From IMG/VR virus record IMGVR_UViG_3300042339_001064, positions 16,674-80,673 of that record: DNA of 64,000 nt; one strand, written 5' to 3'. The DNA comes from a virus (lineage: Duplodnaviria > Caudoviricetes). Below, one piece after another: positions 1 to 64,000 of this stretch. How positions within the stretch are numbered: position 1 is the stretch's first letter; the number at the start of each line of letters is the position of its first letter. Below the pieces are notes generated by a model. The model saw nothing but the letters and a program-made list of their open reading frames with translations, was not told the DNA's origin and did not search any database. A program made the position numbers and the translations under genes.

Positions 1-3000
1 GATAGCAATGGTAATACTACAAATTATTATGTTATAAATGAAAATATTCCTTTAGTAGAAGATAATCTTATTTTTTCTTATGAATATATAGATGGTAATG
101 AACCTAAACTTTTAAATAAAAGTATAGTTTTAAATTTTGAAAATTTAGATGTTTTATATCCATATATAAATGTAGGATTTATAAAAACTGTAGGTGGAGT
201 TTCTACTTCTTTTTTATTTAAAAAGAAACAACCAGTAACTTCTGAATTAACTGTAGTTTATGAAGGAGATACTATTTTTACTGAAACTGTAGATATAAGA
301 GAAATCTTAGTTAAAAGAGCATTTTATTTATCTGCTAAAAGTGGATTAATATATAATAATAGATTATTACTGGCAGGAGTTAATGGTAAAAGAAATGTTG
401 ATTATCAACAATATGCAAATGATATTACTGTTAAATATGTAACAGGAAAAATTACTATAAATAAAACTAAAGGTTATAAAAACCCAGAACATGTTATTCA
501 TCACAAATCTTGGATGAGAGATGAAAATTATATGTTAGGTATTGTTTTAGAATTTGAGGATATGTCAGAATCTGCTGTATTTCCTTTAATTAATAAAAAA
601 TATACTCCTTTTCCAAATTGGAATGGAGAAAACCCACAAACTAATGATACAGCATTATGTTGTACAGATAATAGAGTTTATTGGAAAGAAGTTAATACTG
701 CTAAAAGAACTGCATATAATGCATTTGCTAAAAGTCTAAGCACAACAGATTTTTGTTCAGGTACTATTGATAATGATAATAATACTATTCGTTCTGAAGG
801 ATACTTAGGTTATTTTGAATCTGAAGAAAGATACCCTATAATTCCTAGATGTAATGTAGGTCCATTTAATCCTACTACTTATAATGAGAATAATTATATG
901 TATCCTACGGAAGTCATTGGTAACAAATTATATGGCAAACATATTACATTATTTAAAATGCCTGATTCTACTATTGAACCTTTTCATAATAATATAGTAG
1001 ATGATTTTGCTATTGAAGAAAATAAAAATAGATATGATAGTAAATATGATAGTTTAGAAATTTATCCTTTAGGATTAAAACTAGACAATGTTAAAATGCC
1101 TACTTTAGAAGAGACAGGAGGAGTTAGAGTAACAGGTTATAGATTAGTTTATGTAAGAAGAGATGCTTATAATAAATCTATTCAAGCTAAAGGGTTTTTT
1201 GTAGAAACTTTTACCAATGATAAATATGGTACAGAATATATTTTTCCAAAACATAATGTAAACTCTGGTGCTAAATGGGATTACTTTTCAAATCAATATA
1301 ATCCTGATTTAACTACTTCTAATACTGTTACAGATTTTGTAAAACAATGTGGGTATGGTGAACATTATGATAAAGCTTTAATGTTTTATGGAGGAAATAC
1401 TATGGCAGTTCAAGGGGGTATAAATATGAACCATGTTAAAATAGAACAACAATATAATACAACAGGATATTATTTAGATTCTATTGATGGCCAAAATGGT
1501 TACAGATCTTTAGCTAATAGTGGAGATAAAGTTTTAGATACTTCTACCTTTTTAGATAAAGATGGTAGATTAAGAGGAGCTGCTATTCAAATTTATAATA
1601 TGTACAATTATGGATATGTACAATCTGATAATATAAGTATAGATAGAACAAATGGTTATAAAAATAGATCTTTATTTTATAATTTTAAAAATATTTGTGC
1701 AGAAAATTATTCTTATGTAAAAGATAATGTTATTTTAAATAAAATTTTAGGAGCGGAATATTCTCTTGTAAATTTTTATAGAGAAAGTGGAGTTTTTGTT
1801 TTATTAAATAAACCAACAGATTTATCTTTTAATCATAATGGAAATTTTTTTAATTCAGATACTAGTGCTAAAAAATGCAATTGTACTACATTAACAACTA
1901 ATAAAATTTTCTTTGAACTAGATGTACCTGTAGTTTTAACTACAGCAACAATTTCATCAGATTACTTAACAAGTCCAACCACTTTTCCAACTGCTTTAAC
2001 AGGTTATCCTAATAATACTGAATTTACTATTATTAACACAGGAGGGGTTTCTCCATTTGATGCAGGAGATAAATATAAATGGAATTCAGTTGCAAATAGA
2101 TTAGAAAAAACTTCAAATTTTTATAATCCAGTACCAGCAACCCCTGTGCCTTCTACAGGTTTTGCAACTTTAAGATTTAGAACAGAGACATGGATTAACC
2201 AAACTTTTACAGTTGCAGAAACTAGTGGTCCTCCTTGGGGAACTCTTGTAAATTATTCTAATCCTGCATTTCCTGTCGGATCAGTTTTAACTATAACAAA
2301 TAATCCTGGGGGTGCTTTTACTAATGGTATGGTTTTTTCTGTAGTTAGTACCACTCAAATAAGATGGTTAGCACCTTTTGGAGGTTCTTTTTCAAATGGA
2401 ACAGCATCTTCAACTGTTTCTTTTACAGCTACAAGTCCTTCAGGAAATAGTGAACAATATTTTTTTGAAAATTATTTAGATAATGCAACTTCTAATAATA
2501 TATTAAATAGTTGTAATGAGGGTTATATTTATTATGGTTCCTTAAAAAATAATCTTCCTAGACAATATGGAGCAATACAAGATATGTTTTTTATTGATAC
2601 AGGATTAAAAGCTTGTGCTGGTCAAACAAGTGTTACAGGTTTTTATGGAGATAGTTTTATTAACACTTTTTCTTTTATTAGAACAGGTGTTACAGGAATG
2701 TTAGAAGATTCTTATATTAATGATAGTATAGGAGCTAAGTGGATGACAAAATTTGATCCAACTTTTAGAATTCAAAATATTATAGCTAACAATAAAGGTT
2801 ATTTACTTTCATTATATTTAATACAAAAAGCTAATGTAACTCTTATTAATTCTGTAATGGAATCTGATTATAATTTAGATTTAAGATATGAAGGACCTAC
2901 ATTTAATGAAATTTATTACCCTAAATTAGCTAATGGAAAATATAAATTATTTTCTAGTAAAACAAGAGAATATGCAGAAGATTGTTTTTTAAATAGTTAT

Positions 3001-4401
3001 TTTTATCAAATTATTTGTGCTCAAGATGGAGATAATTGTGCTAATTATTCTATGTTTGTAGAGTATGATGATTCTTTTAGAAATTTTCATGATAATATTA
3101 TTCTTATGAATAATGATTATAATGAATTAAATGGATTAAGATTTAACATATTTAAACCTATAGATGAAACTTATAAAACTTGCGAATGTGATAATCAATA
3201 TGATAATAGAATTATAGTTTCTACTGCAGATAATCCTGCTGTACCAGAAAGTGGATTCTCTAAATTTTTAGCTAACAATTTTATAACAGTACCTGCTGCA
3301 TATGGAAATATTACAAATCTTTTACAAGAAAGTAATATTATATATGCTCACACTACAGATACTATGTGGAAAATACAAGTATTAGAATCTCAATTACAAG
3401 CTAATAATAATACTATATATGTTGGAACAAGTGATATATTAAGTACTCAACCTTTAAACTTATTTATATCTAATGAAGGATATATGGGTTTACAAGATAA
3501 AAGATTTACTTTTCAAAATAATTATGGCTACTTTTTTGTTGATCTAAAAAATCAAAGTATAAACTTATTGTCAGGAGGAAAACTAGATGCTATTTCTACT
3601 TATGGTATGAATAGTTTCTTTAAAAATAATTTTAATGCTTATTATAATTCTTATAGTCCATTATTACCTTTGGCTGATATAGATATTACTTTTGGTTTTG
3701 ATTATAGACATAAAAGATTATTATTTACAGATCGTAATAATGATTATACCATTTCTTATTATCCAGAAGATAAAGCATTTTATTCTTTTCATTCTTATAA
3801 GCCAATAGCTTACTTACAAAATAGAGATACATTCTTTACTCAAGATGAAGATTATAAATTATATTTACATGAAGATAACTTTAATTCTTATAGAAAATTC
3901 TATGGAGTTAATTATCCTTCAATGGTAGATGCAGTATTTACATATCATCCTTTAATTTACACTACATTACAAAATGTAGGAATTAAAATGGATTGTTATA
4001 AAAATGTAAATAACCAACTTATCTTAGTAGATGAACCCCCTACAAGTATTTCAGTTTGGACTGATAGACAACATAGTGGAGAAGTAATGTTAAAGACTCC
4101 TATTAATGCTAATTACATGAAGAATGTTGTATTAAATAATCAACCACATAACATTATTAATGGTACTATATTTTGTAACAGTTTAATGAACTATGTAGTT
4201 GACAGTAATTTAAATTTCTTAGTAGGAGATATTTTTCCTTACCCTAACTCAAATGTTTCATTATCAAAGGATTGGACAAAAATTGATAGATTAGAAAATG
4301 GATATTTTAATTATAGAGTTAATGTAGATAATAAAGAATTAGAAAACTTAAAATTTATACTTAAATTTACACTCCTCAATTACAATATATCCATGCGTTA
4401 A
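1..4401 (+). CDS. Tail stabilization / muzzle-like virion protein (5'-truncated; frame is open from base 1)
   Basis: Frame 1 has no stop from base 1 (DSNGNTTNYY...) to TAA at 4399-4401, so the ATG at 514 is internal. Beta-rich sequence, with C-terminal motifs 'ISTYGMNSFFK', 'GFDYRHKRLLFT' and 'TISYY...FYSFHSYKP' resembling P22 gp10-like/crAss tail stabilization proteins. Located just upstream of the cargo genes, as in crAss-like phages. Confidence 0.65.
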   Translation, partial: DSNGNTTNYYVINENIPLVEDNLIFSYEYIDGNEPKLLNKSIVLNFENLDVLYPYINVGFIKTVGGVSTSFLFKKKQPVTSELTVVYEGDTIFTETVDIREILVKRAFYLSAKSGLIYNNRLLLAGVNGKRNVDYQQYANDITVKYVTGKITINKTKGYKNPEHVIHHKSWMRDENYMLGIVLEFEDMSESAVFPLINKKYTPFPNWNGENPQTNDTALCCTDNRVYWKEVNTAKRTAYNAFAKSLSTTDFCSGTIDNDNNTIRSEGYLGYFESEERYPIIPRCNVGPFNPTTYNENNYMYPTEVIGNKLYGKHITLFKMPDSTIEPFHNNIVDDFAIEENKNRYDSKYDSLEIYPLGLKLDNVKMPTLEETGGVRVTGYRLVYVRRDAYNKSIQAKGFFVETFTNDKYGTEYIFPKHNVNSGAKWDYFSNQYNPDLTTSNTVTDFVKQCGYGEHYDKALMFYGGNTMAVQGGINMNHVKIEQQYNTTGYYLDSIDGQNGYRSLANSGDKVLDTSTFLDKDGRLRGAAIQIYNMYNYGYVQSDNISIDRTNGYKNRSLFYNFKNICAENYSYVKDNVILNKILGAEYSLVNFYRESGVFVLLNKPTDLSFNHNGNFFNSDTSAKKCNCTTLTTNKIFFELDVPVVLTTATISSDYLTSPTTFPTALTGYPNNTEFTIINTGGVSPFDAGDKYKWNSVANRLEKTSNFYNPVPATPVPSTGFATLRFRTETWINQTFTVAETSGPPWGTLVNYSNPAFPVGSVLTITNNPGGAFTNGMVFSVVSTTQIRWLAPFGGSFSNGTASSTVSFTATSPSGNSEQYFFENYLDNATSNNILNSCNEGYIYYGSLKNNLPRQYGAIQDMFFIDTGLKACAGQTSVTGFYGDSFINTFSFIRTGVTGMLEDSYINDSIGAKWMTKFDPTFRIQNIIANNKGYLLSLYLIQKANVTLINSVMESDYNLDLRYEGPTFNEIYYPKLANGKYKLFSSKTREYAEDCFLNSYFYQIICAQDGDNCANYSMFVEYDDSFRNFHDNIILMNNDYNELNGLRFNIFKPIDETYKTCECDNQYDNRIIVSTADNPAVPESGFSKFLANNFITVPAAYGNITNLLQESNIIYAHTTDTMWKIQVLESQLQANNNTIYVGTSDILSTQPLNLFISNEGYMGLQDKRFTFQNNYGYFFVDLKNQSINLLSGGKLDAISTYGMNSFFKNNFNAYYNSYSPLLPLADIDITFGFDYRHKRLLFTDRNNDYTISYYPEDKAFYSFHSYKPIAYLQNRDTFFTQDEDYKLYLHEDNFNSYRKFYGVNYPSMVDAVFTYHPLIYTTLQNVGIKMDCYKNVNNQLILVDEPPTSISVWTDRQHSGEVMLKTPINANYMKNVVLNNQPHNIINGTIFCNSLMNYVVDSNLNFLVGDIFPYPNSNVSLSKDWTKIDRLENGYFNYRVNVDNKELENLKFILKFTLLNYNISMR

Positions 4402-7400
4402 TGGCTAAAGGTAAAAATAAACTTAATAAAACTAATTCTTCAGGGTGGTTGGATAACTACTCTGAGGAATTTTCTATTAGTAAATATGCTGATGGAGATA
4501 GAGTTATTGACCCTTTACTTTCTCCTGGACAGCTAGCTCAACTAAATAAATTAAAAGAATTATCAAAAAAACTTCCAAAAGATGAAGAAATTCTTTTAAA
4601 ACAAATGCAAAATAAAAGAGCTCAAGATAAATTATCTGTTTCAAAAGAAAAAACTACTTCTGATAAATTAAAAAAGCTTGTTAGAGAGCCTGTTACTACA
4701 TTAGCAGACCAAGCTGAATATAATAATTTTGATTTATTATTTGGTATTCCAGGAAGAGTAGGTACAGGTATATATAGTACTGTTGGTAATTTATTAACTC
4801 CTTCTACTTATCCTATATTAGGAAAAGGTGCGGTTAATTTAGTTAGTAATGCTTTAACAGATGAAAATGTTTATGAGGGAGTTAATGAAGATGCTAGTAG
4901 AATATTAGGAGAAGGGTTAGATATTTTAGATATAATGGATATGGGAGTGGCTTTAAAGTCTTTGCCTTATTTAAATAAATATATACCTAACCCTAAACAA
5001 CTATCTAGTTCTAGTATAATTTCTTCTGTAGCTGATGTAAGTGATAAACTTTTAAAAAAACAATCAGTACAAAAATTTTTAAAAACCCCTCGTTTTGATT
5101 TAGGTCGTAAAGAGTTTTTACCAGAATCTTTATCTTTTGATTATCAAGATTTAGGTGATGAAAATTTTGCTGTTTTATTAAAAGACCCTAATAATAAAAT
5201 CCAAGCAAATCTTTCTTTATTTAAAGAATATGAAGAATGGTATAAGCCTAGAATGATTACAGTAAAAGAAAATCTTCAAGGACATAAAATACAAGATCTT
5301 TTATATCAAAAAGGTATTGAAGAAGTTAGAAAAAAAGGCTTAAAAGGTATTAGAAGTGGGGATTATTTAATGGAACCAGAAAAAACTATAAAAGCTCAAA
5401 ATAGATTTATTAAAGAAAATTTACTGCCTGATGCTAGTACACAAAATAAAAATTTACCTATAGTAGGATTATTAAACCATAAAAATCCAAATTTATATGA
5501 AGATTTTTTTGCATATTATGCTACTATACCTAAAGAAATAAAATATAAACATTCTATAAAAGAATTGTATGATAGTTTTAAAAATATACTGCTAGGTAAT
5601 AAATCTACAAAAGCTATAGAGTATTTAAATGGAGGAGAAATAAATCAATATGAAGATGGAGGCAAAGTTAAAGATAAAAAAAGCACATTATCTAAATTAA
5701 AAAAAGCCTTATCTTTAAAAGAAAACTTAGGTAACTTAGATACTAAAGAAGGATACTTTACTCCTTTAAACCAACTTTTAAAAACAGCAGTTGGTATAGA
5801 AGGAAAAGATTATAGTAATGAACCTATGGAACCTCTTGCTAGAGAGCAAGATGCTCTTAGAATGTATTTAGGGTTGCCTTCTAAAACAGGAGCATTTGAG
5901 CAAACTGCTCCAAATAAATATAGAATAAGAGATTATAATAAACTTTATCCTGACACTCTTTTATCTGATGAAGCTGTAAGAAATTGGGGAGTACCTAATG
6001 AAGATGGAGTACCTGACCCTGTTAACCCAGCATTTGATTTATATCCTTATGATGATTTTGTTATGGGAAAACATTATGTAACTAAAGGTAAAGATGCTAA
6101 AGGAGAATATTTAAAATATTCAGATAGATTTGATTTTGATCCTACAAGATATGCAAATCAGTTTATTGATAAAAATTTCAATCCAAGTGTAGGTAAATAT
6201 TTAAAAAAAGCAACTCCCGTTTTAGATAAATTAGAAAGTTTAATGTTTAACCCTTTTGAACTAGAAGATAAAATTTATTATGACCCTAAAACAAAATTAA
6301 GGTCTGATATTATTTTACAACAAAATGCACCAAAAGTATATCCTGGACAACCAATGGCTACTCCACCAGAGTTTGCTGATGGAGGAAAAGTAAATGCCCC
6401 TATTTATGTAGATAATCGTAATGATCCTAGATTAAAGAAGTATCAGGATAGCTTGGCTTTATTTAACGCATCCAATATGGGCAGAGTGAATAGTTTGTTA
6501 AAACAGGGGTATAAGTACGACACAAAGGGTTCTGTTAAAAATAATAGAGAACTTACTCCGTCTCAGAAAAAGCAATATCAAAAAGCAATGGGAGTTAATC
6601 CAAATAAGTTTTTACAGAATATAATTCAAGATGGAAACGATGGGATAAAGGATAATCGAGTAGGGGGTAAAAAAGATTTAAAAAAACAGGCTGAATTAAT
6701 GCATGGGCAAATAGCTCCTATAGAAATGGCTGATTTGTTCGATAGTTTATGGAGAAATTCAGAATATTTAAAAGGGGACTTAAAAAATCCAATGCCAGGA
6801 TTTGATAAAACTGATAAAACTTACAGAAAAAACCCTAATTATGGGAAGCCTTTAGCAAAAGATAAGGAGGGAGAAGTTATTAGAAATTTCTTTTCTGTGC
6901 CTATTTACAAAAAGCCAGTTCAACCAGTTATTTTAAATGTAGGGGATAACTCTACAATAAACACAACTAAAGGAAAAGTAAATGGCAAAGTTGCTCCAAA
7001 CGATGTAAAAGGCTCCAAATTAATACAAGTTAGAAAGGAAATAAAGCCAGAAAACACTAATTTCAACGTAAATGTAAACGGAGAATTTAGCACTCCAGAA
7101 GATTATGTGGAGTCAGTAGTTGAACAAATGCCTATTCAGCAAACTCCAGATTTCAGAAAATACCTACAACCAAGAGGATTTTCAAGACAAGGACAAAGCG
7201 GAGAAAGACAAGGTGAAAGTTTTTATGATGCTAATGGGAAAATGACAGGGCAAATAATTAATGGGCAATATGTCCCTACGGAATATGGAAAGTTTCTTGA
7301 AAGTGGAATGTCGGAAGATGAATATTTAAATCAAATACAAGCATTTGCAAAAGGAGGAAAAATAAATGACGATAAGGGTTATTTAATATCTAACCTAAAT

Positions 7401-9578
7401 AATTTTACACCTAAAAAAATAATTAATAGTAATTATATAACTACTAATAATATGGCTTTTCCAGTAGAAGCTAATGGAGTAGTTTTATACCCAAATACAG
7501 GAGACTATGTATTTTCTACAGATAAAGTAACAGAGATACCTATAATAAAAAATGGAGGAAAAATAAATAATGATATGAAGAAACCAACAAAAATGTTACC
7601 TAAAGGGGAAAACGCAAAAAATCCTATAAAAACAGTACGAAAAGTTTTACCAGAAGTAATTATAACTCCTGAAAAAAATAACACAAACAATGAAGCTGAC
7701 TGGATGGATTATTTGTCAGATGCAGGTCTAGTAGCTCAACTAGCAGGAATAGGGGCTTCTACTACAGGAGTAGGAATATTAGCTGGAGGCCCCTTAGCTT
7801 TAGCAGGATATGCAATGGGAATGCCTGATGCAATAAGAGATACTTACAATGCATATAATGAAGGTAATTATGGAGATGCAGCTTTAAGTGCTACTGGTTT
7901 AATTCCAGGGATAAGGGTATTAAACAAACTTACTAGATTGCAAAAAGCATCTGATTTAGTAAATAAAGCTAATAAATTTAATAAAGGTATGGCAGGTGTA
8001 AATGCAGTAGAAACTGCAGTGGATAGATACCAAAACCCTTATTTTAAATATCAAGGAGGAGGATACCTTAACTATCAAGATAGTTATAAAGGTTTTGGAG
8101 TAGGTCCTCAATTATATCAAGATAATAGTTACTTTAGATCTGTTATGCCTACTAACATTGAAAATATGGAAGAGGAAATTAACAAGCCAAGTGTATTTTC
8201 AGGAATTAATGATGTTCTTGGTGCTGTTAATCAAGGAGTTAGTCAAGCAACAGGATTACTAAGTCAGTTTGGTAATATGTCTGGAAATATGCCTCAAATA
8301 ATGCCTGATATAAGTAATTGGCAAGCACCAGGTACTGCTCCAAAAACAAATGAGCAATTAAATTTTGAAAATAGTGATGCTTATTTAAATTGGCAAAATG
8401 ACCAAAAATTAAAACAAGCAGGGTTATTTGATTCTTTTTATTCAAATCAAAATACTCAAACAGGTACAGGATTTATGGGAAATACTCCTACTGTTAAAAC
8501 TGTTCCTTCTCCTAATAATTTTAATTGGAATATTAATACTCCTTCATTTAATCTTCCTACAGGTAAAAATGGAGGGTATTTAAAAAAATATCAAAATGGA
8601 GGAATGATGGATATGCTACCTGTAGGGTTTCCTGAATATATACATAAAAGTAATGTATTTCATGAAAATTATAATCCTGTTCCTAGAGTACACTTTAGTG
8701 ATGATACTACTCCTTATGATATGGGAGTTAATCTAAATGATTTAGTAAACATGAATGGGGGCAGAATAAATAAATATCAATATGGGGGAATGATGCCTTT
8801 TTATTCTAGACAAAGAAGCCCTAGGGTATTTAATAGTAATGCTAATAGAGCTTCAGCAGCTGATTTAGAGTCAGCATATGCTAATGATTTTATGCATACA
8901 AAAGTAAGAAAAGATAGACAATCTTTTGAAGATGATAAAGTAGATTGGGGTTTTATGGATTGGGCTAAAGAACCTGTCGGTGCTTTAACAGGTGTATTAA
9001 GTACAGTACCTATTGTAGGAGATATTACCCAAAGTGCATTAGGAGATTCATTCTTAACTAGAACAGGTGGTTATGCAGTAGGTAAAGGAGTTGGAAATGT
9101 AGGAATGGGTGCTGCAAAAGTTATTGGTGGTGCTGCTACAGGAAATGTAGGAATGATTGGTAGTGGTATTGGAGATGTAGGAGAAGGAGTAGGCAGCACT
9201 GTTGGAACTTTTCAAGCTAAAGATGCATTATCTAATTATGATAAATCAGGATATGTTTCAGGTAATAGAATGGTTAATGCTTCGCAAGACTTTGGAAATA
9301 TGATGGATACTGCTTCAGGTTTATTTGGAAATATTAAAGGGGGAGTAGGAATGGTTAAAAATATGGGCGGATTAAAAGGTATGCTGGGCAACATGAAAGG
9401 GGGCGCAACAGGTGCAAAAGGATTTGGAAACATTATGGGTAAAATAACAGGATTTGGGCAAGATGGTGGCTATATTGATTATGACTTTAATAATATAGAA
9501 GAGTATAAATATGGTGGCAAAGTTTTTCAAAAAATTAATAAAAAACAAAATAAAGCTGGTTGGTTAGACCAACTATAA
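4401..9578 (+). CDS. Modular virion cargo (ejected) protein with repeated phi-x-x-GG motifs; contains GNAT-like and glycine-rich membrane modules
   Basis: 1725-aa ORF, TAATG-coupled to the upstream gene. No Cys seen. About 13 [YF]xxGG-type motifs, Gly-zipper hydrophobic segments, and a GNAT-like motif A 'ITVKENLQGHKIQDLLY'. Confidence 0.6.
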   Translation: MAKGKNKLNKTNSSGWLDNYSEEFSISKYADGDRVIDPLLSPGQLAQLNKLKELSKKLPKDEEILLKQMQNKRAQDKLSVSKEKTTSDKLKKLVREPVTTLADQAEYNNFDLLFGIPGRVGTGIYSTVGNLLTPSTYPILGKGAVNLVSNALTDENVYEGVNEDASRILGEGLDILDIMDMGVALKSLPYLNKYIPNPKQLSSSSIISSVADVSDKLLKKQSVQKFLKTPRFDLGRKEFLPESLSFDYQDLGDENFAVLLKDPNNKIQANLSLFKEYEEWYKPRMITVKENLQGHKIQDLLYQKGIEEVRKKGLKGIRSGDYLMEPEKTIKAQNRFIKENLLPDASTQNKNLPIVGLLNHKNPNLYEDFFAYYATIPKEIKYKHSIKELYDSFKNILLGNKSTKAIEYLNGGEINQYEDGGKVKDKKSTLSKLKKALSLKENLGNLDTKEGYFTPLNQLLKTAVGIEGKDYSNEPMEPLAREQDALRMYLGLPSKTGAFEQTAPNKYRIRDYNKLYPDTLLSDEAVRNWGVPNEDGVPDPVNPAFDLYPYDDFVMGKHYVTKGKDAKGEYLKYSDRFDFDPTRYANQFIDKNFNPSVGKYLKKATPVLDKLESLMFNPFELEDKIYYDPKTKLRSDIILQQNAPKVYPGQPMATPPEFADGGKVNAPIYVDNRNDPRLKKYQDSLALFNASNMGRVNSLLKQGYKYDTKGSVKNNRELTPSQKKQYQKAMGVNPNKFLQNIIQDGNDGIKDNRVGGKKDLKKQAELMHGQIAPIEMADLFDSLWRNSEYLKGDLKNPMPGFDKTDKTYRKNPNYGKPLAKDKEGEVIRNFFSVPIYKKPVQPVILNVGDNSTINTTKGKVNGKVAPNDVKGSKLIQVRKEIKPENTNFNVNVNGEFSTPEDYVESVVEQMPIQQTPDFRKYLQPRGFSRQGQSGERQGESFYDANGKMTGQIINGQYVPTEYGKFLESGMSEDEYLNQIQAFAKGGKINDDKGYLISNLNNFTPKKIINSNYITTNNMAFPVEANGVVLYPNTGDYVFSTDKVTEIPIIKNGGKINNDMKKPTKMLPKGENAKNPIKTVRKVLPEVIITPEKNNTNNEADWMDYLSDAGLVAQLAGIGASTTGVGILAGGPLALAGYAMGMPDAIRDTYNAYNEGNYGDAALSATGLIPGIRVLNKLTRLQKASDLVNKANKFNKGMAGVNAVETAVDRYQNPYFKYQGGGYLNYQDSYKGFGVGPQLYQDNSYFRSVMPTNIENMEEEINKPSVFSGINDVLGAVNQGVSQATGLLSQFGNMSGNMPQIMPDISNWQAPGTAPKTNEQLNFENSDAYLNWQNDQKLKQAGLFDSFYSNQNTQTGTGFMGNTPTVKTVPSPNNFNWNINTPSFNLPTGKNGGYLKKYQNGGMMDMLPVGFPEYIHKSNVFHENYNPVPRVHFSDDTTPYDMGVNLNDLVNMNGGRINKYQYGGMMPFYSRQRSPRVFNSNANRASAADLESAYANDFMHTKVRKDRQSFEDDKVDWGFMDWAKEPVGALTGVLSTVPIVGDITQSALGDSFLTRTGGYAVGKGVGNVGMGAAKVIGGAATGNVGMIGSGIGDVGEGVGSTVGTFQAKDALSNYDKSGYVSGNRMVNASQDFGNMMDTASGLFGNIKGGVGMVKNMGGLKGMLGNMKGGATGAKGFGNIMGKITGFGQDGGYIDYDFNNIEEYKYGGKVFQKINKKQNKAGWLDQL

Positions 9579-9589
9579 ACATATAAATT

Positions 9590-12334
9590 ATGAAAGAATT
9601 ATTATTACAAATAGCAGGAGTAAAAACAGAAGCTGAGTTTTATAAGAAATTTCCAACACAAGAAGCTTTCTTCAAAGCATACCCTGAAGCTCAAGAAATT
9701 ATTGCTCAATACCAACAACAAGAAATGATGGCTAATGCTCCAGAAAATTCTGAAGAGCAAATGATGGGTACTGAAGAAGAAATGGTAGCTCAAATGGCAA
9801 TGGGAGGAATGATTAAGAGAAAAGATGGTTCTTACTCTAAAAGAGGGTTGTGGGACAATATAAGAGCTAATAAAGGTTCTGGTAAAAACCCTACAAAACA
9901 AATGTTAGAGCAAGCTAAAAAAATCCAAGCAGAAGAAATGATGTATGGAGGAATGGTTGATTCCTACTATAATGGAGGAGGAATAAACAACCCAGGATTT
10001 AAAGCTTTACCTAAATCTGTGCAAGAAAACATAATATCTAATATGTCTATGGGTGGTATGGTAGATGAGTATGGAAATGGAGGGTACACTGTAAGAAAGA
10101 GTAATGATAGAAAAGGTAAAACACACGTTGTTACTGGACCTGATGGTACTAAAAAATACTTTGGTGATCCTAAAATGGGAGAAAAAAGCAAATCTAAATA
10201 TGGTAAAGAAGCCTTTTATGCTAGACATAAAACTAATTTAAAAAACAATCCTTACTTTAGAGCTTATGCTAGATCTACTTGGGCTGATGGTGGAATTATT
10301 CCTGAAATGGAAGAATTGATGTTAGCTGGAGATTATTATAATATGGGAGGATATGTAGAATATCCTACAATGTATCCTGGGGGAGGCATGATAGCAGGTC
10401 CTATGATGGGTTATGAAGATGATGAATTTATGTATGCTATGGGAGGAGGAATTAATATTAACCCTGCTAATAAAGGTAAGTTTACTGAATGGGCTGCTAG
10501 TAGAGGAATGGGAGTACAAGAGGCTGCTAATAAAGTAATGGCTAATAAAGATAAATATTCTACTAATGTAGTACAAATGGCTAACTTTGCTAGAAATGCT
10601 GCTAAGTGGAAAAAACAAGATGGTGGAGAAATAGATGCATTAGATACTTTGTATAATAGAATGCCAGTGCAAACAGAGTCTTATCAAGGTCAACCTGAAC
10701 AAGTAGTATTACCTGATGGTACTATTCAATCTGTTAATGCTACTCAATCTCATGAAAGTATGTCTGATAATGAAATTACAGATGTATTACCTACAGGATC
10801 TCATATTCAAAGTTCAAGAAATAAATATACTCCAGCACAATATCAACAACTAATTGATATGTTTACACCTGAAGTAGCAAAAGAAAGAATGCTTCAAATA
10901 GAACAAATTACAAAAGGAAAAAATAAAAAAATATCTCCTGCTGAAATTTCTGAGTATGCTAAAAATAAATATCAAAAAAAATCAACACCTAATTCTTTTA
11001 ATACTGATAAATTAAAAGAAAGTAATAAACAATCATTTGTAGACTTAAGTATTCAAATGAATGACTTAATAAAAGCTGGTAAAGAATTGGCTGAAGGTCA
11101 AATGCAATTACCTATGGAAAATCCTATGATGGCTTATGGGGGGATGGTTAATAAATATCAAGATGGTACAAACAGCAATGTAAAAATAGTTACATATCCT
11201 GGGGGTAAAACAAAAACTCCTACAGGAAAAGAAAATAAATATAATAAAGATGCATCTTATTTAACCCAGTGGGAAGATTTAATTCCAGGTATTTCAAAAA
11301 AGTCTAATATAGAAGCTCAAGAATTAATTTACGATTATACATTAAAAAATAATCCTGAAGAAATTAAAAATATGTGGAGTAGTTATGGTTTAACTTCACA
11401 AGGTATGAAAGATCCTAGGTTTAAAACAAAGTATCCTACAGGTACAATTGATTCTTCTACATTAACTCCAGAAGAACTTATGTCTTTACGTTCTGCTTAT
11501 GCAGATAGTTTTTTTGGTGCAAGACAACTTGAACCTAAAAGAAAAGCAACTCCTGTAACTACCTCTGTAACTCCTCAAACTCCTGCAGAAAAAGCAGCTA
11601 ATTTAGAATTAGCAAGGATTAATGCAGTAGCTGGTGCAAAACAAATGCCTATGCAAAATAGGTTTAATTATGGACTATTAGAAGGACAATTAGGAAGAGG
11701 TCTTGCAGCAAATGAAGCTTATACAAATGCAGCAATGGATTTAGATCCTTTATATATAATGGAAACTCCTGATACTTATATTAGAAGTAGAAAGAATGAA
11801 ATTCCTATAGGAAACATTCTTTATAATATAGAAAGAGCTCAAAGAAATTCTGCAAATGCTTTAGCAGCACAAACAGGGGATTGGAGTACTTTAGCTAGTA
11901 ATATTGCTAATGCAGGGGCATCAGCTATGAATCAAGTGGGAGATACTTTAAGTGCTTTAAATACTCAAAATGTAGGACTTTATAACACAACACAAGGTCT
12001 TCAACAAGGATTACTAGCAGATAATATGGATGTAAGAAATCAAAATCTTACAGCTGCTCAAAATTTAGCAAATCTTAAAAGAAACTTATTGGGTAAAAAA
12101 GCTGTTACAGATGCAGAGTTGTACTCTCAATATGTTAAAAGTATGGGTGAAAATACTCAAAAAGAACAAAATCAAAAATTAGCATTATTAGATATAATGG
12201 CTGCAAAACCAGATATGTTTAGAGGAGAGCAAGGACAAAGATTTGCTAATCAAATTATGGGTACTACAGGTTCTTTTAATAATCCTTTTGCAGGGTCTCC
12301 ATTAGACTTTCTTTTTAATAATATTAGTAGGTAA
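9590..12334 (+). CDS. Virion cargo protein with phi-x-x-GG motifs and small basic modules
   Basis: 914-aa Cys-free ORF with MAMGG/MMYGG/YYNGG/WADGG/YAMGG/KQDGG/MAYGG motifs. Contains an 'ININPANKGKFT...ANFARNA' module and an 'E...PDG...HE' segment recalled from crAss-like structural proteins. C-terminus is Gln/Asn/Ala-rich and helical. Confidence 0.6.
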   Translation: MKELLLQIAGVKTEAEFYKKFPTQEAFFKAYPEAQEIIAQYQQQEMMANAPENSEEQMMGTEEEMVAQMAMGGMIKRKDGSYSKRGLWDNIRANKGSGKNPTKQMLEQAKKIQAEEMMYGGMVDSYYNGGGINNPGFKALPKSVQENIISNMSMGGMVDEYGNGGYTVRKSNDRKGKTHVVTGPDGTKKYFGDPKMGEKSKSKYGKEAFYARHKTNLKNNPYFRAYARSTWADGGIIPEMEELMLAGDYYNMGGYVEYPTMYPGGGMIAGPMMGYEDDEFMYAMGGGININPANKGKFTEWAASRGMGVQEAANKVMANKDKYSTNVVQMANFARNAAKWKKQDGGEIDALDTLYNRMPVQTESYQGQPEQVVLPDGTIQSVNATQSHESMSDNEITDVLPTGSHIQSSRNKYTPAQYQQLIDMFTPEVAKERMLQIEQITKGKNKKISPAEISEYAKNKYQKKSTPNSFNTDKLKESNKQSFVDLSIQMNDLIKAGKELAEGQMQLPMENPMMAYGGMVNKYQDGTNSNVKIVTYPGGKTKTPTGKENKYNKDASYLTQWEDLIPGISKKSNIEAQELIYDYTLKNNPEEIKNMWSSYGLTSQGMKDPRFKTKYPTGTIDSSTLTPEELMSLRSAYADSFFGARQLEPKRKATPVTTSVTPQTPAEKAANLELARINAVAGAKQMPMQNRFNYGLLEGQLGRGLAANEAYTNAAMDLDPLYIMETPDTYIRSRKNEIPIGNILYNIERAQRNSANALAAQTGDWSTLASNIANAGASAMNQVGDTLSALNTQNVGLYNTTQGLQQGLLADNMDVRNQNLTAAQNLANLKRNLLGKKAVTDAELYSQYVKSMGENTQKEQNQKLALLDIMAAKPDMFRGEQGQRFANQIMGTTGSFNNPFAGSPLDFLFNNISR

Positions 12335-12353
12335 CATTAAAATATATTAAATT

Positions 12354-13676
12354 ATGGCACAAAGATTTTCACCAAATACTTCAGTAGCTGAACAAATTTT
12401 ACTTAATCCTACATTTGCCAATATAGATTTTGCAGATTTTCAAGGATTAGATATGAATCTAATTGACAGAAATGCTGAATATACTCAAAACATAGCTAAT
12501 AAGAGATTTGAGGAAATGGTACAAGCACAAACTAAATTATTAGAAGATGTACAGTTACATAAAAGATTTGATTATCTTGAAAAAGATTTACAAAATAAAT
12601 TAGCATCTGTAATAGATAATGCAGGTAATGTTCAATTATCTGATAATGCTAATTTTAATAAATTAAATACTAATTTAATTTCATTAAAAGCTGATCCTCA
12701 ACTAAGAAAAGCTGTATATTCTTCTGAAGAAGCCAGAAAAATGCAAGAAATTTTAGAAAAAGATCCTACTCTTGAAAAAAGACCTTGGGATGCACCTGCA
12801 GCAATTAACTATAAAAAATTTTTAAAAGGAGAAACTAATGATTTTGAGTTAACTCCTATTTATAAAAATGTTGACTTACCATCATTTTGGTATAATGAGT
12901 TTTTTAGTAAATTGCCTGCAGATCAACAAGAAGTTTTAAGAGATTATGGTACTTATGGATTAGTTCAAGCTAAACAAGAAGGAAGAAATGTAGATCAATT
13001 AATAGACGCAATAAAAGATTTTAAAAATTTTACAATTAAAAATAATCCTGAAATTGTATCTCATTTAGAAAGAAGAGGAAATTATGAAGTTACAACTAAC
13101 CCAAATGTAAATAAAGATCAATTTATTAATGATTATATAGATGAAAGTGCAAGAGCTGCTGCAAGTAAAGTTGCTGGAATAAGTAATACTATATCTAGTG
13201 TAGGAATAAAGCCTGATGCAACTATGGGTTTAGAATGGAAGAGAGAAAATAGAATGCAAATAGCTCAAGATAAACAAAATGAATTTTATGCTCCTTATGA
13301 TTTTCAAGGAGGAGTACTAGTAAAAGGAAACAAACCTGTTACAGGAGCAATGGAAAAGGAGGCTCTTAAAAATGGAGTAGCAGCTTATCTAATTCCTAAA
13401 GATGGAAAAGTTAATACAACTAGTACCTCAACAGTAGATGGAAAAAATGTAACTGTACAAAATAAAAAATTAGTAGACTTTAATTCATTATATGTAACTA
13501 CTGTAAATGGTCAAAATATTTTAAAAGGAAATACAAAAACAGGAAAACCTATTGATCCTATTCCTGTGCCTGCAAATGTAATGTTAGATGTTCTTAATCA
13601 AATGGGAGGTAGAGGTAATTCTACTACACAACAACCTGGTTTAAATTGGGACCCTGTTACACAAACTTATAAATAA
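12354..13676 (+). CDS. Putative internal virion/ejection protein
   Basis: 440-aa helical, Cys-free ORF between the cargo genes and the giant genes; assignment is by synteny only. Confidence 0.5.
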   Translation: MAQRFSPNTSVAEQILLNPTFANIDFADFQGLDMNLIDRNAEYTQNIANKRFEEMVQAQTKLLEDVQLHKRFDYLEKDLQNKLASVIDNAGNVQLSDNANFNKLNTNLISLKADPQLRKAVYSSEEARKMQEILEKDPTLEKRPWDAPAAINYKKFLKGETNDFELTPIYKNVDLPSFWYNEFFSKLPADQQEVLRDYGTYGLVQAKQEGRNVDQLIDAIKDFKNFTIKNNPEIVSHLERRGNYEVTTNPNVNKDQFINDYIDESARAAASKVAGISNTISSVGIKPDATMGLEWKRENRMQIAQDKQNEFYAPYDFQGGVLVKGNKPVTGAMEKEALKNGVAAYLIPKDGKVNTTSTSTVDGKNVTVQNKKLVDFNSLYVTTVNGQNILKGNTKTGKPIDPIPVPANVMLDVLNQMGGRGNSTTQQPGLNWDPVTQTYK

Positions 13677-13689
13677 CAATAATTTTTTT

Positions 13690-16600
13690 ATGCCACAAGT
13701 TAATCATCCTAAATACGGAATTATAAATTTTCCTGATAATATGTCTCAAGAAGACATAAGACAAGCATTAATTAAATTAGATCAACAAGGAAATAAAATT
13801 ATACAACCTACCCAACAAAAACTTATGCAACAACAACCTGTTGCACCTAAACCTGTTGTAAAACAAGAAGAAGAACAAACTTTTTATAATCAATTAACAA
13901 ATAAAGTTTCGCAAGGTATTAAAGGAGTAACAAATTTTTTTACAGGTGAAGAAGAGCAGACTCCTCAACAAAAAATTAGTAATCAAATTCCTAATGTAAA
14001 TCAATCTAAAAGTGTAAAAGGGTATGGTCAAAGCAATATTGAAACACCTAAACCTATTAATACAAATGCTAAAGCTAGTGAACTTGCAAATGTAGGATAT
14101 AGACAAGGATCTTCTTTTGAAGAACAAAAAAGTGTTATTGACGATAATTATAATAAAGAAAGTGAAAAAGTAAAAAACAATTATTTAGCTCTTTTAAGAA
14201 TGGCTGGAGAAGAAAATCCAAGTTTAGATCAATTACCTCCTAATATAAAGTTATTATATAATAAAGATTTACAACCTATTACTGCAAAATATAACGCAGA
14301 AATAAATAAATTAAAAGCACAACCTTTAACTAATAGAAAAGGACTTATTACAGATATTAATCAAAAAAACAAACGTATTGAACAATTAAATGAAGGTATT
14401 GATTCATATACTAAAAAAGTAGAAAATCTTTCTAAACAAAATGAATTTTTAAATTTAGCAAAAGAAAATAATCCTTTAAACAAACCTTCATCAATAATTC
14501 CAATTGTTGGAATTTATAATATATATGATACATATTCAAAAAGAAAGGCAGAGATAAATAAAGCAAAAAAACAACTTGAAGGAGGAAAAAAAGATTTACA
14601 AAATTTAAAAAATTTTAATATTGATCCTATTCAAATATTAAAAAATACTCCTGCAAATGAATTACCTCAAATTACAGCTAGTTTAGAAAAACCTATAAAA
14701 AATCTATTAGAGTCTGCTAAAAAATTTATAAATTTAGAAGATGAAACCACTATTAGAGATTTAAATAAAGAACAAGAAACAAATAAAATTTGGACAGGTA
14801 ATGTTATATTTGATTGGTTTACAAATAATGTAGTAAAAAGAGAAAGAGATGTTGTAAAAGTAAAAAATTACTTGTCAGATACAAATGCAAAAGGGGCTTT
14901 AGAAAATACTACTAATTACTATTATGATAAAGTAGAGTTTAGTAATGCAGGATCTAAAAATAGATTACAACAAAAAATTGTTGAAAAAGGTTGGGATAAA
15001 GATATTAATGCATTTGATGAAAAATTTAATGCCTTATTAGAAGATTTTCCTAGTTTAAAAAATGATTCTAATAAATTAATGGGAACTATACAAAATTTAT
15101 ATAGTACTCCTGAACAACAACAAAAAGTTTTAAGTTTAATTCAAGATCCTGATTTTCAAGAAATTGTAACTAATAATGAAGCATTATATAATTTAAATGG
15201 GGCTAGAATTGGCCAGAGTTTAAAAATGTTTCAAGCTGAAAAAATTAATGAATTACAAGCTTTAAAAGTTGTTAAAAATTTAAATGAAAGACAACAAGCA
15301 GCCCAAGATAAATTAGAATTGCGATCAAAAGAATCTGGTTTATTTAGTGCTGATAGAGTAAATTATTATTTACAACAATTAGATAAAGGAAAAAGTTATA
15401 TTGCAGAATATGGTAAACAACAAGTAGGTTCATTAGCTACAACTATTAATCCAGAATCAGAATCTGCTAGAAAATTAGAATATAGTGCTGATTTATGGAA
15501 AGCTATTAATTTTGCACAAGATGAAGGAAATATTAGTCTTTTTGATAAAGGAGTAGAATGGGTAAATCTTGAAGCTGATAAAAATAATAACTACCAAATT
15601 GGTTTTAATAAATTGGGACAAGTTGTTGATGTAAAAGCTAATGATATGAGCATTTCTGTAAAAGGTTCTCAACGAGATTTAATTGAAAATTATTTTTATA
15701 GTAATAGTTCTGAATTAAAAAAGCAAGCTGGGGATATTTATAGTATGCCTGGAGGTACATCTGCTGCTTTGGGAGGAACTAGTAAAGCTATTGCAGTAGG
15801 TATTGCAGAAGAAGCTCCTACTATTGCAGCAGAAGTTGCAGCTACTATATTTACAGAAGGAGCAGCAGCTCCTTTATTAGAAGCAACTTTATTAAGATTA
15901 GGTGCAAAAGGAATAACTGCTGCAAAAGCTAGCAGAAACTTTAGTAAAATTGCAGGACAAGTTATTAATACTACATCTACTTATGCAGAGGTAAAACATG
16001 ACGTTGAAAAAAATTATAAAGAACAAGGTTTAGATCCAGGATTACTTCAAGTAATAACTACTTCAGGAGCTATATCAGCAGTTTCTCAACTTACTCCTGG
16101 TCTAGAAAATAAATATAGACAAATAGGAGCTGATTTTGTAGCAGATAGAGTAAAGAAAGAAGCAAACAATGTTTTTGTTGAAGATATACCAAAGGTAATT
16201 AAATCTCTTACAGATGATTTAGTGGATATTAAAAATCCTAGTGTAAAAGATTATTTATTTAATAAAGAATTAAGAAATTATGCAGTAGCTAGATTTAGTG
16301 ATAGAATGGGAACTGTAGCTAAATCTTTTCGTAAGGAAGGCTTACAAGAAGCATCTGAAGAAACCATTTTAGAACCTTTAGCACAAGTTTTAGCTAATGC
16401 AGCTAATGCTTCTTTAACAGGTAATGAAGAATATAATAAAGAAACTTTAAGAGATTTAGGATTTTTAGATCCTGAAACTGCTTTAATTGCAGGATTAACA
16501 GGAGGAATTATGTCTTCTGGGATAGAAGTTTCCAAAGCTAGTTCAGATTTAAATGAAACATTAGCAGCAAATTTTAAAAAAGATAATGGTTTAAATACTA

Positions 16601-19600
16601 TAAATGCATTACAAGCAGCTATAAAAGATCCTAATAAATTTAAAAGTTTATTGTCAACTTTTATTGGTAATTCTAGTCCTTCTGGAAATAGTTTAACTCA
16701 AGAAACTTATAATAATCTTATTGAGTCTTTTGATACTGTTAAAAATAATTTTGAACAAACTAAGAAAGACTTTAATTTAGATAATGATTTTATTTCTAAA
16801 TTAGATTTTGAAAATCCATTACATAAATCTATATTAGAAAGTGTAGGAGTTAATTTAAAAAATATTGAAAGTTTTAATGGTAGTAAAACTTTTGATAATG
16901 TTATTTTAAATTCAGAATTAAATAAAGTTAATAAAGAAAAAGTAGTAGCTAGTTTAGCTCAATCTTTAGGTATTCCAAATAATAATAATCAATTAGATTT
17001 AACTCCTTATTTAGATGAAAATGGATTTTTTGATTATAATAAATATATTGAAATAATAGGTAAAGATACTTTAGATGAAATAACTATTAATAATATAAAA
17101 GAATACAATAATATTGTAGGTAGAGAAAAAAGTACTAAAAATTTAATTAATTTATTTAATAAAAATTTAGGACCAATTCAAAGTCAATTTAAAGCTCAAT
17201 ATCAAACTGCTATAGAAAATAACCCTGAGTTATTAAATCCTCAAGCAGGATTTGTTAGAAGTATTTATCAACAAAATTTATTTAATAAATTAGCTAATCA
17301 AACTAGAATTGATAGAATTAATTCTTTATTAGAAATAGGGCAAGCAATTGATAAAGATAAGGAATTACGAGAAGAATTAAAGACTTTAAATGAAAATAAT
17401 AAAAGTTTAGATAAATCTTTAACTTCTATTACTGATACTTACACTAATGGATACTTTGATGCTCAAGAAAATTTAAATAATTTAGATGAAGAGTTTAATG
17501 AAATAGATAAACAATTGCAAGATAAATTAAATTCTTATTTATCTCCAGGACTTATTGATAATTTATCTGAAGAAAAAGAAAATGAAATAAAAAATTTAAT
17601 TAGAATTAAATCTGATAAGCTAAAAGAAATTAAAAAAACTCATAAAGAATTTAATTCAAGATTTAATAATGGTTTAAAATCTCAAACTTTAAATAGAAAA
17701 GCCTTAATAACTGATGCAGAAGGTAAAAGAACTGTTAAAGATGTAACTATTGATAAACAATTAGAAGAATCAATTAAAGGGGATAAAGAAAGATTAACTA
17801 AAATAAAAGAATATAGAAAAATTTTTGCTAATCTAATAAATGGTCAAGCAACTAAACAAGATTTAGATAAATTAAAAAAGAATAATAGATTATATAATAA
17901 ACAATTATTAGAAGAAACAGTCTTACCTTATTATGTATCTTTTAATAAAGAGGAATTAATACAAGCATTTGATAATGATCCTGATTTATTATTAGGTATG
18001 TTTTCTATATTAGAAGATATGGGATATGTTGGAGATATTCAAAATTATAAAAATGTTAATTTAGATACACTAACTTCTGTTGTTACTGATGGCATTATAA
18101 AGTTAAATTATAATATTAGTTTGATAAATAATAATCAAGAAAATTTAATTAATAATTTTGACCAAAAAAATGGAGCATTATTAGTTAATAATTATATTAA
18201 AACAATTGAAGAAAATTCTGCAAAAAATCAAGAACAACCTGCTGTTGAAACTCCTACTCAGTCAAGTGATAATGTACAAGATAATGTTATTAGTCTTATT
18301 GAAAAAAATAGTAAATTAAAGTCTGACTTTGATGAAGATGAAATAACAAATAATTTCTACATTATTAATGATAAAGAATATAAAAGAGTTACTTCTGTAG
18401 AAAGAGATGAGTTAAACTCTAATGAAAATTTAACTGCAGGTGCAAATGTTGGAAACTTTTTTGATTCATTAGGAAGGTTTATTTTTGGTAATTTAAATGT
18501 TACTAAGGAAAACAGTGATGTTATATTACAAGCACAATTAGATTATTTTAAAAATAACGGAATAACATTTAACTTAAAAAAAGATAGTTATGTTGAAATG
18601 TTTAATAATTTAATAGAGCAAAGAGATTCTTTAATACAAGAAGGATTTAAATTTATAACAGAAGAAAGAGTGCTTTATCATGCTTATGATGGTTTAAAAT
18701 TTATAGGAGAAGATTCAACAGGTATTAATGATAATACAATAGGTGTTGCAGGCACTATGGATATTATTGCTGTAGGTAAAGATGGTAAAGTAGATATTAT
18801 TGACTTAAAAACTATTTCAGATAATAAAGGAAAAGATACTGAAAATTTAAAAGATAAAGAAACCAATGGTTGGTCAAAACAATTAGGTTTTTATAAAACA
18901 TTATTAGAAAAAATACCATCTGTAAAAGTTAATAATACAAAAGTATTTGTTTCAAAAGTTAAATATGATATTAGTGATTTTGGTAATACAATTTCTTTTT
19001 TAAATTTTATAGAACCAAAACTTAATACTATTAATATATCTAAGTCAGCTTTAACATTAATAAATAATTATTTAAGTATTCCTAATTTAGTTATAGATAA
19101 ACCTGTAGAAATTATTACTAATACAGAAGCTATAACAGAAGAAGAAATGCCAGATTATATTTTAGAGCAACAAATGTTATTAGCTGAAGATAGTAATCCT
19201 GAGTTACCTAATAATGAAGATTTTGGTCCAGATGAATTTCAGTTAAGTCAGGCAACAGGGGTGCCTGTAACAGAAATGGAAGGTATAGTTCCTATTATTA
19301 AAACAGAAGTAATTGATTTACAAACAGATAATAATATATTTTTTACACCTGTTAATCAAACTAAAGCAGAAAATTTAGAAATTGAAATTAATAAATTAAT
19401 ATCAGATAAAAATAAAGAATTAAGAAATTTAATTGTAAATACAGAAAATGTTGATCAAAAAATAAATAAAATTACTAATAAATATAACAAATTAATTACA
19501 AAAGCTAAAAAAGAATTATTAATATTACAAGGAAAATCTCCTATACAAAAAACTAAATTAGTTAATGAATTAGTAACTGGAGATAAAATAATAATAGATA

Positions 19601-21282
19601 ATAAAGTAGTAACTGTAGTTAGTATATATCCAGGTGAATATACTGATGGTAATCAAAGTTGGTTTGAAGGAAATGAAACATTTAAAATAAATATAGAAAG
19701 AGAAGGCATAACTTCAGGAATATTTGATAATAATGAAATATTTAATCCTATTAATAGTCAAAATAGTGATGAATATAGTAATTGGGAAGTTAATTTAGTT
19801 AATGATTTAGAAAATGAAACTACTGCAGAATTTGAAATAGAACCTACTGCAGAAGAAAGTGCAAGAGCAAAGTCTGTATTTGGTACTAAACCTGTATTAG
19901 ATCCTGTAACACAATTAATTACAGGTCAAGCTAATCAAGTTAATTTTGAAACTAGTTCAAATAATGTCTTAGAAGGATTTGAAGATGAAGCTGATAGTAA
20001 TATTGTTTCTTTAACTAGAGTAGCTTATGTTAAATTTAATATTACTTATGATGAGCAAAATAACAAACAATATGATGTAAGTATTTTTAATAATCAAGAA
20101 TTAAATAAAAAGTTTAATAATAAAATATTAACTGAAACAGAGGTTGAAAAACTTTTTAAAGATAATGGATTATTTTTTAGTAATAAAATAGAGTCTAATA
20201 ATGTTTATGTACTTAAAGATATAAATAAAAAACCAATTAATTCTTTTCAACAAGAAAATATTATATCTAAAATAACTATCCCTGAATCTAGTATATTAAA
20301 TAGTATTTATGCCAATGATTTAACTAATCAAGAAGGAGAAATAGTTGTATTAGATACAGAAAATAAATACAATAACACTTTAAAGACTGAAAAAGATTTT
20401 AGAAATAATGCAGCATTAGGAGTAGTAGTAAATAATGCTTTAGTAGCAATTATTCCTGCTAATAAAGGAAATACTAGGAATGCCCAAGTAAGAAATAAAT
20501 TAACTATTACTAAGGTAGGTAATACTTTTACTGTACAACCATTTAAAGTTAAAATTAAAAAAGTTAAAAAAGATGCATTTTTATTTAATAATCAACCTAT
20601 AAGAATAAATAACTTTTTAAATAAAGTTAATGGATTTAAATCTACTATTGCTTTTGTATATGAAGTAGATAAAGTTAAAAAATTAGTTAATCCTTTTGTT
20701 AATAGAGAAGTTTCTGAATTAAATATACCTGCAGATAATTTAACTAATAATGGAGTATTTTTAATATTAGAAAAAAGTGGAGAAAATCCTATTATTATTC
20801 CTTTGCAAACTCCTAAGTTAAGAGAATTTTTTGAAGGAACACAAGAAGATTTAGAAAATATTAAAACTATTCTTAAAACTAGTATTTCTGATGTATTTAC
20901 ATCACAAGATTTACAAGGAAATTATAATGTTTTTTTAAATAGACTTAGAACTGCTTCTGATAAAAATCCAATAATAAGTCAAATTTTTAAAATTATTCCT
21001 ACAAGTATTAATGAAACATCTACTAATACATCTCAAAAAATAAAATTAGAAAATTTAAAATTAAATTTTAATTTAGATAATATTATGGATTATTTGTGGG
21101 ATACTTTAATTACATTAAATGAAAATACTAGAGACTTTTATTCTGTAGATTTAGATCCTGAGAACTTTTATGCTAATAACTCTGTTATAATTGATTATGA
21201 TAAAAATATTATAATGGATACAAAAAATAATGATATTACATCAAATTCTATCTTTAATCAAGATAATGATGTTTATTGCTAA
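13690..21282 (+). CDS. Giant ejected virion protein with a PD-(D/E)xK nuclease domain
   Basis: 2530 aa. N-terminal 'FPDNMSQEDIRQAL' motif and Ala/Gly-rich membrane-like region. Nuclease motifs 'AGTMDIIAVGKDGKVDIIDLKT' (18748-18813) and 'KQLGFY'. The single Cys is the last residue. Confidence 0.7.
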   Translation: MPQVNHPKYGIINFPDNMSQEDIRQALIKLDQQGNKIIQPTQQKLMQQQPVAPKPVVKQEEEQTFYNQLTNKVSQGIKGVTNFFTGEEEQTPQQKISNQIPNVNQSKSVKGYGQSNIETPKPINTNAKASELANVGYRQGSSFEEQKSVIDDNYNKESEKVKNNYLALLRMAGEENPSLDQLPPNIKLLYNKDLQPITAKYNAEINKLKAQPLTNRKGLITDINQKNKRIEQLNEGIDSYTKKVENLSKQNEFLNLAKENNPLNKPSSIIPIVGIYNIYDTYSKRKAEINKAKKQLEGGKKDLQNLKNFNIDPIQILKNTPANELPQITASLEKPIKNLLESAKKFINLEDETTIRDLNKEQETNKIWTGNVIFDWFTNNVVKRERDVVKVKNYLSDTNAKGALENTTNYYYDKVEFSNAGSKNRLQQKIVEKGWDKDINAFDEKFNALLEDFPSLKNDSNKLMGTIQNLYSTPEQQQKVLSLIQDPDFQEIVTNNEALYNLNGARIGQSLKMFQAEKINELQALKVVKNLNERQQAAQDKLELRSKESGLFSADRVNYYLQQLDKGKSYIAEYGKQQVGSLATTINPESESARKLEYSADLWKAINFAQDEGNISLFDKGVEWVNLEADKNNNYQIGFNKLGQVVDVKANDMSISVKGSQRDLIENYFYSNSSELKKQAGDIYSMPGGTSAALGGTSKAIAVGIAEEAPTIAAEVAATIFTEGAAAPLLEATLLRLGAKGITAAKASRNFSKIAGQVINTTSTYAEVKHDVEKNYKEQGLDPGLLQVITTSGAISAVSQLTPGLENKYRQIGADFVADRVKKEANNVFVEDIPKVIKSLTDDLVDIKNPSVKDYLFNKELRNYAVARFSDRMGTVAKSFRKEGLQEASEETILEPLAQVLANAANASLTGNEEYNKETLRDLGFLDPETALIAGLTGGIMSSGIEVSKASSDLNETLAANFKKDNGLNTINALQAAIKDPNKFKSLLSTFIGNSSPSGNSLTQETYNNLIESFDTVKNNFEQTKKDFNLDNDFISKLDFENPLHKSILESVGVNLKNIESFNGSKTFDNVILNSELNKVNKEKVVASLAQSLGIPNNNNQLDLTPYLDENGFFDYNKYIEIIGKDTLDEITINNIKEYNNIVGREKSTKNLINLFNKNLGPIQSQFKAQYQTAIENNPELLNPQAGFVRSIYQQNLFNKLANQTRIDRINSLLEIGQAIDKDKELREELKTLNENNKSLDKSLTSITDTYTNGYFDAQENLNNLDEEFNEIDKQLQDKLNSYLSPGLIDNLSEEKENEIKNLIRIKSDKLKEIKKTHKEFNSRFNNGLKSQTLNRKALITDAEGKRTVKDVTIDKQLEESIKGDKERLTKIKEYRKIFANLINGQATKQDLDKLKKNNRLYNKQLLEETVLPYYVSFNKEELIQAFDNDPDLLLGMFSILEDMGYVGDIQNYKNVNLDTLTSVVTDGIIKLNYNISLINNNQENLINNFDQKNGALLVNNYIKTIEENSAKNQEQPAVETPTQSSDNVQDNVISLIEKNSKLKSDFDEDEITNNFYIINDKEYKRVTSVERDELNSNENLTAGANVGNFFDSLGRFIFGNLNVTKENSDVILQAQLDYFKNNGITFNLKKDSYVEMFNNLIEQRDSLIQEGFKFITEERVLYHAYDGLKFIGEDSTGINDNTIGVAGTMDIIAVGKDGKVDIIDLKTISDNKGKDTENLKDKETNGWSKQLGFYKTLLEKIPSVKVNNTKVFVSKVKYDISDFGNTISFLNFIEPKLNTINISKSALTLINNYLSIPNLVIDKPVEIITNTEAITEEEMPDYILEQQMLLAEDSNPELPNNEDFGPDEFQLSQATGVPVTEMEGIVPIIKTEVIDLQTDNNIFFTPVNQTKAENLEIEINKLISDKNKELRNLIVNTENVDQKINKITNKYNKLITKAKKELLILQGKSPIQKTKLVNELVTGDKIIIDNKVVTVVSIYPGEYTDGNQSWFEGNETFKINIEREGITSGIFDNNEIFNPINSQNSDEYSNWEVNLVNDLENETTAEFEIEPTAEESARAKSVFGTKPVLDPVTQLITGQANQVNFETSSNNVLEGFEDEADSNIVSLTRVAYVKFNITYDEQNNKQYDVSIFNNQELNKKFNNKILTETEVEKLFKDNGLFFSNKIESNNVYVLKDINKKPINSFQQENIISKITIPESSILNSIYANDLTNQEGEIVVLDTENKYNNTLKTEKDFRNNAALGVVVNNALVAIIPANKGNTRNAQVRNKLTITKVGNTFTVQPFKVKIKKVKKDAFLFNNQPIRINNFLNKVNGFKSTIAFVYEVDKVKKLVNPFVNREVSELNIPADNLTNNGVFLILEKSGENPIIIPLQTPKLREFFEGTQEDLENIKTILKTSISDVFTSQDLQGNYNVFLNRLRTASDKNPIISQIFKIIPTSINETSTNTSQKIKLENLKLNFNLDNIMDYLWDTLITLNENTRDFYSVDLDPENFYANNSVIIDYDKNIIMDTKNNDITSNSIFNQDNDVYC

Positions 21283-21307
21283 ATTATAAAAAATAAATAT
21301 TAATTTT

Positions 21308-24300
21308 ATGGCTTGCTACATTAATCCTTTCCCTAATGAAATATCTCAAGATGAGTATTTATTAATTTTAAATACTAATAATTTATATGATACTTATTTA
21401 AATATTATTAATAATGGTGAAGAAGGTTTATTAGAATTTTTTAACATTAATAAAGCTGTAATTGATAAAGGAATAAATCAAATTAAAGAATTAAGAGATT
21501 TTAAAGCTGGAAAATTAACCTCAACAGATGTTATTATTAATAATCCTATTATTAATTATTTTATAAATAATAATATAAACTCTAATATACTTAAAACTTT
21601 AGATAAATCTTTTACAGAAATTTTTTATAAATTAGCTAATGAAAATAATAAACCTGTATCAGACTTTATTAATATAAATGATTTATTTAAATTACCTTAT
21701 CAAGAAGGAGTAAAATCTAGTAATGTTCTTATTAGATTTTTAGGTTCTTTAAATGGATATAAAAATATGTTATCTAATCAGTTAACTACAGGATTAAATA
21801 ATAATAATGAAGTTTTAACAGAGTATGATAAAATTTATATTCAACAAACTATTAACTATATTAACAGTTTAGGTGTTTTTAAAGATCTTAATTATCCTAT
21901 TATTTCTTTAGAAAATTTTAAAAATAATTTAAGATTAAAAGAATTAATTAATTATTTAGGAAGAGATGGTTTATTTAAGCTAGATAATCAATTAGTAGAA
22001 GATTTAAATAATGAAAAAGAAGATCTAGAAAATAATATTCAAATATATGAAAAAGATCCTTTAACAGAAGATCCTTCAGATAAAATATCTGCTAGACTTA
22101 AATTAATGCTTAGAGGTATTAATATGTATGATAGTTCTGGCAACAAAGTTATAAAATCTAATATTGAATTATTTTGGAAACCTGCAGATTTAATACAAAA
22201 AATGTTAATAGCAGTTTCTAATAATAATGTACATAATTTAACAATAGATCAAATTTTAGACAAATTAACAGTATTATCTACTCAAGAATTTTCTATATTA
22301 TCTCAACCTATATCTACATTTTTAAAAAGATTAAATGCTTTAAAAACAAATAATAATTTATTTAATAGTGCAGGTCCAGATATTTATACTGATTTATTTT
22401 TATATTTTCAACAATATCCTGTAGGTATTAAAGTTTTAGAAACTGAAACTACTATATTTAAAAATAAACCAATTTATATAAATGGTATTGAAGTTATAGA
22501 AGATATAGAAGTAAAAAGTTTAAAAATTCAAAATAAAGTTGATTATGTAAATGCAGGTTTAAATAGAGTACGAAAAGATATATTTAATAATCTTTTAAAT
22601 AGTAGCGAATTACAAAATAATTTTAATACTAAAAATGAATTAATATTAGCTTCTAATCAAAGTGTAGCTCAATTAGCTGAAATTATTGCAACTTTATTAT
22701 CACCGAGTCTTACAACAACTCAAAAAAATATTAAAGAACAAGTTTTTAATAAAATTAAACAAACAGATTTAAAAAATGGAATAAATTTTTTAACTGTTTT
22801 AGAAGGTATTATTAATGGTGATAATATATTAAACTCAAGTATAATTAATAAAGTTTATAATATTAATAATGATACATTATTTCCAGTACTTAGTCCTTCA
22901 GAATTAAGTGAAGAATTAAGTATTATTAATTCTAGCATTGCTGCTATTAAAAATGGAGTAGCTTATGAAGATACAGATTTTTATAAAAAGTTTAATGGAG
23001 ATATTATTAGTATGTCATTATGGGCAGACTATGTAAAAAATGCTAGTAATCCTTTAAGTTTATCTATATTTATTGGACATAAACTTGATGAAAATATTAA
23101 AGAAGAATATTCTGATTTTACACAAGCAGAGTTATTAGCTAATTTATTTAATGTTATAAGTTCTGGTAGTATCCCTACTCCAATTTTATCAGATAAATCT
23201 AATATTTATTTAATTGATAATTACAGTCTTAATCAAGGAGCTTTAAATCAATTAAATTTTAGACAAGATCCTATTTCATATTTTAAATATTTTATTAGTT
23301 ATTTAAAAATAGATAATGAATTAAATGAGCAAATTAATAATGGTATTAATATTGGAAAAAATATTGATAAAGCTATTGCTAAGCAAAAATTAATTTTATT
23401 TAATCCTGCATTTTATGAAATTGCAGATAATGAAGAAGTATTAGAAATTTATAATACTTATGTTAATGGAGATACTGAAAATAAACAAACTGCTGAAAAA
23501 CAACTTATAGATATTATTAATAAATACCAAACTAAATTAGGAAATGATTTATATCAAAAATTTATTGATACTAAATTAATTACTTATAATGATGATTTAG
23601 AAGGATATTATATTAATAGTAATTTATTAGATAAAACAATTTATTTAAAAACTAAAGCAGGAGTAGAGCAATTAAAAAATAATATTAAAGAAGTTGCTGT
23701 AAAATACTATGTTTTAAATACACAAGTTAAATTACTTTCAGTAGGTCATTCAGGTTTCTTTAAAGAGAATGATGAGCAAAAAAGAGTTAAAGCTATTGCT
23801 GCAAATTCTAAAAAAGTAAATTTAAATGCTACTTATAAAAATAAACAAATTATAACTAAAAATAGTGGTAAAAGAATTATTTTAAAAGACATAGAAAATC
23901 CCGTAGTAAATAAAATAGCTGAAGATTTTTTTCTTCAAAGATTAAAAGAAGAAAAGTTTTCTAATGAAGATATTCTTAAAAAAATGGCTAATTTGTTTTC
24001 AAATTATACTTTATTAGATGGTACACCTGTCTATTCTTTAAACAGTGCTAAATTAGATAAAATAAAAGAAGAATTTAATATTGAAGCAGCACCTTTATTA
24101 GAAAAAATAAATACTTTAAAATTAGAAAATAATTTAGAAGAAGTTGCTTTAATTCAAGAAGATTATAATAAAATTTTAACTAAATATTCTAATTTAGAAA
24201 AAGAAATTAAATTCTTGCCTACTAAAAAAAGTAATACTACTGATGCTTCATCTGTATCCTCTTTAGATTTTTCTAAAAAATATCATGTAGGATTAAATAT

Positions 24301-27300
24301 GTATTCTGATAACCAAGAAGAAGCTTATAATGCAGAATTAAATGGTAATTATTTAAATAAGTTTACAGAAAATAACTTTAAAGTTATTAAAAATATAGTA
24401 TATACTAAAACTAAAAGTAAAAATTCTGATATATTACTTCCTTACATGGAAAAAACATCTACAGATAATTTTACTGCACAAAGAGTATTTTTAGGAGAAG
24501 AGCCTAATTTATACCAAGCTATGATTGGAAAAATGTTTGGTTATACTTTTAATGAAAAAAATGAATCATGGACTTATAATCCAAATAATGCAATAATAGA
24601 TAAAATTGTTTATGAGAGTGCTGTTAAAGCTGAAATGCCTGTAAACCAAAATGGAGATATTGTTGTATTTGATTTATTAAAAGAAATAGAAAATAAAAAT
24701 ATTAAAAGTTTAGAAGATGTAAATAATTGGAAACCTGAACAAAATTTTGAAGAAAATTATGTTATAGATATTCCTATTACTGAAGATAGATTACAAGTAG
24801 AAACTCCAGAACATTTAGAAGGTCAAGCAGATATAGGCACACAAATTGAAGGACTTATAAGTAATGGTATAGATGCAGACTCTGAATTTGTAATTAATAA
24901 TAAAACATTTAATGGGCTTGAATTAACAAATTTATTAAATCAATTAAGAGTTAATTATGTAGACAAAGGAGAAAATGATTTATATAATGAATTTTTTAAA
25001 GAAGATAGAATTTATGATTTAGTTGCTTCATTATATAATGATAGAGAATATTTAAATTTAGAGACTTTAACTCCTGAAAAATTACCCGATTTATTAAGTA
25101 ATCCTCAATTTGGATTAGCTTTAGTTTCAAAAATACAATCTTTAATAAAACAAAATGTAGTTAAAACAAAAATTAATGGTATTCAATTTTTTAATGGAGT
25201 TGTTGCTAATGATAAAAGTTTAAATATATTAGTAGAAGATGTTATAGATGCAAATGGTAAAACTATTAAAAAATTAATATTTGAAGTAGCAGTACCTGCA
25301 TTTAGTGAAAACATGTTTAAAGCAGCATTAAATTCTGAAACAGGAAAGTTAGATGTAAATTTAATTCCAGAAGAATTAAGAGAGTTTGTTGTATATAGAA
25401 TACCTACAGAAGCAATGTATTCTATGTTTGCAGTTAGAATTAAAAAATTATTACATCCTTCATCAGGACCTATTATATATATGCCAGAAGGCCCCACAAA
25501 TATTGCAGGTTTTGATATGGATATTGATAAACTATTTGGTATTGTAAAAAATTATTATTCAAAAGATAATAAATTAATTCCTATTTCTTATTCTTTAGAA
25601 AAAGATAGTAATATTAATTTTAAAGAATGGATTAAAGAAAATATTACTGATACTGACCAATTAACTTTAAATGATTTATTTTTAGAAAAAAGTAATTTAA
25701 TTGAAAAAAATCCAGATTTATTTAAAGAAAGATCTGATATTAAAAAATTAAAAGAAGAAAAAAATAAAATAATCTCTGATTTAGAAAAAGATTTAATAGA
25801 AGAATATGATCTTTCTGGAAAACAATTATCTACAGCACTTTCAAGACAATTAAAAAATTATCCAAAATATTTAGAAATTAAAGAAACTCTTAATACTTTT
25901 TATGACTCTATTAAAATAGAAGAAAATGAAAGTTTAAAAAATTCTGTAAAAGAAATAAATAAACAAATAAATGATATTTATGCTATTTATAAAGATTCTT
26001 GGAAAAATTTAAATGTTGCAGCACAACTTAGTACTAGTCAATATCAAAATCTTTATTTAGATATTATTAAAGGGGTTGTTACTAATGAAAAAAGTGTAAA
26101 TGAATATATTACAGGAAATGGATTTCAAAGATTAGAAGATATAAATACTGATTTAGAAAATAGAAATACTTCTAAAGAAAGTAAAAAAGATAAATTATTA
26201 AGAGCTCAAAATCCTTATAGAGATGCTAATTTAGTTAACTCTTTAAATACTTTTAGAGCTATTATGTCAGGTGCACAAAATATTGGACCTGCAGCTATTT
26301 ATAACCAATTTGTAGCTTTAAATCAATTTTTAAAGAATTTTGGAATTGAAAGTACAGTAGGATTTAATGTTAAATCAATTAATTTATTAAGTAAAAATCA
26401 AAAAGATACTGAACAATTTAATATATTTAAAGGTTTAAATAATTATGTAACTAAATCTGGGTTAAAACCAAATATGGCTATTGCTGAGTTATTAGCACAA
26501 GCAGTAGATAATATTAAGAAAGATTTATCTGTTCCTTTAAATTTACAAAAACAATTAGTAGGATTAAGATCTTTATTATATATTACAGGTTTAGATGAAA
26601 ATATTGTTGATAGAATATTTACAGATTATCCTCTAGTAGATAAAATTATTAAAGAATCTATTGAATCAGATGATATTAATAGATATAAAAATAATATATT
26701 TAAATATAATTTATATGATTTATCAGAAAAACCTAGTAAATTTATATTTTTAGATAAAGATGAAAAAATAAACATTAATTTAGAATTATTAAATAAAAAA
26801 TTTAAACCAGGTAATTTAGTATCAGACATATTATCTTCTGATATTTCAGAAGAAGAAATAGTTTATTTTTTACATGAAATGTTAGAATTAGCTAATGAGT
26901 TATCTGATATTATAAACACTATTAATTATTATCAAAAAGGGTTAGGTAAAAACTTTGCTAGTTTAATTTTTTCTTATGATAAAACAAAGCAATTATTAAA
27001 TTCTACTTTATCAAATAACTTTAGTATTGATTTGTCAAATAGTTTTATAGAATATAAACTTCAAAAGTTAGTTGAAATTACAGAAAATATATATAGTAAT
27101 TTTAATATTAATTTAGAAGATCCAAATTTTAATTTCTTTAAACAATATTTTCAAAGACTTAATAATTCAAAATATTTAGGATATTTATTTAATGCTAATT
27201 TAAGTTCTAACTTATATTTAAATTTATTAGCAGAGTTTGGTTCTGCAGAAAATCTTAAAAAAGCATATTTTAAAGAAGTTTCTGATTTAAAATTAATTTT

Positions 27301-30300
27301 TGGACAAAATACTATAATAGAAAAAACTGGAGATAATTATGTAAAATCAGATGTGCAAAATTTAAATTTAAATATTTTAAATTCTATTATTAGATTTGTA
27401 GATAATAATCCTTTCTTTGAAGAAAATATAAAAAATATAACAATTTTAAAACAACTTTATCCTTTTGATATACAATTTTTAGGCCAATCAGAATCTTTTA
27501 ATAGTTCTTTGAATCCTAAAAATATTATTGATATAATGTCAATAGATAATAAAACTTTATATTACGGAGGTAATCAAGATATTATTACTGAAGATAATGT
27601 ATTTAGTGCACAAGAAATTACTCAAAAGTTATTTTTTATTAATATGGTTCAATCAGGATTATTTAGTGGAAAAAACAATAAAGGAAGAAGTAATGTATTT
27701 GATTTGTTATTTTTAGATAATATTATTTTACAAAACTTTTTATTATATATTAATAAACCATATTCTTATTTATTAAATAATTCAGTAGTAAACCCAGAAA
27801 TACTTAGAAATAGTTCAAATGTTTTAAGTGCTTATACTGATTTTATTCTTTTAAATAATCCAGAAGGATTTAATAAATATACTCGAAGTTTAGAAGATAC
27901 TTATTTATTAGATAATAATACTAAAAAATTAATTAAAAATATATTTGTTAATAGTACCCCTATAACATTAAATAATAATTATTTAGATGTTTATGTTATA
28001 GATAAATCTATTATACTTCCTACAGATGATCCTAAAAAATTAGTAAAATTAGGTAACTTTTTAAATTCTACTTATATTACTTTTAATGATAACGGATCTA
28101 AAAAATTATTTAAATTAGTATATAGTTTAGGTAATAATTTATTATATAAAAATCTAGGAATTATTGGTGGTAATTTATTATCAAATGAATTCAGTGGAAA
28201 AATAAATCCTATTGCATTTAATTTTTTAGATGAAGTTATAAGTAATTTAGGTATTACTCGTTCTAATATAGAAAGTAGTGATGTAAATCTTGCAAATCAA
28301 GTTATTGGTACTTGGAGTAAACCAGCAATTCAAACTCCTGTAAATACAACTGTTGAAACTATATCTACACCTCAAAATCCTATTAAGATTTATTCTGATG
28401 GATCTGACATAAAAGGAACAGGTAAAGTAGGTTTTGGTGCTGTATATGAATATAATAATAAAGAGTATGCTTTAACAGGCACAGAAGAAGGCTTTGAAGT
28501 TAAAGATTTACAAAAAATGTTTCCTGAAGCTAAATTTAGTAATCCTACTATGGAAATGTTAGCTCTTGTAAGAGTACTTCAATCATTCTCTAATAATTCT
28601 GAACATCTTTCTATTTATCAAGATTATAAGGGTGCTGTAAACTATAATGAATTATGGAACTACTCTGAAGGATCTCAGCAAAGAGAGTCAAAACCTTGGA
28701 ATGCTAAAGAAAGTTATATCAAATATTTAGTTGCACAAGCTGTAGATGCTATAAAGAAAATTGAAACTAACGGTGGTTCAGTAAAAATTAACTGGGTAAA
28801 AGGACATGCTGGTAATAAAATGAATGACAGAGCTGACTTTTATGCTAAAAGTAGAGAAAACTTTAATAATTTAACAGAGCCTCTTAGTAAAACATTTATT
28901 GAACCTACTACTCAACCATCTACTGATGTTAAAACTAAACAAGAAGAACAAAGTAAATTATTTCAATTACCTTCAACAGAAGGTCAAGTAGCATCAGAAA
29001 AAACTATTAGAGATTTAGCTGCAAGAATGTCTGATAGAATAGGTATGCCTGTTAAGTTTGAATCTGATAGAACTAAACAATATAAAGGTAAAATTGAAAA
29101 TAATATTGCTTATGTTAATTTAGCTTATGCTACATTAGATACTCCTATACATGAGATATTAGGTCATCCTATTATTAGAGCAATTAAAGGTAAAAATAAA
29201 GGTTATGTAGTAAAAGGATCTACTATAACAGATAAAGCTACTAATAAAACTTATATTGTTAAAGAAGTAACTGAAGATTATGATTTTGTCATAGAAGAAA
29301 ATGGTAAAGATATAACTGTTGATAGTTCTACTTTTGAATGGAATACTAATGCAATATCTCAATTATACCAAAATCTACTTAAAGAACTTGAATATGGTAA
29401 AGGTAAAGAAGTATTAGATAGGATTAAAAGGGATTACAAAGAGTATGAAAAAAATTTAACAGCAGTTAAATCTGAAATAAACAGAATACAAAATATTATT
29501 TCTAAGGGTTATCTATACGAAATAGATGGGAATCTTTTTAACAAAAAAGATGCTATAGAATACTCTATAGATAATAATTATGATTTTGAAGAAGAAATAG
29601 AATTTGATTCTTATGCAAATTTAGAAATTAACTTATTAAGACAACAGCAAATATTAGAAGAAAAAAATTCTGTTTCTAAAAGTAATGTTGCTGAAGATTT
29701 TATTATAGATGATAAAGAAATAAGAATTGTTTATAATTTAGAAAAAGTTCAAGAAGAAGCTATTGTAGAACTTCTTGGTATGATGACTGCTGAAAAACTT
29801 GATAATGTTAAAGACGGTAAATTAATATCTTTACTTAAAAGATTACTTAAAGAAATGAAACAATTTATTCGTTCTTTAATTAATCAGAAAGAAGTTGAGA
29901 TTGATAAATTACCTGATAATATGACTATTAATGATTTAGCTGATTTATTAGCTTATTCTAATAGTAAACTTATATTACCTGGGTATGAAGTAGAATATAC
30001 TACTCCTGATAATATGAAGTTTAAAACTTATCAAGAAGCTAGTAATCATATTAGTCAATTAGCTAAAAATGTTAAAGATGTTGATTTAGATAATATTTCT
30101 TTATTAAAAGAAAAACCTAAATATAAAATAGGAGATTATTTTGGACAATATGAAAAAGGATTTGTAGAACAAGAAGGTCTAAATAAAATAGAAACACAAG
30201 AAGAAGCAGACTATTTAAATTCAAAAGAGTATAGACTTCAAGAGCCTGATACAATAAAAAACTTTATAGAAAAAAACAAAGAATACGAACAATCTAAAGA

Positions 30301-31627
30301 AATTATAGAAGAATGGAAAAAAGTAAATAACATTCAATATAATCCTGAAGAAATATATTCAAGAGGTCAAGAATTTGTATCTGTACTAGGGGCTTACTCT
30401 GATTTTGATGTTAATCTTATGATGCAGAATCTTCTTCAACATATAGAGGATAATGAAAAAGCTGGAGGTAAATTTGTTATATCTGCATTTACTAAACCTG
30501 TTGATAAAACAATTGGTCACTTAGAAGGTGGTGGAGGAAAAATTAAGTTTAAAATATACCCACAATCTAATGATATATTATGGGCTGCTAATACTGATGT
30601 TTATAGTGGTAGTGTTTGGGATGCTAGTGAAAAAATTAATAAAGATAAAAAATCTGAATTACTTGGAGTTAGTTATACTAAATATCCTTCTTTATATAAT
30701 GTGGGTACTGTACAACCTAATTTAGCTTCTGTTGTAGATAATTTAGCACATCATCATAATGAACTTGGTATTGCTTTAACAGGTAATAACTTTAGATTAG
30801 AATATGATGAAGATATTCCTTATACTACTAAAAAGATTATTGAGGGTATAAATAAAATATTAGACCAAAAATATGGCAAGTTAGTTAACCCTGAGATTAA
30901 AAAAGTTACAATTATACCTAATGAATTTGAATTTTGGCAACAAGATATGAATGAGGATGGAGGTTTAGATAGATTTAGAATAAGTATATTTAAAAAAGAT
31001 GATAAATGGTTTGAAGAATTTTTTGATACTTATGGAGAATCTGAAAGTGTTAGAGAAATAGATTATAATGAAGTAAAATTAAAATTTGATGAAGCTCTAT
31101 CTTCTAATTCAACTTTAACAAGAGGTAGAGGTATTCAACCAACTCAAACTAAAGATAATTTAAAAGAAAGTATTGAGAGTGTTAAGAGTAAAGTAACTAA
31201 TGAAATTGAAGATTCTGATGGAATAGGTTCTTTTGGTTATGATAATAATGGTATTAGATATGTTAAAAGTGATGATGGTACTTATTCTAAATCATCTGAT
31301 AAATTTAAAACTTGGGTAGAAATAACTGAAGAAGAGTATGAAAGTAATAAACCTAAAAGAGATATTAAACAAAAAGAATACATATCTCAAGCATTAATTA
31401 ACACTAAAATAGCAGCATTAAAAGAAGTAGCTAAAAAATATCCTAGAAGTTTAATTAGAAGTGAAGTTAAACCTGTTAAACCTTTTGATACTAATTCTTA
31501 TGAACAATTTAATGATGAATTACCATTTCAAAAAATACTTTCTACTGAAGATAAATTTTTTATTCAGTATATTAAAGAAGAAGCACTTAAAAATAATATA
31601 GATCTTTCAAAAAATAATTGTAAATAA
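21308..31627 (+). CDS. Virion-encapsidated DNA-dependent RNA polymerase (crAss/phi14:2 gp66-like) with C-terminal RNase H and zincin-like domains
   Basis: 3439 aa. 'VVYRIPTE' is followed by catalytic 'AGFDMDIDKLF' (DxDxD at 25514-25528, residue ~1403), matching the position and form of the crAss-like vRNAP DFDID motif. RNase H at ~28382-28855; HEILGH at 29150. Confidence 0.85.
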   Translation: MACYINPFPNEISQDEYLLILNTNNLYDTYLNIINNGEEGLLEFFNINKAVIDKGINQIKELRDFKAGKLTSTDVIINNPIINYFINNNINSNILKTLDKSFTEIFYKLANENNKPVSDFININDLFKLPYQEGVKSSNVLIRFLGSLNGYKNMLSNQLTTGLNNNNEVLTEYDKIYIQQTINYINSLGVFKDLNYPIISLENFKNNLRLKELINYLGRDGLFKLDNQLVEDLNNEKEDLENNIQIYEKDPLTEDPSDKISARLKLMLRGINMYDSSGNKVIKSNIELFWKPADLIQKMLIAVSNNNVHNLTIDQILDKLTVLSTQEFSILSQPISTFLKRLNALKTNNNLFNSAGPDIYTDLFLYFQQYPVGIKVLETETTIFKNKPIYINGIEVIEDIEVKSLKIQNKVDYVNAGLNRVRKDIFNNLLNSSELQNNFNTKNELILASNQSVAQLAEIIATLLSPSLTTTQKNIKEQVFNKIKQTDLKNGINFLTVLEGIINGDNILNSSIINKVYNINNDTLFPVLSPSELSEELSIINSSIAAIKNGVAYEDTDFYKKFNGDIISMSLWADYVKNASNPLSLSIFIGHKLDENIKEEYSDFTQAELLANLFNVISSGSIPTPILSDKSNIYLIDNYSLNQGALNQLNFRQDPISYFKYFISYLKIDNELNEQINNGINIGKNIDKAIAKQKLILFNPAFYEIADNEEVLEIYNTYVNGDTENKQTAEKQLIDIINKYQTKLGNDLYQKFIDTKLITYNDDLEGYYINSNLLDKTIYLKTKAGVEQLKNNIKEVAVKYYVLNTQVKLLSVGHSGFFKENDEQKRVKAIAANSKKVNLNATYKNKQIITKNSGKRIILKDIENPVVNKIAEDFFLQRLKEEKFSNEDILKKMANLFSNYTLLDGTPVYSLNSAKLDKIKEEFNIEAAPLLEKINTLKLENNLEEVALIQEDYNKILTKYSNLEKEIKFLPTKKSNTTDASSVSSLDFSKKYHVGLNMYSDNQEEAYNAELNGNYLNKFTENNFKVIKNIVYTKTKSKNSDILLPYMEKTSTDNFTAQRVFLGEEPNLYQAMIGKMFGYTFNEKNESWTYNPNNAIIDKIVYESAVKAEMPVNQNGDIVVFDLLKEIENKNIKSLEDVNNWKPEQNFEENYVIDIPITEDRLQVETPEHLEGQADIGTQIEGLISNGIDADSEFVINNKTFNGLELTNLLNQLRVNYVDKGENDLYNEFFKEDRIYDLVASLYNDREYLNLETLTPEKLPDLLSNPQFGLALVSKIQSLIKQNVVKTKINGIQFFNGVVANDKSLNILVEDVIDANGKTIKKLIFEVAVPAFSENMFKAALNSETGKLDVNLIPEELREFVVYRIPTEAMYSMFAVRIKKLLHPSSGPIIYMPEGPTNIAGFDMDIDKLFGIVKNYYSKDNKLIPISYSLEKDSNINFKEWIKENITDTDQLTLNDLFLEKSNLIEKNPDLFKERSDIKKLKEEKNKIISDLEKDLIEEYDLSGKQLSTALSRQLKNYPKYLEIKETLNTFYDSIKIEENESLKNSVKEINKQINDIYAIYKDSWKNLNVAAQLSTSQYQNLYLDIIKGVVTNEKSVNEYITGNGFQRLEDINTDLENRNTSKESKKDKLLRAQNPYRDANLVNSLNTFRAIMSGAQNIGPAAIYNQFVALNQFLKNFGIESTVGFNVKSINLLSKNQKDTEQFNIFKGLNNYVTKSGLKPNMAIAELLAQAVDNIKKDLSVPLNLQKQLVGLRSLLYITGLDENIVDRIFTDYPLVDKIIKESIESDDINRYKNNIFKYNLYDLSEKPSKFIFLDKDEKININLELLNKKFKPGNLVSDILSSDISEEEIVYFLHEMLELANELSDIINTINYYQKGLGKNFASLIFSYDKTKQLLNSTLSNNFSIDLSNSFIEYKLQKLVEITENIYSNFNINLEDPNFNFFKQYFQRLNNSKYLGYLFNANLSSNLYLNLLAEFGSAENLKKAYFKEVSDLKLIFGQNTIIEKTGDNYVKSDVQNLNLNILNSIIRFVDNNPFFEENIKNITILKQLYPFDIQFLGQSESFNSSLNPKNIIDIMSIDNKTLYYGGNQDIITEDNVFSAQEITQKLFFINMVQSGLFSGKNNKGRSNVFDLLFLDNIILQNFLLYINKPYSYLLNNSVVNPEILRNSSNVLSAYTDFILLNNPEGFNKYTRSLEDTYLLDNNTKKLIKNIFVNSTPITLNNNYLDVYVIDKSIILPTDDPKKLVKLGNFLNSTYITFNDNGSKKLFKLVYSLGNNLLYKNLGIIGGNLLSNEFSGKINPIAFNFLDEVISNLGITRSNIESSDVNLANQVIGTWSKPAIQTPVNTTVETISTPQNPIKIYSDGSDIKGTGKVGFGAVYEYNNKEYALTGTEEGFEVKDLQKMFPEAKFSNPTMEMLALVRVLQSFSNNSEHLSIYQDYKGAVNYNELWNYSEGSQQRESKPWNAKESYIKYLVAQAVDAIKKIETNGGSVKINWVKGHAGNKMNDRADFYAKSRENFNNLTEPLSKTFIEPTTQPSTDVKTKQEEQSKLFQLPSTEGQVASEKTIRDLAARMSDRIGMPVKFESDRTKQYKGKIENNIAYVNLAYATLDTPIHEILGHPIIRAIKGKNKGYVVKGSTITDKATNKTYIVKEVTEDYDFVIEENGKDITVDSSTFEWNTNAISQLYQNLLKELEYGKGKEVLDRIKRDYKEYEKNLTAVKSEINRIQNIISKGYLYEIDGNLFNKKDAIEYSIDNNYDFEEEIEFDSYANLEINLLRQQQILEEKNSVSKSNVAEDFIIDDKEIRIVYNLEKVQEEAIVELLGMMTAEKLDNVKDGKLISLLKRLLKEMKQFIRSLINQKEVEIDKLPDNMTINDLADLLAYSNSKLILPGYEVEYTTPDNMKFKTYQEASNHISQLAKNVKDVDLDNISLLKEKPKYKIGDYFGQYEKGFVEQEGLNKIETQEEADYLNSKEYRLQEPDTIKNFIEKNKEYEQSKEIIEEWKKVNNIQYNPEEIYSRGQEFVSVLGAYSDFDVNLMMQNLLQHIEDNEKAGGKFVISAFTKPVDKTIGHLEGGGGKIKFKIYPQSNDILWAANTDVYSGSVWDASEKINKDKKSELLGVSYTKYPSLYNVGTVQPNLASVVDNLAHHHNELGIALTGNNFRLEYDEDIPYTTKKIIEGINKILDQKYGKLVNPEIKKVTIIPNEFEFWQQDMNEDGGLDRFRISIFKKDDKWFEEFFDTYGESESVREIDYNEVKLKFDEALSSNSTLTRGRGIQPTQTKDNLKESIESVKSKVTNEIEDSDGIGSFGYDNNGIRYVKSDDGTYSKSSDKFKTWVEITEEEYESNKPKRDIKQKEYISQALINTKIAALKEVAKKYPRSLIRSEVKPVKPFDTNSYEQFNDELPFQKILSTEDKFFIQYIKEEALKNNIDLSKNNCK
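28382..28855 (+). other. RNase HI domain embedded in the vRNAP ORF
   Basis: IYSDGS (D), NPTMEMLA (E), IYQDY (D), WVKGHAGN (H) and NDRADFYAK (D): the full RNase HI catalytic set in the correct order. Confidence 0.85.
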
Positions 31628-31636
31628 AATAAATAT

Positions 31637-34600
31637 ATGTCATTAGCCTGCGATTTAAATATAAATATTGCCAAAAGAGGTATTTTAAAAGGAATTTCTA
31701 ATAAATATATTCCTGAAGAATATGAAAATAATCAATCTGATTTTAAAGATGATGAATTACAAATACCCCTTAAAAATAAAAATAAAGATGAAGTAGCAGA
31801 AATATTTAAACCTATTTTATCAACTATAGAAAAAGACTATAAAGGTAATATAAAAGCAGAAATAGTTAAAAATTCTATACTTGATCCTTTTTATATAAAA
31901 TTTAATGTTAATAGAAATTATATTCTTGACCAGTTACAACTAACTGTAAAAGATATAAATGAACTTCAAACTAAAGAAACTATTAATACTAAAATTGTAG
32001 ACCCTTTGTTAAATGTACAAAAAGGGCTTACAGATCCCTTAATTAGACAAAAATATTTTTCTGATGGAGATACTACTACAGATAAAGAAGTATTAACTAA
32101 GATTGCAAATTCTAGTCACCCTTTAAGTGGATTAGCTAAACAATTAATTCCTTTTAGTAAAGGAATAAAATTTAATTTATTACCTATTAATTATATTAAT
32201 GTTAATAATAATAAATCTTCTGGAGTATATAAAAGTTTTGGAATAAATAATGAAGAAATAATTGAAATTGCAGAATTTGCAAAGTTTAGAGGTTTAGGGT
32301 CTGAACCTACAATTATTCATGAAATTCTACATGGATTAACTTTTAATTGGTTAGATTCTGTAAATCAATCAGATCCATTATATAAAGAATTTGAAAGACT
32401 TTATAATGAAACAATTTCAAAAATAGGTATTGCTAATAATTATGGTTTAACTAAAATTGAAGAATTTGCAGTAGCTTTATTTACAGATGAAGAATTTATT
32501 AATAAAATTAAAGAATTACCTTCAGATAATCCTACTAAATATGTTAATTTATTTGAAAATATATTAAATACTTTATTAAAAGTATTTAATATAACTGATT
32601 CTAAAAGTACTTTATATACAGATGCATTTGCAATTGTTTCAAATATAATTAATATTCAAAAAGAATTAGAAAACATTTTTAATATTCAAAAAGAAATAGA
32701 AGAAGCTTTTTTACCTACTCTTGATGAATTTGAAAACTTACAAGATGATATAGATAATTATTATATTGATGATTATTCAGAATATACACCTGAACTTCCT
32801 GAAGATACTTTTCAAGAAAATGTTTTAGAAGAAAAAACTGTCATAGAAAGTAAATCAACTATAAATCCAAATTTAATTCCAGATAATATTGAAGAACAAT
32901 TTAATGAGTTTGAATCTTTAAGAAATAAAGATGCAGAAACTACTGAAGAGTTTGACAAACAAATTTTATATTCTTTAATATTACCAAATGTTAGTAAAGA
33001 TAAATTCTTTGAAATATTTTCTCAAAACAATCCAGAAGAATTTAATAAATATAGGCAAAAAGAAGTTAAAAGAATTATTAATAACTTTGCAGAAAAATTT
33101 GGAATTACTATTGAGCAAATTAATCAATACCAAGATAGATATGTTTTAGCTAATAATAAAACATTAAGTTATAATGGTGTAGCTAATTTAGCAAATAAAA
33201 CTATTAAATATTTAGAAGGAGATGAGGCTGCATTAACAGAAGAAGTAGCTCACTTTATGGTAGCTATGTTACCTAAAACAAGTCCTGAGTATGTTAATTT
33301 AAAAAATTATATTAGTAGAACTCCTGAATATCAACTTTATTATGAATCTTACTTAGAAGTTTATAATGGAGATGTAGATAAAACTGAGGAAGAAATAATG
33401 GGTAAGGTTGTAGCTAATAGTTTATTAGGAGTTACAGAAAATGTACCTTTATCTTTAAAAAGTCTTATTACTTCAATTTTAAACTACATTAATAACTTTT
33501 TTAATCCAGAGTATAGAAAAGCTTTTCAAAGAAGTGTAGATAATATTAATCATTTATTTTTTACAGAAAATTTTGATACTAATTTTTCTGAAGCTAATAT
33601 AACTTTTGATGAATTATATAGTTTAAAATTTACAACTTCTAATGATGAAAAAGTATTTAATTCTTCTACAGATCAAATATTAAATAATATTTTACAAAAT
33701 TTAAAAAACCAAAGACAAAGGTTTATTGAAAATAAACAAACTGATTTAATTAAAAGTATTGATACTTTAATTGATATAATTACAGAAAAAGATTCAAATA
33801 TTGATAATTCTGATAGAATTATTAATTATATACAAATGTCTTTATTAGAAATACAAAAAGTTGAACAATCTTTAAATAATTTTGAAAAAAGTGGTATTTT
33901 ACAAGATTTAGAAAAGAAAAATTTTAATAACTTAACAAAAGAACAACAAGAAGCTCAAACTCAAGAAGATAGAGCTAACCATTTACAATATGTAGCTGCA
34001 GCTATTACAACTTTACAAAATTTAAATTCATTAATTACTTTAATTGAATGGAATTTTAAAGGATTTAATAATACTTTTCAATCTTTATCAGATTATAATA
34101 AAATTATAGATACTTTACCTGATTCTAATGAAAATAAAATATTTTCAGAAGCATTAAAATTAACAAAAGCTACATATAGAGATGCAAAACTTGGAACTAT
34201 AAAAGGAGTTTATCAAGATCTTTCTCAAAAATTATTAGATGTAACTTTTAAAACTTTAAATACTCAAGATCAAAAAAACTTTTTAGAATTAACACAAACA
34301 AATTTAACTCCTAATGTTAAAAAACAAGAAGATGTAAATAATGATATATCTCCTTTAGGTACAGTTAAAGATCTTATTACAGGAGAATTTAATATATCTT
34401 CTTTTAAAGAAAATATAATGCCTTTAACTTTCCAAAAAGATGTTTATTTAAGATCTGTTGACAATGCTAATGCAGTTTTAAGGCAATTTGCATTAATGGC
34501 TTCAGCAAAAGATGTCCATGAATATAATTTATTTCAAGAAAAATTAAATCAATTAGGTGAATTTAATGAAACATGGCTTTCAGCAAAAGATGAAAAAGGT

Positions 34601-37600
34601 AAACTTACATTTAAGTTATTGCAAAAATATAATTTTAAAGTATTTAAAAAAACTTTATCTCAAAAAATTATTAAAGATAATTTAGCAACTATTATAAATC
34701 AAAATGTTGTATTAGATGAAGTAGAAAATAAAGATCCTAAAATATTAAAATCTATTATTAATAAAAAATATAATTCGCCAAATGCAATAAAAGATGATAT
34801 TACTCAATTATATATTAATAAAAAAATATCAAAAAGTTTATTTTTATTTTTAAATAATTATATTAATGGCTACGAAACATTATATACTTTAAAATTAAGT
34901 GAACAAAATAATTTATTATCTAATAATAATCAAAATATATTACAAAAATATAAAAATGATTATATATCTCAATTAGAAAATAATTTAGCAAATTTAAATT
35001 TTAATAAAAAATCTTTACCTTATTTTAATAATAAATTTGCTTTTACTGAAAATACTATTAGTGCATCACAACTAGCAAGTGTTGTTCAAAATATTATAGA
35101 TAATAAGAAAGCTGCTTTAATTAACAAATTTGTAGTAGTTCCTAAAACTATAAATGGTTTTGAAAATCCTGTTTACACAAATCAAATGGCTTATGTAGAA
35201 GGATTAATGAATTATTTTAAAAATAATATAGGGTATTTACAAGATATTGAAGGTGAAATTAAAACTGATAATATTAATTTTTTAATGTTAGGTGATGAAT
35301 ACTTTTTTAATTTATCAGATAAAAAATCTTTAGCAGGAATTAATTTTGTAGACAATGATTATATTAATTTAGAAAAACTTGCTCAATCAAATAATCCTAA
35401 AGAAAGAGAAATAGCAACATTAAAATTAACTGCTATTGAAAAAATAAAACAAGATAATTTAAAACATAATACGCCTTCTAATGATTTAGGAGGAGTATTA
35501 ATAAATAATAGTGCTGCATTTTTAAGTAATTCTAAAGAATATAGAGAATTTTATAATAGAATATTTAGAATGGCTTTTCCTTTAGCTTTAACATTAGCAT
35601 CACCAGTTAATCCATTAGCTAGTGTTATGTTATATCTTACTTATATAGGAGCATTAGATACTTTAATTTATAAACCTTTTTATTTTTTAAAAAATGATAC
35701 AGAATCTAATTTATTAAAAAGAGCATATAATGCTTGGAAACTAAGTTTATCAGAATTTTTTAACAGAGATTTAAGAGAAAAAAATATAGAAAATAATGCT
35801 GAATTAGAAAAAGAAGTTGCAAAAGGTTATAAAAAAATAATTTCTAACTTAATTGAAAATATAAAAAATAAATTAAATAAAAATAGAATTAATGATAATA
35901 TTCTATTATTAGGAGAATATAAAATTCCTAAACCTTTTGAAGTTGAAAGAAATAATAGATTATTATTATCTACAGATTTTTTATCTAACCAAAAAAGCAT
36001 TACTCAAGCTAGATATAATTATGAAACAAATATAAGATGGGAATCTTGGATTAGAATGACTGCTGATTATAATGAAACAAGGGCAGGTGTAACTAATTCA
36101 AATATTATTAATACAATTAAAGATAGGTATTGGTTTAATAAATTTTTTAAACCAACAAAATCATTAAGTGCTTTAAGGTTTACTTTAGGAATAATATCTA
36201 GTAAATTACTAAAAGGAAACATACAATCAGCAATAATGAACTTAACTATTGGTCAATTTGGAGTATTTTTACATACAAATCCTAGTACTTTTGCTAAAAG
36301 TGTTATTAATATGTTTACTCATAATACTGAAATGTTATATATGGGTACTAATTTAAACAATGTTGTAAATAGTTTTATAGGTAATTTTGGGAATCCTTCT
36401 AATTCAACTACTAGATTATCTTTTTTTGATGCTTTAAAAAATATGTTTACAGGAAGAGATACTAATGTAGCAAAATATAATAATAATCTTATAAAGCATA
36501 TTTCAAAAAATTTAAGAAAAAATAGAGGTACAGGTTTTACAGAATTTGATGAAAGTGAATCTATCTTAACAAGGGAATTTGGTTTAACTAATACTCAAAT
36601 GCTTAATAATCTTGGTGAAAAGTTTATTGAAGAAAATACAATATTTCAATATTTAAATAGTAATCCAATTATAGATGAAAATGGAAAGCCTATAAAAAAT
36701 TTAAAAAAATATTTAAAAATTGAAAATGGTTTAATAGTTTTAGATAGAACTAAATTGCCTAAGAATTTATATTTAAAAAATACTACTAATTTAGCTTATA
36801 AAAATTATTATAATTTAGATATAGATTCTAATGTTAATATTGAAAAAGCTAGTCCTAAAGATTTAGGAATTAACCCTTTAACTGATGTAGAACTAAATGA
36901 ATTTTTAAATATTACTATGTCAAATGATATTTCTAATTTAATGGAAAAATCTCAAGGGGTGTATAATATTTTTAATAAAGCTTATTGGAGAAATACTGGA
37001 ATAGGATTAATATTATTTCAATTTAAAGATTATGTATTAACTTCATTAACAAATACTATAGGTTCTAGAAAAATTAAAAATAATTTTACTAGTTATGAAA
37101 CAAGTATTTTAAATTCTTTAACTAAGGCTTTTGATAGAATGGCTATTTCAGGTTATAGATTTATTGATAAAGATGCTAAATTTAATAAAGATGTAGATCA
37201 AAATTTATTAATTTTAAATAATGTATCTAAAATACAATTTTTTAGAGAATTAAATTTTTTAAGAAATCGTTTAGTTTCTTTTTTAACTCAATCTGAAGGT
37301 AAAATAAATAAAAAATTAAAAGAATTAGCTAATAATAATGAAAAATTTAGAAAAGATACAAATAGAAAAACAAGTTCTAATATTTTATTAAATTTACCTA
37401 TAAATTGGTATTTAACAAATATTAAAGATAAACCAATTGATGATGTTAATTTTAAAATATCTGGAGAATTTAATTTAGATACTAATAATCCTAATTTTAA
37501 TAAACAACTTAATTATATTAAAAGTTTAATTGATAAAAAATTTAAAACAAAAGAAAATTTTACTCAAGCTGATTTAGATATATTAACTAAATTTGATATT

Positions 37601-38395
37601 GATCAAAATTATTTAAACATAGTTCAAGGTTATTTAAAATTAAAATTAAGTTTAACTGCAGATGTAGAATCAATTAACAAATTACTTAATTTTGGAGTTT
37701 TAAATTTAGGACTTATATTATTGTTAGGGTTTTTAAAATCTTTAGAGTGGCCAGAAGATGAAGAAGATGAAGAAGGGAAAAAAATATTAAATCTAAAAGA
37801 TTGGTTTTTTGCAACAGGAGAATATTCTTTATCTAGTTTTCTATTAAACTATGTTCCTTTTGATATTGATGATGCTTATGGAATAGATTATAAGAAATTT
37901 ACTGTAGAAGCTTATAAATTTGCACCTTTTATATCTCAGATTAAAGAAATTTTAGAACCAATTACTACTATAGGTTATGAAGAAGAAATGAGAAAAAATA
38001 TTACTGAAGAAAAAAAAGAATTTTTAATAACAGTAGCAGAAAAAGCAGGAAAAAAAGAAAATAATAAAATAAAATTACCTCTTTTAAAGCCTAAATTAGT
38101 GTATAATGAAGAAACAGAGGAAAATGATTTAATTCTTGGATCAACATTATTAAAAAATAAATTAATAGGATTAGGTATAAATAAAGAAATTTTAAATAGT
38201 TTTTCTTCTTTTGCAGAAGATAAAGAAAAATTAAAAGAAAGAAAAAATAAAAAATTTATTGAATTATTATCTAAAAAAGCTATTGATAATAGATCATATA
38301 AATTTGGAGATAGAGATCCTAATAAAAGTGAAGAAGACAAGGAAGAACAAGATGAAATGTTACAAGAACTTGATGAAACATTACAAGATTTATAA
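31637..38395 (+). CDS. Giant ejected virion protein with zincin-like metallopeptidase domains and TM segments
   Basis: 2252 aa. HEILH (32318-32332) with downstream 'EEFAV'; a second, degenerate EEVAH motif (33239-33253) with 'EEEIMGK'. Hydrophobic helices and 'GLILFQFKDY' near the C-terminus resemble membrane-channel ejection proteins. Confidence 0.65.
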   Translation: MSLACDLNINIAKRGILKGISNKYIPEEYENNQSDFKDDELQIPLKNKNKDEVAEIFKPILSTIEKDYKGNIKAEIVKNSILDPFYIKFNVNRNYILDQLQLTVKDINELQTKETINTKIVDPLLNVQKGLTDPLIRQKYFSDGDTTTDKEVLTKIANSSHPLSGLAKQLIPFSKGIKFNLLPINYINVNNNKSSGVYKSFGINNEEIIEIAEFAKFRGLGSEPTIIHEILHGLTFNWLDSVNQSDPLYKEFERLYNETISKIGIANNYGLTKIEEFAVALFTDEEFINKIKELPSDNPTKYVNLFENILNTLLKVFNITDSKSTLYTDAFAIVSNIINIQKELENIFNIQKEIEEAFLPTLDEFENLQDDIDNYYIDDYSEYTPELPEDTFQENVLEEKTVIESKSTINPNLIPDNIEEQFNEFESLRNKDAETTEEFDKQILYSLILPNVSKDKFFEIFSQNNPEEFNKYRQKEVKRIINNFAEKFGITIEQINQYQDRYVLANNKTLSYNGVANLANKTIKYLEGDEAALTEEVAHFMVAMLPKTSPEYVNLKNYISRTPEYQLYYESYLEVYNGDVDKTEEEIMGKVVANSLLGVTENVPLSLKSLITSILNYINNFFNPEYRKAFQRSVDNINHLFFTENFDTNFSEANITFDELYSLKFTTSNDEKVFNSSTDQILNNILQNLKNQRQRFIENKQTDLIKSIDTLIDIITEKDSNIDNSDRIINYIQMSLLEIQKVEQSLNNFEKSGILQDLEKKNFNNLTKEQQEAQTQEDRANHLQYVAAAITTLQNLNSLITLIEWNFKGFNNTFQSLSDYNKIIDTLPDSNENKIFSEALKLTKATYRDAKLGTIKGVYQDLSQKLLDVTFKTLNTQDQKNFLELTQTNLTPNVKKQEDVNNDISPLGTVKDLITGEFNISSFKENIMPLTFQKDVYLRSVDNANAVLRQFALMASAKDVHEYNLFQEKLNQLGEFNETWLSAKDEKGKLTFKLLQKYNFKVFKKTLSQKIIKDNLATIINQNVVLDEVENKDPKILKSIINKKYNSPNAIKDDITQLYINKKISKSLFLFLNNYINGYETLYTLKLSEQNNLLSNNNQNILQKYKNDYISQLENNLANLNFNKKSLPYFNNKFAFTENTISASQLASVVQNIIDNKKAALINKFVVVPKTINGFENPVYTNQMAYVEGLMNYFKNNIGYLQDIEGEIKTDNINFLMLGDEYFFNLSDKKSLAGINFVDNDYINLEKLAQSNNPKEREIATLKLTAIEKIKQDNLKHNTPSNDLGGVLINNSAAFLSNSKEYREFYNRIFRMAFPLALTLASPVNPLASVMLYLTYIGALDTLIYKPFYFLKNDTESNLLKRAYNAWKLSLSEFFNRDLREKNIENNAELEKEVAKGYKKIISNLIENIKNKLNKNRINDNILLLGEYKIPKPFEVERNNRLLLSTDFLSNQKSITQARYNYETNIRWESWIRMTADYNETRAGVTNSNIINTIKDRYWFNKFFKPTKSLSALRFTLGIISSKLLKGNIQSAIMNLTIGQFGVFLHTNPSTFAKSVINMFTHNTEMLYMGTNLNNVVNSFIGNFGNPSNSTTRLSFFDALKNMFTGRDTNVAKYNNNLIKHISKNLRKNRGTGFTEFDESESILTREFGLTNTQMLNNLGEKFIEENTIFQYLNSNPIIDENGKPIKNLKKYLKIENGLIVLDRTKLPKNLYLKNTTNLAYKNYYNLDIDSNVNIEKASPKDLGINPLTDVELNEFLNITMSNDISNLMEKSQGVYNIFNKAYWRNTGIGLILFQFKDYVLTSLTNTIGSRKIKNNFTSYETSILNSLTKAFDRMAISGYRFIDKDAKFNKDVDQNLLILNNVSKIQFFRELNFLRNRLVSFLTQSEGKINKKLKELANNNEKFRKDTNRKTSSNILLNLPINWYLTNIKDKPIDDVNFKISGEFNLDTNNPNFNKQLNYIKSLIDKKFKTKENFTQADLDILTKFDIDQNYLNIVQGYLKLKLSLTADVESINKLLNFGVLNLGLILLLGFLKSLEWPEDEEDEEGKKILNLKDWFFATGEYSLSSFLLNYVPFDIDDAYGIDYKKFTVEAYKFAPFISQIKEILEPITTIGYEEEMRKNITEEKKEFLITVAEKAGKKENNKIKLPLLKPKLVYNEETEENDLILGSTLLKNKLIGLGINKEILNSFSSFAEDKEKLKERKNKKFIELLSKKAIDNRSYKFGDRDPNKSEEDKEEQDEMLQELDETLQDL

Positions 38396-38441
38396 AAAAC
38401 ATTTGAAGAAAATTCTGAAAAAACAATAAAAAAAAACAAAT

Positions 38442-38473
38442 AAAAAAAAGCCACCAATTAAGGTGGCTTTTTT
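38442..38473. terminator. Bidirectional intrinsic terminator between the two convergent arms
   Basis: AAAAAAAGCCACC-aattaa-GGTGGCTTTTTT: a perfect stem with A/T tails on both sides, lying between the + and - gene blocks. Confidence 0.9.
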
Positions 38474-38515
38474 AATAATATTAAATATTTTTTGGTCTAC
38501 AAATATTTTACTAAA

Positions 38516-38896
38516 TTAATAATACTCATCTTTATAGTCATCAAAGCAATCATCAAACTCAGCATAGTTTGTAAAAAGTTCTTCCCCTGGCTCAATATTT
38601 TTAAGTGCTATTGTAACATCTTTAGTGTTATCTAGATTAGGGGTATAACTATGATTTAAAAAATTTGATAAATCACAAGAAGAATAATAATAATTATCTT
38701 CTATCCAAGCATATTTATTAAAATATTCTTGTTGAGCATCGGGCATTTGTTTTACTTTATCTATAGAAATTTTAATATCTACTCCTTCTTCAAACTTCCA
38801 TACTATAGAATCTTTTGGTATAAATTCTGTAGCAAATAAACCTAACCCCATTTTAGGATTAGTAGCTACTTTAACTTCTGTTTTAAATAAAAACAT
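38516..38896 (-). CDS. SET-domain protein (lysine methyltransferase fold)
   Basis: GLGLFATEFIPKD, FLNHSYTPNL and IALKNIEPGEELFTNY are canonical SET motifs; no post-SET region. Confidence 0.85.
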   Translation of the reverse strand: MFLFKTEVKVATNPKMGLGLFATEFIPKDSIVWKFEEGVDIKISIDKVKQMPDAQQEYFNKYAWIEDNYYYSSCDLSNFLNHSYTPNLDNTKDVTIALKNIEPGEELFTNYAEFDDCFDDYKDEYY

Positions 38897-38917
38897 ATTT
38901 TATTTTATTAATTGTGA

Positions 38918-39553
38918 TTAAATATTTTCAGTTCTATAAATATAATAAGGACTATTTGCATAAGTCATATCAACATCTTCACTAGACATTCTCGGATTAT
39001 TAATTTTTATTTTAGGAGGAGATTCTTTACTATAAGGTTTAATAAAATCTGCATTGTGCCATCTTAATAAATTATTAGGGTGTATACAAAAATTACCACA
39101 ATCCATTTCAATAAAATGAAAGCATTTACTGTCTAAATCTTCTGAATAGCCTACATTAATTATATTAGGATCAGAAACATAGTCATCAATAGTGAATAAG
39201 TAAATCCCACTTCTCCATTTACCATCTCTACAAAATATATCCACTCTTTTATGTTGTAATAATTTAAAACAAGTGGTAGCAATAGCATTAGATTGGCAAT
39301 CCCAACTCTCTAATAGAGAAAGTCTTTTTTGTTCATTATCAGATAGCACATCATAGTCATCCTTATGTTGAAATGCTGATATAGGCATATTCCACATAAT
39401 AGCTCCTATATTAGACTGAAAATGAAATAACATAGGATAGTTTATAACAGACTTAACTCCAAATATAAACCCTGGTAAGTCTTCCTCTAGCCCTATAAAT
39501 TCTTTTCTAATTTTACATTCTATATAAGGTGTATTTGCATTTAATTGTGCCAT
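38918..39553 (-). CDS. Conserved phage hypothetical protein (MAxLNAN-P family)
   Basis: 211-aa ORF with motifs 'MAQLNANTP', 'MPISAF', 'WDC' and 'HPNN' recalled from uncharacterised aquatic phage proteins. Confidence 0.55.
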   Translation of the reverse strand: MAQLNANTPYIECKIRKEFIGLEEDLPGFIFGVKSVINYPMLFHFQSNIGAIMWNMPISAFQHKDDYDVLSDNEQKRLSLLESWDCQSNAIATTCFKLLQHKRVDIFCRDGKWRSGIYLFTIDDYVSDPNIINVGYSEDLDSKCFHFIEMDCGNFCIHPNNLLRWHNADFIKPYSKESPPKIKINNPRMSSEDVDMTYANSPYYIYRTENI

Positions 39554-39556
39554 ATT

Positions 39557-40429
39557 TTAAAATATATATCTAATTTTTATTTTTAAATCTTCATTAATTA
39601 ATTGAGTAAGTTCATTAATTAATTTTTCTTTTAATTGCCATTTGTATCTAACATTATTTCCACCATACTTACTTATTTTTTCTTCTTGTATTTCTGGATT
39701 CCATAATAAAGATTCATTTAATCCTCTTTCTAAATTAATTTTATTTAAGTTAGCATTATGAGTTAAAAATATAATTTCTAAACCACATTGGTCTTTAAAT
39801 TCTTGACTAACTTCATTGTTAATTATATTAAATAATTCTTTATAATCATTTAAATAATTGTCATAATAAATAACAGGACTTAAGTTAAAATGTACTTCCC
39901 AACCTGCTTCAAATAATTTTTGAGCTCCTTTAATTCTAGTTAATGTTAAACTTGTAGACTTTTCTACTTGAGTTCTAATATTTTCTGGTATTAAAGAATG
40001 TCTTATTCTAATTTTTTTATTAGAGTCATAATTTAATAACAAAGGATTATACCATTTAGTTGCAAATGTAGCACCCATTCTTGGATGATCTTTAAAGTAA
40101 TCAAATACTCTTTTCCAATCATATTTATTCCAATATTTATTTATATCTACATCACACCCAATATCTACAAGGTATAAACTATTATGAACTTGATTAGGAG
40201 TTTTAATTAAAGGTTTAGTATTAACCCAATTATTACAAGCTAATAAAATTTCATTTATATTAGTATTAAGATAAACAGCTGGTCTATTAAATCTATGTAC
40301 ATAACAGTATTGACAATAAGGATTATTGTTTTGGTCTCTACACCCTAAAATAAAATTGGCAGAAGTAGCATCGCCACTTCTACCATTATCTTTACATAAT
40401 ATTGTTTTAGTTTTTTGAAATTTTTCCAT
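39557..40429 (-). CDS. Spore photoproduct lyase-like radical SAM protein
   Basis: Cys triad C-x8-C-x2-C 'GCRDQNNNPYCQYCYV', 'YLVDIGCDVD', 'TFATK', 'RIRHSL', 'GWEVHFNLSPVI', 'EIIFLTHN' and 'GGNNVRY' match the SplB-like family. Confidence 0.8.
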   Translation of the reverse strand: MEKFQKTKTILCKDNGRSGDATSANFILGCRDQNNNPYCQYCYVHRFNRPAVYLNTNINEILLACNNWVNTKPLIKTPNQVHNSLYLVDIGCDVDINKYWNKYDWKRVFDYFKDHPRMGATFATKWYNPLLLNYDSNKKIRIRHSLIPENIRTQVEKSTSLTLTRIKGAQKLFEAGWEVHFNLSPVIYYDNYLNDYKELFNIINNEVSQEFKDQCGLEIIFLTHNANLNKINLERGLNESLLWNPEIQEEKISKYGGNNVRYKWQLKEKLINELTQLINEDLKIKIRYIF

Positions 40430-40439
40430 TTAAATTAAA

Positions 40440-40622
40440 TTAACAAGCATCTCTATACATTATATTATATTTCTGGATTATTAAATCAACTTTTTGCCAA
40501 TTACTTCCAGCTGCTCTTACTTCATTTTCAAACATTTTATCTAGTTGAGCTTTGTCGTATATACAATCTTTAGAGCATGATACTATCATAAATAATAATA
40601 AGATAAATAATATTTTTTTCAT
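40440..40622 (-). CDS. Small putative lipoprotein
   Basis: MKK + hydrophobic stretch + lipobox-like 'IVSC'. Confidence 0.6.
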   Translation of the reverse strand: MKKILFILLLFMIVSCSKDCIYDKAQLDKMFENEVRAAGSNWQKVDLIIQKYNIMYRDAC

Positions 40623-40627
40623 TATAT

Positions 40628-40789
40628 TTAATTTAATTTTTTAGTAAGAATTTCAGTTATAATATCTTGTACTTCAAATTCAGATTCATTATCAGTATCA
40701 AGACAATCAGGAATTAATTCTAATTCTACAAGTTTGTCAGTTATTACAATTGATATATCTCTTATATCATCTTCAGTTAATTTTTTCAT
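40628..40789 (-). CDS. Small acidic hypothetical protein (53 aa, not in the ORF track)
   Basis: ATG at 40789 to TAA at 40628 encodes MKKLTEDDIRDISIVITDKLVELELIPDCLDTDNESEFEVQDIITEILTKKLN and fills the gap between neighbours. Confidence 0.65.
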   Translation of the reverse strand: MKKLTEDDIRDISIVITDKLVELELIPDCLDTDNESEFEVQDIITEILTKKLN

Positions 40790-41213
40790 TGTATTTGTGT
40801 TTAATTTTTAAATTCATTACTGGATGTATTTCTGTAATACCATGTGTTTTATCAAAAACATAAGGTCCTTCAATTTCAATACTATCTCCTTCTGTTGGAA
40901 TTATAATTTTATTTTTATAAAACCAACAGATTGGAAATATTGATGGGGCAGCACATACAATTTCACCTACTATACACCCATTTTCATCTTTATGGTTATT
41001 TTTGGATAATAAACTTTTATTCTTTATTCTTAATTGAATATGTATATCACCATCAAGATCTGATTCAACTTTTTTAACTCTTCCTACTAAAGTTTTGGAA
41101 GAATCTAATAGAACCAATCTTTTTGGGTGATGCACTCTATTACAAGGACAATCTTCTTTTGAAACTAAGGTTAATAATAATAAAATACCTATAACTAATA
41201 ATGTTAATTTCAT
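40773..41213 (-). CDS. Secreted/membrane-anchored OB-fold-like protein
   Basis: N-terminal signal/TM segment; 'DGDIHIQL', 'GEIVC' and 'GPYVFDKTHGITEIHPV'. Confidence 0.5.
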   Translation of the reverse strand: MKLTLLVIGILLLLTLVSKEDCPCNRVHHPKRLVLLDSSKTLVGRVKKVESDLDGDIHIQLRIKNKSLLSKNNHKDENGCIVGEIVCAAPSIFPICWFYKNKIIIPTEGDSIEIEGPYVFDKTHGITEIHPVMNLKIKHKYNEKIN

Positions 41214-41234
41214 ATTATAATTATTTATTTATAA

Positions 41235-42860
41235 TTACCCACTACAAGAAGCACACTCTAAAATATTTCTAACAAAACTTTGGGCACTACTTTCACTAAA
41301 TTGATAATATAAAGTCTTAATGCCTTCTTCCCAAGCATATAAATATAGTTGATTAATATCTTTAGCTGGTACAGAAGGATGTATTGTTAGATTTAAAGAT
41401 TGAGCCTGGTCAATAAACTTTTGTCTTTGAGCTGCTTGTAAAATAATTTCTTTAGGAGAAATCTCTAAAAAAGTCTTAAATACATTTTTTGTAGGAAAAT
41501 CTAAATGTTCTACAGAGCCATTATTCTTTAAAATACTTTCCCAAATTTCATTAGTATTTAAATTGTATTTTTCTAATTCAGTTACTAAAAAAGGATTTTT
41601 ATATACAGTTTTAATTTTAGCCAAATCTTTAATAAAATAATTAGATTTAATAGGCTCTATTCCCATACTTACTTGCCCTAAAATAAAAGATGAAGATTTT
41701 GTAGGAGCAATTGCAATTAATGTAGTATTTGCAAAACCCTCTCTACTACAAGTATATCCATGAGTATTAAATAAAGATTGACTAGCTTGCTCAGTTCTTT
41801 CTTTTAAAGTTTTAAATATCTGATAGTTTAGTTGTTTAGTTTCTAAAGATTCAAACTCAATTAATTTAGATTGTAATAAAGAATGATACCCTAAAACTCC
41901 TACACCAATAGCTCTGTGATTTTTTGCAAACCTATAGGCTCTTTTCATACCTGGAAGTACTGAAGACTTTTCTATAAATTCATTTATTACAGCATTTAAA
42001 AATAAAGTATAAGTTTCAATAGCATCTGTATCTTTTATTTCATCCCAATGAAGTAGATTTATAGAACCAATACAACATACAAATGATTCAAAGCTATTTG
42101 TAGGAAGCATTATTTCGGAACAAAGATTACTTGCAGTAATTTCTAATCCTAATTCTTTATAAGGAGAATTATTATTAGCATTATCTTTAAACATTAAATA
42201 AGGAAACCCAAACTCAGTTCTTTTTTCAATAACTTTAGCCCAGATTTTTCTTTTAGCAGTGTCTCCTTCTTTCATAGACTTTAACCACTCATCTGTAATA
42301 GTAATACCAAATTGTAAATTTTGTATAGGATTACCATCACTACCTATTTCTAAAAATTCTTCAATATCTTCGTGTTCTATAGGTAGCCATATTGCACAAG
42401 CACCTCTTCTGGATTCTCCTTGTTTACAAGTATCTATTACTGTATCATAAATTTTAGCATAATGAGTTGGCCCATCTGCCTTTCCTCCTGTAGATATAGT
42501 AGTACCTCTAGATCTAATATTTCCTAAATAAGCAGATGTTCCTCCACCATATTTAGACATTAAGCCTATTTCTCTTGCAGCATTTAAAATGCTATCTAAA
42601 GAGTCATCTACATTAGACCCATAACAAGAAATAGGAAGGCCTTTATTCTTACCAAAATTACTCCATACAGGAGTAGATAAAGAATAAAAGCCTCTTTGCA
42701 TGTAATTTTCAAACTTATCAGCAAAACCTTCTATTTTAAGAATTTGTTCTGCACTATAAGAAATGTGTTTAATTCTTTCTTCAGGAGTTTCTGTAATGTA
42801 TCCTCTATTTAAATAAAGTCTACTTTCCTCATTTAACCAGTAATTTTTAGAATAAGTCAT
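41235..42860 (-). CDS. nrdA: Ribonucleotide reductase class I alpha subunit (short, no ATP cone)
   Basis: 'PISCY', 'GGGTS', 'ASNLCSEI', 'AIAPTKSSS', 'DQAQSLN', 'GIKTLYY' and a C-terminal CxxC. Confidence 0.95.
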   Translation of the reverse strand: MTYSKNYWLNEESRLYLNRGYITETPEERIKHISYSAEQILKIEGFADKFENYMQRGFYSLSTPVWSNFGKNKGLPISCYGSNVDDSLDSILNAAREIGLMSKYGGGTSAYLGNIRSRGTTISTGGKADGPTHYAKIYDTVIDTCKQGESRRGACAIWLPIEHEDIEEFLEIGSDGNPIQNLQFGITITDEWLKSMKEGDTAKRKIWAKVIEKRTEFGFPYLMFKDNANNNSPYKELGLEITASNLCSEIMLPTNSFESFVCCIGSINLLHWDEIKDTDAIETYTLFLNAVINEFIEKSSVLPGMKRAYRFAKNHRAIGVGVLGYHSLLQSKLIEFESLETKQLNYQIFKTLKERTEQASQSLFNTHGYTCSREGFANTTLIAIAPTKSSSFILGQVSMGIEPIKSNYFIKDLAKIKTVYKNPFLVTELEKYNLNTNEIWESILKNNGSVEHLDFPTKNVFKTFLEISPKEIILQAAQRQKFIDQAQSLNLTIHPSVPAKDINQLYLYAWEEGIKTLYYQFSESSAQSFVRNILECASCSG

Positions 42861-43851
42861 CTTCTGTAATTGATTTAGTTTTTTTAGAATAATCTACGCT
42901 ACGTTTATAAAAAAAGTCCCCTTCTTTTGTTGAAGTTATCTCTACTTCAAACCACATTGTTTTTTCAAGTAAAGTAATATCAGGACTAAAAACAGGACTC
43001 ATTCCTATTTTTATAAGAGAATTATTAAATCTATTCATAATAAAATGTTGTATAGTTTCTTTAGATAAGAAATCTAACTCTCCTTTTTCAAATATCCAAT
43101 CAAGTACTTGACACTCAGCTATATATGCTTTTTTACATGCAGAATAAACTAAGTTTTCAAATTCTTCATCAAACCATTCTGGATTTTCTCTTTTAATAAT
43201 ATTAATTATTTCTACACCAAAATTACCATGAACATCTTCTTCTTTACTTGTTGCCTCAACTACATTTGATATACCTTTAAAAAGATTCTTTTCTTTATTA
43301 AAAGACATCATAATTAGAAACTGGCTAAATAAAGAAACATGCTCTATAAATAAAGAGAATAAAAGTACACTTTTTGTATACATTTTATTATCCTTACTTC
43401 TAGTTCCATCTAAGTATTTAGTAAGATAATTAATTCTATTTTTAATAGCAGGAACTTCTATTAAGGTTTCAAACTCTTTCTGTAAGCCTAAAACATTTAA
43501 TAATTCAGCATAAGCATCTTTATGTCTTACTTCACTTTCTGCAAAGGTCATACCTACATCTCCAATTTCAGTTTTAGGCATTCTTTTATACATATCTGCC
43601 CAAAAAGTTTTAACTTTAACTTCTATTTGAGCAATAGCTAACATTGTTCTTTTTATAGCCTCTCTTTCAGAATCATTAACTTTTATTTTAAAGTCATTTA
43701 TATCTGAGGTAAAGTTAAATTCTGATTCTAGCCAATAAGAATGTCTAATAGCTTTTTTATATTCTAAAAGTTCAGGATATTCATAAGGTAATATGTTTTC
43801 TCTCTTTTTAAAAATATCTTGTTTTTCAAAGATTGTTTCATTTTGATTCAT
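42847..43851 (-). CDS. nrdB: Ribonucleotide reductase beta subunit (class Id-like)
   Basis: 'AIAQIEVKVK', 'ESEVRHKDAY', 'IEHVSLFSQF', 'EEDVHG' and a C-terminal 'DFFYKR...DDLF'. Confidence 0.93.
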   Translation of the reverse strand: MNQNETIFEKQDIFKKRENILPYEYPELLEYKKAIRHSYWLESEFNFTSDINDFKIKVNDSEREAIKRTMLAIAQIEVKVKTFWADMYKRMPKTEIGDVGMTFAESEVRHKDAYAELLNVLGLQKEFETLIEVPAIKNRINYLTKYLDGTRSKDNKMYTKSVLLFSLFIEHVSLFSQFLIMMSFNKEKNLFKGISNVVEATSKEEDVHGNFGVEIINIIKRENPEWFDEEFENLVYSACKKAYIAECQVLDWIFEKGELDFLSKETIQHFIMNRFNNSLIKIGMSPVFSPDITLLEKTMWFEVEITSTKEGDFFYKRSVDYSKKTKSITEDDLF

Positions 43852-43909
43852 TTTTTTTGTTAATTTTTAAATATTAATAATAATTTTTTTTTTAGGAAAA
43901 AAAGGGTTG

Positions 43910-43917
43910 CAAATCTA
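43910..43917 (-). promoter_or_regulatory. Bacteroidota sigma-A -7 element upstream of nrdB
   Basis: Minus strand reads TAGATTTG(CA), matching TAnnTTTG, in the intergenic gap about 60 nt before the nrdB start. Confidence 0.55.
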
Positions 43918-43932
43918 TAAAAAAATTATTAA

Positions 43933-44643
43933 TTATATGATTTTTTCTTTTACAAGAATATCTTTAACTTTTTTAATTAATTCTTCAATAGTACCTGAAT
44001 TATCTATTGTATAATTAAACTCTGCAGTATCTAAACTTGTCTCACTTGGATGGTCTAAAAGGTTTATTTCAGGTCTATTTATTCTAATAGTAATACCTTC
44101 TCTTTTTTTTATAGCTGTTAGTTCATTACTAAAACGTAAATCCGTTATTATCCAATTAGGATAATAATTTTTATAAGACATATCAGACATTTCATCTAAT
44201 ATTGTATTTGTAGGATTAAATTTAGACACATAATCAGCAAATAAAGCATTAACCCATACATTAGTATGTAATCCATTACGCATTGCTTCTGTGCCAAGTT
44301 TTTGAAGAAACTCTCTTGAAGTCATTTCTACCCAATGTTCTCTTCCTTGCCATTCTGTGGGATAACACCATTCTCTACCAAGAGCTTTTTTTTTAAACTC
44401 TTGGTCTTCAAACTTTTCTATAGGAATACCAGTAAGAAGAGAAGCTATTTCTTTTACTTTACCTGCAAACTTTTTTATTTCCCAATCGCAATATTTTTGT
44501 TTAAAGTTTTTACAATAAGACTCAAAATCATCTTGAGAATCAGGGTGTGAATACCCTCCTTTATCTTTATCTGTTAAATATTGTATTATTTTACCAACAA
44601 TATCTTTTCCTGAACCTGATTTACCACTTAATGCTAAAATCAT
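43933..44643 (-). CDS. Deoxynucleoside monophosphate kinase
   Basis: P-loop 'GKSGSGKD', 'FAGKVK', 'REFLQKLGTE', 'ITDLRFSNE' and 'HPSET'. Confidence 0.9.
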   Translation of the reverse strand: MILALSGKSGSGKDIVGKIIQYLTDKDKGGYSHPDSQDDFESYCKNFKQKYCDWEIKKFAGKVKEIASLLTGIPIEKFEDQEFKKKALGREWCYPTEWQGREHWVEMTSREFLQKLGTEAMRNGLHTNVWVNALFADYVSKFNPTNTILDEMSDMSYKNYYPNWIITDLRFSNELTAIKKREGITIRINRPEINLLDHPSETSLDTAEFNYTIDNSGTIEELIKKVKDILVKEKII

Positions 44644-45245
44644 AATGATATATTTTTATTATTACAATACAAAACTACTACATTATCTTTTTTAATAGTA
44701 CATTTATAATATTCTTCTTGATGAATTTTAAGTTTGTCAATATTAAAAGGTTTTGTTATTATTTGCATACCAGATTTAGTCTCTAATTCAGGCAAAATAG
44801 TTTCATTTCCTGGAAAAATATCTTTAAAAATTTTTCTTATTTTAAATAAACTTGTTAAGGATAAATTATTAAAATACAAGTTAATAACATAAAAATTTAA
44901 AGTAGGTTTCATATTTTCAATAGACGTTAAAAATATATCAGAATAATCTAAATCTTTATTTTGAAACTTATTAGAAAGAGTTTCTACCATTTTATATCCT
45001 AATTGTTTTTTAGAATAAGAACCTAATTTAATGTATACAGTTCCATTAAATATGTTTGCTAGTCTTTTCATTTCATCATAATAAAAAAATAATTCATTTA
45101 AATTATTAATTATATAATGTTTTATTAAGTTATTATTTTTTTCATAAGGCTGATCTAAATTATCATTTTTATAGATAATTATTTCAAAAAAATATCCAGG
45201 TTGAAACTGGAGTATTGGTAAAATTTTATTTAAGTTATCAATCAT
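44640..45245 (-). CDS. Conserved crAss-like hypothetical protein
   Basis: 201-aa ORF starting 'MIDN..I...L.F' with 'TKSGMQIITKPFN'; family recalled from Bacteroidota phages, function unknown. Confidence 0.5.
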   Translation of the reverse strand: MIDNLNKILPILQFQPGYFFEIIIYKNDNLDQPYEKNNNLIKHYIINNLNELFFYYDEMKRLANIFNGTVYIKLGSYSKKQLGYKMVETLSNKFQNKDLDYSDIFLTSIENMKPTLNFYVINLYFNNLSLTSLFKIRKIFKDIFPGNETILPELETKSGMQIITKPFNIDKLKIHQEEYYKCTIKKDNVVVLYCNNKNISL

Positions 45246-45246
45246 T

Positions 45247-45462
45247 TTATTGAGTTTGAGTTAATAATGTTTCTAATTCTTTTTTAATTAAAAAAAGATT
45301 ATCAAATATTTCTATACTATTATTATTATAAATTATTGATAATTTCTTTTCTAAGCTTTTACTATTGTTTACATCAATAAGTGCTGCACTAATTGCTTGT
45401 TGTTTGTTTAAACCAATATTAATATATTTAGATATTAATTCTTCTGTTGTGTATTCTAGCAT
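45247..45462 (-). CDS. Hypothetical protein
   Basis: 71-aa ORF in operon context; weak similarity to 58240-58443. Confidence 0.55.
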   Translation of the reverse strand: MLEYTTEELISKYINIGLNKQQAISAALIDVNNSKSLEKKLSIIYNNNSIEIFDNLFLIKKELETLLTQTQ

Positions 45463-45484
45463 AGTTTTAAATTAAAATAAAAAA

Positions 45485-45527
45485 AGTTTGTAAACTTAAA
45501 GACATAGTATCTTTAAGCTTACAAACT
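45485..45527 (-). terminator. Long hairpin / probable intrinsic terminator
   Basis: AGTTTGTAAACTTAAAGA-catagta-TCTTTAAGCTTACAAACT (18-bp stem with one G-U pair on the minus transcript), followed by a T-run on the minus strand. Confidence 0.7.
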
Positions 45528-45634
45528 AAATAAATAAATAATATTAATTAAACAGTAAACCTATTTAATGTATTCTAAGAGTAAACCTGTTATTTTATAT
45601 TTAAAAAATACGTTACAAAGTTTTTTTATGTAAT

Positions 45635-45952
45635 TTATTCTTTAATTTTCTTAGTATTTCTTGGTTTTCTAAAAGTATTTGGTTTTTTACTTGGTGTATT
45701 TTTTTCTAACTCAGAAGTTACTTCTGTTTTAGTAATTTGTGGAGTTATGATTTTTTTTGATAACTCTATAATTTTGTTTTCTAATTTAAGGTTTTCTTCA
45801 TAAGAATTAGCTAATTTAAAAACTAATCTATTTACTTCATTTTCTACAGTTTTAAGTGTTTTCTTATTGAAAAAATACTTATAAAGTAAAATAATTGTAA
45901 AACATAAAGTAATACCTTCACTTAGAATAAATAATTTAATTAAATTGTTCAT
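45635..45952 (-). CDS. Membrane-anchored coiled-coil protein with basic tail
   Basis: N-terminal TM helix, coiled-coil and Lys-rich C-terminus. Confidence 0.55.
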   Translation of the reverse strand: MNNLIKLFILSEGITLCFTIILLYKYFFNKKTLKTVENEVNRLVFKLANSYEENLKLENKIIELSKKIITPQITKTEVTSELEKNTPSKKPNTFRKPRNTKKIKE

Positions 45953-45979
45953 ATAATTTGATTTTTATAATTTAGTTTA

Positions 45980-46003
45980 CAAATATACAATGTTTTTAAC
46001 AAA
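45980..46003 (-). promoter_or_regulatory. Bacteroidota-type promoter element
   Basis: Minus strand reads TTTG...TATATTTG(TA); the -7 box is at 45980-45987 in an intergenic gap. The spacing to the upstream TTTG is shorter than canonical. Confidence 0.5.
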
Positions 46004-46023
46004 TAAAACTTTTTAAATTTAAA

Positions 46024-46326
46024 TTAAATGTTAAAAGTTTCAAATTTTGAAGTAGCAGGAGATTCAGTAATAATATATCCTATTCTATTAATATAATGTA
46101 AACCAGAGCTTATTATTAGTTCATCTCCTTCATCAATTAATGTCCATACATGTTGTCTAGGATAGTTTTTAACAAAATCAAATTCTTCCCCAAAAGTTTC
46201 ATACATACAACCATTAAAAGGATAATCCTCAATATTGTTTACATTATTTTTTAAATGAATTTGGTTTAGTTGCGGAGTATAAGCAGAATAAAAATCTGTA
46301 TTATTTGTTTGATAATTGTGACTCAT
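46024..46326 (-). CDS. Conserved phage hypothetical protein
   Basis: 'MYETFGEE', 'HVWTLID' and 'GLHYINRIGYII' motif set. Confidence 0.6.
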   Translation of the reverse strand: MSHNYQTNNTDFYSAYTPQLNQIHLKNNVNNIEDYPFNGCMYETFGEEFDFVKNYPRQHVWTLIDEGDELIISSGLHYINRIGYIITESPATSKFETFNI

Positions 46327-47320
46327 TTTTATTAATTAAAATAATTTTATCTCTTTGTAATTTTTCTTGAATTATTTCTAATAATGCATTAGAACCTAAA
46401 AATTTAACAACATCTGAAGGGTCTTTTTCCCTCATAAAAGAAGGATTGTTAATATAATTTAATCTAGTATCAATTTCTAGGGTTAATAATCTAGAAAATC
46501 TCTTACCAGCTTCATCATTATTTAAATAAACATAAACAACTTCAAATTTATTAAATAAATCATTTATAATTGGTAATAAAATTTTATAACTATTTTCACT
46601 TGCTAAATTAAATGCATCAAACCCTAAACTATCTAAACACATAGTGTCCTTTAAAGAAGAAGTAATAAAACAAACATTAGTTTTATACTCTAATTTAGTA
46701 TAACCCTCTAGAATAGCTTTAATAGTCCTCCATTTTTGCATAGGATTACCTAAAGGATTGTATAATTTAAATAATTCATCATTATTATAATAACCAAATA
46801 TAGGATTAAATTTGCTAGAAGAATAATTAATAACATCATTCTTTAATACATACTTAATAGGTTTAATTTCAAATCTATTTAAAGTATTTAAATTAATTTG
46901 AAATTGATTCCAGTAATTTAATTCATAATCTTCAAAAGATTTAATAATACCAGTATATTTAGACTTTTGTTCCATTACAGGTTTTTTTTCTAAAATTAAA
47001 AGAGGAGCTTTTTGGTGCTCCCCTTTAATTTTAGTTAAAAAATTACCTTTAACTTTATTACTATACTTTAAATCTAAATTTATTTTATTTATACTAGACT
47101 TTCTATCACTTAAATTATACAGTTTATTTACATATTCAATACAATCTAAGTGAGTAGGATTAAATGCCCAGTCCATAAATAAAAGAGTATCATTTCTTTC
47201 TGTAAAATAACATTTAGGAGTTTTATCATTTCTTAATGGATTTTTAAAACTAGTTTTTAAGTCAAAACTTCCAAAATAATGCCTAAATATTTCATACTGT
47301 TGATCTAAAGCATATATCAT
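46301..47320 (-). CDS. DNA primase (crAss-type, TOPRIM)
   Basis: 'NPLRNDKTPKC', 'KLYNP', 'ITSSLKD', 'LNNDEAG' and 'KDPSD'; located in the replication cluster. Confidence 0.8.
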   Translation of the reverse strand: MIYALDQQYEIFRHYFGSFDLKTSFKNPLRNDKTPKCYFTERNDTLLFMDWAFNPTHLDCIEYVNKLYNLSDRKSSINKINLDLKYSNKVKGNFLTKIKGEHQKAPLLILEKKPVMEQKSKYTGIIKSFEDYELNYWNQFQINLNTLNRFEIKPIKYVLKNDVINYSSSKFNPIFGYYNNDELFKLYNPLGNPMQKWRTIKAILEGYTKLEYKTNVCFITSSLKDTMCLDSLGFDAFNLASENSYKILLPIINDLFNKFEVVYVYLNNDEAGKRFSRLLTLEIDTRLNYINNPSFMREKDPSDVVKFLGSNALLEIIQEKLQRDKIILINKNESQLSNK

Positions 47321-47332
47321 AATAAAGTTTAA

Positions 47333-48166
47333 TTAAAATGCAAATGGATTATCTGCTAATGTACTAGATTGAGTTTGAGAAGAAGTATTTGCTTTTATTT
47401 CTTCAGGATTAAATTCTTCTAAAGTTTCAGATATTGGAGCAATGTTACCAGAAAATCCACCATACTCTCCCATTAAAGCATCTATAATTTCTTTTGCACC
47501 TTTTCTATTAGGATTATCTCTCATAAATGCTTTAGAATAGATTTCCATATCATAGTAAGTATTGTTATCTACTTGTCTACTTTTAATACCACAATATACT
47601 TTAATAGTTTTATTATCTAAAACTAATTTTTGCAAATCAGCAAAATCTCCTTTAAATAAATTTTCTATTGGTAAGAAAATTTGAGGAGTATCTCCATCTT
47701 TCAAAGTATATTTAGATAAATCAGTTTCCCAATTCATAAGTTTAACAAAAAACTCAACTACTGTATCTTCTCCTTTAACACATTTTCTTGCATTTTCAGT
47801 ATAATACCAAGTTTTGTTTTTATTCAAAACAGACAAATCTTCTACATATGTAGCAAAACCTTGACCATTTATCATTTTAGTTTTGCCAGATCTAGCAACA
47901 TCATATCTACCTTCTAACCAAAAAGTTACTTTAGTTTTTACATCTACTGCAGGAAGCAAACCCCAAATATCTATTCTTAAAGACTTTACTTCTTGTCCTT
48001 CAACATTTTTAGTAGTTAAATATTGTGGCTCAGAAGTTATTTGTCTATTAAGAAAAGCACCCAAATCTTTTCCATTTGGGTTTACCATAATAGGTTGAAA
48101 AGATCCTACACCATAATATTTTTTAATTGCAGGAGTACTACTAGCTGTTTTTACGTTATTATTCAT
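47333..48166 (-). CDS. Putative single-stranded DNA-binding protein (crAss-type)
   Basis: 'YYGVGSF..IMVNP' N-terminus and flexible C-tail ending 'DNPFAF'; lies between the Sak4-like ATPase and primase. Confidence 0.6.
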   Translation of the reverse strand: MNNNVKTASSTPAIKKYYGVGSFQPIMVNPNGKDLGAFLNRQITSEPQYLTTKNVEGQEVKSLRIDIWGLLPAVDVKTKVTFWLEGRYDVARSGKTKMINGQGFATYVEDLSVLNKNKTWYYTENARKCVKGEDTVVEFFVKLMNWETDLSKYTLKDGDTPQIFLPIENLFKGDFADLQKLVLDNKTIKVYCGIKSRQVDNNTYYDMEIYSKAFMRDNPNRKGAKEIIDALMGEYGGFSGNIAPISETLEEFNPEEIKANTSSQTQSSTLADNPFAF

Positions 48167-48200
48167 ATAAATTTATATTATTTGTTTAAATTGTTAATTA

Positions 48201-48938
48201 TTAAATAAAAATTTGATTCCAAAAAGTTACAAGTTCATCTTTCTCATTAAGTTCAGAAATTTTAAACTCTTTATTTCTTAAATGTTTACTTCTAGATCCG
48301 CCTATTACATCATCTGTATGAGTAAAAGATAGTATATTACTATTTTTATTTTCAGGGTCTCTATACATATATCCAATTGCATCTACTCTTAAAGCTAATA
48401 AATCTTTGAGTTTACCTTCTAAATTTAATTCTTTAATAGTTTGACCAGATGAAGTTACTGATTTGTCAGACACATGCCCTACAACTATTAAAGTTTTACA
48501 GAACTTTGTAAAAAATTCCATAATTTTAAATAAAGCTTCTCTTTTATATACTTGACCTTTACCATAAGCTAACTTATCTACATCAAAATCAAGAGATTCA
48601 TTTTTATTTTCTTCTCTATTGTAAGATCTTACTGCTAACTGATTAAGAACTTTTTCTTTTAATGAAGTAACTGTATCAATAATAATATAATCATACTGAG
48701 GTTTTTGCTCAGAAAAAGCTTGTATAATTGTATCAAACTCATTGAGATTAGTCATATTAACTTTTGTACATTCATAAAAATCTGCACCACCTTCCATATC
48801 TAAAATAAGAGAATTAGATAACTGACTAAGTGCATGGGTTTTACCAGTTTTTTTCTGAGAAAAAATAACCATAGTTCTTGGATTAACTACAGTTGGTTGT
48901 TGGGGTTTTGTGGGTAATAAAAAATTTTCTTTACTCAT
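48201..48938 (-). CDS. AAA_24 / Sak4-like ATPase
   Basis: Walker A 'SQKKTGKT', 'LILDMEGG', Walker B 'IIIDTVT', 'YGKG' and 'VVGH'. Confidence 0.85.
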   Translation of the reverse strand: MSKENFLLPTKPQQPTVVNPRTMVIFSQKKTGKTHALSQLSNSLILDMEGGADFYECTKVNMTNLNEFDTIIQAFSEQKPQYDYIIIDTVTSLKEKVLNQLAVRSYNREENKNESLDFDVDKLAYGKGQVYKREALFKIMEFFTKFCKTLIVVGHVSDKSVTSSGQTIKELNLEGKLKDLLALRVDAIGYMYRDPENKNSNILSFTHTDDVIGGSRSKHLRNKEFKISELNEKDELVTFWNQIFI

Positions 48939-50049
48939 TTAAAATTTGATTTTTTTTATTTATAAAATTTGTAATTGCTAAACTATTTTTAGGTTCAGGT
49001 AAAGATTCAAAATTAAATCCTTTTGGATTAAAAAAGATAGGTTCAGCCACACCTGTTCTTCCAAACCTATTCTTACACATATGAATAGATCTAAAACAAT
49101 CTTCTAACCCATGAGATTTATCTGATTCTAAAATTTGATAACCATAATAATTGTTTAGTTTGTGTTTGTAAGGAGAAAATAATCCTAAAATAACTTGATA
49201 AGATCTAGCTACTTTTATATTATCTCCTAATTTTTGTGGCTCAGGTTCTAATCTACCTGCTTTAAAGTGATTTAAATCTCCTGCAGCCATTTGTTGTTGT
49301 TGAACACAACATATATGCCAGTTCCAATGTTTAGACATTTGTTTTCTAGCATATGAATTAACCATTCTGTCTATACTACCAGACAAATCCAATGGTATTC
49401 CTAAATCATTTTTTTCAGGTTCTAGAATGTTTACATTATCTATAACTACTGCTACAATTTCATTAGAATTATTAGGTTCATAATGACTATAAACCTCTAT
49501 TGGACCATCCTTAGTTTCAATTGTTTTGTTTATATGTTTGCCTCTAGAATAAGATAAATTCCTACATTGTTTATAAATACCTGTGGGATTTGATGTGCGG
49601 TCATCAAATATTATAAATTTTTTAACTAAGTTAAAATAATCTTGAATTATATTAGATTCTATTAACTTAATAGTTTCTTCATCTAAAGGATTAATTCTTG
49701 ATAATAATTCATCTTGAGTTTTATTGACATTGTAATATTTAGCTAAAGCATACTGAATAATACTAATCTCAAATTCTTCTACTGATTCTTCTAGACCAAA
49801 CCAATAACAAACATAATCTAAATCAGATTGGTTTTTTAATGACAATATATAATCTGCTACACTAAATACATAAATATATTTAGCTAAAGAGGTTTTACCA
49901 ACAGAAGTTTCTGCAGTAATACATACTAATGCTCCAGGAAAAATACCACTAAAATATTTTTTCATACCATTAAAAGGATTGGGAATACAATTAATGTATC
50001 CTTCAATAACTTTTTGTTTATTTTCCTTAATTGTTTGTAGAACTTCCAT
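48931..50049 (-). CDS. DnaB-like replicative helicase
   Basis: Walker A 'AETSVGKT', 'LEES', 'VVIDNV', 'VQQQ', 'LGLFSP' and 'KNRFG'. Confidence 0.85.
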   Translation of the reverse strand: MEVLQTIKENKQKVIEGYINCIPNPFNGMKKYFSGIFPGALVCITAETSVGKTSLAKYIYVFSVADYILSLKNQSDLDYVCYWFGLEESVEEFEISIIQYALAKYYNVNKTQDELLSRINPLDEETIKLIESNIIQDYFNLVKKFIIFDDRTSNPTGIYKQCRNLSYSRGKHINKTIETKDGPIEVYSHYEPNNSNEIVAVVIDNVNILEPEKNDLGIPLDLSGSIDRMVNSYARKQMSKHWNWHICCVQQQQMAAGDLNHFKAGRLEPEPQKLGDNIKVARSYQVILGLFSPYKHKLNNYYGYQILESDKSHGLEDCFRSIHMCKNRFGRTGVAEPIFFNPKGFNFESLPEPKNSLAITNFINKKNQILNE

Positions 50050-50549
50050 TAGAATATTAATTTATCATTTTTAATAAATACTCCTTTTTGCATTTCTAGT
50101 ATATTGTCTAAAAGCAAACTTCCACCATTTTTTTCTATAAAGTATTGGGCATCAAGGGAGAAGGCAAGATTTCCATTATCTCTAATGTTTTGATGGTAAA
50201 AGTCTACTGCTCTTAAAATTTCATCAAAAGATGTTTTATATTTATTAATAAATACTTCTAGCTTTTTTTTAATTAAAGATTTTGGACTAAAAGATACTTT
50301 ATTAATACCTAACATAGTTTGAGTAAATTTTTCATAATAATTTTCAACAAAATCATCAGTTATTTCACTTACATATTTTGTTCCGTTAAGTACATTTAAA
50401 CCTAAATTTGTTATTTCAAAATTAGATAAATCTGTGTTTGATTCATTATTATCAATAAATCGTATTAATCCATTCCTTAATAAAGGGTTTGGAAATTTAC
50501 ATTTAGGATAATTGATTAATAATTTACCTACTGTTTCTTCTGTAATCAT
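50049..50549 (-). CDS. Hypothetical protein (possible helicase loader/replication initiator)
   Basis: 166-aa ORF coupled to the helicase gene; function is inferred from position only. Confidence 0.45.
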   Translation of the reverse strand: MITEETVGKLLINYPKCKFPNPLLRNGLIRFIDNNESNTDLSNFEITNLGLNVLNGTKYVSEITDDFVENYYEKFTQTMLGINKVSFSPKSLIKKKLEVFINKYKTSFDEILRAVDFYHQNIRDNGNLAFSLDAQYFIEKNGGSLLLDNILEMQKGVFIKNDKLIF

Positions 50550-50590
50550 TTATAATTTAATCAATTGGTTTGAATAATTTTAAATAACAT

Positions 50591-50809
50591 TTACTCACAT
50601 TCTTGACAAACTTTTTTGTATTCAAGATTAGCTAAATGTTGAGAGTACAAAGATACAAAAATTTCGTAATTGTTTATCAATGTATCTACATTTTCTTTAT
50701 TATTTTTTTTATCTAAAATAAATAATTCTGGTAACATACTAAAATTACTTTTTTTATTTCTAAGTAAATTAGCGGTATCCTTCAAATTGTTTTGGGTTGC
50801 TTGTAACAT
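50591..50809 (-). CDS. Hypothetical protein (start uncertain, possibly 50737)
   Basis: Short ORF ending in CxxC that overlaps the upstream gene. Confidence 0.4.
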   Translation of the reverse strand: MLQATQNNLKDTANLLRNKKSNFSMLPELFILDKKNNKENVDTLINNYEIFVSLYSQHLANLEYKKVCQECE

Positions 50810-51155
50810 AAAATTTATAAATTTCTAAAAAAAACTTCCAATCCATAGAAGCAATGTCTGTTCTACCCATTTTATGTCTTAAAATAAAAGGATTTTTATG
50901 TATTAAGTCATTTTTTGGATAATTTTTTTCTAATAATTCTTTGCTTTCATCCCTTAAAACATCCCATTTAGGTCTATTATTTAAATAACCCATTTTGCAT
51001 TGAATATTTAAAGGTAAAAAAGCTAAATCTATTTTACAACTATCAAGTAAATGAGATGCATTTCTTGAAGTCTTTGCTTTTGGGAAAATATCTCTTAGAT
51101 CTTTTACAGTTAATTGTTCTAATAGATGTCCCTTTCTTCTTTGTTTATTACTCAT
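50769..51155 (-). CDS. Holliday junction resolvase-like PD-(D/E)xK nuclease
   Basis: 'RRKGHLLE', 'TSR', 'KIDL' and 'NIQCK' pattern of phage HJ resolvases. Confidence 0.7.
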   Translation of the reverse strand: MSNKQRRKGHLLEQLTVKDLRDIFPKAKTSRNASHLLDSCKIDLAFLPLNIQCKMGYLNNRPKWDVLRDESKELLEKNYPKNDLIHKNPFILRHKMGRTDIASMDWKFFLEIYKFYVTSNPKQFEGYR

Positions 51156-51200
51156 TAGTTTTTCATATTTTTTATTTTAAAAGTTATTAATTTTTTTATA

Positions 51201-53231
51201 CTATTTAGCTGCGTACCAAGATTCTGCTACATTAGCATCTGCACTCATAAATAAGACTGGATTAGTTAAAAATAAATTACCTCCATTAATCATGCTTTGT
51301 TCTAAAATAACTTTATATTTATCACATAAAGAATCTTTTACTTCTAGGACAATCTCATCATGAATAACATTAGCAATTCTAACATTCCAGTAGTCATTAT
51401 TTTTTTCTATTTCATTAAATAACAATACAGTAGCATATTTAGTTTGGTGTGCTGCAGTTCCTTGAGTTGGTGCATTTAAACATAATCTAAGATATTGAGA
51501 TTTTAAAGTAAAGTAATCACTTATTTTATGTTTATTACTTAAAAATAATTCATAAGCAGCATAATTTTTAACTTCATAATAATCAAATACTTTGTCTGCT
51601 TCTTTTTTATTTTTATATTCTGCTTTACCTAACCTATAAGTTTCCCAAAAATTATTATCAAATTTTAAAATATCAGCATGTGCAGACATAAAATATTTAT
51701 AATTAGGTAATCTAAGTTTAAATCCTAAAGCATATTCAATATATCCTTTATTAATAGCTTCTTTTAATTTATTATTACCATACTCATAAATACCAGAATG
51801 TAATTGTTTAAATAAACTTTCAATTCGCATACCTTCTTCTATAGGTAAGCCTTCATTTAGTGCTAAAGTATAACCCGTACCACCAAATTGAAAGCAAAAT
51901 CTTGGACCCTTAGAAGCATTTCTTTTAGCTTTATGTTCTTTAATAATTTCTGCATCAGTTAAATCTTTTATTTCAGGATATAAAACTCTGGCAAATGCAC
52001 AATGCAAATCTTTTTTATCTACAATAGATTCAATCATAGCAAAATCTCCTGTAATATCAGCACCTACAATTGTTTCTTGACCTGCATAATCTGCTACTAT
52101 AATTTTATAACCATTATTAGCTATAAAACATTCTCTTGTTTCTTTAGTTGCAGGAAAATTTAAAAAGTTTATTTCTCCTTTTCTTGAAGAAATTCTAGCA
52201 GTATCTAATATAGGGTTAAATCTAGTATATATTCTATTATCAGGTTGTATTTTATTTAAAATACTACTACCAAAAGTGGTTACATTATGTTCATTTTCTT
52301 TAAAATTTAACCATAATTTTACAAATTCATGTTTAGATTTAGATAAAACAGTTTTTTCTATACTTTCTTTAACAACTCCTTTTTCATCTACTTCAACATT
52401 AATACCTAAATCTTTAAATATAGGTATCATTTGTTGAGAAGAAGATAATAAACAATTAATTTTTTTTTCAGTAGAAAATAATTCTAATTGTAAATTTCTA
52501 TATTTAGGAAGGTTATCAAAAATATATTCTTTGACTATATATTCAGCTTCTTTATATTTTTTATAGTCAATATCCATTTTGTTTTGCCAAGCATCTTTAG
52601 ATAAAGGCAATCCACATAATTGAATATAAGTTAAAGCTCTTATATGGCTACAATGTAAAACATAAGTTTCTAAAGCATTATAATCTGTTAATTTTTCTAA
52701 ATATTTATTATGTAAGTCTATTAGTTTATCTACGTCATTAAAACAATATTCAATAGTTGAAGGTTGAGATAATTGAACTGTAGCTATATTACCTTGTTCA
52801 GTTTTATCATAATAAATATTTAATTCCCTATTCATACATTCTTTAAAAGAATTTCTTATAGAAGGATCTCCATTATAATAAATCATAGAAGCTAACATTG
52901 TATCTCTTACATTTTTTAAAAAATAGTTTTTTACAAAAAAGAAAGATAAATCAAATGCTGCATTATGAAATATTATTATTTTGTTTTCAATAAAAAGTAT
53001 TACTTCTTGTAAAAGAATAATATTGTCTTTATGAGTTTGTAAATCTATAAGATAGTTATTAGTGCCAGTACCTATTTGTATTGAAAATATAGAGTCTGTA
53101 AATGGATCAAATCCTGTAGTTTCTGTATCTAATGCAATAGTTTCAGGTAAAACCATATCTTCTAAAGAACAGTAATTATAATCACCTATTTTCTTAAAAA
53201 ATTGCTGATTTCTAGTTATTATATAATTCAT
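51201..53231 (-). CDS. polA: DNA polymerase family A with 3'-5' exonuclease
   Basis: ExoI 'LDTETTG', ExoII 'HNAAFD', ExoIII 'YCFNDV'; motif A 'ADYAGQE', motif B 'RNASKGPRF', 'NAPTQGTAA', motif C 'IHDE'. Confidence 0.93.
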   Translation of the reverse strand: MNYIITRNQQFFKKIGDYNYCSLEDMVLPETIALDTETTGFDPFTDSIFSIQIGTGTNNYLIDLQTHKDNIILLQEVILFIENKIIIFHNAAFDLSFFFVKNYFLKNVRDTMLASMIYYNGDPSIRNSFKECMNRELNIYYDKTEQGNIATVQLSQPSTIEYCFNDVDKLIDLHNKYLEKLTDYNALETYVLHCSHIRALTYIQLCGLPLSKDAWQNKMDIDYKKYKEAEYIVKEYIFDNLPKYRNLQLELFSTEKKINCLLSSSQQMIPIFKDLGINVEVDEKGVVKESIEKTVLSKSKHEFVKLWLNFKENEHNVTTFGSSILNKIQPDNRIYTRFNPILDTARISSRKGEINFLNFPATKETRECFIANNGYKIIVADYAGQETIVGADITGDFAMIESIVDKKDLHCAFARVLYPEIKDLTDAEIIKEHKAKRNASKGPRFCFQFGGTGYTLALNEGLPIEEGMRIESLFKQLHSGIYEYGNNKLKEAINKGYIEYALGFKLRLPNYKYFMSAHADILKFDNNFWETYRLGKAEYKNKKEADKVFDYYEVKNYAAYELFLSNKHKISDYFTLKSQYLRLCLNAPTQGTAAHQTKYATVLLFNEIEKNNDYWNVRIANVIHDEIVLEVKDSLCDKYKVILEQSMINGGNLFLTNPVLFMSADANVAESWYAAK

Positions 53232-53803
53232 TAGATAAATTGTTTTAATATTTGAAAATCTTTAGCATCAATTACTTGTGCATTATTTATACTATAAGTT
53301 TCTTTTTCTTTAGAAAGTTTTAAGAAAGGATAAGGTATATCTTCTACATTTAATTCTGCTTGCATTATCTCATATAAACCTTGCTTACTAATTAATTTAT
53401 TTACAAATGCACTAACAGTATCTACAGAAGTTAATAATGACATATTTAAATATAATCCTTTTTTTAATAATTGTATATGATTATCAAAGTCTTCATTATC
53501 AGGTTTAACAGTAAATACATGACCAATATCATCTTCATAATAATCAATAGTTTCTGGGATTTCTTCTAAGACCTCTAAAATAGTTAATTTTTTTTTATTA
53601 TAAAGAATATTATCACTATATTTTATATTTTTTTTAAATACTAAATAAATAACATTACTAGAATAAGTATATTCAATTTCTTCATTAAATAAATAAGAAT
53701 TAATTAAATTTTCAGTATGCAAATATGTTAAAATAGACAAATTATTAGCTATTTTTTTAAAAATATTTATATGATTTAATAAAAATAAAGAAGTCTGAGT
53801 CAT
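53231..53803 (-). CDS. Hypothetical protein (likely start MTQTSLF at 53803)
   Basis: The ORF-track start at 53887 overlaps the upstream gene by 65 nt; the internal ATG at 53803 follows an A-rich spacer. Confidence 0.55.
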   Translation of the reverse strand: MTQTSLFLLNHINIFKKIANNLSILTYLHTENLINSYLFNEEIEYTYSSNVIYLVFKKNIKYSDNILYNKKKLTILEVLEEIPETIDYYEDDIGHVFTVKPDNEDFDNHIQLLKKGLYLNMSLLTSVDTVSAFVNKLISKQGLYEIMQAELNVEDIPYPFLKLSKEKETYSINNAQVIDAKDFQILKQFI

Positions 53804-53822
53804 TTTTAACTCTTCTAATTCT

Positions 53823-54698
53823 TTAAAAAATTGGGGCTTCTGAGGATACTTCAATATCTTTCCATTCATTTTTAATATATTTTTCAATTAAATCTAAGGC
53901 ATCATCAATTAATATTTTACCCTCTATTTCATCACGATATGATAAAGGATAAATTAAAGGTTCATCTACTTTTAAAGAATTACATACTACCCAATGAAAA
54001 GGTCTTAAAGTATAGTTACTATAATTATTTTTTTCCATAAAATCCTCTATACCCATTAAATAAAGTTTACCTTGTAAATGATAAAAATATTTTTTAACAC
54101 TATCAGGAAACTTTGGAGGGTAACTACTAGATTTTAAATCTGTTACAATTATTTCTTTATTAACATGATCTATTCTTAAATAATCTAATTTAATAAATAT
54201 GTTAAAGTCTCTATATTTAAAACTATATTCAAATTGAGCTTGACCACTAGAAAATAAATATAAAGCCTGTTCATCTTTTAATAAATAATTTCCAATTTCT
54301 TGACCTAAATCATAGTTTGGTTTTAATATTTTATTTTTTGGATCTTTATAGTATTCTATATAATCTTGATACTCTAAAATTGTATCTAACATTTTTTGAT
54401 AATTTTTAGACTTAACTTCCATTGCTTGGCTTGCTTCTTCTACACAAACTAAGTCAAATTCTTTTTTATTATCAATAATGTATTCTATAATAGACTTTGG
54501 TTGAGGTTTAGGAATTAATATATCTAATATTGATTCTGTAAATTCTTCTTTAAATACTGTTTTATCTATAACAGTTCCTTTTTCTAAAGCATTAGATTTT
54601 CTATAAACAGGGTTTAGAAAAGAATCTTTACCTTCTTTTATTAATCTAGTTAGAGAAGAATAACTTAATCTAGATGTTTCTTTGTTAAATGTTGTCAT
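53823..54698 (-). CDS. PD-(D/E)xK exonuclease (RecE/exonuclease VIII-like)
   Basis: 'LSYSSL', 'KGTVID', 'IKLDYL', 'VTDLKSS' and 'YHLQGKLY'. Confidence 0.8.
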   Translation of the reverse strand: MTTFNKETSRLSYSSLTRLIKEGKDSFLNPVYRKSNALEKGTVIDKTVFKEEFTESILDILIPKPQPKSIIEYIIDNKKEFDLVCVEEASQAMEVKSKNYQKMLDTILEYQDYIEYYKDPKNKILKPNYDLGQEIGNYLLKDEQALYLFSSGQAQFEYSFKYRDFNIFIKLDYLRIDHVNKEIIVTDLKSSSYPPKFPDSVKKYFYHLQGKLYLMGIEDFMEKNNYSNYTLRPFHWVVCNSLKVDEPLIYPLSYRDEIEGKILIDDALDLIEKYIKNEWKDIEVSSEAPIF

Positions 54699-54700
54699 AA

Positions 54701-55741
54701 TTAAATATTAATTATTTTTATTTGTTTAAAATTTTCCATACCATTTAGTACCCACTTTTCTTCTACTGTATCTTTTGCTACAATAAAGAAAATTTTTGAT
54801 AAATCATCTACAGTTAGTCTTAAAAATCTACCTATTAGTTGTTGCTTAGAAGAAGTTGAACTATCTATTCCTAATACAAACCCACATTTTAAATGAGGAA
54901 TACTAACAGATTCTTTTAAAATACCTACATTTACTAACTTTTCTTTTTTTGATTTATAAAAATTATTATATATCTTAATTTTTTTTTCTTTATCCAAAGA
55001 AGAATTATATACAGGAAAATTAAATAAATTACTTTGCTCTATAGATCCAGCATAAATTAATATTTTTTTATCTTGTAATTCTTTATCAATAATTTTATTT
55101 GTTATACTAACTTTACTTTTTAAATTATTTAAAAAAATCTTTAATTTATTTAATTCTGGGCAATAATGTTTAACCATAGGAGCATTTAAATATCTCTTAT
55201 AATAATATTTATATAATGCTTTTTCATCTTCAGGTAAATCATACTTTAAAATATACATTTCAAAGTTATTTAACATTTTTTCTTCAATAGCATCATGCAT
55301 TAAATATTTATAAGATATAGGTAAGATATTATAAATAGGATGGTTTAATAATGGGGTACCAGTTAATCCTATAATTTCAATATTAGAATTAATTTTTATA
55401 AGTTTTAATAACTCATAATAAACTTTAGTTGTTTCTTTGTGAGCTTCATCATAAATAATTAAATCATAGTGTTTTATATAGTTATGTAAAGACTTATTAC
55501 ATATCATATCTATATTTTCTTTACTACAATTCCATTTTGTTAATTCTGATAAAAAGTTTGTAGAATAAATTTCTCTAGCACCTGTAAATAAAATTTTAGC
55601 ACAAGGGTTTGTTTCCCTTATGCTAAAAATTCTATCTATTGCAATTTTTGTCTTACCCATACCCACAGACAATCCAATAATAGATCTACAATTGTTTGAT
55701 ATGTGGGCTTGAATTGCTTGTTGTTGAATATTATCTATCAT
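54701..55741 (-). CDS. Superfamily 2 helicase (DEAH)
   Basis: 'GMGKT', 'DEAH', 'GLTGTP' and 'QLIGRFLR'. Confidence 0.9.
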   Translation of the reverse strand: MIDNIQQQAIQAHISNNCRSIIGLSVGMGKTKIAIDRIFSIRETNPCAKILFTGAREIYSTNFLSELTKWNCSKENIDMICNKSLHNYIKHYDLIIYDEAHKETTKVYYELLKLIKINSNIEIIGLTGTPLLNHPIYNILPISYKYLMHDAIEEKMLNNFEMYILKYDLPEDEKALYKYYYKRYLNAPMVKHYCPELNKLKIFLNNLKSKVSITNKIIDKELQDKKILIYAGSIEQSNLFNFPVYNSSLDKEKKIKIYNNFYKSKKEKLVNVGILKESVSIPHLKCGFVLGIDSSTSSKQQLIGRFLRLTVDDLSKIFFIVAKDTVEEKWVLNGMENFKQIKIINI

Positions 55742-55947
55742 TAAAGCTTGGCAGTTAATAAATCAGAGATTATTTTACATTCATCTAATTCAGAGTTTAA
55801 TCTTTCAAAGCTTTCTTTATAGAATAATAATTCTCTTTTTAATTGTTCAAAGTCTTCTTGTAATAAATAAGTTCCTTTAGTAATTTCTTCTAAAGATCCT
55901 TCATTATTTTTAATAAAAAACGGTTTTATTGTAAAGTAATTAAGCAT
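55741..55947 (-). CDS. Hypothetical protein
   Basis: 68-aa ORF, translationally coupled, with a coiled-coil. Confidence 0.55.
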   Translation of the reverse strand: MLNYFTIKPFFIKNNEGSLEEITKGTYLLQEDFEQLKRELLFYKESFERLNSELDECKIISDLLTAKL

Positions 55948-56254
55948 TTGTATTATTTATTTTTTCTGTGATTTGTAAAAATTTATTATAATGAATTTTA
56001 ATTAATAAATCCACAATAATATCATTTAATTTGTTATTTTTCTTTGAAGCATATTCTAATAATTTTGCAAACATTAAAGCATCATTTTCAGATTTAGTTT
56101 GTATAGATATGCCAAAGATTTTTGGGCAAATAACTGTAGAAAACACCACTACTTTATCTGCTTCGCTAATATAATCCATTAAATCTATACTTGTTCTTAT
56201 TTTAACAAGTCTATTTAATGATTGATTGTTAAAAAGTTCTACAAGATAATACAT
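55940..56254 (-). CDS. Hypothetical protein
   Basis: 104-aa ORF in a tightly packed operon. Confidence 0.55.
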   Translation of the reverse strand: MYYLVELFNNQSLNRLVKIRTSIDLMDYISEADKVVVFSTVICPKIFGISIQTKSENDALMFAKLLEYASKKNNKLNDIIVDLLIKIHYNKFLQITEKINNTNA

Positions 56255-56256
56255 AA

Positions 56257-56475
56257 TTAAATTTCTAATTTTAAGATATTTAATCCATATAAAGCCAATA
56301 ATAACATATCATTTTTAGAAAAATGCCTAATAGTTTTAGTTGGCTTAGGAGTAGGAACTTCTTTTACTTTTAATTCATGTTTAGCTTTTATATAGCCAAC
56401 TCTGTGAGTATCTGCATAAGATAAAATTTCTCTACAGCTAATGTCTTTTTTTAATTTTTCTGAATAGTAATGCAT
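56257..56475 (-). CDS. Hypothetical protein
   Basis: 72-aa ORF in a tightly packed operon. Confidence 0.55.
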   Translation of the reverse strand: MHYYSEKLKKDISCREILSYADTHRVGYIKAKHELKVKEVPTPKPTKTIRHFSKNDMLLLALYGLNILKLEI

Positions 56476-56511
56476 AATGTTAATAATTTAATTTGTTAAT
56501 AGTTAATTTAT

Positions 56512-57156
56512 TTATTTGTAATAAGGTAGTCTATAATGTATAACTCCACCTGTGTATTCTTTATGTACTAATTGCCAATTTTTATATTTTTCGAATAAAA
56601 AATCAAGATAAATGCACATTACCTTCACTTGTTTAGCTTCATTAAACCTACCAGATATATCCATTCCTCCTTTCTTACACATAGCATTCCAAGTACCATT
56701 TATAAATTGGAACATACCTTGAGCAGATGAACTAGAGTTTTTAGCATTTAAATTCAATCTGGATTCTTTAAATGCAATATACCATAATAAGTTATGTGGA
56801 CAATGGTGAGAATTAATTAAATCTTTATATTTAAAATATAAAGAATGTAATTTATTTTCTTCTTGTTTAGACATAGTTAAAGGTAAACTTTTTCTAAAAT
56901 CTTTCCACTCAATTGCAGTGTCTTGATCTTTAACTTCTAAATGTTGGATAATTTGATTTTTTGTTTGTAATATTTTTACTGTAGAAATATATTTAAAGTT
57001 AATATCAAGGTTATTAGTTAATAATTTACCGATAATAATTAAATTAAATATAATTGAAATATATAATACATATAACCATTTACCTACTTTAAAAGTTAAA
57101 GTATCTTTATCATAATAATAAAGATTAGTTTTATTTAATAATTTGTTTAAAGTCAT
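56512..57156 (-). CDS. Membrane-anchored lytic transglycosylase (SLT fold)
   Basis: N-terminal TM helix; 'IAFKESRLN' (catalytic E), 'SSAQGMFQFINGTW' and 'YLDFL...Y' SLT motifs. Confidence 0.85.
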   Translation of the reverse strand: MTLNKLLNKTNLYYYDKDTLTFKVGKWLYVLYISIIFNLIIIGKLLTNNLDINFKYISTVKILQTKNQIIQHLEVKDQDTAIEWKDFRKSLPLTMSKQEENKLHSLYFKYKDLINSHHCPHNLLWYIAFKESRLNLNAKNSSSSAQGMFQFINGTWNAMCKKGGMDISGRFNEAKQVKVMCIYLDFLFEKYKNWQLVHKEYTGGVIHYRLPYYK

Positions 57157-57172
57157 AACTTTTATTTAATTT

Positions 57173-57532
57173 TTATAGTTCTGCTTCAAAAGAACAACTG
57201 CCATTGGCAATAATACAATCTCTAATTTTAATTCCTAATCCAAGATCTGCATAATTTTGTAATTCATCTCTAGATACACCAAGTTCTACAATATCTTTAT
57301 CAGTATATCCTGTTTGCTTATCAAAAAAATCATCTAAAATTTGTTTCTTTTTTCCTAGTGAATGTTCAATATTTAATATTTCTTCTTCTATTTCTACTAA
57401 ATTTTCTTCAGTAAAATAGTATTGCAACTCACTTGGTTGCACTCCTTCCACACCAAATCTATCTGCAGCATCACTACTTTGTAAAGCAAACCAAAATTTG
57501 CCTTCTATGTCTCCTGAATAATATCTTCCCAT
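57173..57532 (-). CDS. Conserved phage hypothetical protein
   Basis: 'MGRYYSGDIEGKFWFALQSS...YADLGLG..I..C...C.FEAEL'. Confidence 0.65.
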   Translation of the reverse strand: MGRYYSGDIEGKFWFALQSSDAADRFGVEGVQPSELQYYFTEENLVEIEEEILNIEHSLGKKKQILDDFFDKQTGYTDKDIVELGVSRDELQNYADLGLGIKIRDCIIANGSCSFEAEL

Positions 57533-57537
57533 AATTT

Positions 57538-57759
57538 TTAATTGTTTAAATTGTTATTACTAATTTTACTAATGTACATATAATCTTTTAATTTTTCTAA
57601 AGGTATTTTTCCATATTCAGTTGAACTATAATAACCTTGAAATTTATATCTTTTTTTCCATTGATTAAAAGCTTTAAGTGCTTTTTCTTTAGAAGAATAA
57701 TAAGGATTATGAAAATCAATAGTAAATTTATCTGGACTTAATACTTGAAATTTTTCCAT
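57538..57759 (-). CDS. Hypothetical protein
   Basis: 73-aa ORF with 'QWKKRYKFQGYYSS'. Confidence 0.6.
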   Translation of the reverse strand: MEKFQVLSPDKFTIDFHNPYYSSKEKALKAFNQWKKRYKFQGYYSSTEYGKIPLEKLKDYMYISKISNNNLNN

Positions 57760-57776
57760 AATTTTTAATTGTTTAT

Positions 57777-57968
57777 TTAAATTGTGCCAATTTTTTTAAT
57801 TGTGTATACATGTCCTGAATCTGAATTAACTTCAAATCTAGCTCTCATTTCTTCAGCTTCTTCAATTGTATGATACTCTAATACTTCTCCATGAGTGTCT
57901 AAAAGAATAACTGGTAATTCTTTATTTGATTTAGGATCTTTAATTTTTTTAATAATTACATAGTTCAT
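57777..57968 (-). CDS. Hypothetical protein
   Basis: 63-aa ORF with an AT-rich start context. Confidence 0.6.
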   Translation of the reverse strand: MNYVIIKKIKDPKSNKELPVILLDTHGEVLEYHTIEEAEEMRARFEVNSDSGHVYTIKKIGTI

Positions 57969-57978
57969 AAAATTTATT

Positions 57979-58236
57979 TTATTGTTTTAACTTTCTTTTT
58001 GTAGCAGTGTTTAATTTTTTTATTATTGCAGTATTTTCTTTACAATAATAAATTGGAGTAGTACCATCATAATAAACTTTTTCTTTTTTTATATCATTAT
58101 AAGAATAAGGATTTTGTTTAGAAGTATTTAAATACCATGTATTGTATGCTCCATTAATTAACTTTGCTTTTTGTAATTGGTCAGTAATAGATTCTGCAAA
58201 ATTTAACATTCTATTTAATAATTCATTAGGTACCAT
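57979..58236 (-). CDS. Hypothetical protein
   Basis: 85-aa ORF. Confidence 0.55.
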   Translation of the reverse strand: MVPNELLNRMLNFAESITDQLQKAKLINGAYNTWYLNTSKQNPYSYNDIKKEKVYYDGTTPIYYCKENTAIIKKLNTATKRKLKQ

Positions 58237-58239
58237 AAT

Positions 58240-58443
58240 TTATAATTTTTCTATTTCTTTTTTAACTTCTAAATAATATGATGATAAATAAGTTTTGCAA
58301 GCATCTAATATTTCATCAACTGCTATTAATGCACATTCTTTGGCGTTAGGAATTGTTGTTAAATATTTTATTTCATCAAACTTAATCCACGTTGCAACAT
58401 TGTATTTTTGAATTAATTCAAGTGCTTTTTCTTTTGGTGTCAT
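58240..58443 (-). CDS. Small conserved phage protein (MTPKEKA family)
   Basis: 'MTPKEKALEL...AKECALIAVDEIL...YYLEVKKEIEKL'. Confidence 0.7.
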   Translation of the reverse strand: MTPKEKALELIQKYNVATWIKFDEIKYLTTIPNAKECALIAVDEILDACKTYLSSYYLEVKKEIEKL

Positions 58444-58453
58444 AATTTTATTA

Positions 58454-58804
58454 TTAATTTCCTCTTAAATACTCTGATTTCATTTCTTCTTCAAATTCTT
58501 TTTTAATTTGTTTAGGAGAATACTCTGAATCATATTTAGTCTTTTCTAATTCATCAATAAAATTCCATACTTCAAAACAAAATTCATTAAAATCTTGAAT
58601 ATCAATAAAATCTTTACTCATTTCTACTTCTTCATTAATATCAATGTTATAATCACTATTCCAATATAGTGTAACATCAATTGTTTTTGATAAGTTATTA
58701 TAATAAGCAAAGGCTTTTACATTTAATCTAGGATCTAAATTTTCATGTAGACTTATAATTGCTTCTGCAGCACCTTCTAATTTAAATTTTAAATAATCTT
58801 TCAT
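58454..58804 (-). CDS. Acidic hypothetical protein
   Basis: 116-aa ORF, rich in Asp/Glu. Confidence 0.55.
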   Translation of the reverse strand: MKDYLKFKLEGAAEAIISLHENLDPRLNVKAFAYYNNLSKTIDVTLYWNSDYNIDINEEVEMSKDFIDIQDFNEFCFEVWNFIDELEKTKYDSEYSPKQIKKEFEEEMKSEYLRGN

Positions 58805-58827
58805 TTGTTTAATTTTTATTTGTTAAG

Positions 58828-59223
58828 TTAATATGAATATTCTCTAAATCCATTTGGGTAAAATAACCTCATTACTACTTTTTCAGCAAATATAATTTGA
58901 AGATATAACCCAGTATATGTTGTATAATTTAACATTTCATGTACATCATACTTATGTCCTGCGTCAGTATTTGACGTAAATATTGGTTCAACCTGGGTTA
59001 AATAAAAAGTCTCTGTTTGGCCATCTGTGTATATTATCATTAATCCATTATCATTTTCATTATATGACAACTTTGATACTCTTGAAAAATATATTGGCTT
59101 TTCCCCATATTCTTTAAATAAGTATGATTTTGAATAATAATTCCAACCATGGGTTGTTTTAACCATTTGAGAATTTAGTTGCATGGCTATAATAATCATG
59201 CATAATGTAATTAATTTTTTCAT
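58828..59223 (-). CDS. Secreted hypothetical protein
   Basis: MKK + hydrophobic signal peptide ending 'LNSQ' (Bacteroidota-style Gln after the cleavage site). Confidence 0.6.
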   Translation of the reverse strand: MKKLITLCMIIIAMQLNSQMVKTTHGWNYYSKSYLFKEYGEKPIYFSRVSKLSYNENDNGLMIIYTDGQTETFYLTQVEPIFTSNTDAGHKYDVHEMLNYTTYTGLYLQIIFAEKVVMRLFYPNGFREYSY

Positions 59224-59251
59224 GTTTTTTTGTTACTTTTATATTTAATAG

Positions 59252-59452
59252 TTACTTTAAAAACTTATTTTTTTCCTGTCTTATCTGCCAATAGAGCTGA
59301 GTGAAAAAAGTCATTATGCGTCTATTAGAGTTAGCTAATTTTTTTGTTTCAGGATGCAAATCTTGTTCATCTATTACATTATTAACTTTGTAAAAATCAC
59401 TTTCATCAAGTAATTTTATTTGTTCAATTATTTCTTTTATTTTTAAGTCCAT
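59252..59452 (-). CDS. Hypothetical protein
   Basis: 66-aa ORF. Confidence 0.55.
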   Translation of the reverse strand: MDLKIKEIIEQIKLLDESDFYKVNNVIDEQDLHPETKKLANSNRRIMTFFTQLYWQIRQEKNKFLK

Positions 59453-59462
59453 TATTTAATTT

Positions 59463-59684
59463 TTAATCAAGTTTTAATCCTTCATCATTTAGCAATTCAT
59501 GTAGTTTTTCTCGAACCTCTTCTATAGCTTTGTAAGCGTCATCTGATAATGCTTCATGCTTTAATCTAGTGCGTAAATACTGGCTATAATCCCAAACTAT
59601 ACTATACCATTTACTGGCGTTAATACATAACTCTAGTTCGTGTTGTTCTTCAATAGTGTTAAATTCAATTGTTACTTTCGGCAT
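59463..59684 (-). CDS. Small conserved phage protein
   Basis: 'KVTIEFN..E......CINA..W....WD..QYLR..LKH' pattern. Confidence 0.65.
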   Translation of the reverse strand: MPKVTIEFNTIEEQHELELCINASKWYSIVWDYSQYLRTRLKHEALSDDAYKAIEEVREKLHELLNDEGLKLD

Positions 59685-59922
59685 CTTTCATTAATTGTTT
59701 AATATCTGAGATTGTATAAACTTCTTGCTGAGTGTTATCTAAAGCATATACTTTTGTTTCGTCAGGTAAAGATTTAGCCAAATCATTTAGCCACCTACTA
59801 TTACCGCACCTTCTAAAAAATACTTTCTCAAATATATCTGGATTGATGTAGTAGTATATTCCATCTGCATCGCCTAGCTCTATATCAATAGGCTTTTTTG
59901 GTATTCCGAATGTTGTACTCAT
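59665..59922 (-). CDS. Hypothetical protein (likely start MSTTFGIP at 59922)
   Basis: The internal ATG sits just after the upstream stop; 'VYALDNTQQ..TI.D'. Confidence 0.6.
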   Translation of the reverse strand: MSTTFGIPKKPIDIELGDADGIYYYINPDIFEKVFFRRCGNSRWLNDLAKSLPDETKVYALDNTQQEVYTISDIKQLMKDAESNN

Positions 59923-59923
59923 A

Positions 59924-60598
59924 TTATTTCTTTTTAAATTGTTCAAACCAATTGTTTCTTGCTTTTATTTGTTGAGGTATGGTCATATTAAAAAAGTTAG
60001 GCATAGAACATAGCAAATTATATACTTCTTCTTCACTATACATTCTTTCTTGTTGCCATTCAGCACCTGCTATAAAATCATTATAGTACCTATTGTTGTT
60101 ATCTTCTTCTACATACTTTTCAGCAGCTTCTTCTAATGTTTCTTGTTTAGGTTCTTCTTGGGGAATGATGATTTTGTATTCATAATACTCATATCCTGCA
60201 ATACCATCTTTATGTTCTTGAATAGTTCCTGATTTTACTCTGTAATAACTTTCAACCACAATACTCTCACAACTTGGATTCTTAACAAACCACCCCAAAA
60301 ATGTTTCATCAATCTCTTGAATCCCATTTGCAATAAGTTGAGGGTCTGTTGTTAGAATGATTTTTTCACATAAAAGCCCATTATGAAAAGATGTAGTTTT
60401 TTCTACTAAATTTAAAGCTAAATTAAAATGCCAACCTCCTTCTTTAATTTTTTCATCAGAAGTGATGTAAATGTATTGAGGATAACAACCTAGTTCTAAA
60501 TCTTTAGGTAATGTTTGTATTGTTAATTTTATTTGGTTATTAGTGTTTTTTACTATCCTACTTGGTTTGTCCGTTAGTAATATATGTATATTTTTCAT
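59924..60598 (-). CDS. Conserved Bacteroidota-phage modular hypothetical protein
   Basis: 'MKNIHILLTDKPSR', 'KIILTTDPQLI..GIQEIDE.FL.WFVKNPSCE', 'KQETLEEAAE' and 'GAEWQQERMYSEEEV'. Confidence 0.7.
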   Translation of the reverse strand: MKNIHILLTDKPSRIVKNTNNQIKLTIQTLPKDLELGCYPQYIYITSDEKIKEGGWHFNLALNLVEKTTSFHNGLLCEKIILTTDPQLIANGIQEIDETFLGWFVKNPSCESIVVESYYRVKSGTIQEHKDGIAGYEYYEYKIIIPQEEPKQETLEEAAEKYVEEDNNNRYYNDFIAGAEWQQERMYSEEEVYNLLCSMPNFFNMTIPQQIKARNNWFEQFKKK

Positions 60599-60599
60599 A

Positions 60600-60773
60600 T
60601 TAATCTTTTTCTATGTGATTATAAATTAATTGCATTACCCAAGCATTTTCAAACTCATACATTCCGCAGGTTTCACAAGCTTCTTCTTCTGTGGTGTAGT
60701 ATATTGGATTTCCCCAATAATCTTTCATAACTTCCATATTTTTAAGGTCTATAATAACATATTGTCCTTTCAT
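60600..60773 (-). CDS. Small hypothetical protein (57 aa, not in the ORF track)
   Basis: ATG at 60773 to TAA at 60600 encodes MKGQYVIIDLKNMEVMKDYWGNPIYYTTEEEACETCGMYEFENAWVMQLIYNHIEKD and exactly fills the gap. Confidence 0.7.
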   Translation of the reverse strand: MKGQYVIIDLKNMEVMKDYWGNPIYYTTEEEACETCGMYEFENAWVMQLIYNHIEKD

Positions 60774-60775
60774 AA

Positions 60776-60997
60776 TTATTTATCTTTAAATTGTTTATTG
60801 TAATATTCTTCTCCGCAGTCTAAATCAGAATGCGACATTGCATTGCAATTGTGGTAAACAGCTTTAATAATCTGCTCTTTCTCCATTGCTTTGACTTTTT
60901 CAAATACTATAACCCATTCAGACATTGATTTTGCTTTTATTGTTTGGTCTTCTACAATGTTTTGTATTAATAATTCTACTGCTGTGACTTGTTTCAT
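60776..60997 (-). CDS. Small phage protein (MKQxTAV family), copy 2
   Basis: 'MKQVTAVELLI...KAMEKEQI...EEYYNKQF'. Confidence 0.7.
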   Translation of the reverse strand: MKQVTAVELLIQNIVEDQTIKAKSMSEWVIVFEKVKAMEKEQIIKAVYHNCNAMSHSDLDCGEEYYNKQFKDK

Positions 60998-60999
60998 AA

Positions 61000-61206
61000 T
61001 TATTCTGATTTATAAGTTTCTTTGTAGTATTGTTTAAACTCATGTACTGCGCCATCTTCATCTCCTGCATACCAAGCATCTTCCATTTGTTTCTTCTCTA
61101 TTTCTTTTGCTAGTTCAAATAGCTTATAATTCTCACCTTTCAAGCTAACTTCATTTTCAGTTATAAGTTTATTAATTAACCAGTTTACTGCTGTAATTTG
61201 TTTCAT
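61000..61206 (-). CDS. Small phage protein (MKQxTAV family), copy 1
   Basis: 'MKQITAVNWLI...AKEIEKKQM...QYYKETY'. Confidence 0.7.
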   Translation of the reverse strand: MKQITAVNWLINKLITENEVSLKGENYKLFELAKEIEKKQMEDAWYAGDEDGAVHEFKQYYKETYKSE

Positions 61207-61230
61207 TTGTTTTAAATTTTTTTGTTAATA

Positions 61231-61261
61231 AAATAAAAATAGTGGGATTTTACTCCCACTA
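61231..61261 (-). terminator. Intrinsic terminator after the DUF932 gene
   Basis: Minus strand reads TAGTGGGA-gtaaaa-TCCCACTA followed by TTTTTATTT. Confidence 0.75.
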
Positions 61262-61277
61262 CTTTAATTACTTTAAA

Positions 61278-62162
61278 TTAATTTGCAAATGCATGTATTT
61301 GATTAAAAGCAGTTTCATTAATTTTAGCTGCTTGCCCAAGCATTAAGCTTTCTTGAATACTATTTTGACTTTTATTAGGAAACATATTATGGTTAGTGTA
61401 ACGAGTTACTCCATTAAATAATCCCCATAAGTTTTCTCCTTGTGTAGCAAACTCTGTTTCAAAAGATTCATTAATTCTTTTGATTTGATTGCTTTTACGA
61501 GTGCTTATGTCTTCTAAATCTTGTGTATCATCTAATGATACTATAGACTTTAATACAGCATCTATTTGATTAGTAGTAATAGGCTTATCAATCCAAGACT
61601 TAAATTCATCTACCATTAATTTATCTAATAGTAAAGAAGCATTTAAATCTTCTGCCATAACTTCTAATTTCTGATTCATATTTAAGTTATGTCTTACTTT
61701 ATTTAATTGTCTATAAGCTTTATAAAAAGTATTTTGACAAATAATTACTGTTTGTTGTGAACCAAAAGCTACTGCTGTACTACCATCATGAGAATTTAAT
61801 GCGGTAATCCATCTTTCAACTTGAGAAGCACCTATTTCTTCACTCTTTAATGGTAATTGAATATATACTTTTCTACCTTTTAAAAAAACTCCAGCTCTAA
61901 CTTCTTGTAAATTAAAGTCTTGAATGTTTTGTGAAGCAGTTAATACTGTATTAATTAAATCAAAGTTTTGCAAAGGAACATAATTTTTACCATGAGTTCC
62001 TAACCACTCATTTGTATCTGTTCTAAAAATACCAAAAGAATTGGTGGGTAAAATGTCAGTTTCTAAATTAGAAAATAAAGGTAATTTTGTTACGTTCCAA
62101 TTTAATTTAAATTTATTTAGTATATCTAATCCTTGATTAAATATTTCTTCGTTGTTAGTCAT
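61278..62162 (-). CDS. DUF932/DUF945 family protein
   Basis: 'LNWNV.K.PL', 'LGTHGKNYVPLQN', 'NSHDGS', 'VIICQNT', 'RH' and 'NLWGLFNGVTRY..H'. Confidence 0.85.
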   Translation of the reverse strand: MTNNEEIFNQGLDILNKFKLNWNVTKLPLFSNLETDILPTNSFGIFRTDTNEWLGTHGKNYVPLQNFDLINTVLTASQNIQDFNLQEVRAGVFLKGRKVYIQLPLKSEEIGASQVERWITALNSHDGSTAVAFGSQQTVIICQNTFYKAYRQLNKVRHNLNMNQKLEVMAEDLNASLLLDKLMVDEFKSWIDKPITTNQIDAVLKSIVSLDDTQDLEDISTRKSNQIKRINESFETEFATQGENLWGLFNGVTRYTNHNMFPNKSQNSIQESLMLGQAAKINETAFNQIHAFAN

Positions 62163-62172
62163 ATTTAGTTAT

Positions 62173-63180
62173 TTAAAGAAAACAATTGTTTTTTTCAGTT
62201 TCATATTTCATACAAAAATCACATAAATCATTGTGCAAACTACTTTTATATTCATAAGTTAAGCAATTTTTACAATAATAATATTCTTTTTTATAATCCA
62301 TTTCTTCTGATTTGTTAAATGTATAAGAATCTGTTGTGTCAAAAATATAATCATCTTCTAAAATATCATAATTAGTTTTTAAAAAATTATAATTATAGTT
62401 TTTGTATTTATTTTTAGACACTGTTGTATTGTATACATGATAGTATGATTTATGTCCAAAACTAGCAATGATATTTATAACCATATCTAAACAGTTCATT
62501 ACATCTGGAATATTAACATACTCATTTTCCATGTGAGGATTGTAATACCCACAACTAATATTAGCTGCAGAGACAGGTAATCCAATTTCTTTTAAAGCCA
62601 TAACATCTGTCATCATACCATTTTCAAAAGAATATCCATATTTTTTAATTACAGTTATAATGTCATTTTGAAAGTCTTTACTAGATAATTCTACACTTCC
62701 TGCATTAACAATAAAATCACTATTACCTCTTCTATCACATTGTAAAACAAAATTAACATTGTTAAAAAAGTCTATTTCTGCTAGATAAGATCCCTGACAA
62801 CCAACTTCTTCATCTCTGAAAAAGACTAACTTAATATTGTCAAAATGATTTAAACATTGTAAGGCTATAAATATACCTACTTTGTCATCACCACCTACAC
62901 CTGTTTGAGTCATAGTAACATTATTAAATCCTGTAATGTTCTCATTTATAGTTAATAATGATAAATCTTCTACAATAGGGTGAACAGTATCCATATGAGC
63001 TACTACACAAGGGTAAGAGTTAGCATTTCCTTTAGTAATGTATACATTACCATTATCTGTGTAATAAGAAATATTGTTAAATTTAGTAATATATCTTATT
63101 ATAAATGCAAACATTCTCCATTGGTCATAAGAAGAAGTTTGTACTTTTAATACATTTTTTAATTCTTGTAATCTGTTCAT
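62173..63180 (-). CDS. M20/M28-family zinc peptidase-like protein
   Basis: 'VAHMDTVH', 'GGDDKVG', 'DEEVGCQGS', 'QCDRRG', 'TDV' and 'NISCGYYNPH'; C-terminal Zn ribbon CxxC...CxxC. Confidence 0.85.
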   Translation of the reverse strand: MNRLQELKNVLKVQTSSYDQWRMFAFIIRYITKFNNISYYTDNGNVYITKGNANSYPCVVAHMDTVHPIVEDLSLLTINENITGFNNVTMTQTGVGGDDKVGIFIALQCLNHFDNIKLVFFRDEEVGCQGSYLAEIDFFNNVNFVLQCDRRGNSDFIVNAGSVELSSKDFQNDIITVIKKYGYSFENGMMTDVMALKEIGLPVSAANISCGYYNPHMENEYVNIPDVMNCLDMVINIIASFGHKSYYHVYNTTVSKNKYKNYNYNFLKTNYDILEDDYIFDTTDSYTFNKSEEMDYKKEYYYCKNCLTYEYKSSLHNDLCDFCMKYETEKNNCFL

Positions 63181-63199
63181 AATTTTTTTGTTTAATAAT

Positions 63200-64000
63200 T
63201 TATAATTTGTTTACAATATCTTGATGATAATAGTTACCATCAACTTCATAAGCTTCTGATGTTAATATATATGTGCTATGATGTTCAGAAAAAACACAAT
63301 CGTCTTCTAAATAGTATTCTTGATCATATTCAGACCATACACACTCTTCTCTAAGATAGTAATCACCATCAATATAACATATATCTTCACTGTCTTTCCA
63401 ATAATAATTGTCATTAACAAATACAGTATTATCTATATGTGTTCTTTGACCTGCATATTCACCACGATCTATTGTTACTGCATCATCTTCACTTATATGC
63501 TCATCGTTAATTTCATCATAAACATCACCTCCAGATCTTTCACCACCTGTTTCACAATATTCATATTGATAATCACCTTTGTTTGTTAAAAAACCATCAT
63601 CACCATATTGAAAAGTATCTATATAAGGATAAGTGTCAAATTCTGTATCAGTATATATTTTAAACTTTCTATATAAAACATTTCCTTCAGAACTAATAAA
63701 AGCAGTTTTATTATGCATAGATTTATAATCTTGTTTATACCACCATTTATTAGATGTAGCATGTTCTATAAATAAATCATATAAATAATCCTGAGTTACA
63801 TAAACTCTATCCATTAAGATAATTTCTGATCCATCTATTTCTTCATCTATAATAGTCCATACTAATGCTCTACCTGCTAAGTGATGGTTTTGGTTAAATA
63901 AAGCTAAAATTTTTAAATTTTTACAATGAGTGTAAATATCTAAATAATCACTTTTACCATTCATACAAGAATTATTTAAACTTGAACTTCCACTTTCTAA
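63200..64000 (-). CDS. Conserved phage protein with acidic C-terminal repeats (5'-truncated by window edge)
   Basis: The frame is open to base 64000 (…LESGSSSLNNSCM…). Motifs 'SCM', 'GRALVW', 'MDRVY' and 'YPYIDTF', followed by D/E/Y-rich repeats. Confidence 0.65.
   Translation of the reverse strand, partial: LESGSSSLNNSCMNGKSDYLDIYTHCKNLKILALFNQNHHLAGRALVWTIIDEEIDGSEIILMDRVYVTQDYLYDLFIEHATSNKWWYKQDYKSMHNKTAFISSEGNVLYRKFKIYTDTEFDTYPYIDTFQYGDDGFLTNKGDYQYEYCETGGERSGGDVYDEINDEHISEDDAVTIDRGEYAGQRTHIDNTVFVNDNYYWKDSEDICYIDGDYYLREECVWSEYDQEYYLEDDCVFSEHHSTYILTSEAYEVDGNYYHQDIVNKL

Follow-up and report, generated by a model that had tools for sequence, protein, structure and literature searches.

The neighboring open reading frames (ORFs) P1725 and P914 of an uncultured crAss-like phage, 2,639 aa together, are strings of unrelated modules with a short Gly-Gly motif, here called the joint, at the module borders. 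The joint is real, is conserved and marks module borders, and relatives gain, lose and exchange whole modules with joints as the exact end points. With a probability of about one half, the joint is the hinge and helix stop of a cargo chain that is built from cassettes and ejected. A first-pass annotation of the window (the whole 64,000-nucleotide stretch analyzed here) had taken the motifs for maturation-protease sites or capsid-targeting tags of polyproteins packing many effectors, an interpretation that as a whole is partly supported. The features discussed below are collected in Table 1.

Table 1. Joints, modules and neighboring genes in the window
Feature	Position	Strand	Remarks
Muzzle-like tail gene, 3' part	1..4401	+	Pfam crAss_MUZ_C, E=3.5e-4, under the curated cut-off; phrog_15100, virion structural protein, E=3.6e-18
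P1725, mosaic cargo-block protein	4401..9578	+	1725 aa; 19 GG runs; 8 canonical joints
YADGD, degenerate joint	4485..4499	+	behind N-terminal basic and GWLD segment
Paired joint YLNGGEINQYEDGG (YLNGG/YEDGG)	5622..5663	+	
Joint FADGG	6372..6386	+	
Joint FAKGG	7344..7358	+	26-nt near-repeat in common with joints at 5627 and 7550 (families D3/D5)
Joint IKNGG	7545..7559	+	
Joint YQGGG	8049..8063	+	in the relatives P0127/P0128 a protein begins here
Paired joint GKNGGYLKKYQNGG (GKNGG/YQNGG)	8562..8603	+	31-nt repeat family D1
Paired joint NMNGGRINKYQYGG (including NMNGG and YQYGG)	8748..8789	+	repeat family D1
GQDGG ... YKYGG	9456..9518	+	followed by short basic tail with GWLDQL end
P914, C1 (gp45) counterpart	9590..12334	+	914 aa; 10 canonical joints within residues 1-520
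N-terminal helical domain of P914, residues 1-50	9590..9739	+	AlphaFold pLDDT 95-98
Joint MAMGG	9794..9808	+	pLDDT <50; different module behind it in L006
Module A (MIKRKDGSYSKRGLWDNIRANKGSGK...), terminal joint MMYGG	9809..9952	+	at many positions across the family; net charge +6
Paired joint MMYGGMVDSYYNGGG (from MMYGG)	9938..9982	+	
Module B (INNPGFKALPKSVQENIISNM), terminal joint MSMGG	9983..10057	+	
Paired joint MSMGGMVDEYGNGG (from MSMGG)	10043..10084	+	
Module C (YTVRKSNDRKGKTHVVTGPDGTKKYFGDP...ARSTW), terminal joint WADGG	10085..10294	+	pLDDT 73-95; net charge +11
Joints YNMGG and YPGGG, acidic Tyr/Met-rich linker	10337..10387	+	pLDDT <50 across residues 240-286
Joint YAMGGG	10433..10450	+	
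Module D (ININPANKGKFT...NAAKWKKQDGG)	10451..10627	+	common to C1-position proteins of gut Crassvirales; pLDDT 90-97
Conserved element MAYGGMVNKYQDGT (from MAYGG)	11129..11179	+	repeat family D1
Zincin-like region of 2252-aa cargo-block ORF (31637..38395)	31994..32716	+	HEILH at 32318-32332

Genomic position and composition of P1725 and P914

Both genes follow a muzzle-like ORF and are followed by giant ORFs, an order matching the C1 place upstream of the virion RNA-polymerase block; the muzzle-like gene thus puts P1725 and P914 in the cargo position. A relative genome encodes Crass_capsid (E=4.9e-65) and CrAss_Ring_2 according to Pfam. BLASTP aligns residues 285 to 340 of P914 (module D) with residues 373 to 423 of gp45 from crAss001 at E=2e-4, significant similarity extending over only ∼6% of the protein; toward the C terminus, a collinear stretch matches weakly (E=0.15). 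tblastn matches of P914 fall in genes adjoining the muzzle/'stabilization' gene of Crassvirales. The Pfam family crAss_CARG1 (PF25725) is not matched by the whole of P914 at E<=0.01 or by its residues 345 to 540 at E<=0.5, although P0104, a family member containing modules C and A, matches it at E=2.8e-14; P914 is therefore named a C1 counterpart and not a proven member. P1725 shows no Pfam or PHROG family, and a tblastn search with modules A to C returned zero matches in 50,697 GenBank phage records. It is gene position and partial homology that suggest cargo status for the two proteins. Pfam and PHROG searches with the whole proteins and nine segments gave nothing usable on module functions, phmmer against PDB sequences gave rows at chance level only, and Foldseek with the model of P914 residues 1 to 360 found nothing in the PDB at E<=0.001.

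All 25 pentapeptides of the first-pass annotation are found, and every coordinate given with them is correct. Of these, 18 are canonical [YFWM]xxGG, and 7 deviate: IKNGG, GKNGG, NMNGG, GQDGG and KQDGG are xxxGG sequences without Y, F, W or M at position -3, and YADGD and YQDGT lack the second glycine. Tallied by regular expression with overlaps allowed and compared with 5000 shuffles per protein, [YFWM]xxGG occurs 8 times in P1725 (shuffle mean, 2.07; sd, 1.41; top of 5000 shuffles, 8) and 12 times in P914 (shuffle mean, 0.98; sd, 0.98; top of 5000 shuffles, 6). Enrichment against the rest of the proteome, proposed as a check of the motif, is borne out within the window by a 44-fold difference in density, with 20 occurrences per 2,639 aa in the two proteins versus 3 per 17,444 aa in the 36 other ORFs. 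The complete relative genome G001 shows a 22.6-fold difference between its four homologous ORFs (41 per 4,301 aa) and 112 others (14 per 33,186 aa). The reported pairing at about 9 aa is seen at GG positions 411/420, 1391/1400 and 1453/1462 in P1725 and, in P914, at 120/129 and 155/164; across the family, the spacing between successive GG runs peaks at 5 to 7 residues.

At the DNA level, near-repeats occur at the joints at 5627/7349/7550 and 5629/8569/8755/11136. Long DNA repeats were not found; there are only near-repeats of 19 to 37 nt with 64 to 89% identity, which echo the conserved residues and are largely explained by these residues together with codon bias. The Gly codons of the GG runs are mixed. 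An RNA or DNA signal at the joints is unlikely given the lack of long repeats and the mixed Gly codons, and an internal Shine-Dalgarno-like GGAGGA was dropped on the same evidence from near-repeats and mixed Gly codons.

Joints as borders of exchange in the family

P914 has 2,896 relatives, counted as cluster representatives, at E<=1e-3, and the family also takes in 2,844 shorter proteins. The family consensus of the joint is [YMFW]-[AEKQ]-x-G-G-x-[IVTM]. Position -3 from the first glycine, with two residues between, is occupied by Y (24%), M (20%), F (11%) or W (7%), in total 61% of 2,485 unique GG contexts compared to a background of 13%. Position -2 mostly holds the helix formers A, E, K and Q, and the second residue after GG is mostly I, V, T or M, with charged residues nearly absent there; proline is rarer at -4 to -1. 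RTX-like nonapeptides, choline-binding-type repeats, double-glycine leaders (C39), GlyGly-CTERM and sortase-type signals were considered and set aside as apparent misfits in consensus or context.

The ends of local alignments (HSPs) within the family cluster at the joint. Within -2 to +3 of the GG end lie 58% of 69,122 internal HSP ends, compared to 11% with random placement and 1 to 10% for 15 other dipeptides used as controls; counted as unique breakpoint positions, the share at GG is 30%, against 2 to 8%. Relatives at 56 to 81% identity show clean GG-to-GG indels, and in HSPs of 25 to 60% identity GG is conserved in 71%, its flanks in 22 to 43% and all positions together in 46%. Among 179 Met-initial family members, 62 have starts that align within -8 to +1 of the GG border, although many of the annotated starts are gene-caller artefacts on contig fragments. 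Short mosaic proteins (P0013-like) are located inside blocks of large same-strand genes on IMG/VR contigs of 100 to 130 kb; among their neighbors, Pfam names one DUF5872 and no other.

P1725 itself behaves in the same way when compared with 30 homologues of near-equal length. Of 63 internal breakpoint events, 51 fall near GG (within -10 to +5 of the GG end), as do 17 of 25 breakpoint positions, with 16% expected in both cases. In eight homologues the homology to P1725 begins at residue 417, by the first paired joint, and 12 homologue HSPs stop at residues 664 to 665, at FADGG, from whose GG exactly the next one or two modules are missing in L005 and L006. G001 shows YLNGG fused straight to the segment that in the window comes after IKNGG, and the two-gene fusion points of P0127/P0128 are at the YQGGG and KQDGG joints. 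Among the counterparts of P914, the second copy in G001 is without one 35-aa GG-to-GG unit that contains module B, L004 carries a DUF5754-type module in place of module C, and L007 is without module D, taken out GG to GG. Module C is the most widespread module; of the 150 matches listed, most are best over this stretch. Module content between motifs, compared across homologues as the earlier reading had proposed, differs by whole GG-to-GG units, and the placement of the motifs between unrelated domains, as claimed there, is borne out in the window, in close relatives and in a family of thousands.

The AlphaFold model of P914 residues 1 to 360 contains at least five confident modules between low-confidence linkers. 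Nine of its 10 GG sites are found in segments with pLDDT<50 and the tenth adjoins one, values that may stem in part not from disorder but from mosaic sequences aligning poorly. At all five single joints of this one model, DSSP places a helix end 0 to 3 residues before GG.

Hinge, cleavage site or docking motif

In the preferred reading, P1725 and P914 would be a C1-type cargo/ejection protein of crassviruses that has been enlarged and spread over two genes. Its small modules, 20 to 390 residues long and mostly basic, would form a chain, each ending in a stereotyped joint. The joint would act as a helix stop and flexible Gly-Gly hinge within a disordered linker, and the helix-cap part of this reading draws on the rules of glycine capping. 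The modules could then fold and unfold singly while the chain spans portal and tail in a stretched state and leaves before the DNA, which pushes from behind. Since the joints resemble one another (in P1725 also at the DNA level, over about 20 to 31 nt), they may double as in-frame recombination points, making the cargo a cassette system. A hinge does not need cutting of the chain. Some observations count against it: Y/M/F/W at -3 is conserved across dozens of unrelated modules, which a plain hinge does not need, and both the tandem joints 5 to 7 residues apart and the joints right at protein starts (MPSGGYL..., MYFQQGGQ...) are left unexplained.

The main rival, less likely than the hinge, makes the joints sites of proteolysis, where a phage enzyme (the candidate being a zincin-like HExxH domain) or a host enzyme would cut behind or beside GG. 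Release of the modules would take place inside the capsid or, with greater likelihood, once the chain has been ejected into the cell, so that one or two genes would yield a dozen or more small proteins. A short consensus, residue preferences that flank an invariant GG on either side and variable, probably exposed linkers resemble protease sites, and some module N termini that appear as gene starts correspond to the position following GG (MIRREDGSYS..., MANKPNNPSLWS...). Proline, however, is hardly depleted at the first residue after GG (4.4% versus 5.4%). The search for a cognate protease, suggested with the first-pass annotation, counts against cleavage: the Pfam families listed for the complete relative G001 include neither maturation (prohead) proteases nor clan CE, C39 or other known Gly-Gly enzymes, and the only peptidase listed among its 31 structural-block and 52 other ORFs (3 ORFs spanning locus borders and 21 small ORFs lie outside this set) is an M15 cell-wall enzyme. 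PF02902 (clan CE) matched none of three relative records, with a positive control.

A single protease candidate turned up in the window, a region at about residues 135 to 340 of the 2252-aa ORF with a conserved HEILH and a zincin-like predicted fold. HEILH (residue 228) sits in helix 103-122 of the model, with E-F-x-x-A-L-F-T-D ∼45 residues downstream; HExxH and this downstream sequence are kept in all three homologues that align there, and we infer that the HEILH region binds metal. The AlphaFold model, built from only six sequences, has a pTM of 0.67 and a pLDDT of 70. VIA-align matches it best to a domain of an ejectosome protein from phage PhiM1 (8vb2_A; Z, 9.4; rmsd, 4.8; 155 aligned), followed by SPRTN (Z, 6.3), minigluzincins (5.0 to 5.2) and lethal factor, MATCAP and ArdC (4.1 to 4.8), and Foldseek with this model gave nothing at E<=0.001. 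HExxH modules are also present inside some mosaic relatives (21 of 252 family members), one of them between duplicated joints of the P1725 homologue of G001, but most family members contain none of their own. Both HExxH regions are nearest to LPD23/LPD1 clusters in the Atlas (scores of 0.85 to 0.93), matches that are leads only. A specificity for Gly-Gly is not known from zincins.

Autoprocessing of polyvalent proteins by such peptidases is predicted in Iyer 2017 (PMC5512222), which also describes the N4 vRNAP, carrying the same kind of domain, as packaged unprocessed. In the structure of Bayfield et al. 2023 (PMC10172136), the solved portal-bound part of crAss001 gp45 (425-552) starts at A425 and so contains AFGG↓W uncut in one chain, which is a single, non-canonical joint. 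The virion gel of crAss001 in Shkoporov 2018 shows bands of 85, 100, 150, 270 and >300 kDa, sizes that uncut cargo proteins could account for. Cutting only after ejection would suit the intact chain in crAss001 virions. That a co-packaged zincin-like peptidase or a host enzyme cuts the [YMFW]xxGG joints after the chain enters the cell is a tentative proposal, with the odds against it.

Decidedly less probable is a role as docking or targeting motifs, in which the joints would be bound by the portal wing, tail-ring proteins, the capsid interior or each other, the last through Tyr/Met 'stickers' and Gly 'spacers', and would load and arrange the cargo in capsid and tail. The motif is repeated and conserved in variable surroundings, occurs also at protein N termini and near C termini, and lies in acidic, Tyr/Met-rich linkers with basic modules between them. 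In crAss001, C1 is fixed at several places in the tail and at the portal (PMC10172136), but the docked parts resolved there are modules between joints and not the joints. The free variation of joint number and order among close relatives is hard to square with fixed binding sites.

A functionless by-product of Gly-rich composition (9.8% in P1725 and 8.6% in P914) or of recent internal duplication, as the 21- to 31-nt near-repeats in common to some joints could suggest, is disfavored and very improbable, with composition-keeping shuffles averaging 2.1 and 1.0 versus the 8 and 12 observed, the motif kept in homologues at 25 to 60% identity while the flanks changed, and its place beside dozens of unrelated modules in thousands of proteins.

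Relation to known systems and implications

Among the closest known systems is crassvirus C1 (crAss001 gp45), whose gene, as in the window, comes directly after the muzzle and before the giant RNA-polymerase-block genes. gp45 carries SAYGG, FAEGG, KAFGG, NAFGG and FAYGG, with its two solved parts (214-245 and 425-552) between them; the window differs in having two genes, ∼3-fold in total length, with modules and joints in far greater number. Bayfield et al. 2023 (PMC10172136) propose that gp45 leaves the virion first, in a stretched and partly unfolded state, and that a single chain bridges tail and capsid. Their text contains 'cleav', 'proteoly' and 'protease' 0 times and does not describe the motif or the cassette behavior, and proteolysis of crassvirus cargo is unmentioned in it and in a 2023 review. 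A literature search, mainly of freely readable texts without supplements, found no description of the Gly-Gly joint or of crassvirus cargo proteolysis.

Polyvalent proteins, as defined in Iyer 2017 (PMC5512222), are large, multidomain and packaged and delivered with DNA, with zincin-like MPTase domains as predicted processors. The window proteins resemble them in carrying many unrelated domains per polypeptide, with module content that varies between relatives. In contrast, the text of Iyer 2017 (PMC5512222) describes no common joint motif and contains 'glycine', 'linker' and 'crAss' 0 times, and the modules of the window family are mostly tiny (20 to 90 aa) and of no known family. Pfam finds none of the polyvalent signature domains (MPTase, ART-PolyVal, LPDs) in P1725 or P914; ART-PolyVal is present in 2 of 30 P1725 homologues by precomputed Pfam matches, which name DUF5872 in P1725 homologues too, and in at least one ORF of G001. 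The idea of a polyprotein of packaged effectors agrees with the published polyvalent-protein concept.

Adenain cleaves at (M/L/I)-X-G-G↓X, with M/L/I at P4, and pS273R of ASFV matures polyproteins at GG↓X. The likeness lies in Gly-Gly at the borders of virion core components that are often basic. The analogy drawn in the first-pass annotation is out of register, as the hydrophobic residue of the joints, which would be candidate sites only, is Y/M/F/W rather than M/L/I and stands one place further from GG. Internal or inner-body proteins of T4 and phiKZ are likewise packaged and have a short recurring site motif; their head-protease sites end in Glu and need a prohead protease, whereas no such family is found among those listed for the crassvirus relative G001. 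In the adhesins of T-even tail fibers, glycine-rich motifs and His boxes are recombination joints, and there too, modules are exchanged at short conserved motifs on either side of variable segments; these are receptor-binding proteins and not cargo, with other motifs and structure.

Crassviruses are among the most abundant phages, and joint punctuation recurs in phage proteins from metagenomes by the thousands. With a universal joint, 'dark' giant proteins can be split into functional units by one simple rule, through which dozens of small modules, including the DUF5754- and DUF5872-type modules also found in giant-virus papers, could be catalogued, expressed and tested. The cassette turnover between near-identical phages points to fast change of injected functions, as expected for counter-defense. 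If the joints are cut, they would represent a polyprotein maturation system in a tailed phage with a new site motif. Cutting after entry would mean that a single late gene, or a pair of them, supplies at least a dozen separate small proteins to the cell before the genome arrives, and for thousands of crAss-like and related phages without a cultured member, the injected effectors would become readable from the sequence alone. If they remain uncut, the joints would show how a protein can be designed for unfolded passage through a narrow tail, and this may aid the engineering of phage-delivered cargo.

A putative cargo block of a crAss-like phage

P1725 and P914, neighbouring ORFs of 1725 and 914 aa, follow a muzzle-like tail gene and by gene position occupy the place of the crAss001 cargo proteins C1/C2. 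Further downstream are an ORF of 440 aa and three giant ones (2530, 3439 and 2252 aa); the 2530-aa ORF shows a weak PD-(D/E)XK match (E=6.8e-4, below cut-off). The window is AT-rich, with a GC content of 20-34%. G001, a complete relative genome of 119,980 bases, carries a P914 homologue with 68% identity in the best segment. In a Pfam scan, G001 encodes a Crass_capsid protein (E=4.9e-65), CrAss_Ring_2 and a P22-type portal, which identifies the window as part of a crAss-like phage. Modules A-C of P914 show no match in 50,697 GenBank phage records, and the lineage is therefore uncultured. Among the non-structural ORFs of G001, one carries a T9SS C-terminal sorting domain (Por_Secre_tail, E=7e-11), suggestive of a host in the Bacteroidota; further matches listed for these ORFs are to ART-PolyVal, SLT, SET, cohesin and dockerin domains.

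Features of the window and of the relative genome G001
Feature	Sequence	Position	Strand	Remarks
3' end of muzzle-like tail gene	Window	1..4401	+	Pfam crAss_MUZ_C E=3.5e-4 (below cut-off); phrog_15100 E=3.6e-18
P1725	Window	4401..9578	+	Directly after muzzle-like gene
Ends of P1725	Window	4401..4470 and 9519..9575		N-terminus ...NKTNSSGWLDNY; C-terminus ...KKQNKAGWLDQL
P914	Window	9590..12334	+	After P1725
3439-aa ORF	Window	21308..31627		RNase H domain, residues 2359-2515 (Pfam E=1.3e-12)
2252-aa ORF	Window	31637..38395		Zincin-like region
HEILH of 2252-aa ORF	Window	32318..32332		Residue 228
460-aa repeat ORF	G001	78844..80226		Structural block
Cargo block, two copies	G001	100..13243 and 105512..119980		Divergent, at both ends
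P1725 homologue with 760-aa insert	G001	105512..110566		L017 5512..10566

Each end of P1725 is built of a basic stretch followed by GWLD. This pattern is preserved in 4 of 4 relatives (GWLDQL, GWLDEL, GWLDSL) and may represent a terminal docking signal.

The joint motif and its family

All 25 pentapeptides listed in the first-pass annotation are present in P1725 and P914 where it had placed them, and 18 of them show the canonical form [YFWM]xxGG, here termed the joint. P1725 contains 8 canonical motifs and P914 contains 12, compared to means of 2.07 +/- 1.41 and 0.98 +/- 0.98 in 5000 shuffles keeping the amino-acid composition (maximum for P914, 6). The expected enrichment over the rest of the proteome is confirmed, with 20 of the 23 window motifs located in these two ORFs at a density 44-fold above that of the other 36. 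The density in G001 is 22.6-fold higher in the cargo homologues than in other ORFs, the motif is equally abundant in P1725/P914 homologues of six IMG/VR relatives, and gut Crassvirales proteins at the C1 position are also motif-rich, in a less canonical form. IMG/VR contains 462 relatives in all. The only non-cargo structural-block ORF of G001 with several canonical motifs (4) is a 460-aa Gly-rich protein of ~12 repeats of roughly 26 aa (FTNCTGGxxSFGGxGGTASG), probably a fibre.

The motif extends to a family of thousands of proteins. A phmmer search with P914 against 1.84 billion representatives yields 2,896 proteins at E<=1e-3, and a search of shorter proteins adds another 2,844. The best-matching stretch is mostly module C (P914 about 160-240), which recurs nearly anywhere along proteins of 133-2409 aa. 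Among the 252 family proteins retained, no dipeptide is more frequent than GG (3,267, followed by KK with 1,693), and 2,485 unique GG contexts give the consensus [Y 24%, M 20%, F 11%, W 7%]-[A/E/K/Q]-x-G-G-x-[I/V/T/M]. Within HSPs of 25-60% identity, GG is conserved in 71%, compared to 22-43% for the flanks, 46% overall and 64% for isolated Gly.

A second phage group (IMG/VR contigs L019, L023, L026 and L029, 100-131 kb) encodes short all-mosaic proteins of 400-478 aa that contain 9-12 joints and share a conserved C-terminal stretch, ...LDVTPEQLQMLKQGGYNFEIID. These are flanked by large same-strand genes, the upstream neighbour (799-2117 aa) being joint-rich as well and highly variable in length. 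The family member P0119 (220 aa) joins the first two thirds of ribosomal protein L14 (PF00238) to module A at a common ...RRADGSY... stretch, the module A start resembling that L14 segment; this could be an assembly chimera at micro-homology or a genuine fusion.

Joints as module borders

The proposal that domain borders coincide with the motifs, and with it the modular reading of P1725 and P914, is supported by breakpoints, cassette differences, a gene fusion and predicted structure. In an all-against-all BLAST, 58% of 69,122 internal HSP ends fall between positions -2 and +3 relative to the end of a GG run, compared to 11% for random placement and 1-10% for fifteen other dipeptides; the pairs are not independent, and the effect is large. 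For unique breakpoint positions, the share is 30% at GG versus 2-8%. Residues 400-1070 of P1725 were compared with 30 homologues of near length, many of which are >90% identical, yet over only ~38% of this stretch. Here, 51 of the 63 breakpoint events, and 17 of the 25 breakpoint positions, map to the interval -10..+5 around a GG end (expectation, 16%; binomial P about 8e-9).

As anticipated for module content between motifs, close relatives differ by clean GG-to-GG cassettes. Where the window P1725 reads ...PPEFADGG|KVN...(324 aa)...FAKGG|KINDD...IKNGG|KINNDMKK, the relative records L006 and L005 show PPEFAKGG|KVNDNNGYLISN and PPEFADGG|KTNNDMK, and the corresponding site in G001 is YLNGG|TINNNMK. 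Modules of the P914 homologues in L006, L004 and L007 are likewise exchanged or missing from GG to GG. In the family members P0127/P0128, a single protein combines the last third of P1725, starting at the YQGGG joint, with P914 from near the KQDGG joint onwards. The two genes of the window therefore make up a single functional unit that was split and expanded.

A proposed hinge or a possible cleavage site

The AlphaFold model of P914 1-360, at window 9590-10669 (38 sequences, mean pLDDT 68), shows confident modules at 1-50, 86-118, 132-153, 166-232 and 288-342. Of the GG sites in this model, 9 of 10 are located in segments with pLDDT<50; the remaining site borders such a segment. Every single joint of the model, five in all, is preceded by a helix that ends 0-3 residues upstream of GG. 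Helix formers occupy position -2, Pro is depleted upstream of GG, and charges are almost absent from the second residue after GG in the family contexts. Under the helix-capping rules of glycine, these features, together with the modelled helix ends, fit a glycine helix stop. The modules are mostly basic (net +6, +11 and +6 in P914); acidic residues, Tyr and Met are typical of the short linkers.

Bayfield 2023 (PMC10172136) places the solved parts of gp45, the C1 protein of crAss001, in the tail barrel (214-245) and on the portal (425-552). These parts fall between SAYGG/FAEGG and NAFGG/FAYGG, and gp45 has a further such motif, KAFGG; the portal-bound model begins at A425, and AFGG|W is therefore one chain. 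The same paper infers 179 residues of C1 bridging tail and capsid and an exit that is partly unfolded, N-terminus first.

Joint features, linker and module charge, the intact AFGG|W of gp45 and the inferred ejection of C1 lead us to favour joints as hinges and helix stops of a cassette-built ejected chain, with a probability of about one half, over protease sites. Each joint would form a glycine helix stop, flanked at either side by hydrophobic residues, within a flexible linker.

Cleavage at the joints, the mechanism first proposed, is unproven and the less likely of the two readings, but a serious rival. The consensus does resemble a site motif, the joints are predicted to be exposed, and some family genes start at the residue after GG; the register, however, is unlike that of adenain sites, so the analogy drawn with this enzyme does not hold in detail, and Pro directly after GG is hardly depleted. 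The protease sought in the head genes was not found: 31 structural-block ORFs of G001 contain no prohead or cysteine protease, their only peptidase being an M15 cell-wall enzyme; none appears among the matches listed for 52 other ORFs, and Peptidase_C48 is absent from 3 relative records. A candidate enzyme is the predicted zincin-like region of the 2252-aa ORF, at about window 31994-32716, whose HEILH is kept in three homologues with a downstream E-F-x-x-A-L-F-T-D; zincins are not known for Gly-Gly sites, which counts against cleavage. The AlphaFold model of this region (pTM 0.67, only 6 sequences) is closest to one domain in the ejectosome protein of phage PhiM1 (8vb2_A, Z 9.4), compared to Z 4.1-6.3 for SPRTN, minigluzincins, lethal factor, MATCAP and ArdC; Foldseek alone finds nothing significant with this model, and in the Atlas the region is nearest to the LPD23/LPD1 clusters of polyvalent proteins. 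HExxH modules occur in 21 of 252 family members. The 760-aa insert of the G001 P1725 homologue, bounded by duplicated GGEINQYEDGG joints, combines a zincin-like HELSH...EVRAR module with a kinase-like one (VAK...DISGNKSN...IDLG), the latter read from motifs, with no Pfam match. The zincin-like region and HExxH modules resemble the MPTase domain known from polyvalent proteins; Iyer 2017 (PMC5512222) proposes that such domains carry out autoprocessing and describes N4 vRNAP as packaged unprocessed. The crAss001 virion gel bands appear compatible with full-length cargo, a further point against cleavage.

As hinges and helix stops, uniform joints would also act as in-frame recombination points. 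Joints of P1725 share 21-31 nt near-repeats at the DNA level, and their Gly codons are mixed, so that the constraint acts on the protein. Crassvirus cargo C1 and polyvalent proteins are known examples of this kind of protein; in the literature searched, neither a universal joint nor cassette exchange from joint to joint appears to have been described. The P914 homologues of the two G001 cargo-block copies show 69% identity and differing module content, and the copies differ by one 35-aa GG-to-GG unit. This 'complete' assembly probably wraps around across two strains, and its two copies represent a natural module-swap experiment.

Follow-up and report, generated by a model that had tools for sequence, protein, structure and literature searches.

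The closest precedent for facing pairs of terminal cysteines is cyanopodophage A4, in whose virion a disulfide bond between gp27 Cys1715 and gp26 Cys5 was visualized by cryo-EM (PNAS 2025, PMC12002296). In Anabaena phage A-4L, the sole Cys of gp27 (1717 aa) is located at residue 1715 (position -3) and that of gp26 (1114 aa) at residue 5. According to the available text of the A4 paper, this bond clamps a helix into the folded pentameric ring of the pre-ejectosome; the same text states no general rule and no depletion of cysteine, and the word "cysteine" does not occur in it. In Schitoviridae, the giant virion RNA polymerase (RNAP) and the ejection proteins (N4 gp50, DEV gp71–gp73) are nearly Cys-free, which the available text of PMC11445570 explains by passage through the periplasm. 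The Schitoviridae giant is a single polypeptide without terminal Cys, consistent with there being no break to bridge. Its polymerase is, according to the available text, of a different kind from the crassvirus enzyme, whose DFDxD motif is that of multisubunit RNAPs. The T7 proteins gp14, gp15 and gp16 are also ejected, and gp15 and gp16 contain 0 Cys, whereas gp14 has a lone Cys2 and facing terminal pairs are absent. Among crassviruses, mass spectrometry has identified the cargo proteins of phi14:2 and crAss001 as virion components (record notes; Bayfield 2023). Structural disulfides are present in the tail and portal vertex of the crAss001 virion, in whose maps gp47, gp49 and gp50 are not resolved (Bayfield 2023).

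The window, i.e., the whole 64,000-nucleotide stretch of DNA analysed here (positions 16,674 to 80,673 of IMG/VR record IMGVR_UViG_3300042339_001064), carries three consecutive giant ORFs, whose products are referred to as the first, middle and last proteins, within the following features.

514..4401, + strand: muzzle-like tail protein, 1295 aa (PF25729 crAss_MUZ_C, E 4.8e-4, below the Pfam cut-off; BLASTP to phi14:2 gp082, E 7e-8)
4401..13676, + strand: three Cys-free ORFs (1725, 914 and 440 aa), putative cargo by position
13690..21282, + strand: first protein, 2530 aa, gp47-like (weak BLASTP match to crAss001 gp47, E 8e-4)
21277..21279, + strand: TGC codon of Cys2530, followed by the stop codon (translation)
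21308..31627, + strand: middle protein, 3439 aa, virion RNAP orthologue with RNase H and a C-terminal module
21314..21316, + strand: TGC codon of Cys3 of the middle protein (translation)
25514..25528, + strand: DMDID, residues 1403–1407 of the middle protein (motif scan)
28382..28852, + strand: RNase H domain, residues 2359–2515 (PF00075, E 1.3e-12; phrog_531, E 1.5e-20)
28964..31537, + strand: conserved C-terminal module, residues 2553–3410 of the middle protein (comparison with relatives)
31619..31621, + strand: TGT codon of Cys3438, the penultimate residue of the middle protein (translation)
31637..38395, + strand: last protein, 2252 aa, gp49-like (BLASTP to crAss001 gp49, E 1.7e-9)
31649..31651, + strand: TGC codon of Cys5 of the last protein (translation)

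Based on homology, the three giants could be assigned to a crAss-like phage as its RNA-polymerase cargo set, consisting of a gp47-like protein, the virion RNAP and a gp49-like protein. The polymerase label given to the middle protein in the original prediction was supported by BLASTP matches to crAss001 gp50 (E 1.7e-24) and phi14:2 gp077 (E 8e-7). Within both matches, DMDID occupies the place of the DFDxD catalytic motif, with DFDVD at 1483 of gp50 and DFDID at 1361 of gp077 as its counterparts, and the surrounding G1401–K1408 was invariant in 12 sequences. A direct PDB sequence search with the middle protein revealed RNase H as the sole match. The C-terminal module corresponds to residues 59–855 of the homologue P0024 and occurs in relatives either as a stand-alone protein with Cys at both ends or as the N-terminal part of the last protein. 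Compared with cultured crassviruses, the RNAP of the window is longer and has RNase H fused to it, together with this module, which relatives encode separately. The last protein carries HEILH at residues 228–232 (HExxH regex scan), which is zincin-like as in gp49; its HExxH region gave no Pfam match. No N4-like match for the window proteins could be found among the PHROG, Pfam and PDB sequence searches. Family searches with the three Cys-free upstream ORFs also gave no match; their putative cargo role is based on synteny with crAss001 gp45–gp46, and, as they have no terminal Cys, they would stand outside the linked set. RNR, PolA, helicases and a dNMP kinase are encoded on the minus strand, and the muzzle-like gene, the cargo genes and then the giant block converge on this replication module, which is the layout of Crassvirales.

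The original prediction, read by eye, had placed only four Cys in the 8221 residues of the three giants, all within 5 residues of facing termini, with none internal and none at the outer ends. Exact translation and counting agreed throughout: the sole Cys of the first protein is its C-terminal residue, the middle protein has Cys3 and Cys3438, and the last protein has Cys5 alone, its C-terminus being free of Cys. The upstream cargo proteins, described as Cys-free, contained 0 Cys each, and the tail protein, described as Cys-rich, contained 17. At the background frequency of the window (90 Cys in 6064 aa, or 1.48%, from 20 minus-strand ORFs), 122 Cys would be expected in the giants against the 4 observed (Poisson P(≤4) ~ 1e-46), and the giants thus exhibit the cysteine suppression of Schitoviridae-type ejected proteins. 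Each giant gene contains 103–178 off-frame TGY triplets but only 1, 2 and 1 in frame, so base composition was rejected as the cause. For four Cys placed uniformly, the probability of finding every one of them within 5 residues of the facing ends is 3.5e-11, and that of a Cys in each of the four 5-residue end windows under the background-frequency model is 2.7e-5. The start codons are backed by the conserved N-termini of homologues, MACYINPFP for the middle protein and MSLACDLNI for the last. C2530 of the first protein forms an invariant alignment column, and C3 of the middle protein was invariant in 12 sequences.

Named phages were picked by hand for taxonomic spread. The rule was kept as annotated, with 12 facing pairs, in phi14:2, crAss001, DAC15, Carjivirus communis, Rudgehvirus, cr1_1, cr109_1, cr50_1 and Fpv1, while crAss002 obeys it provided that gp33 starts at Met33; the annotated start of that gene looks 32 codons too early. 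An N-terminal Cys on the first protein or a C-terminal Cys on the last was found in none of the ten phages. The orthologous proteins of phi14:2 (gp078-gp077-gp076, equal to g067-g066-g065 of Drobysheva et al.) and of crAss001 (gp47-gp50-gp49) have the same terminal-Cys pattern as the window. The original prediction had chained the proteins "in gene order"; the polarity of the protein ends (..C, C..C, C..) stands, but gene adjacency does not, as the first protein of crAss001 and DAC15 is encoded on the opposite strand and still has its C-terminal Cys. The rule is therefore not a DNA junction motif. Deviations were also observed: in crAss001 gp50 the C-terminal Cys lies at -9 and one inner Cys occurs as well, and the giants of gut Intestiviridae are richer in inner Cys (7 in Carjivirus gp44; 6–7 in crAss002 gp33, depending on the start). 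The prediction also stated that no description of the arrangement was known to its author. For phages generally this fails, since the A4 gp27–gp26 disulfide is known (available text of PMC12002296); for crassviruses it agrees with the literature searched, in which no terminal-Cys disulfide was found described. The word "cysteine" is absent from the crAss001 structure paper (Bayfield 2023), as are "cysteine" and "disulfide" from the Drobysheva 2020 preprint.

Among homologues of the middle protein (n = 119; the best 120 of 219 matches with self removed), 113 had a terminal Cys within 10 residues of an end: 24 at both ends, 79 at the N-end only and 10 at the C-end only. Some of the 6 with neither look like truncated gene calls. 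In the same 119 sequences, the N-terminal Cys lies at residues 3–7 and the C-terminal Cys at -1 to -4; inner Cys numbered 35 in 321,950 residues, and 100 of the 119 had none. All 16 first-protein homologues had a C-terminal Cys at -1 or -2 and none an N-terminal one, and all 23 last-protein homologues had an N-terminal Cys at 3–5 and none a C-terminal one. Cys at the adjoining termini of orthologous triplets, as the original prediction called for, is kept in phi14:2, crAss001 and hundreds of metagenomic relatives, and sequence comparison indicates that the rule is kept across the whole order Crassvirales.

The two junctions of the window are short (25 nt between the first and middle genes, 9 nt between the middle and last), as would suit a DNA-level by-product such as a coupling signal, promoter or terminator, wrong starts, or chance. 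However, the Cys are kept with genes on opposite strands and across 400–720 nt with a homing endonuclease gene in between, their positions and neighbouring codons vary, and the probabilities given above are low. Sequence comparison refutes this explanation to the extent that it can, and we give it practically no weight.

A facing Cys pair was present at 28 of 28 unique scored junctions from 25 related viral contigs, including chains with three to four members, and small chain members of 99, 127 and 199 aa have Cys at both ends. Where other ORFs (GIY-YIG, NinG, ferritin, amidase) are lodged between the chain genes, their Cys are internal and none is terminal. A segment of ~120 aa stands alone in contig L025 with Cys at both ends, while proteins in which it is fused to the last protein (P0142-type) have one Cys, at residue 4. 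Likewise, Fpv1 gp33 (4401 aa), a fusion of the first protein to the RNAP, has one Cys at -2, and Cys3 is the sole Cys of P0081 (4536 aa), which combines the module, the RNAP and the last protein. These comparisons indicate that a Cys pair and a peptide bond are interchangeable in evolution, with the pair at gene splits and none in fusions. One exception was observed in contig L008, in which a YkuD-domain ORF separates a 557-aa member without a C-terminal Cys from the 942-aa member with Cys3 that comes after it; this pair falls outside the 28 scored junctions owing to a gap of > 1500 nt. The N-terminus MSLACDLNI is preceded by two different C-terminal motifs (NNCK in the window and ...DNCK in L025; PPCVN-type ends in close relatives), so specific peptide recognition is not evident.

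The terminal Cys might instead join partners other than the set neighbours, through homodimers, ring closure of the middle protein, or a tie to another virion component. Several copies of each cargo protein are thought to be packed per crAss001 virion (Bayfield 2023), and lone C-terminal Cys without a facing partner exist in smaller cargo-like proteins of Intestiviridae (Carjivirus gp47 at -2; crAss002 gp30 at -8). Such partners are nevertheless improbable given the Cys-free outer ends of the homologues and named phages, the two-sidedness of all scored junctions, and the fact that a split creates both Cys together and a fusion removes both.

The reading that we prefer, with a probability of roughly 65%, is that the facing terminal Cys form disulfides that make the first, middle and last proteins a covalent chain in the oxidised crassvirus virion. 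The cargo bodies are kept Cys-free, as in other phage proteins ejected through the tail and host envelope, and thiols remain solely within a few residues of the ends facing a neighbouring protein. Each C-terminal Cys would then be bonded to the N-terminal Cys of the next protein, giving a first-middle-last chain of essentially linear topology, a "virtual polyprotein". This would fix a 1:1:1 stoichiometry, stabilise the packed cargo and possibly order its passage through the tail; once in the host cytoplasm, the proteins would be released by reduction. The A4 pair, with consecutive co-oriented genes and sole Cys on facing ends as in the window, is a likeness in working and not family membership: A4 belongs to another family (Saffermanviridae), has a single pair and no RNAP in the set, and its gp27 and gp26 showed no detectable similarity to the window and crassvirus proteins (best BLASTP E 0.097).

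Gut crassviruses occupy an anoxic habitat and are assembled in a reducing cytoplasm; the formation of a disulfide could therefore be confined to the time after release, or to exposure to air. Reducing assembly conditions would suit a bridging metal ion such as Zn, since a metal clasp joining the same neighbours would persist in the cytoplasm during assembly. The pairing and the split/fusion rules are equally compatible with it, and acidic residues adjoin some of the Cys (NQDNDVYC). Yet there is one Cys per end with no conserved His or Cys close by, neither the flanking residues nor the distance to the end is constant among the best 120 of 219 homologues, and the sole solved example of such a pair, in A4, is a disulfide (available text of PMC12002296); a metal bridge is thus considered unlikely. 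A shade less probable than ties to other partners is a non-linking thiol chemistry such as acylation, redox switching, or a signal for packaging or processing. A weak C-[IVP]-N motif, which 44 of the 103 homologues carrying an N-terminal Cys possess (best 120 of 219), could be a recognition signal. However, neither a signal peptide nor a lipobox is present, many different residues precede the Cys without constraint in the same sample (A, S, T, N, K, R, F, H, P), and the matched C-/N-terminal pairs at breaks would be left unexplained.

The disulfide chain could be extended, at somewhat less than even odds, to the view that the injected enzymes of crassviruses, and convergently those of at least one cyanopodophage, are packed as a single disulfide-healed, otherwise thiol-free covalent thread. 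The thiol-free body would prevent wrong links, and the thread would exit the capsid end first, drawing its members through the tail at a 1:1 ratio and in a fixed order, and disassemble by reduction in the cytoplasm. The clasp would also permit splitting, fusion, shuffling and homing-endonuclease invasion without loss of function. As the A4 pair clamps a folded pre-ejectosome ring in the available text, A4 alone does not support a thread.

In the human gut, crassviruses are the most abundant phages, with about 0.7 MDa or more of protein cargo, RNA polymerase included, to deliver ahead of their DNA. Through the order-wide rule, the putative links can be studied in cultured phi14:2, crAss001 and DAC15. 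In annotation, the terminal Cys can mark true starts, tell the first, middle and last giant ORFs apart, and set cargo members apart from selfish genes inserted among them. Should the links prove real, they would represent a natural redox-releasable protein concatemer and would explain the free fission and fusion of the giant genes.

The window was AT-rich (GC 20-34%), and its gene arrangement was that of crAss-like phages, with a plus-strand cargo block convergent with a minus-strand replication and nucleotide module. The features are as follows.

514-4401, plus strand: muzzle-like tail gene (weak PF25729 match; BLASTP E 7e-8 against phi14:2 gp082), Cys-rich
Downstream, plus strand: three ORFs of 1725, 914 and 440 aa, with 0 Cys and no family match
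13690-21282, plus strand: first giant ORF, 2530 aa
21308-31627, plus strand: middle giant ORF, 3439 aa
28382-28852, within the middle giant (residues 2359-2515): RNase H domain, Pfam E 1.3e-12
31637-38395, plus strand: last giant ORF, 2252 aa
38516-38896, minus strand, just beyond the end of the cargo block: SET-domain protein, E 2.6e-13
39557-40429, minus strand, likewise just beyond the cargo block: spore-photoproduct-lyase-like protein, E 5e-22
Minus-strand module: ribonucleotide reductase, dNMP kinase, AAA_24, DnaB-like helicase, family A polymerase and SNF2-type helicase

The middle giant matched crAss001 gp50 (BLASTP E 1.7e-24) and phi14:2 gp077 (E 8e-7). Its DMDID motif at residue 1403, invariant among 12 relatives, aligned with DFDVD of crAss001 gp50 and DFDID of phi14:2 gp077; by sequence, this protein is a virion RNA polymerase orthologue. 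The last giant matched crAss001 gp49 (E 1.7e-9) and carried HExxH at residue 228, as in phi14:2 gp076, while the first giant gave a weak match to crAss001 gp47 (E 8e-4). PHROGs and Pfam searches with the first and last proteins returned no family except a sub-threshold PD-(D/E)XK nuclease match in the first giant at 18679-18918 (E 6.8e-4; 20.1 bits, with the cut-off at 22 bits). That stretch contained invariant acidic and lysine columns in 17 relatives, and a precomputed PF12705 match is on record for relative P0137. PDB sequence searches yielded the RNase H domain as the sole match. Close relatives (P0002-P0012) were without this RNase H fusion, stopping near residue 2340 and bearing other C-terminal extensions, one of them a helicase (P0011/P0012), as well as a tail with the conserved sequence ...EDFxSxPPC[VI]N. 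The fused enzyme domains in further giant-protein relatives (P0013-P0120; precomputed Pfam) comprised AlkB-like PF13532, helicases PF13604/PF05970, PF13671, PF18760 and HATPase PF02518, a variety consistent with modular 'polyvalent' cargo. The phage collection contained no near-identical DNA and, by tblastn, no match to the conserved module (residues 2553-3410 of the middle giant). No thiol oxidoreductase gene was found among 30 minus-strand ORFs of the window, a set that takes in ORFs <84 aa only in part.

The original prediction, read by eye from the translations, was that the three giants hold only four Cys, all at the facing ends of adjacent gene products, next to apparently Cys-free upstream cargo and a Cys-rich tail protein. 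Exact counting agreed, with 4 Cys in 8221 residues compared to 122 expected: the first protein ends in one, the polymerase has two, at residues 3 and 3438, and the last protein has one at residue 5. Cys were absent from the three upstream ORFs and numbered 17 in the muzzle-like protein, and the mean of 20 minus-strand ORFs was 1.48%. The probability that four uniformly placed Cys would all lie <=5 residues from the four facing ends was 3.5e-11; that of finding a Cys in each of the four end windows, without any depletion, was 2.7e-5. Base composition is not the cause of the scarcity, because TGY triplets were abundant off-frame (103-178 per giant gene). A lipoprotein/signal-peptidase II reading of the MSLAC and MAC termini was rejected, as there was no signal peptide and the residue preceding the Cys was unconstrained. 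A split-intein/trans-splicing reading was also rejected, since Cys at the extreme ends leave no room for intein halves.

The polymerase query produced 219 matches, and the listed best 120 gave 119 proteins of 1911-5808 aa after removal of the query itself. Among these best 120 of 219 (self excluded), terminal Cys occurred at both ends in 24 of 119, at the N-end only in 79, at the C-end only in 10 and at neither in 6, and inner Cys numbered 35 in 321,950 residues, with none in 100 of the 119. In the matches listed, the N-terminal Cys was at residue 3 (41 proteins), 4 (39), 5 (18), 6 (3) or 7 (2), and the C-terminal Cys at -1 to -4. All 16 first-protein homologues had a C-terminal Cys at -1 or -2 and none had an N-terminal one; all 23 last-protein homologues had a Cys at residues 3-5 and none at the C-end. 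Only one inner Cys was found across each of these two groups.

Plus-strand ORFs were then scanned in 25 viral contigs encoding the conserved module, and consecutive Cys-poor ORFs were tallied by script. Cys lay <=10 residues from the end on both sides at 28 of 28 unique junctions. This tally was taken after dropping duplicate junctions (L010, L016, L017), pairs >1500 nt apart, contigs without a junction (L011, L018) and two ORFs containing ambiguous residues, one being the first in L008 (by eye also a two-sided junction) and the other a 546-aa ORF of L022. The sole one-sided case seen, dropped for distance, was L008 5546-9113, where a 557-aa member with Cys5 and no C-terminal Cys is followed by a YkuD ORF (629 aa, L,D-transpeptidase domain, two Cys pairs), beyond which lies a 942-aa member carrying Cys3. 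L006, L007, L012, L013 and L015 had chains with three or four members; small members of 99, 127 and 199 aa had a Cys at each end, and the last giant was without a C-terminal Cys in all contig loci reaching its end. Genes inserted between chain members had inner Cys and no end Cys, as expected for proteins outside a linked set. Such inserts were GIY-YIG homing-endonuclease genes placed exactly between consecutive chain genes of six contigs (L002 1715-2257; L007 10944-11669; L008 11935-12591; L014 32-748; L015 10869-11612; L017 9136-9678), and NinG (L022), ferritin (L025), DUF5856 (L004) and an amidase (L015) at other junctions. The breaks separating the giant genes seem to serve as sites where selfish or accessory genes land.

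The pattern extended to named phages; crAss001 and phi14:2 were taken by accession, and eight more records were picked for taxonomic spread from 60 of 136 matching records. Terminal Cys were kept in the orthologues of both phages. In phi14:2, the sole Cys of gp078 (1797 aa) was its final residue, the crystallised RNAP gp077 (2180 aa) had Cys3 and Cys2179, and gp076 had Cys3. The facing termini of these three proteins, together about 600 kDa, read ...NTIC/MAC and ...QECK/MSC. In crAss001, gp47 had its sole Cys at -3, gp50 had Cys5, one inner Cys and a Cys at -9, and gp49 had Cys5; DAC15 followed the same scheme. In crAss001 and DAC15 the first gene lies on the opposite strand, which rules out a DNA signal at the junction, and a DNA-motif reading of the Cys was rejected on this ground. 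Carjivirus communis (the original crAssphage), Rudgehvirus, cr1_1, cr109_1, cr50_1 and Flavobacterium phage Fpv1 each had one break, with the facing pair present. Under table 11 the giant genes of cr109_1 (L035) showed many in-frame stops, 70 of them in gp53 and 33 in gp52, as is to be expected in a crassvirus that recodes stops; the pair was kept. Intestiviridae start with the zincin-bearing protein and end with the polymerase fusion; thus, the order of modules varies while the end rule, a C-terminal Cys facing the N-terminal Cys of the next protein, is kept. Phage crAss002 conforms on the condition that gp33 begins at Met33 (MSCTPSNP), 32 codons past the annotated start, which is probably mis-called, as this in-frame MSCTPSNP matches the N-terminal pattern of the family (L030 13088-13186); a terminator-like hairpin occurs in the 170-nt gap upstream of gp33.

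Smaller cargo proteins showed other arrangements. Upstream of the giants of Intestiviridae, cargo-like proteins (L029 gp47/gp48, L030 gp30, L033 gene49) had a lone Cys near the C-end, at -2, -6, -8 or -11 in an RCGG-like context, and the next protein had no facing N-terminal Cys. Both crAss001 cargo gp45 (390/398) and phi14:2 gp080 (369/378) contained just two Cys apiece, spaced by 8-9 residues; none occurred in any of the three small cargo ORFs of the window.

The conserved module occurred in three forms: as the C-terminal part of the polymerase (window), as a free protein with a Cys at each end (L002, L006, L007, L008, L013, L014), and, in many other contigs, as the N-terminal portion of the last giant. 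Likewise, a ~120-aa segment was free-standing in L025, with Cys4 and Cys-2, and was fused to the last protein in P0142-type proteins, which had a single Cys, at residue 4, so that the former junction was Cys-free. P0081 (4536 aa; module, polymerase and last protein) had Cys3 as its sole Cys, P0014 (4948 aa; first protein, module and polymerase) had a Cys at -2, two inner Cys and no N-terminal Cys, and P0028 (5502 aa), which might be a fully fused chain, had 0 Cys. Compared with the free forms, these fusions reveal that the Cys pair accompanies breaks in the polypeptide and is absent where the polypeptide is continuous. Links to other partners or homodimers would also employ terminal thiols, as would thiol chemistry that joins nothing, and both fit poorly with the polarity and the split/fusion data. 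The best explanation, drawn from sequence comparison and analogy, is an inter-protein disulfide at every facing pair in the virion, yielding a first-polymerase-last chain. A metal clasp joining the same facing ends would be indistinguishable from this disulfide by sequence.

Cys suppression in ejected proteins has been published for N4 and relatives, with transit of the periplasm proposed as the reason (PMC11445570); T7 gp15 and gp16 have 0 Cys each. In the cyanopodophage A4 pre-ejectosome, a disulfide is reported to join gp27 Cys1715 to gp26 Cys5 (PMC12002296), and in the A-4L record neither of these consecutive proteins (1717 and 1114 aa) has any other Cys. The sole Cys thus stand at facing ends of consecutive ejection proteins, as in the crassvirus set; gp27 and gp26 are without sequence similarity to it. 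The text of the crAss001 atlas (PMC10172136) lacks the word 'cysteine', and the only disulfides it reports are in proteins of the tail and portal vertex; that of the phi14:2 RNAP preprint (10.1101/2020.03.07.982082) mentions neither cysteine nor disulfide and notes a fusion of the three proteins in some phages. No published description of the end rule in crassviruses was found in a literature search that covered few subscription journals and no supplements.

If the facing pairs are oxidised to disulfides in the virion, the linked product would be topologically one thread, because the Cys lie within a few residues of the ends, and the thiol-free bodies would exclude wrong links. Polarity, two-sidedness and the split/fusion rule would all be accounted for by such a chain, as would the A4 structure. 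The original prediction of a disulfide-linked or metal-bridged chain is partly supported: the comparative evidence is strong, and a structure from another family offers a precedent. For crassviruses we infer the bond itself and also when it forms, namely after lysis, in a medium that is oxidising. The chain may serve to set stoichiometry, to stabilise the packed cargo, to order ejection or to permit release by reduction. The terminal-Cys observation is confirmed and general, and the proposed linkage is directly testable in cultured phages.

Follow-up and report, generated by a model that had tools for sequence, protein, structure and literature searches.

The C-terminal end of the virion RNA polymerase of a crAss-like phage is a hypervariable cargo slot, the content of which is replaced between phages that are about 98% identical. 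In the 64,000-nt stretch of DNA analysed here (hereafter, the window), this slot holds an RNase H of type 1 that looks active. It is encoded in frame within a giant open reading frame, ORF B, between the polymerase body and a large module that we call protein X (Table 1). On balance, and with about even confidence, we favour the view that this intact RNase H cassette is an accessory effector delivered with the phage DNA and acting on RNA:DNA hybrids.

Table 1. Features of ORF B and of the adjoining ORFs, in window coordinates.
Feature	Position	Strand	Remarks
ORF A, 2,530 aa, adjoining giant protein	13690..21282	+	sole cysteine is the last residue
ORF B, 3,439 aa	21308..31627	+	polymerase body, RNase H cassette and 'protein X' module in turn
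Virion RNA polymerase body, aa 1-2330	21308..28297	+	homologous to phi14:2 gp66
Catalytic metal-binding motif D1403-M-D1405-I-D1407	25514..25528	+	G, D, D, D invariant in 18/18
Upstream hinge and linker QVIGTWSKPAIQTPVNTTVETISTPQNP, aa 2331-2358	28298..28381	+	
Conserved RNase H cassette block, aa 2340-2532	28325..28903	+	50-77% identical in 61 other giant proteins
RNase H (type 1) catalytic domain, aa 2359-2516	28382..28855	+	Pfam, PHROGs, PDB phmmer, AlphaFold2, Foldseek, VIA-align
Catalytic residue D2364	28397-28399	+	
Catalytic residue E2416	28553-28555	+	
Catalytic residue D2439	28622-28624	+	
Catalytic residue H2500	28805-28807	+	
Catalytic residue D2510	28835-28837	+	
Linker IEPTTQPSTDVK, aa 2531-2542	28898..28936	+	DNA 36/39 identical to L041 linker
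Linker core ACTCAACCATCTACT	28910-28924	+	recurs at module boundaries in other loci
'Protein X' module, aa 2547-3439	28946..31624	+	HEILGH (29150-29167), EEAIVE (from 29753)
ORF C, 2,252 aa, adjoining giant protein	31637..38395	+	sole cysteine is C5

The carrier protein

ORF B is the middle one of three giant ORFs in a row (2,530, 3,439 and 2,252 aa), the order of which is syntenic with that of two other loci, L001 and L041. The first-pass annotation had called the carrier a crAss-like virion RNA polymerase. This assignment is borne out by a profile of residues 1101-1701 and their relatives, which matches chain 6vr4_A over its residues 1078-1633 with an E value of 1.1e-89 (305 bits). The polymerase body also matches the 'putative RNA polymerase' of crAss001 (28.7% identity, E 8e-20). 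Its catalytic motif at residues 1403-1407 reads DMDID; the three Asp residues and the preceding Gly are the invariant positions, and this lineage has Met in place of Phe. The source of ORF B is a freshwater crAss-like phage. The only cysteines of ORF B are C3 and C3438, and from this distribution over the whole 3,439-aa ORF we infer that the RNase H cassette is integrated in its carrier.

The RNase H domain

The RNase H segment translates in frame into a domain of 158 aa. Its PF00075 score, 48.5 bits when the whole protein is searched and 53.9 bits when the domain is searched by itself, exceeds the curated cut-off of 25.8, and it matches phrog_531 ('Rnase H') with an E value of 1.5e-20. A phmmer search against PDB sequences gave 37 distinct matches at E<=0.01, all of which are bacterial RNases HI or variants thereof (best 8.9e-6). 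The RNase H fold that had been claimed at first pass was recovered with AlphaFold2: the model of residues 2340-2530, based on a 26-sequence alignment, has a mean pLDDT of 92.0 and a pTM of 0.88, and its elements follow the order b1-b2-b3-(extra helix)-aA-b4-aB/C-aD-b5-aE of an RNase H fold. Its best Foldseek match is E. coli RNase HI (E 3.5e-9), and VIA-align gives a Z score of 14.0 with the archaeal RNase HI 2ehg (rmsd 2.8 Å over 132 residues) and of about 13 with the E. coli, human and HIV RNases H.

As for the active site, the intact D-E-D-H-D set of an RNase HI that the first-pass annotation had reported also holds. The five residues are invariant in all 26 aligned modules, and the catalytic motifs are present in 61 of 61 relatives. 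In the HMMER pairwise alignment to E. coli RNase HI, D70 of the E. coli enzyme falls two residues before D2439. As D2439 is invariant and comes directly after strand b4 in the model, it is probably the equivalent of D70, an equivalence derived from these two features and not from a residue-level structural superposition. The RNase H looks catalytically complete and is predicted to cleave the RNA of RNA:DNA hybrids.

Limits and composition of the cassette

The RNase H is a self-contained cassette of about 190 aa and is not integral to the polymerase. Thr/Pro/Gln linkers bound it, 'KPAIQTPVNTTVETISTPQNP' before the RNase H and 'IEPTTQPSTDVK' after it; the flanking linkers seen at first pass are real. 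The GC3 of the cassette block is 14.0% versus 5.4% for the polymerase body, and no other 193-codon window in ORFs A-C has a GC3 above 11%. Since it reaches only about the 90th-95th percentile (90th = 13.5%) when ranked against every window of the six large ORFs on the plus strand, this raised GC3 is weak evidence of a recent transfer. A recent donor of the cassette was not found among the fetched loci, the best nucleotide identity to any of them being 71.5% over 509 nt.

Turnover at the polymerase end

The variability of the slot is best seen in locus L041, the DNA of which is 97.95% identical to that of the polymerase body over 6,990 nt (21308-28297). The similarity ends at 28297, and downstream the identity is 96.7% over 32042-35287. 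Between these flanks, L041 harbours a P-loop kinase (AAA_33, E 6.3e-17) and other modules, with neither RNase H nor protein X. The 12 closest polymerase orthologs among the matches listed have the body in common up to about residues 2320-2430 and then diverge, and the RNase H is present in none of them; orthologs without it include proteins with 91%, 86-87% and 65% identity to the polymerase. Likewise, PF00075 was detected in none of five related phage records, four of which are at least 90% complete, with a control in which 9 of 14 known genomes were positive. As the closest polymerases and these five records all do without an RNase H, the polymerase does not need it. The idea put forward at first pass, that the RNase H is the tethered working partner of the polymerase, is thus not supported.

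A side observation concerns run X13, in which the loose end of a contig before 28905 reads '...GQVLGTWSK', the sequence that precedes the cassette, joined straight to the TTQPST linker. This is a lead, from one contig of one run, to a cassette-less variant at the slot. A 28-letter query made from this loose end had no match in metagenome_contigs.

Distribution and neighbours of the RNase H module

The RNase H module is strongly constrained and occurs widely, being carried at 50-77% identity by 61 other proteins of 2,127-5,752 aa, the polymerase cores of which are 23-41% identical to that of ORF B over short stretches or cannot be aligned with it. These 61 carriers and the 12 orthologs described above represent the nearest word-sharing candidates of the RNase H and polymerase-core searches. 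In 39 of the 61 carriers, the distance of the RNase H from the polymerase motif upstream of it is 895-1,502 aa and that from the C-terminus 7-209 aa, and the same arrangement near the polymerase C-terminus occurs in 10 of 13 IMG/VR loci. In contrast, the RNase H of ORF B is followed by 923 residues and not by a short tail, a topology that differs from that of the common carriers. The module precedes the polymerase motif in seven carriers, and 15 have no strict motif in the same protein. Among the 42 library representatives at E<=1e-30, 15 are proteins of 191-1,311 aa, which are fragments or small genes. The domain matches 34 GenBank phage records, and none of these is named as crAss-like.

Other enzymatic domains accompany the module in a set of 12 carriers selected for the extra domains in their precomputed lists. 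NADAR adjoins the RNase H in six of them; ART-PolyVal is present in three, Kinase-PolyVal in one, an SF1 helicase in three, and an AlkB-like oxygenase and HD_4 in one each. In the unselected list, NADAR is present in 10 of the 61 carriers.

The protein X module

In ORF B, the RNase H sits at the joint of the polymerase body and the protein X module, which is about 900 aa long. In 26 IMG/VR loci, protein X is a separate protein or a piece of another giant protein, and its HEILGH and EEAIVE motifs are invariant (15/15). One other protein, P0088, has the RNase H followed by protein X in the same order as ORF B, at 41% identity. Searches with protein X returned nothing above threshold in Pfam and PHROGs and no tblastn match in GenBank phages, and all its Atlas matches are under 0.9. 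Its AlphaFold model is poor (pLDDT 61, pTM 0.38); Foldseek gave no match to this model at E<=0.001, with weak rows to minigluzincins (E 0.09-0.25). Judging only from its HExxxH and EExxxE motifs and from a remark on gp65 in the gp66 preprint (10.1101/2020.03.07.982082), protein X may be zincin-like.

Possible roles of the RNase H

If the RNase H is an accessory effector, as we favour, the giant ORF B protein would be packed in the virion and enter the host with the DNA, as is the case for its homologue phi14:2 gp66. The RNase H would thus arrive ready-made as infection begins and, acting at or close to the incoming genome, would cleave the RNA strand of RNA:DNA hybrids, most likely removing hybrids that otherwise harm or mark this DNA. 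Such hybrids might be made by host defence or stem from the phage's own early transcription. Its distribution and its neighbours suggest an arms-race effector of the 'polyvalent proteins' kind rather than a required part of the transcription machinery. Of the three roles suggested at first pass (clearance of hybrids, processing of primers and counter-defence), the module neighbours favour the last, a conflict reading, which draws on this association and on the turnover of the slot. Nevertheless, 39 proteins have the RNase H at the end of the polymerase, a recurrence that might just as well reflect a functional link with transcription.

It is conceivable, although we think it rather unlikely, that the RNase H is a partner of the polymerase that clears R-loops or long hybrids and thereby sustains early transcription and, later, replication. 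An enzyme of the gp66 type, which prefers single-stranded templates in vitro, would leave hybrids behind, and in ORF B the RNase H is covalently linked to the polymerase; yet polymerases with 86-96% protein identity lack it, and on nascent hybrids it would destroy the transcript too. The frequent location of the module at the polymerase C-terminus, in carriers and IMG/VR loci alike, also speaks for a partnership, but it has to be set against the carriers in which the module precedes the motif or has no strict motif beside it, the lack of any RNase H in the five related phage records and the absence of crAss-like names among the matching GenBank records.

One may also speculate, with less conviction, that the ejected RNase H, on arriving with the first DNA, is a counter-defence enzyme that cleaves the RNA strand of hybrids formed on or against this DNA by RNA-guided or reverse-transcriptase-based immunity, namely the R-loops of crRNAs or guide RNAs and the template-product hybrids of retrons and DRTs. 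Phages would trade it as an in-frame cassette, recombining at the short, conserved linker that encodes TQPST.

A role in replication appears improbable. The RNase H might trim transcripts of the virion polymerase into primers for a family-A polymerase, or remove Okazaki primers. A precedent for the former is ColE1, in which RNase H trims the RNA II transcript into the replication primer. Of the two exonuclease domains, 3'-5' and 5'-3', the family-A polymerase encoded in the window (51201-53231, minus strand) has only the former, and a scan of 30 other ORFs of the window at E<=0.001 gave neither an RNase H nor a flap nuclease. Both results are compatible with such a role, although the window gives a view of only 64 kb of the genome. 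However, relatives of the same genome layout do without an RNase H (0/5), the few virion copies available at entry fit bulk primer removal poorly, and a host RNase HI could do the primer job.

Support for the assembly

The first-pass annotation had raised the risk of a chimeric assembly at the junctions. The upstream part of the fusion withstood this check, as 27000-28924 is matched without any difference by a 6,539-nt contig that comes from a run other than those marked as possible sources. The joint of RNase H and protein X was not bridged, as none of the Logan contigs from four runs crosses 28924-28961. Logan contigs end at 28924-28932 and others begin at 28895 or 28961; joints with a 21-letter side (27994 to 30292) were considered too short to count. 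Because the linker sequence is repeated in other contexts, we take the breaks after the RNase H to reflect branching of the assembly graph at this repeat, which neither supports nor contradicts the joint. The stretch is contained in 24 listed runs, 17 of which have half or more of its words, and the 90% cluster of the ORF B protein stands on four contigs. Altogether, it is highly improbable that the fusion is an artefact of assembly or gene calling, or the RNase H an inactive decaying remnant: the breaks of the public contigs just past the RNase H (28895-28932, in three of the four runs) coincide with the repeated linker, while the independent contig, the listed runs and the cluster, the domain order kept in P0088, the terminal-cysteine pattern that spans the whole fusion and the invariance of every catalytic residue all speak against it.

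Implications

Few known viruses are as abundant as the crAss-like phages, and the polymerase that they inject was discovered only recently. Our study indicates that the end of this polymerase is a slot at which phages of about 98% identity exchange ready-made enzymes, including RNase H, a P-loop kinase and helicases, with NADAR and ART modules in relatives. The slot is therefore a place in which to look for tools used in the first minutes of infection and for counter-defence enzymes. None of the other modules seen here is as widespread as the RNase H, which occurs in 61 other protein clusters and is easily assayed. Should it prove to act on a defence intermediate, it would represent a new class of enzymatic anti-defence factor. 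Furthermore, a testable mechanism of in-frame domain shuffling is suggested by the conservation of the linker and by the fact that contigs break there.

Comparison with known systems

The phage domain shares its fold (Z 13-14) and the five active-site residue types with bacterial and archaeal RNases HI such as those of E. coli and Sulfolobus tokodaii (2ehg), but the identity is only 18-26%. It bears an insertion with Trp and Lys at the place of the basic protrusion of the E. coli enzyme. Unlike these enzymes, it has an additional helix between b3 and aA (model residues 57-65), is devoid of cysteines and is not a free-standing protein but embedded in a giant virion protein.

The polymerase body of ORF B is homologous, by the profile match given above, to gp66 of the Cellulophaga phage phi14:2 (PDB 6VR4). 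Its DxDxD motif is placed nearly alike (1403-1407 here and 1361-1365 in gp66), with DMDID in ORF B versus DFDID in gp66, and both polymerase genes lie between two other genes for giant virion proteins. In contrast, gp66 is a 2,194-aa chain without RNase H, whereas ORF B extends to 3,439 aa with the RNase H cassette and the HExxxH module of about 900 aa. According to the preprint that describes it (10.1101/2020.03.07.982082), gp66 is a component of the virion and reaches the host cell together with the phage DNA.

The third comparison is with the polyvalent proteins (Iyer et al. 2017, PMC5512222), in which many enzymatic modules are combined in one polypeptide that is believed to enter together with the DNA. 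The N4-like virion polymerase is listed there among the phage-type polyvalent domains, and the terms 'RNase H' and 'crAss' do not occur in the main text of that article. Our literature searches returned no description of the cassette, although domain tables of crAss-like phages (Yutin et al. 2018 and 2021) and the gp66 supplements may already record an RNase H on polymerases of environmental crAss-like phages. Domains named PolyVal or LPD were absent from ORF B in Pfam searches at E<=0.01 for the whole protein and at E<=1 for its parts, and the Atlas leads from ORF B to LPD23 and ART-PolyVal clusters have scores of only 0.78-0.85. Nevertheless, with a polymerase, an RNase H and an HExxxH module on one polypeptide, ORF B has the multi-domain make-up of a polyvalent protein, and sister proteins with the same RNase H module bear ART-PolyVal, Kinase-PolyVal and NADAR domains.

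Genome context

The window has a G+C content of 25% and is laid out as in a crAss-like phage. A series of very large ORFs occupies the plus strand, and the minus strand harbours a replication and nucleotide-metabolism block with a family-A DNA polymerase, helicases, both ribonucleotide reductase subunits and a Sak4-like protein. Three adjacent ORFs, A to C, are giant, and their products (window 13690-38395) are nearly free of cysteines. The only ones are the last residue of A (C2530), positions 3 and 3438 of B and C5 of C, opposed across each gene boundary.

A weak match to the C-terminal domain of the crassvirus muzzle protein is consistent with an upstream crAss-like virion module. ORF A has a weak PD-(D/E)XK nuclease match, in a stretch to which the protein P0222 can also be aligned, and three small auxiliary-looking genes lie on the minus strand.

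Features of the window and of related loci (positions in the window unless stated)
Feature	Position	Strand	Description
Muzzle C-terminal domain (PF25729) match	514-4401		E 4.8e-4, under cut-off
ORF A	13690-21282	+	2,530 aa
PD-(D/E)XK match	ORF A aa 1664-1743		E 6.8e-4, 20.1 bits, under 22-bit cut-off
ORF B	21308-31627	+	3,439 aa; middle of three giant ORFs; contains RNase H
Cassette block	28325-28903		
Pfam RNase_H match	ORF B aa 2359-2516		48.5 bits; cut-off 25.8
Linker shared with L041	28898-28936		39 nt, 36/39 identical
TQPST-coding stretch, identical	28910-28924		15 nt
Same, L041	7033-7047, 7924-7938, 8395-8409		15 nt
Same, L009	4233-4247, 5046-5060		15 nt
Same, L004	7828-7842		15 nt
Same, L016	3615-3629		15 nt
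HEILGH	29150-29167		protein X module
EEAIVE	29753-29770		protein X module
ORF C	31637-38395	+	2,252 aa
SET-domain protein	within 38516-40429	-	E 2.7e-13
Spore-photoproduct-lyase-like protein	within 38516-40429	-	E 5e-22
phrog_3704 'ferredoxin' match	within 38516-40429	-	E 1.4e-34

An RNase HI domain on a gp66-type polymerase

ORF B comprises a polymerase body, an RNase H cassette and a further module, protein X. The first-pass annotation had read it as a crAss-like virion RNA polymerase carrying an RNase HI with D-E-D-H-D residues, and sequence comparison and modelling confirm both parts of that reading. In addition to its Pfam match, the domain matches phrog_531 'Rnase H' (E 1.5e-20) and, by phmmer, 37 distinct RNase HI sequences of the PDB at E<=0.01. 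An AlphaFold2 model built from an alignment of the region with 25 relatives (pLDDT 92.0, pTM 0.88) predicts the strand and helix order of an RNase H, with one additional helix past strand 3. The best Foldseek match of this model is E. coli RNase HI (E 3.5e-9), and VIA-align superposes it on an archaeal RNase HI with a Z of 14.0 (rmsd 2.8 A, 132 residues) and on the E. coli, human and HIV enzymes with a Z of ~13. The active site looks intact: D2364, E2416, D2439, H2500 and D2510 are invariant in 26/26 aligned sequences. The HMMER pairwise alignment places E. coli D70 two residues off D2439, which we nevertheless take as its equivalent because it is invariant and lies directly behind strand 4.

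As for the carrier, aa 1162-1410 are 28.7% identical to the 'putative RNA polymerase' of Bacteroides phage crAss001 (E 8e-20). A core profile of aa 1101-1701 and 17 relatives matches residues 1078-1633 of PDB chain 6vr4_A ('DNA-dependent RNA polymerase', 2,194 aa; E 1.1e-89), which is gp66 of Cellulophaga phage phi14:2. By homology, the carrier is thus a virion-type, gp66-type polymerase. Calmodulins also match profile positions 72-142 (~aa 1170-1245 of ORF B; E 3.5e-6 and weaker), which may point to a stretch resembling an EF-hand or to an effect of residue composition.

A cassette in a variable slot

Rather than being part of the polymerase, the RNase H is a cassette that occupies a slot of variable content. 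Its presence in ORF B, with a linker after it, stands, but it is not integral to such polymerases: PF00075 is absent from the domain lists of all 39 other proteins retrieved by the polymerase-core search, which returns the nearest word-sharing candidates and not a total frequency, and RNase H of any kind is absent from five related phage records, four of them at least 90% complete. Among the 12 closest orthologs, body identity to ORF B is 91% for P0192 (over aa 1-2341), 86-87% for P0193 and P0194, 65% for P0195, 43-50% for seven others and 26% for P0203, and their tails diverge past ~aa 2320-2430. The slot holds a PIF1-type helicase in P0201 and P0202.

Exchange of the slot's content is clearest in the metagenome contig L041, whose DNA identity to this phage is 97.95% over window 21308-28297 and 96.7% over 32042-35287. 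Everything differs between these flanks, which in L041 enclose a linker and an AAA_33 P-loop kinase (E 6.3e-17) together with two more modules and a small ORF; the only DNA there that L041 shares with the window is a linker coding for IEPTTQPST(D/S)VK. The 15-nt core of this linker, identical at module boundaries in different phages, is present once in the window, immediately 3' of the RNase H; L041 has three copies between its modules, and the core also lies in three further loci among 41. Contigs and assembly graphs from public lake-water runs break precisely at it, and it may serve as a joint for in-frame module exchange. GC3 is 14.0% in the cassette versus 5.4% in the body; no other 193-codon window of the three giant ORFs exceeds 11%, although other large ORFs of the window go higher.

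P0192-P0200 and L041:1-8454 share a C-terminal peptide of the type EEDFSS(V/I)PPC(V/I)N regardless of the preceding cargo. ORF B ends in SKNNCK instead because its end is supplied by protein X.

Distribution of the module and the protein X joint

The module is widespread and constrained. When proteins of 1,891-6,019 aa were queried with residues 2330-2540 of ORF B, 61 others matched with 50-77% identity, these being nearest word-sharing candidates and not a total frequency. The motifs surrounding the five catalytic positions are retained in all 61, whereas the remainder of these carriers aligns to ORF B around the polymerase motif only (23-41%) or nowhere. In 39/61 the module is placed 895-1,502 aa past that motif (958 aa in ORF B), leaving 7-209 aa to the C-terminus; in seven it comes ahead of the motif, and 15 lack the strict motif. 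In IMG/VR, 10 of 13 loci have the order polymerase motif, RNase H, short cysteine-bearing end. Screened exhaustively, 1.84 billion representatives gave 42 matches at E<=1e-30, 27 of them longer than 2,000 aa and 15 of 191-1,311 aa, which may be fragments or small genes; ordinary free-standing RNases HI came next, at only ~30-40% identity. In the 34 matching GenBank phage records, from Staphylococcus, Vibrio and other phages, the match is a free-standing gene (<30% identity), and none of the records bears a crAss-like phage name. IMG/VR locus L034 has a 54% identical module (10001-10537), yet translation with table 11 gives no plus-strand ORF of at least 300 aa around it; its phage may have reassigned a stop codon.

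This phage is unusual in that the RNase H lies well before the end of ORF B: ~900 residues follow, in which HEILGH and EEAIVE are invariant (15/15 relatives). These are reminiscent of the pair of zinc motifs, HExxGH and EExxxE, in M49 dipeptidyl peptidase III. A model of protein X is poor (pLDDT 61, pTM 0.38) and has no Foldseek match at E<=0.001; neither Pfam nor PHROGs yields an assignment above threshold, tblastn finds no counterpart among GenBank phages, and Atlas hits all stay below 0.9. In 26 IMG/VR loci, protein X is a separate protein of ~700-1,100 aa, the start of another giant protein, or located upstream of the polymerase, with no RNase H in the same ORF in any of them. In P0088, an RNase H at residues 13-176 directly precedes a protein X module (41% identity). 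The RNase H is therefore located at the polymerase/protein X joint, whichever gene carries it.

Possible roles

In 12 carriers picked for having extra domains beside the RNase H, it adjoins NADAR in six, and the same protein contains ART-PolyVal in three, Kinase-PolyVal in one, SF1 helicases in three, an AlkB-like oxygenase in one and HD_4 in one. NADAR domains, which reverse DNA ADP-ribosylation, occur in 10/61 carriers of the unselected list. Such neighbours are typical of 'polyvalent proteins'. As the module is also dispensable for the polymerase and its slot turns over quickly, we favour, at about even confidence, an accessory, conflict-related effector. From the homology of its carrier to gp66, which enters the host together with the DNA according to the preprint (10.1101/2020.03.07.982082), the RNase H would be delivered with the DNA. 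If so, it would act on RNA:DNA hybrids at genome entry.

A partnership with the polymerase in transcription, to which the fusion itself might point and this dispensability would not, is a doubtful alternative. A role in replication, with ColE1 as the analogy, is less probable still.

Assembly support

Of the runs listed, 24 contain the 2-kb stretch across the RNase H, and 23 of these carry the label lake water; 17 have at least half of its words and five are a possible source. Concern about a chimeric assembly is answered for the body/RNase H junction, since a 6,539-nt contig from run X7, which is not marked as a source, covers 27000-28924 without a difference and spans this joint and the entire domain. 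It is answered in part for the RNase H/protein X joint, which no single contig bridges among those of four runs and which is backed by four contigs of the protein cluster, P0088 and the cysteine pattern. With one junction bridged and the catalytic positions invariant, an artefact or dead domain is very improbable.

Comparison with known systems

In the papers examined from the full-text literature on crAss-like phages, RNase H appears only as a reagent; survey supplements could list the domain. The main text of the polyvalent-protein survey (PMC5512222) mentions neither 'RNase H' nor 'crAss', although an N4-like virion polymerase is one of the phage-type domains that it lists. As for gp66, the preprint (10.1101/2020.03.07.982082) describes the three adjacent proteins as fused in some phages and a zincin-like domain on gp65-type neighbours. 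It gives the catalytic motif as 1361-DFDID-1365, whereas that of ORF B reads DMDID, at 1403-1407.
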